From the IMG/VR virus record IMGVR_UViG_3300025018_000106: a stretch of DNA of 20,000 bases; one strand, written 5' to 3'. Source of the stretch: an uncultured virus (IMG/VR IMGVR_UViG_3300025018_000106) (taxonomy: Duplodnaviria > Heunggongvirae > Uroviricota > Caudoviricetes). How positions within the stretch are numbered: position 1 is the first letter of the stretch; the number at the start of each line of letters is the position of its first letter. The notes under the pieces are model-generated. The model was not told the DNA's origin, searched no databases, and saw only the letters and a program-made list of their open reading frames with translations. The position numbers and the translations under genes are program-made. Shown one piece after another: positions 1-20,000 of this stretch.

Positions 1-720
1 ACTCTACAACAGAAGAAGCCAAAGTTTCAGCTCACGGGTTCACCTCTCCGAAAGATTCGCAAGATCAGTCAACTACCAGCAGGTCATGGCGGCCGTGACT
101 ACGTTCTGAGACGCAAGATTCCGACGAAGGAGCACTACCGTCTCTACTACGTTCCAAAATTCGTCACATGGGTCAACAGTCTGATTCCGGGCAAGATGAA
201 GATGCCCGAGAAAGACAAACCTAGACTGATTCTACCATTTCTTGACAAATCTGGCAACCTCTTTGGTTTCCAGGGTCGCGCGTTTGATCCGAAAGACGAA
301 CTACGATACATCACCATCATGTTGGACGAGAACATGCCGAAAATCTTCGGTCTGGAGAAGGTCGACTTCACGAAACCTTACCGTGTGGTCGAAGGTCCGA
401 TTGATGCGTTGTTTCTAGACAACACCGTTGCGATGGCTGGCGCAGACGGTAACGCGAACGGACTGGATCACCTAAGTAACGCAACATTCATCTTTGATGC
501 AGAACCAAGAAATAAAGAAATAGTCCGTCGCATGGAGAGAGTGGTAGAAAATGGTTACAAAGTTTGTATCTGGCCACAACATATGATGGAACGCGGTAAA
601 GACATAAACGACTTCATCTTATCTGGACTCAAAGCCGCTGATATCCAACTAATCATTGACCAAAACTCTTATCGCGGCCTACAGGCTAAACTAGAACTTG
701 CCACATGGAAAAAAGTGTAG
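1..720 (+). CDS. gp61: DNA primase, T4 gp61-like (5' end outside window)
   Basis: Frame open from base 1. Motifs LILPF..GFQGR, YITI, TOPRIM VVEGPIDALF, FIFDAEPRN, KDINDF. Confidence 0.95.
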   Translation, partial: TLQQKKPKFQLTGSPLRKIRKISQLPAGHGGRDYVLRRKIPTKEHYRLYYVPKFVTWVNSLIPGKMKMPEKDKPRLILPFLDKSGNLFGFQGRAFDPKDELRYITIMLDENMPKIFGLEKVDFTKPYRVVEGPIDALFLDNTVAMAGADGNANGLDHLSNATFIFDAEPRNKEIVRRMERVVENGYKVCIWPQHMMERGKDINDFILSGLKAADIQLIIDQNSYRGLQAKLELATWKKV

Positions 721-729
721 AATGAATGT

Positions 730-1335
730 TTAGTTTATCTTACGACCCCTAACCCATCCTTCACCCGGACATTCTACAGACTTCTTTGTTTCTTTGCCGT
801 TTGTCCACCAACCCTTTCCCTTGTTCTTTTTCGCAGACAAAGCGGCAGAACGCAAAATGTCTTTGCGCGATCTTTTTTTAACCCATTCCTTCACACCTTC
901 TGATATGTTCTTTTGTCGTTCTTCTTTATCGGTTTCCGAGTATGACGACCATATTTCTATGTTTTTCTCAGACACAAAATAGGAATGATCGGGCCGTTTC
1001 TTGCCCAAAAAAGGATGGACTCTCGAACGATTGTATTCTGACAACCAAGGTTTAGGTGCGCCATTACCCTCTCCGCCTGAGGTTCTATTTCTTAGGCATC
1101 CGCCTTGGTCGATTCTTCCCCACCATTCTATCATACGTCTTTCCAATGCGATGGCGCCGATATTTGTCAAACCTGTTTCTAAGAAAACGATTCTGTTCTT
1201 GTCTGGAACAGGCACCGAGTGGTCTGGATGATACGCTCTCTGTTTCCTACCTTTGCCTATATAATAAGGCGTTCCTGCTTTTCCGTGTTTCGAGTTGTTC
1301 TTCCTCAGATATGCGTAAACGTAATAGTCAGTCAT
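730..1335 (-). CDS. Free-standing GIY-YIG (Seg-like) homing endonuclease
   Basis: YYVYAYLR...[27 protein letters not shown]-terminal WWTNG...PGEGWVRGR. Antisense to neighbours, own AGGAGG RBS and TATAAATA. Confidence 0.88.
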
Positions 1336-1353
1336 TTTGTCCTCCTTTACGTC

Positions 1354-1361
1354 TATTTATA
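1354..1361 (-). promoter_or_regulatory. T4-type late promoter TATAAATA
   Basis: Exact consensus on minus strand just upstream of the RBS (1341-1346). Confidence 0.8.
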
Positions 1362-1400
1362 GAAATGACGATCTTGACAACGAACCTAGTAACAAAAATC

Positions 1401-1429
1401 TTGACACAGACGATACCATGTGTTAATGT
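1401..1429 (+). promoter_or_regulatory. sigma70-like promoter
   Basis: TTGACA-17nt-TAATGT upstream of GGAG RBS and GTG 1454. Confidence 0.55.
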
Positions 1430-1453
1430 GAACCTTAAACATTGGAGAAAAGT

Positions 1454-1657
1454 GTGATACGAACACCCTTTGCAAACTACAATCGCGCTCATCTAGAACG
1501 TCTTGTTCACGAAGGTTTCGAACGTATCGAATACCAGGCAGATATCATGATGAAAAGCGCCACACATTGGGGCACACCTTCGGGTCTGCCTATGGACCCG
1601 TTCGACTTTCAGGTGCTGATGGCTGCGAAACATTATTTGGAGACAACGAAAGAATGA
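1454..1657 (+). CDS. hypothetical protein
   Basis: GGAG RBS, GTG start, ATGA coupling to next ORF. Confidence 0.7.
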   Translation: MIRTPFANYNRAHLERLVHEGFERIEYQADIMMKSATHWGTPSGLPMDPFDFQVLMAAKHYLETTKE

Positions 1658-1869
1658 CAGGATACAATTACGGCGAACCTGTGCCTGATATCAAATGTCC
1701 TTACTGTGGTGGTCCGACCTATGCAGAATATGTTGATATTGGTGTTGGAATGCAACAGGTAACAGGACATATGTGTGAGGGATGCCAAGCGGTCGAAGCA
1801 GGTCCTTACTGTGATATTACAAAAGACGATTACGACAACAACACAGGATGGTTTCGAAATGAGCATTAA
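1654..1869 (+). CDS. small Zn-ribbon protein
   Basis: MTGYNY..., CPYC and CEGC pairs, translationally coupled start. Confidence 0.75.
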   Translation: MTGYNYGEPVPDIKCPYCGGPTYAEYVDIGVGMQQVTGHMCEGCQAVEAGPYCDITKDDYDNNTGWFRNEH

Positions 1870-2350
1870 CATCATATTGGCAACCGATTTGAACTTCGGC
1901 ATCGGTAACGAGAACAAACTACCTTGGCCGCGAAATAAGAAAGATATGGACTGGTTCCGCAAATGCACCATCGGTCACGCGGTCGTGATGGGTCGCAAGA
2001 CGTGGGAAAGCATCGGTTCGAAACCACTGAAACATCGTTTCAACTTTGTTGTCACGTCAACACAAATCCAACGGGCACACACTCGCCATGGTGATATGGG
2101 TGTGATCCTTCGCAACATCGATGAAGATCGTTTTCCCGGCAGCCCACCGCATGACGTGTTTGTGATGGGCGGTGCAGAAATCTATGGGCAGGCCGTGCCC
2201 TATGCCGACAAACTGTATCTGACGACATTCAATCAAGAATATGAATGTGACACTTACGTTCAGGATGATATCGTCAGTCATTTTCCGAATGTTGAATATC
2301 TTGATGATAGTGATCCTGAAATTACGTTTCAGATTAGGACAAAGAAATGA
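1859..2350 (+). CDS. frd: dihydrofolate reductase
   Basis: GIGNENKLPW..DMDWFR, VVMGRKTWESIG.KPL..R, VMGGAEIY, ECDT. Confidence 0.96.
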   Translation: MSINIILATDLNFGIGNENKLPWPRNKKDMDWFRKCTIGHAVVMGRKTWESIGSKPLKHRFNFVVTSTQIQRAHTRHGDMGVILRNIDEDRFPGSPPHDVFVMGGAEIYGQAVPYADKLYLTTFNQEYECDTYVQDDIVSHFPNVEYLDDSDPEITFQIRTKK

Positions 2351-2598
2351 GTGAAATCCACGAAAGCCATACTCTGCAATCCAGCGACTCTTCCCATTAC
2401 GACTTCTATTGCACCAAATGCAATATGGCAGACCGTCCTTGGGAATATCTTTCTTGGCCGTGTCCTGAAAGAGAATTGACTAGGACAGAATTTGCCGAAT
2501 GGAAGAAGCAGATGGTCGAACAAGAGCTCGGCAAAATCCTACAAGAGGAATTTGATCTGGAGGTTCTAAGAGAAGTGAAAAGGAAAGCGAACCTATGA
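2347..2598 (+). CDS. hypothetical protein
   Basis: ATGA-coupled on both sides, CxxC motif. Confidence 0.75.
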   Translation: MSEIHESHTLQSSDSSHYDFYCTKCNMADRPWEYLSWPCPERELTRTEFAEWKKQMVEQELGKILQEEFDLEVLREVKRKANL

Positions 2599-3470
2599 GA
2601 CAATATCACGATGCACTACAGCATGTGCTGGACAATGGCACAGACAAAGACGACCGCACGGGCGTAGGCACCCGCGCGGTATTTGGTTACCAGATGCGGT
2701 TTGACCTGAGAGAAGGATTCCCCGCAGTCACAACGAAAAAACTCGCATGGAAGGCGGTCGTGTCCGAACTTCTGTGGTTTCTAGAAGGATCGACCGATGA
2801 AAGACGACTTGCAGAAATTCGTTATGGAGCAGATCGAAAAGACCTTGTTGGAAAACGCACTATTTGGACAGACAACGCCGACAAGCAAGGGCGCGATCTT
2901 GGCTGGCGGAACGACGCTTACTACAAAGGCCTTGGACCGGTGTATGGAGCTCAATGGCGCGGTTTCAACAAGGACGAGACAGGTTACGGAGGCGTCGACC
3001 AGGTTGCAAGACTTCTTAATGATCTACAGAACACCCCCGATTCTAGACGACACATCCTTACGGCGTGGAATCCTTCACAATTACACCTCATGGCACTACC
3101 TCCCTGTCACCTACTCGCACAGTTTGATGTTACAAACGGTCGCCTGAGTTGTCAACTCTATCAGCGCTCTTGTGATATGTTCCTGGGTGTGCCTTTTAAC
3201 ATAGCTTCATACAGCCTCCTCACACATATCTTTGCAAAAATTTGTGATCTGGAAGTCGCAGATTTTGTGTGGACCGGAGGCGACGTTCATATATATAGGA
3301 ACCACATGAGCCAAGTAAGAGAACAACTTACGCGAACCCCAAAGGCTCTACCAACATTGAAGATGCCAAATTTCACCTCACTGCAAGATGTTCTGTCTGC
3401 CAGTGTGGACGATTTTGTGTTGCAAAATTACAACCCTATGGACTCCATCAAAGCACCGATGGCCGTCTAA
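2595..3470 (+). CDS. thyA: thymidylate synthase (uninterrupted)
   Basis: DRTGVGT, ELLWFL, LGPVYG.QWR, LPPCH, YQRSCD.FLGVPFNIASY, GDVHIY, C-terminal MAV. Confidence 0.98.
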   Translation: MRQYHDALQHVLDNGTDKDDRTGVGTRAVFGYQMRFDLREGFPAVTTKKLAWKAVVSELLWFLEGSTDERRLAEIRYGADRKDLVGKRTIWTDNADKQGRDLGWRNDAYYKGLGPVYGAQWRGFNKDETGYGGVDQVARLLNDLQNTPDSRRHILTAWNPSQLHLMALPPCHLLAQFDVTNGRLSCQLYQRSCDMFLGVPFNIASYSLLTHIFAKICDLEVADFVWTGGDVHIYRNHMSQVREQLTRTPKALPTLKMPNFTSLQDVLSASVDDFVLQNYNPMDSIKAPMAV

Positions 3471-3496
3471 TAACTATAACAAAAAGAGGTAGATAC

Positions 3497-5725
3497 ATGC
3501 TCAAGCTAGTCAGACCCGCGACAAAGGACGTTGATGCGAAAAGTCTTATGTCGCAGTCCAAATTCTATGAGTCCTATTCCCGTTGGGACGAATCACTAGG
3601 CCGATATGAGACCTGGGAAGAGTCTGTTTCTCGCGTCATGAACATGCACCGAGAATACTACAAAGACAAAATGACACCTGAATTGTCGCGATTGATTGAC
3701 GAAGCAGAGTCGCTCTACAAACTGAAATACGCCCTCGGCGCACAGCGCGCCCTCCAGTTTGGTGGCGACCAGTTGCTGAAGCACCAGATGCGTATGTATA
3801 ACTGCACCAGCTCTTATGCAGACCGCCCCGCCTTCTTTGGCGAACTGTTCTATATTCTGCTTTGTGGCGCTGGCGCCGGTTTCTCGGTTCAGAAGCATCA
3901 CGTCGCGAAACTGCCTGATATCGCAGAAAGAAAGAAGCAGGCGAAAGAATTTACACCAGACGACAGCATTGAAGGTTGGGCCGACGCGGCCTCGGTTCTG
4001 CTATCGTCTTTTTTCGTTGGAGGTGGCACCCACCCAGAATACGAGGGTCGTAAGGTCTATTTCAACCTGAACAAGATTCGTCCGAAAGGTTCGATGATTA
4101 GCGGCGGTTTCAAGGCGCCTGGTCCTGAACCTCTCCGTCGCGCACTTGACAAGGCCGAACATTTGTTGCAAGGTCTGGTTCTGGCAGGCGAAACACGTCT
4201 ACGTCCGATCCACGTTTATGATATCGCGATGTTCCTCGCTGATGCGGTTCTGGCTGGTGGTGTTCGCCGTTCTGCAACGATCTGCCTGTTTTCCGTTGAC
4301 GACCAGGAAATGATCGAAGCAAAGACGGGTGACTGGTACATCAAGAACCCTCAGCGCGGTCGTTCCAACAACTCTGCTGTGGTCGTTCGCGACGAAGTGA
4401 CCAAAGAACAATTTGCAAACCTGATGAAGTCGATTCGCGAATTTGGCGAACCAGGTTTCTACTTCGTCAACTCGAAAGAACACACCACCAACCCATGTGT
4501 TGAAATCGGCATGTTTCCACAAATCGACGGTGTGTCCGGTTGGCAGGGTTGTAACCTGACCGAAATCAACGGTTCGAAGTGTGTCAGCCGTGAAGAATTC
4601 TTCAAGGCATGTCGCGCTGCTGCAATCATGGGCACTCTACAGGCCGGTTACACCAACTTCAAGTATATCTCGGACGCGTCTCGCCGTATCTTCGAACGCG
4701 AAGCGCTTCTTGGTGTGTCTATCACCGGTTGGATGAACAACCCGTCGGTTCTGTTTGACGCGGATATCCAACGCGAAGGCGCTGAGATTGTCAAGGCGGT
4801 CAACCGTGAAGTCGTAGCGATGATCGGCATCAATCCTGCTGCTCGCACGACCTGTGTGAAGCCTTCGGGCAACGCGTCTGTTCTGCTTATGACCGCTTCT
4901 GGTATTCACGCTGAACACTCGCCGCGTTACCTACGTCACGTCCAGATGAACAAGGAATCCGAAGTTGCTCAGTTGATTGCAGACACCAATCCTTACATGG
5001 TCGAAGAATCGGTTTGGTCGTCCGGCAAGACTGATTACTCCATCGCGTTCCCTGTTATCTCCAAGGAAGGTTCTATCTATAAGAACGAAGCGAAGGTCAC
5101 CGACTTCCTCGAAAAGGTGAAACTTGTTCAACAGAACTGGGTGGAAGCAGGCACGAATGAAGAACTGTGCGCAGACCCGACGGTTCGCCATAACGTCTCC
5201 AACACCGTGACTGTGCCACAGCGCGATTGGACGAAGATCGAAGATTACCTTTACGAGAACCGTTGGTACTTTGCAGGCGTTTCGTTCTTGCCAGACTCGG
5301 GTGATAAGGACTTCACGCAAGCACCTTTTGCACAAGTCTTGACGGAAGAACAAATCGTGGCCCGCTACGGCGTTGCATCGTTGTTCGCTTCTGGTCTAAT
5401 CGTTGACACGACTAAGGGTTTCAACAACCTCTGGGATGCTACGTTCATCGCACAACAACCCGACGAGCACCGTGGTGAATTGTCTGACCTGAGAGCAGAC
5501 TGGATTCGTCGCTTCCGCAAGTTTGCTGACAACTACTTTGAAGGTGACATGAAAGAGGCCGAATACTGCCTCAAGGACGTTTACTACCTTCACAAGTGGA
5601 CCAAGATTCAGCAGAACCTGCAACCAATCGACTTTGTGTCTCAGCTTCAGACGAAGAAATTCACCGACGTTGACACAATGGGCGCGGTTGCTTGCCACGG
5701 CAACGCATGTGAAATCACTTTCTAA
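3497..5725 (+). CDS. nrdJ: class II (adenosylcobalamin-dependent, RTPR-type) ribonucleotide reductase
   Basis: YNC, GGVRRSA, GEPG, TNPCVEI, CNLTEIN, TTCVKPSG, C-terminal CHGNAC. No adjacent beta-subunit gene. Confidence 0.92.
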   Translation: MLKLVRPATKDVDAKSLMSQSKFYESYSRWDESLGRYETWEESVSRVMNMHREYYKDKMTPELSRLIDEAESLYKLKYALGAQRALQFGGDQLLKHQMRMYNCTSSYADRPAFFGELFYILLCGAGAGFSVQKHHVAKLPDIAERKKQAKEFTPDDSIEGWADAASVLLSSFFVGGGTHPEYEGRKVYFNLNKIRPKGSMISGGFKAPGPEPLRRALDKAEHLLQGLVLAGETRLRPIHVYDIAMFLADAVLAGGVRRSATICLFSVDDQEMIEAKTGDWYIKNPQRGRSNNSAVVVRDEVTKEQFANLMKSIREFGEPGFYFVNSKEHTTNPCVEIGMFPQIDGVSGWQGCNLTEINGSKCVSREEFFKACRAAAIMGTLQAGYTNFKYISDASRRIFEREALLGVSITGWMNNPSVLFDADIQREGAEIVKAVNREVVAMIGINPAARTTCVKPSGNASVLLMTASGIHAEHSPRYLRHVQMNKESEVAQLIADTNPYMVEESVWSSGKTDYSIAFPVISKEGSIYKNEAKVTDFLEKVKLVQQNWVEAGTNEELCADPTVRHNVSNTVTVPQRDWTKIEDYLYENRWYFAGVSFLPDSGDKDFTQAPFAQVLTEEQIVARYGVASLFASGLIVDTTKGFNNLWDATFIAQQPDEHRGELSDLRADWIRRFRKFADNYFEGDMKEAEYCLKDVYYLHKWTKIQQNLQPIDFVSQLQTKKFTDVDTMGAVACHGNACEITF

Positions 5726-5734
5726 GGAGCGCAT

Positions 5735-5899
5735 ATGACGACAACAGAAATCGTATGTTCTCACTGTGAAGCTGAGTTTTACATCGAAACCGAGTTTGAT
5801 ATTCTGTTCTGCCCGTCCTGCGGAGAATCACTTCCGCAGGGCGAGTGGAACGGGTATCGCGACGAAGAATATGACTATGATCTAGAGGATGACGAATGA
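5735..5899 (+). CDS. small Zn-ribbon protein with acidic tail (54 aa)
   Basis: AAGGAG RBS; MTTTEIVCSHCEAEFYIETEFDILFCPSCGE...DLEDDE. Confidence 0.8.
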   Translation: MTTTEIVCSHCEAEFYIETEFDILFCPSCGESLPQGEWNGYRDEEYDYDLEDDE

Positions 5900-6045
5900 G
5901 CAAACAAGGTAAAATCGTAATCTTGGCTGAAAACTCTTGCGGCGGCACATTCGCCACGGTCAAAGATCGAAAAGACGTTGATCTGTCCAAGATGAAGAAA
6001 CTACCAGAACAAATGCACGGCATGGACGTGTATATCGAAGTCTGA
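5896..6045 (+). CDS. hypothetical protein (49 aa)
   Basis: ATGA overlap, GAGG RBS; MSKQGKIVILAENSCGG... Confidence 0.65.
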   Translation: MSKQGKIVILAENSCGGTFATVKDRKDVDLSKMKKLPEQMHGMDVYIEV

Positions 6046-6076
6046 ATAAATACCCTCCGCAAGGAGGGTATTTTTC
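6045..6076 (+). terminator. GCAA-tetraloop hairpin plus T-tract; also hides the next RBS and overlaps a late-promoter-like AATAAATA
   Basis: AAATACCCTCC-GCAA-GGAGGGTATTT-TTT just before ATG 6078. Confidence 0.75.
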
Positions 6077-6077
6077 T

Positions 6078-6497
6078 ATGTGGTACTATGAAGGTAAAGA
6101 ATTCACCAGTGACATGATTGGTGACAACATCGGTTTCGTCTACATCATCACAAACAAGCAGAACGGCATGAAATATGTCGGCAAGAAATTGTTTCGGTCA
6201 ACTCGAAAGTTACCGCCTCTAAAGGGTCAGAAGCGCAGACGCACCAAGATCGTAGAGTCAGACTGGCAAACTTACTACGGATCATCCGAAGAAACTCAAG
6301 CAATCGTTGAAGAACACGGCGGCGAAATTTTCCATCGTGAAATCTTACATCTGTGTAAGACCAAGGGCGTCATGTCGTATCTGGAACTGGTAGAGCAGGT
6401 CGAACGTCGCGTGCTTCTCCGCGACGACTACTACAACCGTATAATCCAGGTCAAGATACACGCGTCCCATGTGAACTCTTTGCGTGGCGACAATTAG
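6078..6497 (+). CDS. GIY-YIG-family protein of a type common in T4-like myoviruses
   Basis: GFVYIITN..NGMKYVGKK, ESDWQTYYGS, REIL, YYN. Confidence 0.85.
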   Translation: MWYYEGKEFTSDMIGDNIGFVYIITNKQNGMKYVGKKLFRSTRKLPPLKGQKRRRTKIVESDWQTYYGSSEETQAIVEEHGGEIFHREILHLCKTKGVMSYLELVEQVERRVLLRDDYYNRIIQVKIHASHVNSLRGDN

Positions 6498-7034
6498 CGA
6501 AATGCCATCTTCTCATAATAAAGTCAGCGCCTTCTTTGCCACAATGCGGGCAAGTTACGATAGGTCTTTTCTTGCCCGTCCAAGCCTGTCTTTTTCGTCT
6601 CTTGGCGGCCTCTGACTTTTTCTTGTTACAACCGATCACGCGACCTTTGAGTGTCGCAGAAATTTTGGCATCACGTTCGGTGGAATCAAACGATTCCCAG
6701 AATTTTTTGATACTTTCCGACTGTTTTCTTCTGTGTTCTTCTGTGACGATACAAGCGCCGCCATCTCCCATCTCAGGTTCAGATTCGCGAAATTGTCGGA
6801 TTCTACGATGTTCCATAGGTGACTGTAATACAGACCCTTTTCGCGAATCGCGTTTTCGTCTGTGGTCTCTAATAACACCTCGGTCTTTACATCGTAACCG
6901 TGTTTCTGTATGTGGCGGCGCCACAATTTACCAGACCCTCTATAATCATAGGGGTCTTGAACCGTCTTGCCAAGATACTTCAAGCCGGTCTTGTTGTGTG
7001 TTTTCAGATAAAGATAAATAGTCTCGCTGGACAT
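6451..7034 (-). pseudogene. GIY-YIG (Seg-like) homing endonuclease with a 1-nt frameshift near 6778
   Basis: N-part IYLYLKTHNKTGLKYLGKT..YRGSG..NFANL; C-part PEMGDGG...VTCPHCGKEG..RWHF.NC in another frame. One added A gives ANLKPEMGDGG. Confidence 0.82.
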
Positions 7035-7092
7035 AATAACCTCCTCAGGTTGTCTAGAGTTAGTGGGTGTTGGCGCACCGCGACTAACGATC

Positions 7093-7100
7093 TATTTATA
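7093..7100 (-). promoter_or_regulatory. T4-type late promoter TATAAATA
   Basis: Exact consensus upstream of the endonuclease leader. Confidence 0.8.
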
Positions 7101-7215
7101 AGGAGGCATATGATGAATGTTACGATAAGGCGTTACAAGCGCACGAAATGGGTCTCATACCCTGGTCGAAGGTTGAAGAATACGCCAAATATCTCCACAA
7201 TCTTTATGGAGCTGG

Positions 7216-7243
7216 TTGACACCTCGGACGAATCAACTATATT
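7216..7243 (+). promoter_or_regulatory. early promoter, GAATC family
   Basis: TTGACA 7216, GAATC 7230, TATATT 7238. Confidence 0.8.
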
Positions 7244-7273
7244 AGAGTTGTGAGAAACGAAAGAGGTTACATT

Positions 7274-7552
7274 ATGAAAGTCAACGATCTGAATGCTGTC
7301 GTCGCTCTGATTCGCAACATGAACAACGATGATCTGAACACGGTCATCCAGGCAATCAAAGACCAACGCGACTATCTCGCGAAACAGACGGCGGTTACTT
7401 TCCGTCGGGGCGATATGGTCCAGTTTGATCGCGGTCCGCGTCGGGGCGGCCTCGCGACCGGCGAAGTCGTCAAGGTCAACACGAAGTCCGTCGCCGTCAT
7501 GGTCGGCAACGTCAAGTGGCGCGTCGCCCCCGGGCTTCTGAAAAAAGTTTGA
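7274..7552 (+). CDS. hypothetical early protein (possible SH3/KOW-like C-terminus)
   Basis: GAGG RBS; FRRGDMVQF...GEVVKVNTKSVAV...WRV. Confidence 0.8.
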   Translation: MKVNDLNAVVALIRNMNNDDLNTVIQAIKDQRDYLAKQTAVTFRRGDMVQFDRGPRRGGLATGEVVKVNTKSVAVMVGNVKWRVAPGLLKKV

Positions 7553-7573
7553 AAAAAGCGCCGAAAGGCGCTT
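7552..7573. terminator. hairpin AAGCGCC-GAAA-GGCGCTT
   Basis: Perfect 7-bp stem preceded by an A-run. Confidence 0.5.
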
Positions 7574-7599
7574 GCAATCTCTCCCGAATCGCTTATATT
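7572..7599 (+). promoter_or_regulatory. early promoter, GAATC family
   Basis: TTGCAA 7572, GAATC 7586, TATATT 7594, then TGTAAC. Confidence 0.8.
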
Positions 7600-7631
7600 A
7601 GACTTGTAACGAGACAGAAAGAGAGACAAAA

Positions 7632-7889
7632 ATGATCGATGAAATCCTCCAGCTGATCGAAGAATTCAACGAGAGCATCAGCTACTCCGTCGGTCAGAAA
7701 TACATCAAGATCGTCAAAGGCGGTTCGGTCTGGGGTTTTGTCGTCAACACCGACAAAGACAAGAAGTTTCGCAAGGGCGACATTCTCAAGGCCGCTTCGT
7801 GGGCCGCTCCCGCCCGCAACGCCACTCGCGGCAACGTCCTTGACGGCGGCTACAGCATCGCCTGTACTGGCCCCCACTACCTGAAGTAA
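7632..7889 (+). CDS. conserved phage hypothetical protein
   Basis: GQKYIKIV...VWGFV...GDILKAASWAAPARNA.RGN. Confidence 0.85.
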   Translation: MIDEILQLIEEFNESISYSVGQKYIKIVKGGSVWGFVVNTDKDKKFRKGDILKAASWAAPARNATRGNVLDGGYSIACTGPHYLK

Positions 7890-7899
7890 GGAGAAAAAC

Positions 7900-8112
7900 A
7901 TGTTCACCACCATCGTAGCCTGGGGGGTGTTCGTCTTGACAAGTCTGATCTTTCTGATCGCGATGGCAGAACCGCTTCTGAAATCGCAGGCAGAGAAAGA
8001 CCTTGAAGAGCTTCGCGCTCGCATCACAGGTGTCCGACGAACGACTTCTTGGAACCGGGTTCTTGTCCTGTTCCTTTTCTGGTTCGCCGCCGGGTGGTAC
8101 CTCTTCGGTTGA
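7900..8112 (+). CDS. small membrane protein (2 TM)
   Basis: AAGGAG RBS; two hydrophobic segments. Confidence 0.8.
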   Translation: MFTTIVAWGVFVLTSLIFLIAMAEPLLKSQAEKDLEELRARITGVRRTTSWNRVLVLFLFWFAAGWYLFG

Positions 8113-8344
8113 TCCGGCATAACTGAGTGTGTTAGGAGAGAAATAATGAACGCTCGAGACTCGCCCTAAGAGGGTGTAGATAGATAGTTAGATTGAGATT
8201 TGGTTTGGAACCTGGGTAGGTTCGAAAACTGCCCATAGAGTGTAGCAACGACCTGAGCAAGTCAATAAACTGCTCACTAACATCGTTCTGCATGGTAACA
8301 TCGCCTGTGTTAGCATTCAAAACCATGTTAGCGAGGAGAAAAAC

Positions 8345-8446
8345 ATGCTGTTGGTCGCAACAATGTTTGCCATGACGACAACACTCCTGTATAAACAACC
8401 ACAACTGGTTTACCTGGAGGTGAAAGCAAATGATGAGCGAGTTTGA
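8345..8446 (+). CDS. small hypothetical peptide (33 aa)
   Basis: GAGGAG RBS; MLLVATMFAMTTTLLYKQPQLVYLEVKANDERV. Confidence 0.45.
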   Translation: MLLVATMFAMTTTLLYKQPQLVYLEVKANDERV

Positions 8447-8582
8447 ACAGATGGTCATGCGAGACGCCATGGAATGGGCGGCCAAGACCGGCCAGACGTT
8501 TCGCACCGAACAATCGCTTTACGAAGCGTTCTGGGCTGAAAAACTTTCGAACGCCGGCAAACGACCGCTGGTCGCAATCTGA
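8430..8582 (+). CDS. hypothetical protein (50 aa)
   Basis: GGAGG RBS; MMSEFEQMVMRDAMEWAAKTG... Confidence 0.7.
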   Translation: MMSEFEQMVMRDAMEWAAKTGQTFRTEQSLYEAFWAEKLSNAGKRPLVAI

Positions 8583-8595
8583 TAAATAGGAACAT

Positions 8596-8672
8596 GCGCC
8601 CGTAGCTCAACTGGACAGAGCAAGTGACTTCTAATCACTAGGTCGAGGGTTCGAATCCTTCCGGGCGCGCCA
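8596..8672 (+). tRNA. tRNA-Arg(TCT)
   Basis: Canonical cloverleaf, loop CT-TCT-AA, encoded CCA. Confidence 0.97.
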
Positions 8673-8689
8673 TATCATGGAGAAATATC

Positions 8690-8901
8690 ATGGTTGATCT
8701 TGACCAAATCGCAATCGACTTAATCGAAGCAGCACGCGACAACGAAGAAGTAACGCAAGCGCGCAAGCGCGCATTTCTTTGATGGTCCAGAACGATGAAG
8801 GTTTCGTGACGGAACAAGTCTACACCATCCGGTATTACGAGGACCGAGACGGTCGACCGGACTATCAGTGGACCATTTCGTCCAATCCGATCACGCGCTA
8901 A
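8690..8901 (+). pseudogene. 67-aa ORF disrupted by an 8-nt tandem duplication
   Basis: GGAG RBS; CGCAAGCG x2 at 8754-8769; removing one copy gives one continuous ORF. Confidence 0.7.
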
Positions 8902-8902
8902 A

Positions 8903-8988
8903 GCGGGCGTGGCGAAACGGCAGACGCAGGAGGCTTAAACCCTCTGGTCAGAAATGGCGTGCGGGTTCAAATCCCGCCGCCCGCACCA
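8903..8988 (+). tRNA. tRNA-Leu(TAA)
   Basis: Class II cloverleaf, CCA. Confidence 0.95.
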
Positions 8989-9003
8989 AACAAGGAGTAT
9001 ATC

Positions 9004-9141
9004 ATGGGTATCTTGAAAGGCGCCGCGGTGATCTTCATGGGAATGATTATCTTTTCGTTCGCCATCACCGCATGGGACCTTTTCGTGACTGATCCGTGTC
9101 AGTCTTTCAATCGTGGTTACGCCGAAGGATGCGAACAATGA
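9004..9141 (+). CDS. small membrane protein
   Basis: AAGGAG RBS; one TM segment. Confidence 0.7.
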   Translation: MGILKGAAVIFMGMIIFSFAITAWDLFVTDPCQSFNRGYAEGCEQ

Positions 9142-9317
9142 GCAAACGCGAAGATATCATCCGCATGGTCATGGAAGCGCCTGACCACAAGATCGAACAA
9201 CTGTTCCGTGACATGGGCATCGAATTGGACCTGAGTGGTCAGCATCCCGTCGTGGACATTGAAACCCAAACCTCCGAGGACATGATGTTCACACATTTGT
9301 ATGGAGATACACGATGA
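9138..9317 (+). CDS. hypothetical protein
   Basis: ATGA-coupled; MSKREDIIRM... Confidence 0.7.
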   Translation: MSKREDIIRMVMEAPDHKIEQLFRDMGIELDLSGQHPVVDIETQTSEDMMFTHLYGDTR

Positions 9318-9559
9318 ATTTCGACCAAACTCTATGGCTAGGCTTAGACAGCATTCAAGCTCTCTATCTGGCCATACCTTTTGCAATCGTATCAGCACTC
9401 ATTGCCAGATACACAAACAGAAACGCGACGTTTTGGTTTTTGGCTTCTTTCCCCTTTTCGATTCTAGCCTTTGGTTATCTTGTGATAACATGGATGTTCG
9501 GCAAGGCAGCGAAAGACTCTTCTGATCTTGTCAAAATGGCGAAAGGAGAAGAAGTATGA
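9314..9559 (+). CDS. small membrane protein
   Basis: ATGA-coupled, GGAG RBS, two TM segments. Confidence 0.75.
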   Translation: MNFDQTLWLGLDSIQALYLAIPFAIVSALIARYTNRNATFWFLASFPFSILAFGYLVITWMFGKAAKDSSDLVKMAKGEEV

Positions 9560-9735
9560 CGCACGAAACCGCTTTCCTGATTCTTTCTTCTATGTCTGTT
9601 TTGTGGGTTGTTTATGCACTCCATCTGACAGCAAAAAGAAAGGAAAAGTCCTTTCTGGCTTATTTGGTGATCTACTTCGGCGTTCTTTTTCCGCCTCTCT
9701 GGATCGCTTATTTCTACATGAAAAATCGCGCCTGA
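9556..9735 (+). CDS. small membrane protein (59 aa)
   Basis: AGGAG RBS, ATGA-coupled; MTHETAFLILSS...YFYMKNRA. Confidence 0.75.
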   Translation: MTHETAFLILSSMSVLWVVYALHLTAKRKEKSFLAYLVIYFGVLFPPLWIAYFYMKNRA

Positions 9736-9739
9736 TATC

Positions 9740-9831
9740 GGTCCTGTAGCTCAATGGTAGAGCGGTGTCCTTATAAGACATGAGCGCCTGATTAGCGCAC
9801 GATGTAGGTTCGATTCCTACCGGGACTACCA
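9740..9831 (+). tRNA. tRNA-Ile(TAT) with long variable arm
   Basis: GTGTC-CTTATAA-GACAT anticodon arm; V-arm GCGC-CTGATTA-GCGC; A73, CCA. Confidence 0.88.
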
Positions 9832-9833
9832 TT

Positions 9834-9909
9834 GCTCCTGTAGCTCAGCGGTTAGAGCTGCCCGCTCATAACGGGTAGGTCGCAGGTTCGAATCCTGCCG
9901 GGAGCACCA
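9834..9909 (+). tRNA. tRNA with CAT anticodon, probably Ile2 (lysidine type)
   Basis: Canonical cloverleaf; C4:G69 and C5:G68 as in TilS substrates. Ile versus Met is inferred. Confidence 0.85.
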
Positions 9910-9938
9910 AAAAAATTCGAAAAAACTGAAAAAAGTGC

Positions 9939-9967
9939 TTGACGAATCAGACCAAATCATATAAATA
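9939..9967 (+). promoter_or_regulatory. composite sigma70-like and late (TATAAATA) promoter
   Basis: A-tracts, TTGACG 9939, TATAAATA 9960-9967. Confidence 0.7.
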
Positions 9968-10008
9968 TGGTCACATCAAGACACAGACTTTACTAAGGAA
10001 CTAGCCCA

Positions 10009-10128
10009 ATGACAACCCATTATTGCAAAAAGCAGATGCAAACGCTCGCGAACCCCATTCGCGTCACCGCTCTGATTGCGCGTAATGAGGGCTTTGGAAA
10101 TGGACATATGGAGGGCTACATGGGATAA
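10009..10128 (+). CDS. putative attenuator leader peptide (39 aa)
   Basis: AAGGA RBS; MTTHYCKKQMQTLANPIRVTALIARNEGFGNGHMEGYMG; 3' end complementary to the terminator arm. Confidence 0.65.
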   Translation: MTTHYCKKQMQTLANPIRVTALIARNEGFGNGHMEGYMG

Positions 10129-10154
10129 CAAGTGATCCCAGTAACGAGTAGCAC

Positions 10155-10187
10155 AAGGCCCTCCGCTAAAACGGAGGGTCTTTTTTT
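10155..10187 (+). terminator. intrinsic terminator (attenuator)
   Basis: AAGGCCCTCCG-CTAAAA-CGGAGGGTCTT followed by a T7 tract. Confidence 0.88.
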
Positions 10188-10499
10188 ATGGATGACAAAG
10201 AGGCAAAGATACGAGATTTTTTACAAGAACTTGCGAAGGCTTGGCCATACAAACGCATTGTGATACCGAAACATCTTCTGAAAAGATGGGACGAAGAACG
10301 CGGCGACGGTATGGTGACGAAAGAAATGGCCTTGACTGTTGACAAAGACTTCGATATCTCAGATGATGAACAACTCTGGGAGCTGATGTTGAAACTGAGA
10401 GAGTCCACGAAGAATGCAAAACCTCTCCGCTTCAATGATCTGAAGCTGAGAGAGTCCAACCCACCGAAAACCGGTGTGGAAAAGACGAAACTGATATAG
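10188..10499 (+). CDS. hypothetical protein
   Basis: 103-aa ORF whose GGAGG RBS is the terminator 3' arm. Confidence 0.7.
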   Translation: MDDKEAKIRDFLQELAKAWPYKRIVIPKHLLKRWDEERGDGMVTKEMALTVDKDFDISDDEQLWELMLKLRESTKNAKPLRFNDLKLRESNPPKTGVEKTKLI

Positions 10500-10501
10500 A
10501 C

Positions 10502-10575
10502 GGGGCACGTCTATGGGTAGCGGGCGATCCTTGCAAGATTGCTGTCAAAGGGTTCGATTCCCTTGTGTTCCACCA
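10502..10575 (+). tRNA. tRNA-Ala(TGC), reduced D-arm
   Basis: G3·U70, A73, loop CT-TGC-AA, T-arm, CCA. Confidence 0.85.
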
Positions 10576-10580
10576 ACAAC

Positions 10581-10657
10581 GGTGCTGTAGCTCAGTTGGC
10601 CAGAGCGCGCCGCTCATAACGGCGAGGTCGGTGGTTCGATGCCACCCAGCACCACCA
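10581..10657 (+). tRNA. tRNA-Met(CAT), elongator type
   Basis: Canonical cloverleaf, paired 1:72, no 3GC initiator stem. Confidence 0.9.
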
Positions 10658-10676
10658 AAAAAGTGACAGATAGTGG

Positions 10677-10705
10677 TTGACACGCAAAGCGAATCGCACT
10701 ATATG
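10677..10705 (+). promoter_or_regulatory. early promoter, GAATC family
   Basis: TTGACA 10677, GAATC 10691, TATATG 10700, TGTAAC x2. Confidence 0.8.
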
Positions 10706-10814
10706 TAACATGTAACGAAAGAGATTGCGGCGTTGGGAGACTGGCCCGCCTGAGCAGAAACCCCCTGCGAGAAACTAACCAATACGGTTCTCACAAATAG
10801 GGTAAAAAAAGGTC

Positions 10815-10843
10815 TTGACATTGTGAACGAATCACGATAGAAA
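10815..10843 (+). promoter_or_regulatory. early promoter, GAATC family
   Basis: TTGACA 10815, GAATC 10829, TAGAAA 10838. Confidence 0.75.
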
Positions 10844-10849
10844 GATCAA

Positions 10850-10877
10850 GTCTTGAAAGAGACACGCTCTTTGAAAA
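10850..10877 (+). promoter_or_regulatory. rrn-like boxB/boxA antitermination signal
   Basis: GTCTT-GAAA-GAGAC hairpin followed by CGCTCTTTGAAAA. Confidence 0.65.
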
Positions 10878-10913
10878 TTTAGTCTTTGACTTAGGGGAAA
10901 CCCGATGATAGTC

Positions 10914-11048
10914 TGAAAACAGAGACCGAGACGCGAATGTGCGTAAGGTCAAAGTTAGTATCTGTTTTCACATGTTGACATTCGGTGGACGACCAGGCTG
11001 AAAAACCTGGCTGACGAAAACTTTGTGTCAACAGTTGAAAACAGATAC
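10914..11048 (+). ncRNA. structured leader RNA with long inverted repeat
   Basis: GTATCTGTTTTCA/TGAAAACAGATAC (13 bp) plus TGTTGACA/TGTCAACA; no ORF. Confidence 0.5.
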
Positions 11049-11135
11049 GGGGGTGCGCCAGAGTTGGAGAGCTGGGGCGGTCTGTAAAACCGTTGCTGAA
11101 AAGCTGAGTAGGTTCGAATCCCACCACCCCCACCA
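11049..11135 (+). tRNA. tRNA-Tyr(GTA)
   Basis: Class II cloverleaf, CCA. Confidence 0.93.
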
Positions 11136-11146
11136 AATACAGGATC

Positions 11147-11229
11147 GTTGTTCCTACCTAGGCGCTAACGGACCAGAGACGAAATCTCACTACGGTCGCC
11201 GCCCGCCCAAACAAGTATAGGTTAACAAC
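11147..11229 (+). ncRNA. putative structured spacer RNA
   Basis: Nested stems GTTGTT/AACAAC, ACCTA/TAGGT, GGCG/CGCC, GACC/GGTC, GAGA/TCTC. Confidence 0.4.
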
Positions 11230-11237
11230 ACACACTG

Positions 11238-11382
11238 GCGCGGGACGCTGAGTCCGTAAGACGCGAGAATTCATTCCCCGGAACGCACAAGGCGTGCGGC
11301 CTGACTGTTAATCAGTGTGAGGGTGGTTCGATTCCACCTCGGGGAGCCAATACGAGCGCAGGACGACGAGTCCGTAAGACGC
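11238..11382 (+). repeat. 27-nt direct repeat (11238-11264, 11356-11382)
   Basis: GCGCrGGACGnnGAGTCCGTAAGACGC, 24/27 identical. Confidence 0.85.
11275..11349 (+). tRNA. tRNA-Asn(GTT)
   Basis: U1:A72, G73, loop CT-GTT-AA, CCA. Confidence 0.9.
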
Positions 11383-11391
11383 ACGAAATAC

Positions 11392-11490
11392 CGGGGCGTT
11401 GGAAAGCGGTATACGATGATGCACATGTTGGCAGAAAGGGTAGCTCCCGGGCGCATGTGTTGTGGGTTCAAGTCCCGCCGACCCCGACCA
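11392..11490 (+). ncRNA. tRNA-like RNA lacking a canonical anticodon arm
   Basis: CGGGGCG/CG(A)CCCCG-ACCA; T-arm GTGGG-TTCAAGT-CCCGC; long internal helix. Confidence 0.7.
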
Positions 11491-11494
11491 ATTC

Positions 11495-11570
11495 GCTAGT
11501 GACTGTCTAATGGAAAGGCAGGCGGCCGATAACCGTCCACGAGGATGTTCGATTCATCCCACTAGCACCA
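11495..11570 (+). tRNA. tRNA-Ile(GAT) with C33
   Basis: GCTAGTG/CACTAGC, loop CC-GAT-AA, CCA. Confidence 0.85.
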
Positions 11571-11572
11571 AG

Positions 11573-11749
11573 TTTGCGGTAGCTTAACAATCGCGCCTCG
11601 CGAACGCGATAAAGTGACCATGTATATGGCATGGTAGATGGGTGACAGTAGAGGAAAGTGGTCGACCTACACCCACTGTCTTTAGAGACGAAGTGTCAGC
11701 GCACAGAACTTAGAATTCTGAGACACATCGGACTCACCCCGCAAAGCCA
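11573..11749 (+). ncRNA. multi-stem RNA closed by a 7-bp stem plus GCCA
   Basis: TTTGCGG/CCGCAAA-GCCA enclosing at least 6 helices. Confidence 0.55.
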
Positions 11750-11822
11750 ACACGGTACCCCACGGGGTGGGGCTAAGACGCTCGGGGAGTAGTGCCTACC
11801 ACATACGCAACAGAGGAGACCC

Positions 11823-11999
11823 ATGATGTTGACACGTTACCAAAGAGTGATGGTTGGTTTTTGTGAAATCGCAGATGGGCTTCTGGCTGTCTTGACACTC
11901 GGAAGCAAGCGAAGAAACTATGCCTTCCACATGACAGCAAAATACGAATTGCGCAATCTGAAACGATGCGCCAAAGAGAGAAATGCCCGCGCGACGTAA
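11823..11999 (+). CDS. hypothetical protein (58 aa)
   Basis: GAGGAG RBS; MMLTRYQRVMVGFCEIADG...; stop lies inside the next tRNA. Confidence 0.7.
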   Translation: MMLTRYQRVMVGFCEIADGLLAVLTLGSKRRNYAFHMTAKYELRNLKRCAKERNARAT

Positions 12000-12062
12000 T
12001 TGGCATAGCGTACCACCCTTAGAAGGTGGGTTTTGGGGGTTCGAGTCCCTCCGCGGGTACCA
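11985..12062 (+). tRNA. tRNA-Leu(TAG), short variable loop
   Basis: CCACC-CTTAGAA-GGTGG, 5-nt variable loop, CCA. Confidence 0.88.
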
Positions 12063-12079
12063 TATTTCAAACGGAGACG

Positions 12080-12229
12080 ATGATGAAAATCACGATCAAA
12101 CGGGAGGACTTGCCGAAACGGCGTAATCCCGAGTTTCTTGCCGCTCGAAAGCGCAAGGCGGGCGCTCACGAAAAACCTTACAATGAACGTCGAAACAACA
12201 AGGCTGCACTCCGAAAGGAGTGGGCATGA
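12080..12229 (+). CDS. small basic protein (49 aa)
   Basis: GGAG RBS; KRRNPEFLAARKRKAGAHEK. Confidence 0.75.
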   Translation: MMKITIKREDLPKRRNPEFLAARKRKAGAHEKPYNERRNNKAALRKEWA

Positions 12230-12240
12230 ATGGACGGGTA

Positions 12241-12323
12241 GGACGGGTAGACGAAAAGCGGTGTGGACTGCTAGTGGGCTTTTAATCCACGGTCAAGGGG
12301 TTCGACTCCCCACCCGTTCTCCA
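12241..12323 (+). tRNA. tRNA-Lys(TTT), atypical D region
   Basis: GGACGGG/CCCGTTC-TCCA; GTGGG-CTTTTAA-TCCAC; expanded D region. Confidence 0.78.
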
Positions 12324-12333
12324 ATACTTCAAT

Positions 12334-12410
12334 GATACGTCAAGCCCAAAGAGACGGAAGGACGTTGTTAGGATACAAGGCTTGAGGGACTGTTGCAACC
12401 TTGACGTATC
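12334..12410 (+). ncRNA. putative structured spacer RNA
   Basis: Perfect 11-bp GATACGTCAAG/CTTGACGTATC. Confidence 0.4.
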
Positions 12411-12436
12411 TTTCAAGTATTGAGATTAGGCAGACC

Positions 12437-12520
12437 TAGGCGGTAGAGTAGGGTGATCCCTGACACTCCGAAAAATGGGAAACAGGTTCAGGGGCCCGGT
12501 GCAAATCCTCCCGCTGCCTA
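12437..12520 (+). ncRNA. putative structured RNA with T-loop-like motif
   Basis: TAGGCGGT/GCTGCCTA, TCCCTGA/TCAGGGG, GGTGCAAATCC. Confidence 0.4.
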
Positions 12521-12530
12521 TTGAAATCAC

Positions 12531-12605
12531 GCGGCCGTAGCTCAGGGGTAGAGCGGCAGACTGAAAATCTGCGCGTCGGAGGTTCGATTCCTCCCGGTCG
12601 CACCA
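12531..12605 (+). tRNA. tRNA-Phe(GAA)
   Basis: Canonical cloverleaf, CCA. Confidence 0.97.
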
Positions 12606-12611
12606 AAATAT

Positions 12612-12685
12612 TGCCCGGTCGTCTAATGGCAGGATAACAGACTTTGAATCTGGAGACGCTGGTTCGACCCCAGCCCGGGCAACCA
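12612..12685 (+). tRNA. tRNA-Gln(TTG)
   Basis: U1:A72, canonical arms, CCA. Confidence 0.93.
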
Positions 12686-12698
12686 ATAGGAGAGTAAG

Positions 12699-12908
12699 AT
12701 GGCAAAGATCAAGAACGAGGACTTTCCGAGAGACGCACAAGCGATTGTGGATCGGCTTTCGAAGGTCGAAGATTTGAACAAGTCGTCTGCCGCTTACCTA
12801 AAGATCATTCCCACCTTCATCGAAGATGGTGACGGTAGGTTCGCGTTCACTCTTGCGAGTCGCGCAGCTTTCATGCACGAATATTGTGAGTCCCAGAAGT
12901 CTAAATAG
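12699..12908 (+). CDS. hypothetical protein
   Basis: AGGAG RBS. Confidence 0.75.
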   Translation: MAKIKNEDFPRDAQAIVDRLSKVEDLNKSSAAYLKIIPTFIEDGDGRFAFTLASRAAFMHEYCESQKSK

Positions 12909-12932
12909 GGTGTAACAATAAGGAAAACACCC

Positions 12933-13286
12933 ATGACACCGAGACTGAAAAGGAACCTTACCATGATTGGTCTTGTCGCAGGCACCATTGTATCCGTAGC
13001 AGGCGCGTTGGCAGTGTTCGATATCGAACCGCCAAGACCTGTGTTCAAAAGCCAACTTGTTCAAGTCCAGATGCAAGTCCTAGAGTTGGACAGCATTATC
13101 ACTTCACAACAGTTGAACGACCAGAGATTGCGGTTGTATCAGAACGAACGCGAATCGCAACAGTGGTTAACAGAGGAAGGTTTCGTGCCTGACTGGCTTC
13201 TAGAGGAGCGCGTCCTGTTGGAGAGTGAGATTGACGCTCTGAGAAATCGACTTGACGTTATTCGCCAACAGGCGGTTGACAACTAA
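12933..13286 (+). CDS. membrane-anchored coiled-coil protein
   Basis: AAGGA RBS, N-terminal TM, late-like CTAAATA at 12901. Confidence 0.8.
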   Translation: MTPRLKRNLTMIGLVAGTIVSVAGALAVFDIEPPRPVFKSQLVQVQMQVLELDSIITSQQLNDQRLRLYQNERESQQWLTEEGFVPDWLLEERVLLESEIDALRNRLDVIRQQAVDN

Positions 13287-13304
13287 AACGAATCATGATA
13301 CAAA
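13276..13304 (+). promoter_or_regulatory. early promoter, GAATC family
   Basis: TTGACA 13276, GAATC 13290, TACAAA 13299, TGTAAC. Confidence 0.75.
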
Positions 13305-13387
13305 GATCATGTAACAAACGAGGTAACACGATGTTTTACTATGAGGACGACCAAGCCTTCTAAGCTACTACAGCGAAAGGAGGAAAA

Positions 13388-13906
13388 ATGTCCAGAACGC
13401 ACCGTAAACCGCGTTGGTATGTTGAACACACCGACGCATCCTACATAAACCGCGAGTTGGAATACCACACTCGCCGTCCCTATCGTCTTGTCAAGGTTCG
13501 TAAGACCGACGAAGAATTCGATAAAGAAATGGCCGCTGCGATCCGTGAATACGAAGCAGCAGTCAAAAAGAACGGCGGCAGCACGACCTACGTTGAATGG
13601 TCTCGCTGGTGTGAATGCTATGTGACCCGCGAAATTCGTAAACCTTGGGTCAGTCGTCACCGTTACGAGCGTGTCCCTTACTCGGTTGACGAATGTATCG
13701 AAGATGCGAAGAAAGAACGCGCGAAACTGACCCGCGACGGCAACATGTCCGAAAGCGGTCGCCGCAAGTATTTCAAGTATCTCGCAAAGAAAGAAGTGCG
13801 CTCTGAGTGGCGCAACATGAAACAGAAAATTCTCAAAGGCGAGGATTACGATGAATATTGCCCACACGACCGTCTTGGTAAAAAGCACGTCTGGTCTGTG
13901 TGGTGA
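13388..13906 (+). CDS. highly charged hypothetical protein
   Basis: AGGAGG RBS; MSRTHRKPRW... Confidence 0.85.
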   Translation: MSRTHRKPRWYVEHTDASYINRELEYHTRRPYRLVKVRKTDEEFDKEMAAAIREYEAAVKKNGGSTTYVEWSRWCECYVTREIRKPWVSRHRYERVPYSVDECIEDAKKERAKLTRDGNMSESGRRKYFKYLAKKEVRSEWRNMKQKILKGEDYDEYCPHDRLGKKHVWSVW

Positions 13907-13912
13907 GAATAT

Positions 13913-13988
13913 GCCGCTTGAGTGTTGATGGCTAGCACGCTTGGTTGTGGACCAGGAAGATCGGGATCGTAACCCGAGGGCGGTACCA
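13913..13988 (+). tRNA. tRNA-His(GTG), alphaproteobacterial type
   Basis: Loop TT-GTG-GA; G1·U72, A73, no encoded G-1. Confidence 0.88.
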
Positions 13989-13994
13989 AACAAC

Positions 13995-14070
13995 GGACCG
14001 GTAGCTGAGAGGCGTAGCGGCGGGCTCTTACCCCGCGTCAACGTGGGTTCGAATCCCACCCGGTTCACCA
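13995..14070 (+). tRNA. tRNA-Lys(CTT)
   Basis: GCGGG-CTCTTAC-CCCGC, CCA. Confidence 0.92.
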
Positions 14071-14077
14071 AACACAT

Positions 14078-14151
14078 CTGGGTGTGTTGTAGTGGTAACT
14101 TATCCGGCTTGGACCCGGAAGTCGCAGGTTCGATTCCTGCCACCCAGACCA
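14078..14151 (+). tRNA. tRNA-Pro(TGG)
   Basis: C1:G72, A73, loop CT-TGG-AC. Confidence 0.9.
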
Positions 14152-14161
14152 AAATAAGCGG

Positions 14162-14190
14162 CTGACATTCTCTGACGAATCACTTATATA
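14162..14190 (+). promoter_or_regulatory. early promoter, GAATC family
   Basis: CTGACA 14162, GAATC 14177, TATATA 14185, TGTAAC. Confidence 0.75.
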
Positions 14191-14214
14191 GGTGATGTAA
14201 CAAGAGAGGTTCAC

Positions 14215-14535
14215 ATGGAACTCACGAAAGAGAACATCGTCCGCCTGCTTGAGAGTAATGACAAAGCTGTTGGTCGAGCGCTTCTGGTTCTGAAACGAAA
14301 CCAGACGCTCGATGAACAGACTTCAAAGAATACGAAGCACCACAACGGCAAGGGCTTTCGTCCCGCTCATGCGTTCATGGGCACCGAAATGGCGGTGTTT
14401 TTCGAGACGAAAGGTTACCTGTCTCCGAAGCAAGTCGCCTACTGGCGCAAGCGAGACAAGAACGGTAACATGCGGATTGGTATCTACTGGCGACAGTTGA
14501 TCGAAGCCGCGAAAGAGAAACAAACGGTAGGGTGA
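14215..14535 (+). CDS. conserved phage hypothetical protein
   Basis: GAGG RBS; RNQTLDEQ...HNGKGF...LSPKQ...YWRQL. Confidence 0.85.
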   Translation: MELTKENIVRLLESNDKAVGRALLVLKRNQTLDEQTSKNTKHHNGKGFRPAHAFMGTEMAVFFETKGYLSPKQVAYWRKRDKNGNMRIGIYWRQLIEAAKEKQTVG

Positions 14536-14609
14536 CGGAACGGTAACGTGCCGGATTGCAAATCCGAGGCCGCGAAAGCGAGTGGGTTCAATTCCCACCC
14601 CTACCTCCA
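14526..14609 (+). tRNA. tRNA-Cys(GCA) with long variable arm
   Basis: U73, loop TT-GCA-AA, V-arm CGC-GAAA-GCG. Confidence 0.88.
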
Positions 14610-14617
14610 AAGGTGAT

Positions 14618-14932
14618 ATGATGAATTTGCGATGGTATCTTTGGTCCAAGTGGGTCTACAAAGTGAACATGGCGAAAAAGCGCGTTCGATTGGTCATGGG
14701 CGGCGTCAAAAGGTTCCCTCAAGACTACACGCAGCAAGAACTCGCCGCTCTGGTTACACATCATCACGAAAAACATGTTGAAGCAGCAACGAAGCTGATG
14801 GAGACAAGAGACAAGCTGATACAGGCGCAAAAAGAGCTGTCTGTTTACAAACGAGGCAAGAACGACCTTGCAAAAGAAATAATCAAACTCCAGAAGGAGT
14901 TAAAAGAAGCCCAGAACATAAGCTGGGATTGA
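14618..14932 (+). CDS. hypothetical coiled-coil protein
   Basis: AAGGTG RBS; MMNLRWY... Confidence 0.75.
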   Translation: MMNLRWYLWSKWVYKVNMAKKRVRLVMGGVKRFPQDYTQQELAALVTHHHEKHVEAATKLMETRDKLIQAQKELSVYKRGKNDLAKEIIKLQKELKEAQNISWD

Positions 14933-14937
14933 AATAT

Positions 14938-15012
14938 GACTCGGGAACTGTCTGGGACAGGGTGCGTCTGCAAAACGTTATCTTACGGGTTCGATTCCCG
15001 CCCGGGTCTCCA
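14938..15012 (+). tRNA. tRNA-Cys(GCA), atypical D-arm
   Basis: GACTCGG/CCGGGTC-TCCA, loop CT-GCA-AA, D-arm CTGTC-TGG-GACAG. Confidence 0.72.
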
Positions 15013-15022
15013 AAATTACTAT

Positions 15023-15101
15023 GCACCCATGGTCTAGTTGGTCCAGGACGCCGGATTTTCACTCCGGAGGACGCAGGGTTCGAATCCCGCTGGGTGTACC
15101 A
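15023..15101 (+). tRNA. tRNA-Glu(TTC)
   Basis: CCGGA-TTTTCAC-TCCGG, CCA. Confidence 0.92.
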
Positions 15102-15106
15102 ATCAC

Positions 15107-15180
15107 TGTCCCGTAGCTCAAAGGTAGAGCACTCCCCTGATAAGGGAAAGACGCAGGATCGTTACCTGCCGGGACAACCA
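15107..15180 (+). tRNA. tRNA-Ile(GAT)
   Basis: Loop CT-GAT-AA; variant T-loop ATCGTTA; CCA. Confidence 0.88.
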
Positions 15181-15207
15181 ATCAACCTTAGTGAAAAGGA
15201 CTATATC

Positions 15208-15630
15208 ATGGGAACTCGGTCGCTGACCCACATCAAGGACGACAACGACAACACTCTGGTGACCATCTATCGGCAATACGATGGATATCCGACCGGAATG
15301 GGCCAAGACTTGAAAGATATTCTGGCACCGAAGCGACTCGGCAATGGCGTCGGAGGCGGTGCTACGCTTGAGAACTTCGCAAACGGAATGGGTTGTGCCG
15401 CAGCAGCCGTGATCGCCGCGTTGAAAGACGATGTAGGCAACGTCTACATTCAAACACCAGATGCAACAGACTGTTGGGAAGAATACGTTTACACGATCCG
15501 GCCGATGGACGAGACGTTCAGCATCACCGTCTATTCCGTCTATGGCGAACGCGTCCTTTACGAAGGTTCGATCATCGACTTCGATCCTGAGGCAGCAGAA
15601 CGCGACCCAGACGAGGACGACGAAGAATAA
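15208..15630 (+). CDS. conserved phage hypothetical protein
   Basis: AAGGA RBS; MGTRS...YRQYDGYP.G.G...EEYVY. Confidence 0.85.
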   Translation: MGTRSLTHIKDDNDNTLVTIYRQYDGYPTGMGQDLKDILAPKRLGNGVGGGATLENFANGMGCAAAAVIAALKDDVGNVYIQTPDATDCWEEYVYTIRPMDETFSITVYSVYGERVLYEGSIIDFDPEAAERDPDEDDEE

Positions 15631-15641
15631 ATAAGAGACAC

Positions 15642-15716
15642 GCCGCGTTAGTATAATGGCGATTACACCTGTGTGGTATACAGGAGACGAAGGCTCGATT
15701 CCTTCACGCGGCACCA
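15642..15716 (+). tRNA. tRNA-Thr(GGT)
   Basis: GCC start, loop GT-GGT-AT, CCA. Confidence 0.9.
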
Positions 15717-15726
15717 AGATTTACAT

Positions 15727-15809
15727 GCCCATGTAACCGACGCCGGCTACGAACCGGTGACCCGTAACTGGAGTTGAAAATGTAGGTTCGAATCCTACCA
15801 TGGGTGCCA
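15727..15809 (+). tRNA. D-armless tRNA-Arg(ACG) with 23-nt variable region
   Basis: Intact acceptor, anticodon and T arms; only 8 nt where the D-arm should be. Confidence 0.75.
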
Positions 15810-15815
15810 AAAAAT

Positions 15816-15896
15816 GGGTCTGGGGGCGTATGTTGGGAAACGCGGTGCCATCAAAAGGCACAGTTATCGCCGGTTCGAGTCCGGTCAGATCCACCA
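15816..15896 (+). tRNA. tRNA with CAA (Leu) anticodon and G3·U70 acceptor
   Basis: GGGTCTG/CAGATCC-ACCA; GTGCC-ATCAAAA-GGCAC; 7-nt variable loop. Confidence 0.8.
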
Positions 15897-15903
15897 AATT
15901 AAT

Positions 15904-15974
15904 ACCCCAGCCGCTGAGACGGACAAGGCCTTCTAAGCCGACGACGGAGGGTTTGATTCCTTCCTGGGGTGCCA
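15904..15974 (+). tRNA. tRNA-Arg(TCT), degenerate/shortened
   Basis: ACCCCAG/CTGGGGT-GCCA, loop CT-TCT-AA, reduced D-arm, 71 nt. Confidence 0.65.
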
Positions 15975-15979
15975 ATTTC

Positions 15980-16053
15980 TGCCCGTTCGTCTAACGGTAG
16001 GACGCTAGACTCTGACTCTAGAAATTGCGGTTCGAATCCTCGACGGGCAACCA
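15980..16053 (+). tRNA. tRNA-Gln(CTG)
   Basis: CTAGA-CTCTGAC-TCTAG, U1:A72, CCA. Confidence 0.92.
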
Positions 16054-16069
16054 ATATCATGAGACGACT

Positions 16070-16273
16070 ATGACGCAAGAAAACTACTTCACGTTCGCAT
16101 TCAACGTCGATCCAGAGTTGAACGGTGGATACACAGAAGCCTTCAAACAAGGCGACGAACCTTGGTGGTGGTATGTGAAAGACGACGAAGGTCCGGCAGC
16201 CGGACCTGTTCCCGACTTCACAGGCGCAACGTTCAAGTCGCTTCATCAATGGAACAAACAATTGCTTCCGTAG
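16070..16273 (+). CDS. hypothetical protein
   Basis: MTQENYFTFAF...; stop lies inside the next tRNA. Confidence 0.7.
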   Translation: MTQENYFTFAFNVDPELNGGYTEAFKQGDEPWWWYVKDDEGPAAGPVPDFTGATFKSLHQWNKQLLP

Positions 16274-16339
16274 CTCAGTGGACAGAGCACCGGGTTTCGA
16301 CCCCGGGTGTCGCGGGTTCGAATCCTGCCGGGAGCTCCA
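16264..16339 (+). tRNA. tRNA-Arg(TCG)
   Basis: A20 in D-loop, loop TT-TCG-AC, CCA. Confidence 0.93.
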
Positions 16340-16344
16340 ACAAG

Positions 16345-16419
16345 GCGCGATTAGCTCAGTGGTAGAGCGCTTCCGTGACATGGAAGAGGTCCATGGTTCG
16401 AACCCATGATCGCGCACCA
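16345..16419 (+). tRNA. tRNA-Val(GAC)
   Basis: Canonical cloverleaf, CCA. Confidence 0.95.
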
Positions 16420-16434
16420 TATTGCCATATTGAC

Positions 16435-16508
16435 GCCGGTATAGTATAGTGGCATTACAACGGCTTCGTAACCCGTAGACAGTGGTTCGATTCCACTTAC
16501 CGGCACCA
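16435..16508 (+). tRNA. tRNA-Thr(CGT)
   Basis: GCC start, loop TT-CGT-AA, CCA. Confidence 0.9.
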
Positions 16509-16517
16509 GAGGATGAA

Positions 16518-16766
16518 ATGAGAATCGCAGAACTCTTTGTCAAAGCAGGTCTTTGTGCGACTAACAAGGAAGCCAAGAGACTTATCACAAGCGGCGGCGC
16601 GCGAATTGATGATGTTGTCGTTGACGATCCTTCACTCGAAGTCTTGCCCTACAAAAACGGCATCGTGATAGGTTGGTCGGTTGACGACTACTTTGTGCTT
16701 CATGAATGTTCTTCCAAGAAGTTTGGAGTGGAAGGAAAAACCATCATACTTCAAAAAGACACTTGA
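16518..16766 (+). CDS. stand-alone S4 RNA-binding domain protein (TyrRS C-terminus-like)
   Basis: IAELFVKAGLCATNKEAKRLITSGGARIDDVVVDDP...KKF. Confidence 0.8.
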   Translation: MRIAELFVKAGLCATNKEAKRLITSGGARIDDVVVDDPSLEVLPYKNGIVIGWSVDDYFVLHECSSKKFGVEGKTIILQKDT

Positions 16767-16790
16767 CTTTCTCGGAGAATCACCTATGTT
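16763..16790 (+). promoter_or_regulatory. early promoter, GAATC family
   Basis: TTGACT 16763, GAATC 16777, TATGTT 16785, TGTAAC. Confidence 0.8.
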
Positions 16791-16817
16791 ATAGGTGTAA
16801 CAGCGAGAGAGTTTGCT

Positions 16818-17393
16818 ATGAAAATCGACGCGACTTCGTTCTCCTCTCAACCCGGCAGCCTGAAGTCTGATTATCTCGGTTCCGGTTCGTTCGCAGAAGT
16901 TTACGACTCGAAGGTTGAAGGTTATGTCCTGAAAGAAGGTTTCAAAGGCAAACTCGACAAAGATATGTGGCTTATCTGGGCCTTGTATTGCATGGCAAAC
17001 AAGAACATGTTTGATTGGATGCCGAAGGTCGAAGTGATCGCCATCGACCATGAGAACGAAAAGTTTTACGCTCTCATGGAGAAGCTGGAAGAACAGGAAG
17101 GCGATTACGAAGTCAACATCAGCACCCGTGACTTTCTGCAAGGCCGCGATGAAGGTGTGAACCTTCCTGAGAACATCGTTGAAGAACTGAAACTGGTCAT
17201 TGACGAACTTCTCGGCGTTGTCTCGGAAGATACGAACGACTTCTACATTGACGGTCATGCCGCGAACATCATGGTCCGTTCCTGCGGACAGATCGTTCTG
17301 ACCGATATCGTTCACAAGTGGTGCGTCAACATTCGCAATACCGCTGAGTCGTTGATTGCAAAGTGTAAGGACCGCGTTTTCTACATGAGCTGA
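16818..17393 (+). CDS. Ser/Thr protein kinase-like (T7 gp0.7-type)
   Basis: Gly loop LGSGSFAEVY, VLK, MEKL hinge, catalytic DGHAANIM, VLTD. Confidence 0.8.
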   Translation: MKIDATSFSSQPGSLKSDYLGSGSFAEVYDSKVEGYVLKEGFKGKLDKDMWLIWALYCMANKNMFDWMPKVEVIAIDHENEKFYALMEKLEEQEGDYEVNISTRDFLQGRDEGVNLPENIVEELKLVIDELLGVVSEDTNDFYIDGHAANIMVRSCGQIVLTDIVHKWCVNIRNTAESLIAKCKDRVFYMS

Positions 17394-17401
17394 GGTACCA
17401 A

Positions 17402-18031
17402 ATGAAATATTACGTTTTTCCCGACATTCACGGCCGCAACGACCTGTTGCAGGCCGCGTTGTCATTTGTATATGAACAGAACCCAAACGGCGGCAAGATC
17501 GTCTTTCTCGGTGACTACATCGACCGTGGTTCCGACAATGTTGGCGTCCTAGAGACAGTCATGAACCCGCCGGAAGGATGGGAATTCGTGACGCTCAAGG
17601 GCAATCACGAATCGATGTTCGTCGGTGGTTACAACCGTCTCCACGAGTATTACGACATGAAAGCGGTCAAAGAGATTGTCTCCAAGATGGACCTGCCGAG
17701 TGTCGTGAAATGGATGGACAACCTGCCTATCGTGCATATCGAAGGCATGAACATCTTTGCACACGCGTTCTATGACCCGTATTTGTCGCCCGAACAACAG
17801 GTCGAAGATTACGTTGTCTGGCAGCGTTACACCGACGGTGAGCCCTTCCGTTTGTATCTGACGGAAGGTTACTACCTAACGCACGGACACACACCGCGCA
17901 AGTATGGTCCCGTGAAAGCGATGGGTCGTCTGAACCTTGACGTTGGCGCTGTGTTCTACGGCCGGTATGTCATTGCCGAGTTTGAGGAAGGCGTAACTGG
18001 TCCTGTTGGGTTCAAAGAGTTTGAGGAATAA
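17402..18031 (+). CDS. calcineurin-like metallophosphoesterase (Ser/Thr phosphatase family)
   Basis: DIHG, GDYIDRG, GNHE, HGHTP. Confidence 0.93.
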   Translation: MKYYVFPDIHGRNDLLQAALSFVYEQNPNGGKIVFLGDYIDRGSDNVGVLETVMNPPEGWEFVTLKGNHESMFVGGYNRLHEYYDMKAVKEIVSKMDLPSVVKWMDNLPIVHIEGMNIFAHAFYDPYLSPEQQVEDYVVWQRYTDGEPFRLYLTEGYYLTHGHTPRKYGPVKAMGRLNLDVGAVFYGRYVIAEFEEGVTGPVGFKEFEE

Positions 18032-18061
18032 ATACCCGGAAAGTAAAACCGGGAGATTGTC

Positions 18062-19493
18062 ATGTCAAACTCATTGAAAGAATTCGTTCAACTTGTCAAC
18101 GAGGAAATGAAGCGGAAGAAGCAAACGGTTGAACCAGATTTGCGCGAAACCTTCACGACTCAGGACTTCACATCTCTACACCACGACCCGATTGAACCAC
18201 ACCACACAGACGAAGAAGCGGCGATTCTGGAAGTCGCCGCCAAGATGGGTTACATGACAAAGGACAAGAGCGACCTTAGTGCGCCTGATCCTCTGCAACC
18301 TCTTGACCAGAAATTCGTCACGATGGAACAATTCAACAAGCACTACAACGACTTTGCCAAGCGGATTCAATTCCAACTCGGCCAAGTCGGCGGTGGTGGT
18401 GAGGTCTGGATTCGCCGTATGCAAGACGCCGGCGACATGACACAGACAGGTTTCGTCAAGTTTGACTCAAACACCAAACTGTTTACGACTGATCCTGATC
18501 TTGGACCACTTGAACTGTTGTCTTTCGATACTACCTATGTCGCAGGCGACCAACCTGCTGGCACACTCGCTTGGGACCCAAGAGACAACACGGTTCGTAT
18601 CTATCACAACGAAGGCACGATCCAACAGGTCGGACAAGAGGCATTCATCTACGCAATCAACAACACCGCGAACACCATTCCTGACGGCACGGTTGTATCA
18701 CACAACGGCGCCGAGTTGAACGGCGATTGCGCCATTCATTTCAGACGGAACGATTGGCAGCTCAAGACTTCTTGGTGTTGTGACACAAGACATTGTACCT
18801 GGCGAGACCGGTTTCGTGACCACGTTCGGCGTTGTTCGTAATCAGAACACGACAGGCGCTCCTTTCAGCGAGACTTGGACGGCCGGTGATATTCTTTACG
18901 CGAACCCGAACATCGCAGGTGGTTTCACAAACGTTCGTCCTACAACACCCGATATCGTTGAACCGATGGGTTTCGTTCTAAACGTCGATGAAACGGCCGG
19001 CACGATTTTCATTCGTCCTGTTATCAATTCGCAAGAGTTTGCTGGCGAGTTTTCAGCAACCGCAAACGTCGCGGTTGCAGCTGCGAACACCGCATATACA
19101 ATTGCGTTCAATAACACAATTTCGCAAGACGGTGTGTCACTCGCACAAGGAAATCCATCCAGAATCGTCGCTTCTCGCGCGGGTTACTACAATCTGAACT
19201 TCAATGGTCAGATCAATTTTAACTCGGGCGGCGCAGGCGAAGCGACGATGTATGTGTGGATTCGAAAGAACGGCGTTGACGTTCCTGGTTCTATGAGACG
19301 ACAGAGCGTCGCAGGCAACACGCCTTTCCGCAACCTGTCTTTCCACCAGAACCTTTCGATGGCCGCAAACGACTACATCGAAATCGCGTATGCAGGCAGC
19401 TCAAACTTGCTTCTCTGGGAAGCGGCGCCGGCAACGGCATTCGGTCCTTCGACCTCGGCTGCCTACGTTTCTTTCTATCAGGCACAGCAATAA
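18062..19493 (+). CDS. late, probably virion-associated protein split by a frameshift at about 18720-18730
   Basis: AATAAATA at 18027; first frame protein-like to ..GAELNG, second frame from IAPFISDG..LLGVVTQDI..; beta-rich C-terminus. Confidence 0.65.
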
Positions 19494-19497
19494 AGGC

Positions 19498-19525
19498 TTG
19501 CCTTTTCGGTTCGGATCGGTATAAT
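19498..19525 (+). promoter_or_regulatory. sigma70-like promoter (GGATC variant)
   Basis: TTGCCT 19498, GGATC 19513, TATAAT 19520. Confidence 0.65.
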
Positions 19526-19641
19526 CACTTCCTGTAAGGCTGAAAGACCAGGAAGGCACTATGCGAAAAAAGGTCTGTAGTAGCGAGCGGGAATTCTGAG
19601 ACCTTGAAATACCCATTAGATCGCCAGTAGCCCGCTCATCT

Positions 19642-19727
19642 GCCCGGATGGTGGAATGGTATACACAGCAGCTTGAGGGGCTGCCGCTCTTATGAGCACG
19701 AGGGTTCGAATCCCTCTCCGGGCACCA
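19642..19727 (+). tRNA. tRNA-Leu(GAG)
   Basis: Class II cloverleaf, CCA. Confidence 0.96.
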
Positions 19728-19748
19728 TAACTCTTACATCATGGAGAA

Positions 19749-19988
19749 GTGACAATGCACATTCTGAAAGAACGCAACATGATCCTTGTGTTTCGTAACA
19801 AGGAACTCTTTCTGCAAGCCACGGTTTGGGGCGGTATGCGGGCCATGTATGCCGCAGACTTCATTTTCCAGAAAAACGAAGATGGTTCTTGGCACACTTA
19901 CAAAGACCGCTCGGGTTTCTTGAACAAAATCGTTCCTGATATCACTATTGCTCTGGGACTTGTCGAAAAACTGCTTGACACCGAGTGA
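19749..19988 (+). CDS. hypothetical protein
   Basis: GGAG RBS; start GTG 19749 or ATG 19755. Confidence 0.75.
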   Translation: MTMHILKERNMILVFRNKELFLQATVWGGMRAMYAADFIFQKNEDGSWHTYKDRSGFLNKIVPDITIALGLVEKLLDTE

Positions 19989-20000
19989 CGAATCGTCTAT
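19975..20000 (+). promoter_or_regulatory. early promoter, GAATC family (truncated by window end)
   Basis: TTGACA 19975, GAATC 19990, TAT 19998. Confidence 0.7.

Follow-up and report, generated by a model that had tools for sequence, protein, structure and literature searches.

A probable tRNA supply island with conserved non-canonical tRNAs in a large uncultured groundwater phage

Phage tRNAs can neutralize PARIS, retron, and PrrC-type nucleases, as set out in one study (PMC12409363). The precedent cited by the first-pass annotation of this DNA, phage tRNAs counteracting host tRNA-cleaving defences, is genuine. We analyzed a 20,000-nucleotide stretch of DNA from an uncultured virus (the window), which carries an island of tRNA genes. 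Comparable islands are found in G002 (34 tRNAs by ARAGORN) and in roseophages. Two observations bear on the type of host. The phage primase has its nearest counterparts in Sinorhizobium T4-like phages. In addition, a tRNA-His with A73 and without G-1 has been described (PMC5389517) in one group of alpha-proteobacteria and in the phages of that group. The phage tRNA-His(GUG) (13913-13988; ARAGORN; Rfam, 32.0 bits) is like those in having A73 and no G-1, and it also has a G1:U72 wobble and the T-loop AUCGUAA. On balance, we favor the view that the stretch is a tRNA supply island of a large groundwater phage, with conserved non-canonical decoders.

All features described here between 7217 and 19727 are on the + strand. 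ARAGORN found 24 tRNA genes at 8596-19727, and all 24 end in an encoded CCA. A whole-window scan with the Rfam tRNA model returned 21 tRNAs at the gathering score. Beyond the ARAGORN set there are five tRNA-like genes (11275-11349, 12241-12323, 14938-15012, 15727-15809, and 15904-15974), all of which have CCA, a T-arm, and an acceptor stem of 7 bp. This brings the total to 29, the number first proposed; a sixth candidate, at 11391-11490, was left out as doubtful. The approximately 29 genes serve 16 amino acids and are interspersed with small ORFs.

The following ARAGORN tRNAs also match the Rfam tRNA model (bit scores follow the coordinates). The canonical ones include tRNA-Arg(UCU) with its encoded CCA (8596-8672; 70.2), two copies of tRNA-Met(CAU) (9834-9909; 71.1 and 10581-10657; 66.4), tRNA-Phe(GAA) (12531-12605; 68.8), and tRNA-Gln(UUG) (12612-12685; 58.7). 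Class II members are tRNA-Leu(UAA), with encoded CCA (8903-8988; 55.5), tRNA-Tyr(GUA), which has C8 and a T-stem mismatch (11049-11135; 39.6), and the last tRNA of the island, tRNA-Leu(GAG) (19642-19727; 54.4). The others are tRNA-Lys(CUU) (13995-14070; 55.1), tRNA-Pro(UGG) (14078-14151; 57.5), tRNA-Glu(UUC) (15023-15101; 59.1), tRNA-Ile(GAU) with T-loop AUCGUUA (15107-15180; 61.1), tRNA-Thr(GGU) (15642-15716; 59.6), tRNA-Gln(CUG) (15980-16053; 53.9), tRNA-Arg(UCG) (16264-16339; 65.8), tRNA-Val(GAC) (16345-16419; 66.6), and tRNA-Thr(CGU) (16435-16508; 64.0). Codons with a cognate phage tRNA were not enriched in the window ORFs (4576 codons; mean RSCU, 1.04 versus 0.97; one-sided p = 0.20). Therefore, simple codon matching is not shown.

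About 12 of the 29 tRNAs are non-canonical, which bears out the earlier estimate of about a third. In their odd cores, the D-arm is miniature, absent, or carries an insert, position 33 is C, or the variable arm is long (Cys and Ile(UAU)) or short (Leu). The acceptor stem, the anticodon arm, and the T-arm remain intact. Such shapes might be products of decay, or they might be maintained. Nuclease evasion predicts purifying selection on the odd tRNAs, and decay does not.

The mini-D-arm tRNA-Ala(UGC) (10502-10575; ARAGORN) has a 3-bp D-stem, a 4- to 5-nt D-loop, a 6-bp anticodon stem, and an invariant G3:U70, and it has no Rfam tRNA match. The variant occurs in seven aligned and two further sequences. 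In the seven-sequence alignment all 21 pairs are 100% paired, 6 of them compensatory, and 0 of 500 shuffles were equally good. The two further homologues (L084 and L098) have wholly changed anticodon stems that are nevertheless paired. In four cultured roseophage records, unannotated DNA matches this variant at 86 to 91% identity. No other part of the island matches a cultured phage as well at the DNA level; canonical tRNAs match at approximately 70 to 83%.

Other odd tRNAs are also conserved. The 83-nt tRNA-Lys(UUU) (12241-12323; Rfam, 26.1 bits, Sec model only) has an 8-nt insert, GACGAAAR, ahead of the D-stem, and it is 87% identical to its G002 counterpart (20 pairs, 100% paired, 5 compensatory). 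Alignments with homologues likewise show conservation of tRNA-Asn, -Cys, -Ile(C33), -Leu(UAG), and -His. Non-canonical tRNA-Asn(GUU) (11275-11349) has a D-stem of 5 bp and a 5-nt D-loop that lacks GG. It has homologues in MD18, in L009, and in DSS3_MAL1, where the gene is annotated as tRNA-Asn; the D-arm and anticodon-stem pairs are kept in these. The anticodon stem of the phage tRNA-Asn has the sequence U36-A-A-U-C-A41, which is the preferred motif of AriB in E. coli (PMC12409363), so anticodon-stem escape is not evident for tRNA-Asn. In one tRNA-Ile(GAU) (11495-11570; ARAGORN; no Rfam match), which has a 5-bp D-stem, C33 replaces the universal U33; the G002 homologue has the same anticodon arm, and its D- and T-stem changes are compensatory. 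The 84-nt tRNA-Cys(GCA) (14526-14609; ARAGORN; Rfam, 54.7 bits; U73) has a long variable arm whose sequence differs in DSS3_MAL1, MD18, and G002 with the hairpin retained. The 78-nt tRNA-Leu(UAG) (11985-12062; ARAGORN; Rfam, 51.2 bits), with a short variable loop and a class I shape, has homologues in G002 and L008. The 81-nt non-canonical tRNA-Leu(CAA) (15816-15896; ARAGORN; 26.9 bits), also with a short variable region, is 85% identical to unannotated L098 3346-3432. An Arg(ACG)-like gene (15727-15809) without a D-arm and with a 23-nt variable region has a conserved loop, CUACGAA, and its homologue (L098 778-862) has compensatory changes in the acceptor and anticodon stems. Its Rfam match (15727-15806; 31.2 bits, with laxer filters on short stretches) aligns by acceptor and T-arm alone. 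The 92-nt tRNA-Ile(UAU) (9740-9831; ARAGORN; Rfam, 62.1 bits) has a long variable arm, GCGC-CUGAUUA-GCGC, giving a class II shape in a 7/5 acceptor/T frame.

The compensatory changes indicate purifying selection on the odd tRNAs. Decay was ruled out, because homologues keep the odd structures through such changes. As judged from these comparisons, the odd tRNAs are probably functional parts, since their unusual shapes are conserved in other phages.

Three elements have no full-length homologue and may be non-functional. A second Cys(GCA)-like gene (14938-15012; 5-nt D-loop, U73) passes the Rfam tRNA model at 14938-15009 with laxer filters on short stretches (30.4 bits), and its matches (L007 and L005) are limited to the T-arm region. 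The weak Arg(UCU)-like element at 15904-15974 (19.3 bits) has perfect acceptor and T stems but yielded only a 48-nt match (E = 0.004), and it is possibly a pseudogene. The doubtful element at 11391-11490 has a T-arm, CCA, and 5 of 7 acceptor pairs; its only match is 24 nt of T-arm in L002 (E = 0.006).

The first-pass annotation also listed at least six unexplained structured RNAs, a claim that was partly borne out. Two RNAs that are not tRNAs (11147-11233 and 11573-11748) have support beyond folding. The first is a conserved hairpin RNA of approximately 85 nt with five helices (11147-11233). It has no Rfam match, and it is 84% identical to G002 79437-79523, with 23 pairs, 100% paired and 4 compensatory. 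The second is a 176-nt RNA (11573-11748) with tRNA-like ends: 5' UUUGCGG and 3' CCGCAAA-G-CC form a perfect 7-bp helix, and the next genomic base is A. An internal hairpin, CAGAA-CUUAGAA-UUCUG, is similar to an anticodon arm. In one metatranscriptome run this RNA was abundant and was represented by a closed circular contig of 206 nt (176 + 30), joining 11748 to 11573. The contig depth was 19.5, versus 2 to 5 for sparse contigs elsewhere in the island, in an RNA run that may contain DNA; no contig in three DNA runs had the joint. A highly structured leader (10846-11048) folds much more stably than shuffles do (z = -5.4). It includes the boxA-like sequence described below and a 91-nt near-perfect hairpin (10958-11048) that has an apical CCAGG-CUGAAAAA-CCUGG and adjoins the 5' end of tRNA-Tyr, and an RNA-run contig exactly matches 10734-10903. 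A long hairpin directly 3' of tRNA-Lys(UUU) (12324-12420) was found by folding only. The other candidate stretches resembled shuffles (z from -0.3 to -2.4, and one at +0.8). A decoy role is possible for 15904-15974, 11391-11490, and the tRNA-ended 176-nt RNA only, and no full-length homologue was found for any of these candidates.

The small ORFs between the tRNAs include two overlapping micro-ORFs of 30 aa (8690-8782) and 39 aa (8782-8901) that share a TGATG stop/start overlap. Four small ORFs (45 aa at 9004-9141, then 59, 81, and 59 aa) lie at 9004-9735, and three of them appear hydrophobic and membrane-protein-like. A scan of the 59-, 81-, and 59-aa ORFs gave no Pfam or PHROG match. The 103-aa ORF at 10188-10499 matched no Pfam or PHROG family, and ORFs of 69 and 117 aa (12699-13286) have no assigned function. 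Small basic proteins are present, as first claimed: 49 aa with 16 K+R (12080-12229; pI 11.0; no family match), 58 aa (11823-11999; pI 10.4), 106 aa (14215-14535; pI 10.0; phrog_21015, 6.2e-18), 104 aa (14618-14932; pI 9.9), and 172 aa with 41 K+R (13388-13906; pI 9.5; a weak DUF7295 match, 5.8e-5, below the cutoff). The 106-aa protein has homologues in Rhizobium, Rhodobacter, and Stenotrophomonas phages. Two ORFs are acidic, of 140 aa (15208-15630; phrog_1987, N-terminus only) and 67 aa (16070-16273).

Three further proteins had been named correctly. The 82-aa stand-alone S4-domain protein (16518-16766) matches Pfam S4 above the cutoff (2.5e-5; 24.4 bits versus 22.8). Its best solved match is the TyrRS C-terminal domain (1h3e, 1.1e-4), and at E <= 1e-3 it has matches in 35 representative clusters, whose lengths are mostly 65 to 100 aa. 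The T7 gp0.7-type protein kinase (191 aa, 16818-17393) matches phrog_15752 (5.6e-10) and Phage_T7_kinase clusters (Atlas feature score, 0.97; TM, 0.66), with no Pfam match. The NinI/lambda-type Ser/Thr metallophosphatase (209 aa, 17402-18031) matches phrog_246 (2.7e-42) and Pfam Metallophos (3.3e-10).

These proteins, a candidate attenuator, and boxB/boxA sequences had been combined with the tRNAs into a regulated rescue module that senses translational slowing. The island itself is real, and its odd tRNAs are under purifying selection, but sensing and regulation are not supported. The stretch has at least eight sigma-70-like promoters, most of one family (TTGAC-N-cGAATC-N-TA...), for which nine pattern matches fall at seven distinct sites, versus 0.94 expected from shuffles. 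Family members lie at 10678-10703, 10816-10839 (ahead of the structured leader), 13277-13300, 14163-14190, and 16764-16791 (ahead of the kinase gene). However, the same family also occurs outside the island, at 19976 and, upstream, at 7217-7244, and the latter probably drives the island's first unit. Another sigma-70-like promoter (TTGCCT-16-TATAAT, 19498-19525) precedes the last tRNA. A promoter-like TTGACG...TATAAATA (9939-9967) also fits the T4-type late motif, TATAAATA.

The sole attenuator candidate has the expected layout of a promoter, a 39-codon leader ORF (10009-10128), and an intrinsic terminator with 11 pairs and a T run (10155-10182), whose 3' arm contains the GGAGG Shine-Dalgarno sequence of the ORF at 10188. 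Because a terminator with a leader ORF exists, some regulation is possible. However, the terminator (-19.6 kcal/mol) is far more stable than the antiterminator (-12.3 kcal/mol), and its fold persists when the leader is held unpaired. Candidate boxB-like (CCAGG-CTGAAAAA-CCTGG) and boxA-like (GCTCTTTGAAAA, 10866-10877, one occurrence) sequences are likewise present; base pairing is predicted for the boxA-like run. For the nearest related island, a 92.5-kb fragment gave no match to the S4, kinase, or phosphatase gene, and none is annotated in the roseophage island stretches examined. The kinase and phosphatase genes also have their own, separate promoter (16764). We regard the three proteins as ordinary neighbours among the early genes; they are not proven to belong to a module.

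As a tRNA supply island, the stretch would work as follows. Host RNA polymerase would transcribe its units early, and host RNase P and 3' trimming would free mature tRNAs for which CCA addition is unnecessary. The resulting set would make phage translation independent of the host tRNA pool. The odd tRNAs keep identity elements in the acceptor and anticodon (for example, G3:U70 for Ala; U73 and GCA for Cys). Their odd cores would most likely persist by escaping enzymes that recognize standard tRNA cores, whether these are anticodon or tRNA nucleases of the host or part of the shut-off that the phage itself imposes on its host. From sequence, it is plausible that the odd tRNAs escape tRNA-targeting enzymes in this way.

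ARAGORN called 24 tRNA genes in the window, running from 8596 to 19727 and all on the + strand, and each of the 24 encodes its CCA. At relaxed thresholds the program made 51 and 128 calls in the window, which are mostly noise and served only as a pointer. The Rfam tRNA model (RF00005, gathering threshold of 29 bits) passed 21 genes in a whole-window scan, and when short stretches were scanned with laxer filters, 14938-15009 (30.4 bits) and 15727-15806 (31.2 bits) also passed. Leu(CAA) (26.9 bits) and 15904-15974 (19.3 bits) fell below the threshold, as did Lys(UUU) (26.1 bits) and Asn(GUU) (25.8 bits), both of which scored on the Rfam Sec model. There was no Rfam tRNA match for Ala at 10502, Ile at 11495, or the element at 11391. 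We also parsed candidates from the 3′ end (CCA, N73, a 7-nt acceptor strand, and then a 5-7-5 T-arm). A decoder was defined by a 7-bp acceptor, a 5-bp T-stem with a 7-nt loop, an anticodon stem with a 7-nt loop, and a 3′ NCCA. This parse gave five extra tRNA-like elements, all on the + strand: Asn(GUU) (11275-11349), Lys(UUU) (12241-12323), a second Cys(GCA) (14938-15012), an Arg(ACG)-like element (15727-15809), and a weak Arg(UCU)-like element (15904-15974). Apart from at most one G:U wobble in the acceptor and at most one mismatch in the T stem, both stems are complete in each of the five. One more + strand element, 11391-11490, is doubtful; a T-arm is present and it ends in CCA, but just 5 of the 7 acceptor positions pair, and it fails in both the acceptor and T stems. 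Encoded CCA ends all 30 elements. The acceptor stem is fully paired in 29 of them, acceptor and T stems are both full in 21, and the T-stem has one or two mismatches in 9. The count of 29 tRNAs with encoded CCA in the first-pass annotation is therefore correct, being the sum of the 24 ARAGORN genes and the five parsed elements.

About a third of the tRNAs had been described as structurally deviant, and this agrees with our tally of about 12 of the 29. The tRNA-Ala(UGC) at 10502-10575 (hereafter, the tRNA-Ala variant) has a mini-D-arm with a 3-bp D-stem and a 4- to 5-nt D-loop, together with a 6-bp anticodon stem. tRNA-Lys(UUU) has an 8-nt insert ahead of the D-stem, the D-loop of tRNA-Asn(GUU) is 5 nt long and has no GG, and that of the second tRNA-Cys (14938) is also 5 nt. 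The Arg(ACG)-like gene has no D-arm and a variable region of 23 nt, and its Rfam alignment covers the acceptor and T-arm only. tRNA-Ile(GAU) at 11495 has C33 in place of U33. Long variable arms are present in tRNA-Cys(GCA) at 14526 and tRNA-Ile(UAU) at 9740, and the 78-nt tRNA-Leu(UAG) has a short variable loop instead of the long arm usual for Leu. The others are Leu(CAA), with its score of 26.9 bits, tRNA-His at 13913-13988 (32 bits, a G1:U72 wobble, A73, no encoded G-1, and the T-loop AUCGUAA), and tRNA-Tyr (39.6 bits, C8, and a T-stem mismatch). A hand check found no 8/4 or 9/3 acceptor/T split, with the eighth acceptor pair being a mismatch in tRNA-His, the long tRNA-Cys, and tRNA-Ile(UAU). 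Every element tested fits a 7/5 acceptor/T frame in the 3′-end parse.

Directly 5′ of the tRNA-Lys(UUU) gene is a 9-nt tandem copy of its acceptor 5′ strand (GGACGGGTA, 12232-12240), which is absent from G002, a 92.5-kb IMG/VR fragment with the nearest related island. This copy could give an alternative pairing in the Lys(UUU) precursor. Two leader copies of ~36 nt (11238-11274 and 11356-11391), which are ~80% identical (GCGC-R-GGACG..GAGTCCGTAAGACGC..GAA), precede tRNA-Asn and the doubtful element at 11391-11490. Their similarity suggests that a leader-plus-tRNA unit was duplicated. The segment 12427-12523 contains a terminal helix of 7 bp, formed by UAGGCAG and CUGCCUA, as well as a D-arm-like CCUA-GGCGGUAGAG-UAGG and a GCAAAUCC run. 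CCA and a clear T-stem are absent, and there is no ARAGORN or Rfam call; the segment may be another tRNA-derived element. We also compared the window with three metagenome runs (DNA runs), in which the island sequence is the same with few differences. Contigs from two of the three have an 8-nt deletion at 8754, within a 30-aa micro-ORF, and contigs from two of the three have a 1-nt deletion at 11480, within the doubtful tRNA-like element, at depths above the usual level of the phage. The deletions may be strain variants or cross-mapping.

Sequence comparison with other phages indicates that the conserved deviant tRNA families are kept by selection and are not decaying, which is our main result. 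Of all the island sequence, the tRNA-Ala variant has the closest DNA match in a cultured phage, at 86 to 91% identity. The matches are in unannotated DNA of four cultured roseophages: DSS3_MAL1 (6822-6896 of locus L002), MD18 (11805-11879 of locus L006, minus strand), vB_RpoS-V10 (6595-6668 of locus L005), and DSS3P8 (14399-14472). Canonical island tRNAs are ~70 to 83% identical there. The variant is also on three IMG/VR contigs. In an alignment of seven sequences (six distinct), 21 pairs are standard in every sequence and six pairs have changed on both sides. This covariation was matched by none of 500 shuffles, and sliding the partners by 1 to 3 columns left pairing at 40 to 56%. The copies on the metagenome contigs L084 and L098 have completely different anticodon-stem sequences that are nevertheless paired. 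G3:U70, the alanine identity pair, is invariant in all seven sequences. A metagenome scan for the variant used a degenerate 16-mer that was too loose to measure the spread of the family; among 80 loci examined of at least 118 matches there were 2 true variants, and the other loci were chance matches.

These data bear on the explanation that the island is simply a supply of tRNAs supplementing the host pool and that its odd cores are tolerated quirks, spread between phages and unlinked to defence. The set includes readers of rare A/U-ending codons (UUA, AUA, CUA, AGA, and CGA), as this explanation predicts at the window GC of ~50%. The text of the MD18 report matches the tRNAs of that phage to codons enriched in it (PMC7643831), and irregular tRNAs from alpha-proteobacterial phage clusters are already described in the main text of PMC5389517. 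However, codons with a cognate tRNA are not favored in the window ORFs (RSCU of 1.04 vs 0.97, p = 0.20, 4576 codons). The tRNA-Ala variant is also more conserved between unrelated phages than the canonical tRNAs are, and therefore selection on its form fits better than neutral drift. Furthermore, G002 and DSS3_MAL1 carry the variant beside a canonical tRNA-Ala, so it is not simply the sole Ala tRNA available. We consider this explanation possible, at low confidence.

G002 has 34 ARAGORN tRNAs in its last 15 kb. (This region, loci L021 and L007, spans ~77,400-92,503 and has at least 34 tRNA genes up to the contig end. Further odd forms in it are an 88-nt tRNA-Cys and a gene with a two-base "anticodon" call.) Its Lys(UUU) homologue, which ARAGORN did not call, is 87% identical, has all 20 pairs paired with 5 compensatory changes, and keeps the insert. 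In the homologue of the C33 tRNA-Ile, the anticodon arm is identical and the changes in the D- and T-stems are compensated. G002 also has a short tRNA-Leu(UAG), a tRNA-His, and a long-arm tRNA-Cys. The long variable arm of tRNA-Cys is unrelated in sequence in four phages but forms a hairpin in each, and these Cys variants combine U73 with GCA. L098 (5.4 kb, 20 ARAGORN tRNAs) has counterparts of both the Arg(ACG)-like gene and the odd Leu(CAA), neither of which ARAGORN called. Between the two Arg(ACG)-like genes there is one compensatory acceptor pair, and the anticodon stem differs in sequence and still pairs; the Leu(CAA) stems are kept through one-sided changes. Anticodon arms are conserved in the deviant Ala, Lys, Asn, Ile, Cys, and Arg-like genes, and the conserved anticodon loops include CUUUUAA in Lys and CUACGAA in the Arg-like gene.

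A further explanation, in which the deviant elements would be pseudogenes in decay or noise from assembly, is already refuted by these comparisons for the conserved families. Homologues with the structure kept were found for nine deviant families, and pair changes on both sides were found in Ala, Lys, Ile(C33), Asn, Cys, the Arg(ACG)-like gene, and Leu(UAG). The almost complete set of full acceptor stems (29 of 30, with 21 of 30 also having full T stems) and the agreement of three independent DNA runs also argue against it. What it could account for is the three elements at 11391-11490, 14938-15012, and 15904-15974. These had no full-length homologue among the sequences compared, with short T-arm-type matches only; their anticodon or acceptor stems are weak, and the first of them contains the 1-nt deletion at 11480. 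As a general explanation, decay or noise is very improbable.

The mini-D-arm tRNA-Ala has no Rfam match and no feature in four GenBank records, which shows that standard annotation undercounts phage tRNAs. The published tRNA counts for these four roseophages are therefore probably too low. For MD18, the text by its authors gives 32 tRNAs, counted with tRNAscan-SE (PMC7643831).

Another explanation is that the tRNA-like elements are mainly RNA-processing punctuation, at which RNase P and 3′-end enzymes would release or stabilize small mRNAs, with decoding being secondary. The tRNAs and ORFs alternate tightly, and the distance from an ORF stop to a tRNA 5′ end is often a few bases or an overlap. 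RNase P needs an acceptor helix and NCCA, and the element at 15727-15809 and a 176-nt RNA at 11573-11748 both keep these features with a different core. The 176-nt RNA also starts 3 nt past the CCA of the preceding tRNA. However, pure punctuation would not need anticodon loops or identity elements, and these are kept (CUUUUAA in Lys, CUACGAA in the Arg-like gene, G3:U70 in Ala, and U73 in Cys). Their conservation counts against punctuation, which we find improbable as the main role.

The first 8.5 kb of the window contains nucleotide-metabolism and replication genes, as identified by profile searches. They encode a primase fragment, dihydrofolate reductase, thymidylate synthase, a class II ribonucleotide reductase, and a GIY-YIG endonuclease of the SegE type. 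T4-like Sinorhizobium phages have the nearest primases (50% amino acid identity), and Rhizobium phage RHph_I1_18 has the nearest ribonucleotide reductase (69.7%). The endonuclease gene, a homing endonuclease by its Pfam match (1.9e-37), is at 6078-6497, just 3′ of the reductase gene, and a putative homing endonuclease also overlaps the reductase match in RHph_I1_18. Window sequence is present in aquifer and groundwater metagenome runs, with at least half of the sampled words found in 6 of 24 listed runs, one of which may be the source sample of the window itself. Megablast and blastn searches of the island against 50,697 phage records gave tRNA-sized matches only, and no cultured phage shared more. 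An IMG/VR search for related loci gave no relative with an alignment to the 172-aa ORF, the kinase, or the S4 protein of the island. The overlap of G001 with the window ends at window position 8765. The tRNA-His, with A73 and no G-1, points to an alpha-proteobacterial host of the corresponding type, by analogy with the tRNA-His that the main text of PMC5389517 assigns to one alpha-proteobacterial group and its phages. Sixteen amino acids are covered by the tRNAs in the window, in which Gly, Ser, Asp, and Trp are absent. Two overlapping ORFs of 259 and 237 aa lie at 18062-19493 within the early region. The 259-aa ORF matches a tail-fibre PHROG (phrog_28263, 2e-11), and its end looks out of frame, as if a single gene had been split by a frameshift near 18780-18841. 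No indel is listed near these positions in any of the three DNA runs.

The island had also been credited with at least six unexplained structured RNAs. We found at least two further structured RNAs, and the leader at 10846-11048 folds well, but the other gaps fold no better than expected. The first is an 85-nt RNA (11147-11233), which is 84% identical to a G002 segment. It has five helices, all 23 pairs of which hold in both sequences, with compensatory changes in 4. By fold energy alone it does not stand out (z = -0.96). The leader at 10846-11048 folds far better than shuffles (z = -5.4) and ends in a 91-nt near-perfect hairpin adjoining tRNA-Tyr, which would fit a processing site of the RNase III type.

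The second is the 176-nt RNA at 11573-11748, which was found in a single metatranscriptome run that holds part of the island (RNA run). A 206-nt contig with a depth of 19.5 consists of 11613-11748 followed by 11573-11642, in a head-to-tail joint. Its length is 176 + 30, as expected of a closed cycle in a 31-mer graph (k being the value stated for the run index). Depth was zero in the bins beside the 176-nt RNA and 2 to 5 in other exact island pieces, in one run that leaves most of the island uncovered and whose RNA library may contain DNA. No contig with the joint of 11748 to 11573 was present in the three DNA runs. This shows that the 176-nt RNA is a discrete, abundant RNA. The head-to-tail joint is possibly a cellular circle, or else a product of template switching or ligation in library preparation. 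At the ends of the RNA, UUUGCGG is complementary to CCGCAAA at all seven positions (Watson-Crick pairs), and G, CC, and a genomic A come next, as in a tRNA-like terminus. By our own arithmetic, the chance of seven such pairs at independently fixed ends is ~6e-5 per register. A scan for a generic 7-bp helix plus NCCA gave 48 matches, compared with ~16 in shuffles, and the motif alone proves nothing. The RNA also contains the hairpin CAGAA-CUUAGAA-UUCUG, the loop of which is the same as that of the island tRNA-Leu(UAG). It had no Rfam match and no homologue in the phage records, and downstream of the homologous tRNA-Ile in G002 is an ORF, with no homologue of the 176-nt RNA. Beyond G002, exact-pattern IMG/VR scans gave no new locus for tRNA-Lys(UUU), the 85-nt RNA, or the 176-nt RNA.

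The first-pass annotation had interpreted the island as a regulated module that senses translational slowing and deploys nuclease-resistant tRNAs and decoys. In such a module, an attenuator would sense slow translation, boxA/boxB and basic N-like proteins would allow read-through, and an S4 protein and a kinase/phosphatase pair would tune the response. The transcription signals in the window include a motif of TTGAC, 9 to 10 nt, cGAATC(A), 2 to 3 nt, and a TA-rich stretch, which reads as a putative -35 box, a 16- to 17-nt spacer, and a -10 box. There are seven distinct + strand sites (7217, 10678, 10816, 13277, 14163, 16764, and 19976), with nine overlapping matches against 0.94 expected. Two of these are outside 8596-19727, and therefore the family is not specific to the island. 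The one at 19976 suggests that the island may continue beyond the end of the window. Further + strand promoter-like sites are at 9939-9967 and 19498-19525, and the first of these also reads TATAAATA, a T4-type late-promoter motif. Copies of TATAAATA are at 9960-9967 (+), 1354-1361 (-), and 7093-7100 (-), three against 0.18 expected, and the first overlaps the promoter of the attenuator candidate.

That candidate has the order promoter (9939), 39-codon ORF (10009-10128), terminator, ORF 10188, tRNA-Ala variant, and tRNA-Met. The terminator, at 10155-10182, is the sole convincing intrinsic one. GGAGGGC (10110-10116) is able to pair with its 5′ arm, and its 3′ arm holds the GGAGG Shine-Dalgarno sequence of ORF 10188, so read-through and translation could be coupled. 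This layout, with a promoter, a short ORF, an intrinsic terminator, and an upstream segment able to pair with the 5′ arm, is like that of trp- and his-type attenuators. Unlike those, however, it has no regulatory codon run (there is no run of one codon in the 10009-10128 leader peptide) and its antiterminator is ~7 kcal/mol weaker than the terminator (predicted values of -12.3 and -19.6 kcal/mol). The terminator persists with the leader forced single-stranded. There is also no comparative support, in that no relative has the same arrangement; in G002, the tRNA-Ala variant comes after another tRNA-Ala. The layout and an alternative pairing exist, and we rate the attenuator as a candidate only.

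The boxA and boxB elements are likewise candidates. A boxA-like run, GCTCTTTGAAAA (10866-10877), lies ~20 nt 3′ of a promoter and is the sole match to a loose boxA pattern, which was written after seeing the sequence. It agrees with the E. coli rrn boxA at only 10 of 12 positions (chance expectation of ~1.5 per 40 kb), and the host consensus may differ from that of E. coli. A hairpin, CCAGG-CUGAAAAA-CCUGG, resembles lambda boxB only loosely. In the predicted fold, an upstream AAAGAG pairs with the boxA-like run, and family searches of the window proteins found no N-like protein or N homologue. By composition alone, a 49-aa protein (pI 11) could be an arginine-rich factor of this kind.

The proteins of the proposed module are real genes. 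The 82-aa S4 protein matches Pfam S4 (PF01479) above the cutoff (24.4 vs 22.8 bits, residues 1 to 43). Among solved structures it is closest to the tRNA-binding C-terminal domain of Thermus thermophilus TyrRS (1.1e-4), over 40 residues only, and a HMMER search of 1.84 billion representatives gave 35 clusters at E ≤ 1e-3, mostly stand-alone proteins of 65 to 100 aa. Other S4-fold RNA binders are Hsp15 and RqcP. The 191-aa kinase is of the T7 gp0.7 type (phrog_15752, 5.6e-10, residues 19 to 103), with an Atlas feature score of 0.97, a structural TM of 0.66 to Phage_T7_kinase clusters (PF27024 type), and the motifs GSGSFAEV, VLK, and DGHAANI in its sequence. It had no hit in the Pfam search and no meaningful sequence match to any solved structure, and a homologue search returned a 99%-identical fragment only. 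The 209-aa phosphatase is of the lambda NinI type (phrog_246, 2.7e-42) and matches Pfam Metallophos above the cutoff (3.3e-10). Five small basic proteins are present, as had been described. The S4 protein, kinase, and phosphatase all have family-level matches, but nothing links them functionally to the tRNAs. None of the three had a match in G002 (a fragment that is ~25% complete), and none is annotated in the roseophage island stretches compared, going by annotation only.

As a whole, then, the parts list was largely right, and the regulation and sensing built on it are not supported. In favor of the module are the attenuator-like layout with its GGAGGGC pairing and hidden Shine-Dalgarno sequence, the position of GCTCTTTGAAAA, the 49-aa basic protein, the reality of the S4, kinase, and phosphatase genes, and the existence of some tRNA-like elements without a usable anticodon arm or any homologue. 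Against it, the promoters belong to one general family, the kinase and phosphatase are preceded by their own promoter (16764), the terminator is favored over the antiterminator in an arrangement found in no relative, the boxA-like run is predicted to be paired, and the three proteins are unmatched in the G002 fragment. One regulated module is hard to credit on this evidence. From sequence comparison, the region is best read as a tRNA supply island, the non-canonical members of which appear to be conserved, functional-looking decoders shared among alpha-proteobacterial phages.

The island resembles the tRNA clusters of T4, T5, and the roseophages DSS3P8, MD18, and DSS3_MAL1 in being a dense same-strand array of tRNAs and small ORFs in an early or non-structural region of a large phage. 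The T4 cluster includes two stable RNAs of unknown function. DSS3_MAL1, vB_RpoS-V10, and MD18 have the same layout as the window and several individual tRNA families in common with it. However, no protein gene was found in common with the roseophage islands, in that tblastn searches of the 172-aa ORF and S4 protein against 50,697 phage records gave no match. The roseophage islands also have tmRNA, nucleotidyltransferase, and peptidyl-tRNA hydrolase genes, none of which was seen in the window. The backbone of the window phage is T4-like, not that of a siphovirus, and its share of non-canonical tRNAs is high. The main text of Mukai et al. describes irregular tRNAs in alpha-proteobacterial phage clusters, including 8/4 tRNA-Ser, 8/4 tRNA-His (no G-1, and A73 or U73), allo-tRNAs, often with a UAU anticodon, and selC* tRNA-Cys with U73 and GCA (PMC5389517). 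The window is similar in its non-canonical cloverleaves, tRNA-His with A73 and no G-1, long-arm UAU tRNA, and long-arm tRNA-Cys with U73/GCA. Unlike the 8/4 or 9/3 tRNAs of Mukai et al., however, the window elements tested are all 7/5. The mini-D-arm Ala, D-insert Lys, D-armless Arg-like, and C33 Ile forms are not mentioned in the passages of PMC5389517 that we compared, and its supplement may show more.

Phage tRNAs can neutralize tRNA-cleaving defences, as described in the text of PMC12409363. Known counter-defence systems are T5 tRNA-Lys/Thr/Asn against PARIS AriB, tRNA-Tyr against retron effectors, and those directed at PrrC; the window has Lys(UUU), Asn(GUU), Thr(CGU), and Tyr(GUA). The remodelled D regions in the window include those of Lys(UUU) and Asn(GUU), and the D region is where the text of PMC12409363 proposes that AriB makes contact. 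Lys(UUU) also has C41, the position of the T5 "Mut2" change. However, the known cases are point changes in the anticodon stem-loop, whereas in the window whole arms are remodelled. tRNA-Asn(GUU), moreover, retains the motif preferred by AriB. The odd tRNAs may escape tRNA-targeting enzymes, an idea with which the data are consistent.

A broader proposal, which we offer as speculation and think rather unlikely, is that large alpha-proteobacterial phages share a transferable toolkit. In it, tRNA cores (D-arm, variable arm, and position 33) would be rebuilt against recognition by host tRNA-targeting immunity, or by the tRNA-directed shut-off of the phage itself, and would still be charged by the host synthetases. 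In this phage the toolkit would also include the 176-nt abundant, possibly circular RNA, with its tRNA-like ends and anticodon-arm-like hairpin, as a stable sponge or decoy. This RNA, if it is confirmed along with its tRNA-like ends and circular junction, would represent a small phage RNA of a new kind. The question of why phages carry tRNAs is long-standing. Point-mutated phage tRNAs are known to defeat tRNA-cleaving immunity, and this island is more radical, with whole arms remodelled and kept across unrelated phages. The mini-D-arm tRNA-Ala is in four roseophage records with hosts that can be grown (Ruegeria and Phaeobacter), and its charging, decoding, and nuclease resistance are therefore directly testable.

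What the first reader, a model, noticed from the sequence alone, without database searches (positions are those of the whole stretch)
9939..10190. Leader-peptide transcription attenuator gating the main tRNA array
Seen: promoter, a 39-codon leader ORF (10009-10128), then a strong terminator (10155-10187). TGGAGGGCT (10109-10117, within the last six sense codons) pairs with the terminator 5' arm GGCCCTCCG (9 bp, two G·U), enclosing a TGGGAT/ATCCCA hairpin over the stop codon; a second GAGGGC lies at 10087 and TAGCCC (10002) could compete. The terminator 3' arm is also the next RBS. The leader has no run of one amino acid but uses 17 of 20. Known: this is trp/his attenuator geometry. Inference: a ribosome reaching the stop masks the antiterminator, while stalling from any tRNA shortage permits read-through, making a general tRNA-depletion sensor that turns on phage tRNAs. 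I know of no description of this in phages. Caveat: downstream promoters (10677, 10815) could bypass it for most of the array.
Basis: partly seen in the sequence, partly recalled or inferred. Interest (0 to 1): 0.85.

Follow-up and report, generated by a model that had tools for sequence, protein, structure and literature searches.

The report
Possible translation-sensing terminator in phage
In the tRNA-gene region of an uncultured T4-like aquifer phage, a tiny gene is followed by a strong transcription stop signal that can pair instead with two matching stretches inside that gene, so it may act as a switch, but at most it controls one small unknown gene and two tRNAs, and nothing here shows that it works.

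Summary
The promoter belongs to a family of at least 7 look-alike promoters and carries TATAAATA. The 39-codon ORF has gene-like codon usage. The terminator (11 bp, U7) abuts the ATG of a 103-codon ORF and holds that ORF's Shine-Dalgarno (SD) sequence in its 3' arm.

The 5' arm can pair with two in-ORF sites, A (10087-10096) and B (10109-10117), each about -18 kcal/mol. Two such sites occurred in 1 of 3000 shuffles and in 0 of 1941 native windows.

Not supported:
- "17 of 20 amino acids" is ordinary.
- The leader's codons are not matched to the phage tRNAs.
- Family promoters at 10677, 10815 and 13276 feed the main array independently.

Conservation could not be tested. All copies found are identical, and DNA around 27 distant homologues of the downstream gene could not be fetched.

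Best reading (about 0.4): a ribosome-sensitive antiterminator and SD-unmasking switch for ORF103 and at most tRNA-Ala and tRNA-Met. The main rival (about 0.3) is a plain mini-gene with a leaky terminator.

This scan has noted the same kind of reading before, on other phage DNA: 71 notes in at least 66 genomes, all unchecked leads.

The parts
9939..9967 (+). Promoter: TTGACG (9939-9944), spacer motif CAAATCA (9953-9959), TATAAATA (9960-9967). That octamer is the T4 late-promoter sequence as printed in PMC3014915.
   Evidence: one of 9 matches to TTGAC-N6-12-RAATCR against 0.64 expected, all on the + strand. TATAAATA occurs 3 times against 0.18 expected. Function is inferred.
9996..10000 (+). 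Shine-Dalgarno-like AAGGA, 8 nt before the ATG of the short ORF
   Evidence: comparison with the start regions of the window's other ORFs
10002..10010 (+). Possible protector segment ('1'): UAGCCC and neighbours pair with site B in the full-length fold and while the transcript is still short
   Evidence: probability about 0.67. Weak, long-range and inferred.
10009..10128 (+). 39-codon ORF (MTTHYCKKQMQTLANPIRVTALIARNEGFGNGHMEGYMG), either a leader or a small gene
   Evidence: codon score 0.311 per codon, against 0.410 +/- 0.192 for in-frame gene windows; only 0.2% of 446 off-frame windows score as high; the only protein found is identical and flagged as the window's own (on 9 contigs, longest 185,839 bp).
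10087..10096 (+). Site A: GAGGGCUUUG, a 10-bp complement (1 G-U) of 10154-10163, codons 27-30
   Evidence: duplex -19.9 with 3 extra pairs; helix -15.1
10109..10117 (+). Site B: UGGAGGGCU, a 9-bp complement (2 G-U) of 10157-10165, codons 34-37
   Evidence: (helix -13.9)
10121..10140 (+). Small hairpin UGGGAU/AUCCCA enclosing the stop codon (10126-10128)
   Evidence: -7.5 kcal/mol
10155..10187 (+). Intrinsic terminator: 5' arm 10155-10165, loop 10166-10171, 3' arm 10172-10182, U-run to 10187
   Evidence: -19.1; -19.6. It forms in every full-length fold.
10173..10178 (+). GGAGGG, the Shine-Dalgarno sequence of ORF103, buried in the terminator's 3' arm 9 nt before the ATG
10188..10499 (+). ORF103, the first gene behind the terminator. 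It belongs to a small protein family of unknown function.
   Evidence: codon score 0.334; 27 homologues at E <= 0.001; pLDDT 84.5
10502..10657 (+). tRNA-Ala(UGC) and tRNA-Met(CAU), the only tRNAs that lie between the terminator and the next family promoter
10677..10844 (+). Two further promoters of the same family (10677, 10815), which feed the rest of the array independently of the terminator
   Evidence: repeat D14

Best explanation
A promoter-proximal 39-codon ORF and a strong intrinsic terminator form a translation-sensitive switch. The switch sets how much transcription, and also translation, reaches the next gene, ORF103, and at most tRNA-Ala and tRNA-Met.

Proposed mechanism:
- The terminator's 5' arm (10155-10165) can pair with its 3' arm. 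That stops RNA polymerase at the U-run and buries ORF103's Shine-Dalgarno sequence.
- Or it can pair with one of two SD-like stretches in the last third of the short ORF, A (10087-10096) or B (10109-10117). That would prevent the terminator and free the SD.
- Because A and B are coding sequence, ribosome position decides whether they are available.
- With no ribosome, or a lagging one (P-site at codons 1-29), B captures the 5' arm before the 3' arm is made. Read-through follows.
- A ribosome in the last ten codons or at the stop covers B, and covers or sterically hinders A. The terminator forms.

Output would therefore rise when translation of the short ORF is slow. No particular amino acid or tRNA is sensed.

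Shown: the sequence features, the energies, the improbability of the complementarity, and coding-like codon usage. Inferred: promoter activity, translation of the ORF, termination, and every step of the switching.
For: - Anatomy.
- Before the 3' arm exists, the 5' arm pairs with B at p = 0.95, both without a ribosome and with the P-site at codons 1-29. With the P-site at codons 30-33 both sites are masked or nearly so. At codons 34-39 B is masked.
- Energies on 10078-10187: terminator conformer -27.1, B -22.0, A -22.6. Helices alone: -19.6, -13.9 and -15.1.
- Two sites of about -18 kcal/mol: 0.0003 of 3000 dinucleotide shuffles, 0.002 of 3000 synonymous resamplings, 0 of 1941 native windows.
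- On the + strand of the whole 20 kb, 14-mers at or below -18 against this arm occur only at A, at B, at the 3' arm itself and at 15942-15944.
- Control: a second SD-in-stem hairpin at 6048 has no upstream complement. Its best site is -6.7, and 69% of 1000 shuffles do as well.
- The short ORF has gene-like codon usage and an SD.
- ORF103 is a real conserved gene. I saw no promoter between the terminator and its ATG (read).
- ORF103's SD sits in a -19 kcal/mol stem. Published T4 work reports a 100-fold loss of lysozyme synthesis from such masking (PMC3014915, passage).
- While the transcript grows, B first pairs with 10004-10010 (p about 0.67), a possible protector like segment 1 of trp.
Against: - No diverged relative exists in anything I could reach, so there is no conservation or covariation evidence at all.
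- At equilibrium the terminator wins at every modelled ribosome position, p about 1.0.
- The estimated refolding barriers are low: B to terminator 7.5 kcal/mol, A to terminator 3.5. A pre-formed antiterminator might simply be displaced.
- Site A lies outside the footprint of a ribosome at the stop codon, so the logic is not clean.
- The protector pairing is weak and loses to B:5'-arm at equilibrium.
- A and B share GAGGGCU and encode a repeated (N/M)EG(F/Y). They may be a local duplication or a peptide repeat, in which case only the one-site probability applies (0.016, or 0.156 with the peptide held fixed).
- Gene-like codon usage fits an ordinary small protein gene equally well.
- There is no run of regulatory codons.
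- No Rfam family reaches its threshold.
Confidence: 0.4

Rival explanations
1. An ordinary mini-gene. The promoter, a real 39-residue protein gene and its own strong terminator form a self-contained unit. The terminator also ends the roughly 3-kb unit that starts at the promoter at 7216. ORF103 and the two tRNAs are made from constitutive leak-through or from the promoter-like site at 10339. The A and B complementarity is a by-product of a repeated EG motif or of a small duplication.
For: - Codon usage of the short ORF is like the phage's genes.
- Gene callers listed it as a protein on 9 contigs.
- A and B share GAGGGCU and encode (N/M)EG(F/Y).
- With the peptide held fixed, one complementary site is not unusual (0.156).
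- The terminator wins in all equilibrium folds.
- The array has many promoters of its own.
- A promoter-like site at 10339-10367 scores 10 of 12.
Against: - Two sites as strong as these are rare even with the peptide held fixed (0.002), and absent from 1941 native windows.
- This model leaves the conserved ORF103 behind a strong terminator with its SD in a -19 kcal/mol stem, and with no evident way to be expressed.
- The control hairpin at 6048 shows that such complements are not a general property of this phage's SD hairpins.
Confidence: 0.3
2. T4-style translational masking only. The hairpin exists mainly to keep ORF103 untranslated on long early or middle transcripts, as described for T4 genes e, soc, 49, I-TevI and segB. 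Expression would come from transcripts or processed RNAs that lack the 5' arm. Termination would be secondary.
For: - The phage looks T4-like. Its ribonucleotide reductase is 69.7% identical to that of Rhizobium phage RHph_I1_18, whose record lists UvsX-like, family-B polymerase and Seg-like genes.
- TATAAATA is enriched in the window.
- A textbook-like case lies at 6045-6080: AATAAATA sits at the foot of a hairpin that holds the SD of a SegE-like gene.
- The T4 precedent is described in PMC2988022 and PMC3014915 (passages read).
Against: - No TATAAATA-like site (up to 1 mismatch) lies where a transcript could start inside the 10155 hairpin.
- The hairpin has a full U7 tract, so it should terminate.
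- The model does not explain sites A and B.
Confidence: 0.12
3. One reading: a general tRNA-depletion sensor in which a stall at any codon turns on the phage's main tRNA array.
For: - The same in-silico geometry as in the best explanation.
- The leader lacks Asp, Ser and Trp, which are three of the four amino acids (Gly, Asp, Ser, Trp) for which I found no tRNA in the window. Only 1.5% of 2858 39-residue windows have all their missing amino acids within that set.
- This scan holds 71 similar notes from at least 66 other phage genomes. They are leads only.
Against: - The main array has its own family promoters at 10677, 10815 and 13276.
- Only two tRNAs lie in the gated stretch.
- Using 17 of 20 amino acids is ordinary (39.5% of windows).
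- The window's tRNAs read 28 of 39 codons, against a mean of 64% for gene windows, and 19% of windows do as well or better.
- Five Gly codons have no phage tRNA in the window.
- The tRNA set is incomplete, because the window ends at 20000 and several tRNA-like elements are unassigned. The Asp/Ser/Trp coincidence is therefore post hoc.
- In the model, a stall with the P-site at codons 30-33 masks both sites and favours termination.
Confidence: 0.08
4. A stand-alone small RNA of about 215 nt, running from the promoter to the terminator with its U7 tail, or a dual-function RNA. T4 likewise makes small RNAs C and D of unknown role from its tRNA region.
For: - Promoter plus strong terminator about 215 nt apart.
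- Fold z-score -2.2.
- The T4 precedent is stated in PMC3014915 (passage).
Against: - Coding-like codon usage and an SD.
- No Rfam match.
- The z-score is modest.
Confidence: 0.05
5. A factor-dependent switch. A phage or host RNA-binding factor, or a 30S subunit bound at the SD-like sites, recognises the repeated (A)UGGAGGGCU / AUGG motifs and decides between the two pairings.
For: - There are three copies of GAGGG followed 4-9 nt later by AUGG, at A, at B and at the true start of ORF103.
- I count six GGA triplets between 10096 and 10192.
- Both points are read. No statistic was run on them.
Against: No candidate factor is known, there is no test of it here, and the host is unknown.
Confidence: 0.05

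Closest known systems
Leader-peptide transcription attenuators of enterobacterial amino-acid operons (trp, his, pheA, thr, leu, ilv). Mechanism recalled from textbooks; PMC3082878 on pheL was seen only as an abstract in a search listing.
   Same: A promoter-proximal short ORF, an intrinsic terminator before the regulated gene, an antiterminator that shares the terminator's 5' arm and lies where the leader ribosome can cover it, and a terminator more stable than the antiterminator.
   Different: There is no run of regulatory codons. There are two redundant antiterminator segments. The protector hairpin is weak at best. The terminator's 3' arm also holds the next gene's SD. The element lies in a phage, in front of an orphan gene and two tRNAs. 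It has no sequence relationship to these families: Phe_leader scores 22.2 bits against a gathering score of 55.
Ribosome-mediated attenuation that senses slowed translation in general, for example B. subtilis bmrCD (PMC4191407), streptococcal msrD (bioRxiv 10.1101/2021.11.29.470318) and the E. coli topAI uORF (PMC12121999). All three were seen only as titles and abstract starts.
   Same: A short ORF without an amino-acid-specific codon run whose ribosome occupancy decides between terminator and read-through. Output rises when translation is impaired.
   Different: Those systems answer to antibiotics and control resistance or toxin genes in bacteria. Here the inducing condition is unknown and the host is a phage genome.
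T4-type translational masking: SD sequestered in a hairpin on long transcripts, relieved by a late promoter inside the hairpin (genes e, soc, 49, I-TevI, segB, Aeh1 mobE). Passages of PMC2988022 and PMC3014915 were read.
   Same: The SD of the downstream gene is paired in a stable stem in a T4-like phage. The same window holds a close copy of the T4 arrangement at 6045-6080.
   Different: The 10155 hairpin has a full U-tract and no late-promoter-like site inside or at its foot. Relief would have to come from the upstream competitor segments.
pyrBI-type coupling attenuators (recalled, not checked in a paper)
   Same: The outcome depends on how closely the leader ribosome follows RNA polymerase, not on any one amino acid. 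The leader is of similar length (about 40 codons).
   Different: In pyrBI a close ribosome prevents the terminator hairpin. Here a close ribosome would prevent the antiterminator.

Membership tests
Leader-peptide (ribosome-mediated) transcription attenuator | Short ORF with a start codon and SD just behind a promoter | tested here: met
   ORF 10009-10128, AAGGA 8 nt upstream, about 35 nt behind the predicted transcript start. The promoter is one of a 9-member motif family.
Leader-peptide (ribosome-mediated) transcription attenuator | Intrinsic terminator between the leader ORF and the regulated gene | tested here: met
   11-bp stem with 7 G-C pairs and a U7 run, -19.1 kcal/mol. It ends at 10187, and the ATG of ORF103 is at 10188.
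Leader-peptide (ribosome-mediated) transcription attenuator | A mutually exclusive antiterminator that uses the terminator's 5' arm, beyond chance | tested here: met
   Sites A and B. 0.0003 of 3000 shuffles, 0.002 of 3000 synonymous resamplings, 0 of 1941 native windows. In silico only.
Leader-peptide (ribosome-mediated) transcription attenuator | The antiterminator strand is covered by a ribosome that finishes the leader ORF | tested here: inconclusive
   B is inside the footprint of a ribosome at codons 30-39. A is outside it at codons 34-39 and could pair only across the ribosome.
Leader-peptide (ribosome-mediated) transcription attenuator | A protector (1:2) pairing that gives termination when the leader is not translated | tested here: inconclusive
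   B pairs with 10004-10010 at p about 0.67 while the transcript is short and in the full-length fold. It loses to B:5'-arm at equilibrium once the 5' arm is out.
Leader-peptide (ribosome-mediated) transcription attenuator | Read-through depends on translation of the leader | not testable with these tools
   Needs reporter, in vitro transcription or Term-seq experiments.
Leader-peptide (ribosome-mediated) transcription attenuator | ORF position and pairings conserved, with compensatory changes, in relatives | not testable with these tools
   Only identical copies were found: L004, and contigs of runs X4 and X13. DNA around ORF103 homologues could not be fetched.
Amino-acid-specific attenuators (trp/his type) | A run or cluster of codons for the sensed amino acid in the leader | tested here: not met
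   There is no run. The most frequent residue is Gly (5), then Met and Thr (4 each).
Rfam Phe_leader (RF01859) and other curated leader families | Score at or above the family's gathering threshold | tested here: not met
   Phe_leader 22.2 bits against 55 (E = 0.13). PyrR 17.3 against 54. Nothing at this place in the whole-window scan.
Codon-matched leader in front of a phage tRNA array (a kind noted elsewhere in this scan, unpublished) | Leader enriched in codons read by the tRNAs it controls | tested here: not met
   28 of 39 codons are read by the window's tRNAs, against a mean of 64% in gene windows; 19% of 2858 windows do as well or better. A set-level coincidence (no Asp, Ser or Trp) holds in 1.5% of windows and is post hoc.
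Codon-matched leader in front of a phage tRNA array (a kind noted elsewhere in this scan, unpublished) | The terminator directly precedes the tRNA array, with no bypassing promoter | tested here: not met
   A 103-codon ORF comes first. Only two tRNAs lie before the next family promoters at 10677 and 10815.
T4-type SD-masking hairpin relieved by an internal late promoter | SD of the gene paired in a stable stem | tested here: met
   GGAGGG 10173-10178 lies in the 3' arm.
T4-type SD-masking hairpin relieved by an internal late promoter | A late promoter placed so that transcripts lack the 5' arm | tested here: not met
   No TATAAATA match with up to 1 mismatch lies between 9968 and 12899. The feature is met at the other hairpin, AATAAATA 6045-6052.
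Stand-alone small RNA gene | Promoter and terminator bracket a non-coding transcript | tested here: inconclusive
   Promoter and terminator bracket about 215 nt, but the ORF inside has coding-like codon usage.

The most novel reading that the evidence does not exclude
The element is a phage-encoded sensor of translation capacity. When ribosomes lag on a 39-codon test gene, because of host shut-off, a ribosome- or tRNA-targeting defence, or late-infection overload, an in-ORF antiterminator captures the terminator arm. That both lets RNA polymerase through and unmasks the Shine-Dalgarno sequence of a conserved orphan gene (the ORF103 family), followed by tRNA-Ala and tRNA-Met. It would be one instance of a wider, unpublished class of leader-ORF switches in the tRNA regions of large phages. 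This scan has flagged that class on at least 66 other genomes.
Probability: 0.15. Interest if true: 0.8.

Novelty: new variant of a known kind. Interest (0 to 1): 0.42.

Why it matters
Phage tRNA genes are now seen as countermeasures against host tRNA-cleaving defences (PMC10264068 and PMC11555353, seen as abstract starts). How their expression is controlled is barely known.

A leader-ORF switch inside a phage tRNA region would show that phages monitor the state of translation and respond to it. It would also extend ribosome-mediated attenuation to viruses. Four full-text searches found no paper describing that.

In this window the claim is narrower. The switch, if real, governs an orphan but conserved small gene and two tRNAs, not the whole array. 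The dual design is an economical device worth testing: one hairpin acts both as terminator and as SD mask, and in-ORF SD-like competitors relieve it.

If the element is not a switch, the result still maps the transcription signals of an uncultured T4-like aquifer phage: a promoter family, TATAAATA sites and SD-masking hairpins.

Tried and rejected
- **Relatives by DNA.** Megablast and blastn against 50,697 phage records found only tRNA pieces (2 records, 7% of the query) or nothing. An exact 24-mer of the terminator found nothing in viral contigs.
- **Relatives by protein.** ORF103 by tblastn in phages: none. In viral contigs: none. Among 5.8 billion proteins: one 98% variant, P0001, whose contig I could not fetch. 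The leader peptide: only an identical protein flagged as the window's own.
- **Metagenome contigs.** L004 and L005 are the same phage. L004 is identical through the whole leader.
- **G001**, the nearest held record, covers only window 1-8765.
- **Reads.** The DNA runs hold identical sequence: X4 over 9995-10431 and X13 over 9982-10367, 0 differences each. So there is no natural variation to use.
- **RNA run X22.** It gave exact contigs only at 9349-9499 and 10734-10903, and none over the leader. That is neither evidence for nor against expression.
- **Neighbour-gene route.** The 172-aa ORF had no relatives. The 106-aa ORF led to L006, a different AT-rich phage with no leader homologue by blastn or tblastx. 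RHph_I1_18 has only 5 tRNAs and no homologue either.
- **Motif hunt.** GAGGGC-N30-60-GCCCTCC-N4-10-GGAGGG in viral contigs gave 116 loci. Of the 132 match rows screened, 3 had a T-run after the hairpin and none resembled this element. Several loci are repeat arrays.
- **DNA context of the ORF103 family.** Alignment A2 in viral contigs found none. A3 in genome contigs gave one spurious hit, L123, in the wrong frame of a bacterial gene. Family members P0017 and P0004 by tblastn in phages: none. A degenerate WPFKR..P.HL pattern gave L124 (no family match) and L125 (a tyrosine integrase gene by my reading; both spurious). P0032 in viral contigs: none.
- **Function of ORF103.** No Pfam or PHROG family. 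Atlas scores at or below 0.83. Foldseek against the PDB: best E = 0.85. VIA-align wide: best Z = 2.8. Function remains unknown.
- **Rfam.** Nothing at threshold.
- **T-box or riboswitch reading.** I looked for a recalled T-box motif by eye and saw none. No such family matched in Rfam.
Full report
**What the window is.** The 20-kb window comes from an uncultured phage.
- Near-identical DNA occurs in runs labelled aquifer or groundwater metagenome.
- The leader's own protein record sits on contigs of up to 185,839 bp.
- The ribonucleotide reductase is 69.7% identical to that of Rhizobium phage RHph_I1_18. That phage's record lists UvsX-like, family-B polymerase and Seg-like homing endonuclease genes. 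The phage is therefore probably a distant T4-like myovirus.
- From 8596 to 19727, ARAGORN tRNA genes, all on the + strand, interspersed with small ORFs.

- The promoter, TTGACG at 9939, was missed by the generic scan because its best -10 (TATAAA) follows a 15-nt spacer.
- It belongs to a clear family. TTGAC-N6-12-RAATCR occurs 9 times against 0.64 expected, always on the + strand. Seven of these align as TTGACA-N7-8-CGAATCA-N2-3-TAnAnn: 7216, 9939, 10677, 10815, 13276, 16763, 19975.
- Its -10 region is also a perfect TATAAATA, the T4 late-promoter sequence (PMC3014915, passage). That octamer occurs 3 times against 0.18 expected. The other two copies lie 19 and 59 nt before the starts of two minus-strand ORFs that look like GIY-YIG endonucleases by their sequence (my reading; not scanned against a family library).
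- The 39-codon ORF (10009-10128) has AAGGA 8 nt before its ATG. Its codon score is 0.311 per codon, against 0.410 +/- 0.192 for 223 in-frame gene windows. Only 0.2% of 446 off-frame windows score as high.
- The terminator (10155-10187: 11 pairs, 7 G-C, U7, -19.1 kcal/mol) heads the terminator-like list for 8000-20000. The count of such sites there (15) is no higher than in shuffles (14.4).
- The terminator's U-run ends at 10187 and the ATG of a 103-codon ORF is at 10188. That ORF's GGAGGG lies in the 3' arm.

**The alternative pairing is real and improbable by chance.**
- With the 3' arm left out, the minimum-energy fold pairs the 5' arm with GAGGGCUUUG at 10087-10096 (site A, 10 bp).
- Energies on 10078-10187: terminator conformer -27.1, B -22.0, A -22.6 kcal/mol. 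Helices alone: -19.6, -13.9 and -15.1.
- Each site gives a duplex of about -18 kcal/mol with the 13-nt arm.
- Two such sites occur in 0.0003 of 3000 dinucleotide shuffles of the upstream 177 nt, and in 0.002 of 3000 resamplings that keep the peptide and redraw synonymous codons. One site alone occurs in 0.016 and 0.156.
- In 1941 native 177-nt windows of this DNA (both strands, the element excluded), 2.2% have one site at or below -18 and none has two. On the + strand of the 20 kb the only such sites are A, B, the 3' arm itself and one at 15942.
- Control: a second hairpin that also holds an SD (6048-6073, -17.5 kcal/mol) has no upstream complement. Its best site is -6.7, and 69% of 1000 shuffles do as well.
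- Caveat: A and B share GAGGGCU and encode (N/M)EG(F/Y). If they arose by a small duplication or reflect a peptide repeat, only the one-site probability applies.

**How a ribosome would act on it.** I modelled a 28-nt footprint at each P-site codon.
- Before the 3' arm is transcribed, the 5' arm pairs with B at p = 0.95, both without a ribosome and with the ribosome at codons 1-29.
- At codons 30-33, both sites are masked or nearly so.
- At codons 34-39, which includes a ribosome waiting at the stop codon, B is masked. A is formally free (p = 0.69-0.97), but it would have to pair across the ribosome.
- With the full transcript the terminator wins everywhere (p about 1).
- Estimated refolding barriers are low: 7.5 kcal/mol from B and 3.5 from A.
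- As the naked transcript grows, B first pairs with 10004-10010 next to the leader's start codon (p about 0.67) and A pairs with 10053-10072. B switches to the 5' arm once that arm is exposed (10164-10176). The terminator takes over from 10178.

The protector is weak, however, and site A blurs the 'ribosome at the stop' state. None of this is shown experimentally.

**What the switch could control.**
- ORF103 is a genuine gene. Its codon score is 0.334.
- It has 27 distant homologues at E <= 0.001, the best 60% identical, with conserved WPFKR, P-HL, FTV-K and NPP-TG motifs.
- Its model is confident over residues 1-80 (mean pLDDT 84.5).
- No Pfam, PHROG, Atlas or PDB match explains it.
- I saw no promoter between the terminator and its ATG. 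Its SD is in a -19 kcal/mol stem. For T4 lysozyme, such masking cuts synthesis 100-fold (PMC3014915).
- A plain-terminator reading therefore leaves this conserved gene without an evident route to expression. The competitor segments provide one.
- Behind ORF103 lie only tRNA-Ala and tRNA-Met. Family promoters follow at 10677 and 10815, later ones at 13276 and 16763, and a generic promoter-like site lies at 10339 inside ORF103.
- The element therefore does not gate the main array.

**The tRNA-sensor idea.**
- Using 17 of 20 amino acids is ordinary. 39.5% of 2858 39-residue windows of the phage's own proteins use 17 or more.
- The window's tRNAs (the 24 plus a likely tRNA-Asn from the relaxed run) read 28 of the 39 codons. 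Gene windows average 64%, and 19% of them do as well or better.
- One coincidence remains. The leader lacks Asp, Ser and Trp, three of the four amino acids (with Gly) for which I found no tRNA in the window. Only 1.5% of windows have all their missing residues within that set.
- That coincidence is post hoc. The tRNA set is incomplete, because the window ends at 20000 and several tRNA-like elements are unassigned. The leader also has five Gly codons.

**Conservation could not be tested.**
- Every other copy I could reach is the same phage and identical through the leader: L004 and contigs of runs X4 and X13.
- No leader-like sequence exists in the phage collection, in IMG/VR or in the two most related loci.
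- The ORF103 family would give the needed diverged contexts, but all attempts to fetch DNA around its members failed.
- Rfam has nothing at threshold. The best sub-threshold match is Phe_leader, 22.2 bits against 55, E = 0.13.

**Comparison with known systems.**
- It works like a leader-peptide attenuator, but without regulatory codons. In logic it is closer to the ribosome-mediated attenuators that answer to slowed translation in general (bmrCD, msrD, topAI uORF; listing only).
- It also resembles T4's SD-masking hairpins (PMC2988022 and PMC3014915), yet it lacks the internal late promoter that defines those.
- The same window holds a close copy of that T4 device at 6045-6080, in front of a SegE-like gene.
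- Four full-text searches found no paper describing a leader-ORF attenuator in a phage tRNA region. The library lacks most subscription journals.
- This scan has recorded the same kind of reading on other phages: 71 notes in at least 66 genomes. I treated them as leads. They prompted the codon-matching tests, which were negative here.

**Verdict.**
A translation-sensitive antiterminator and SD-unmasking switch is the best single reading (about 0.4).
- Its reach is ORF103 plus two tRNAs, not the array. It is not shown to sense tRNA supply.
- A plain mini-gene with a leaky terminator remains a strong rival (about 0.3).

Noticed in passing
window 6045-6080: AATAAATA (one mismatch from TATAAATA) sits at the foot of an 11-bp hairpin, AAATACCCTCC-GCAA-GGAGGGTATTT (-17.5 kcal/mol). 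The 3' arm holds the SD of a SegE-like GIY-YIG endonuclease gene (6078-6497, PF19835, E = 1.9e-37). This matches the arrangement described for T4 I-TevI and segB, in which late transcripts start inside the hairpin and free the SD.
   Followed up: partly
window 1354-1361 (-), 7093-7100 (-), 9960-9967 (+): TATAAATA occurs 3 times against 0.18 expected. The two minus-strand copies lie 19 and 59 nt before the starts of two minus-strand ORFs (730-1335, 6636-7034) that look like GIY-YIG endonucleases by their sequence (not scanned against a family library). With one mismatch there are 16 matches against 6.7 expected, several at gene or tRNA boundaries (8581, 15626, 18027).
   Followed up: partly
window 7216, 9939, 10677, 10815, 13276, 16763, 19975 (+): A promoter family, TTGACA-N7-8-CGAATCA-N2-3-TAnAnn, often preceded by an A-run and followed by a GTAAC...AGAG leader. 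The motif occurs 9 times against 0.64 expected, all on the + strand. The conserved spacer element may be a site for a phage factor.
   Followed up: partly
window 11275-11349, 14938-15012, 12237-12323, 11391-11490, 15727-15808, 15903-15973: Extra tRNA-like elements with T-arm and ACCA ends that ARAGORN's default run does not call: a likely tRNA-Asn(GUU), a second tRNA-Cys(GCA) (Rfam tRNA, 30.4 bits), one with a CUUUUAA loop (possibly Lys-UUU), and three with aberrant D-arms. They may be degenerate or unusual tRNAs.
   Followed up: partly
window 9740-9831: tRNA-Ile(UAU) is 92 nt long and appears to carry a long extra arm after the anticodon stem, which is unusual for an Ile tRNA.
   Followed up: no
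window 10700-11048: About 350 nt without an ORF of 25 codons or more on the + strand, behind two tandem family promoters and before tRNA-Tyr. A metatranscriptome run holds an exact 170-nt contig at 10734-10903 (depth 4.1; DNA carry-over cannot be excluded). Possibly a non-coding RNA or a long tRNA leader.
   Followed up: no
window 8754-8761; L004 near its position 1141: The window carries a tandem CGCAAGCG that a near-identical metagenome contig lacks (an 8-nt indel), inside the small GC hairpin GCGCGCAAGCGCGC and a short ORF. This is strain-level variation at a repeat.
   Followed up: no
window 10188-10499: ORF103 belongs to a small, unnamed protein family: 27 representatives at E <= 0.001, about 90-118 aa apart from one 2248-aa protein, with WPFKR...P-HL...FTV-K...NPP-TG motifs. 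Its alpha/beta model is confident (pLDDT 84.5) and has no PDB match (best Foldseek E = 0.85; best VIA Z = 2.8).
   Followed up: yes
window 10085-10192: Three copies of GAGGG followed 4-9 nt later by ATGG (site A with ATG 10100, site B with ATG 10120, and the true start at 10188), and six GGA triplets in about 100 nt. They could be decoy or standby ribosome sites or a protein-binding repeat. No statistic was run.
   Followed up: no
window 16482-18031: Directly behind the main array lie an S4-domain protein resembling the C-terminus of tyrosyl-tRNA synthetase (PF01479, E = 3.4e-5), a kinase-like ORF (phrog_15752, E = 5.6e-10) and a NinI-like metallophosphatase (phrog_246, E = 2.7e-42). This may be an RNA- or translation-related module.
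   Followed up: no
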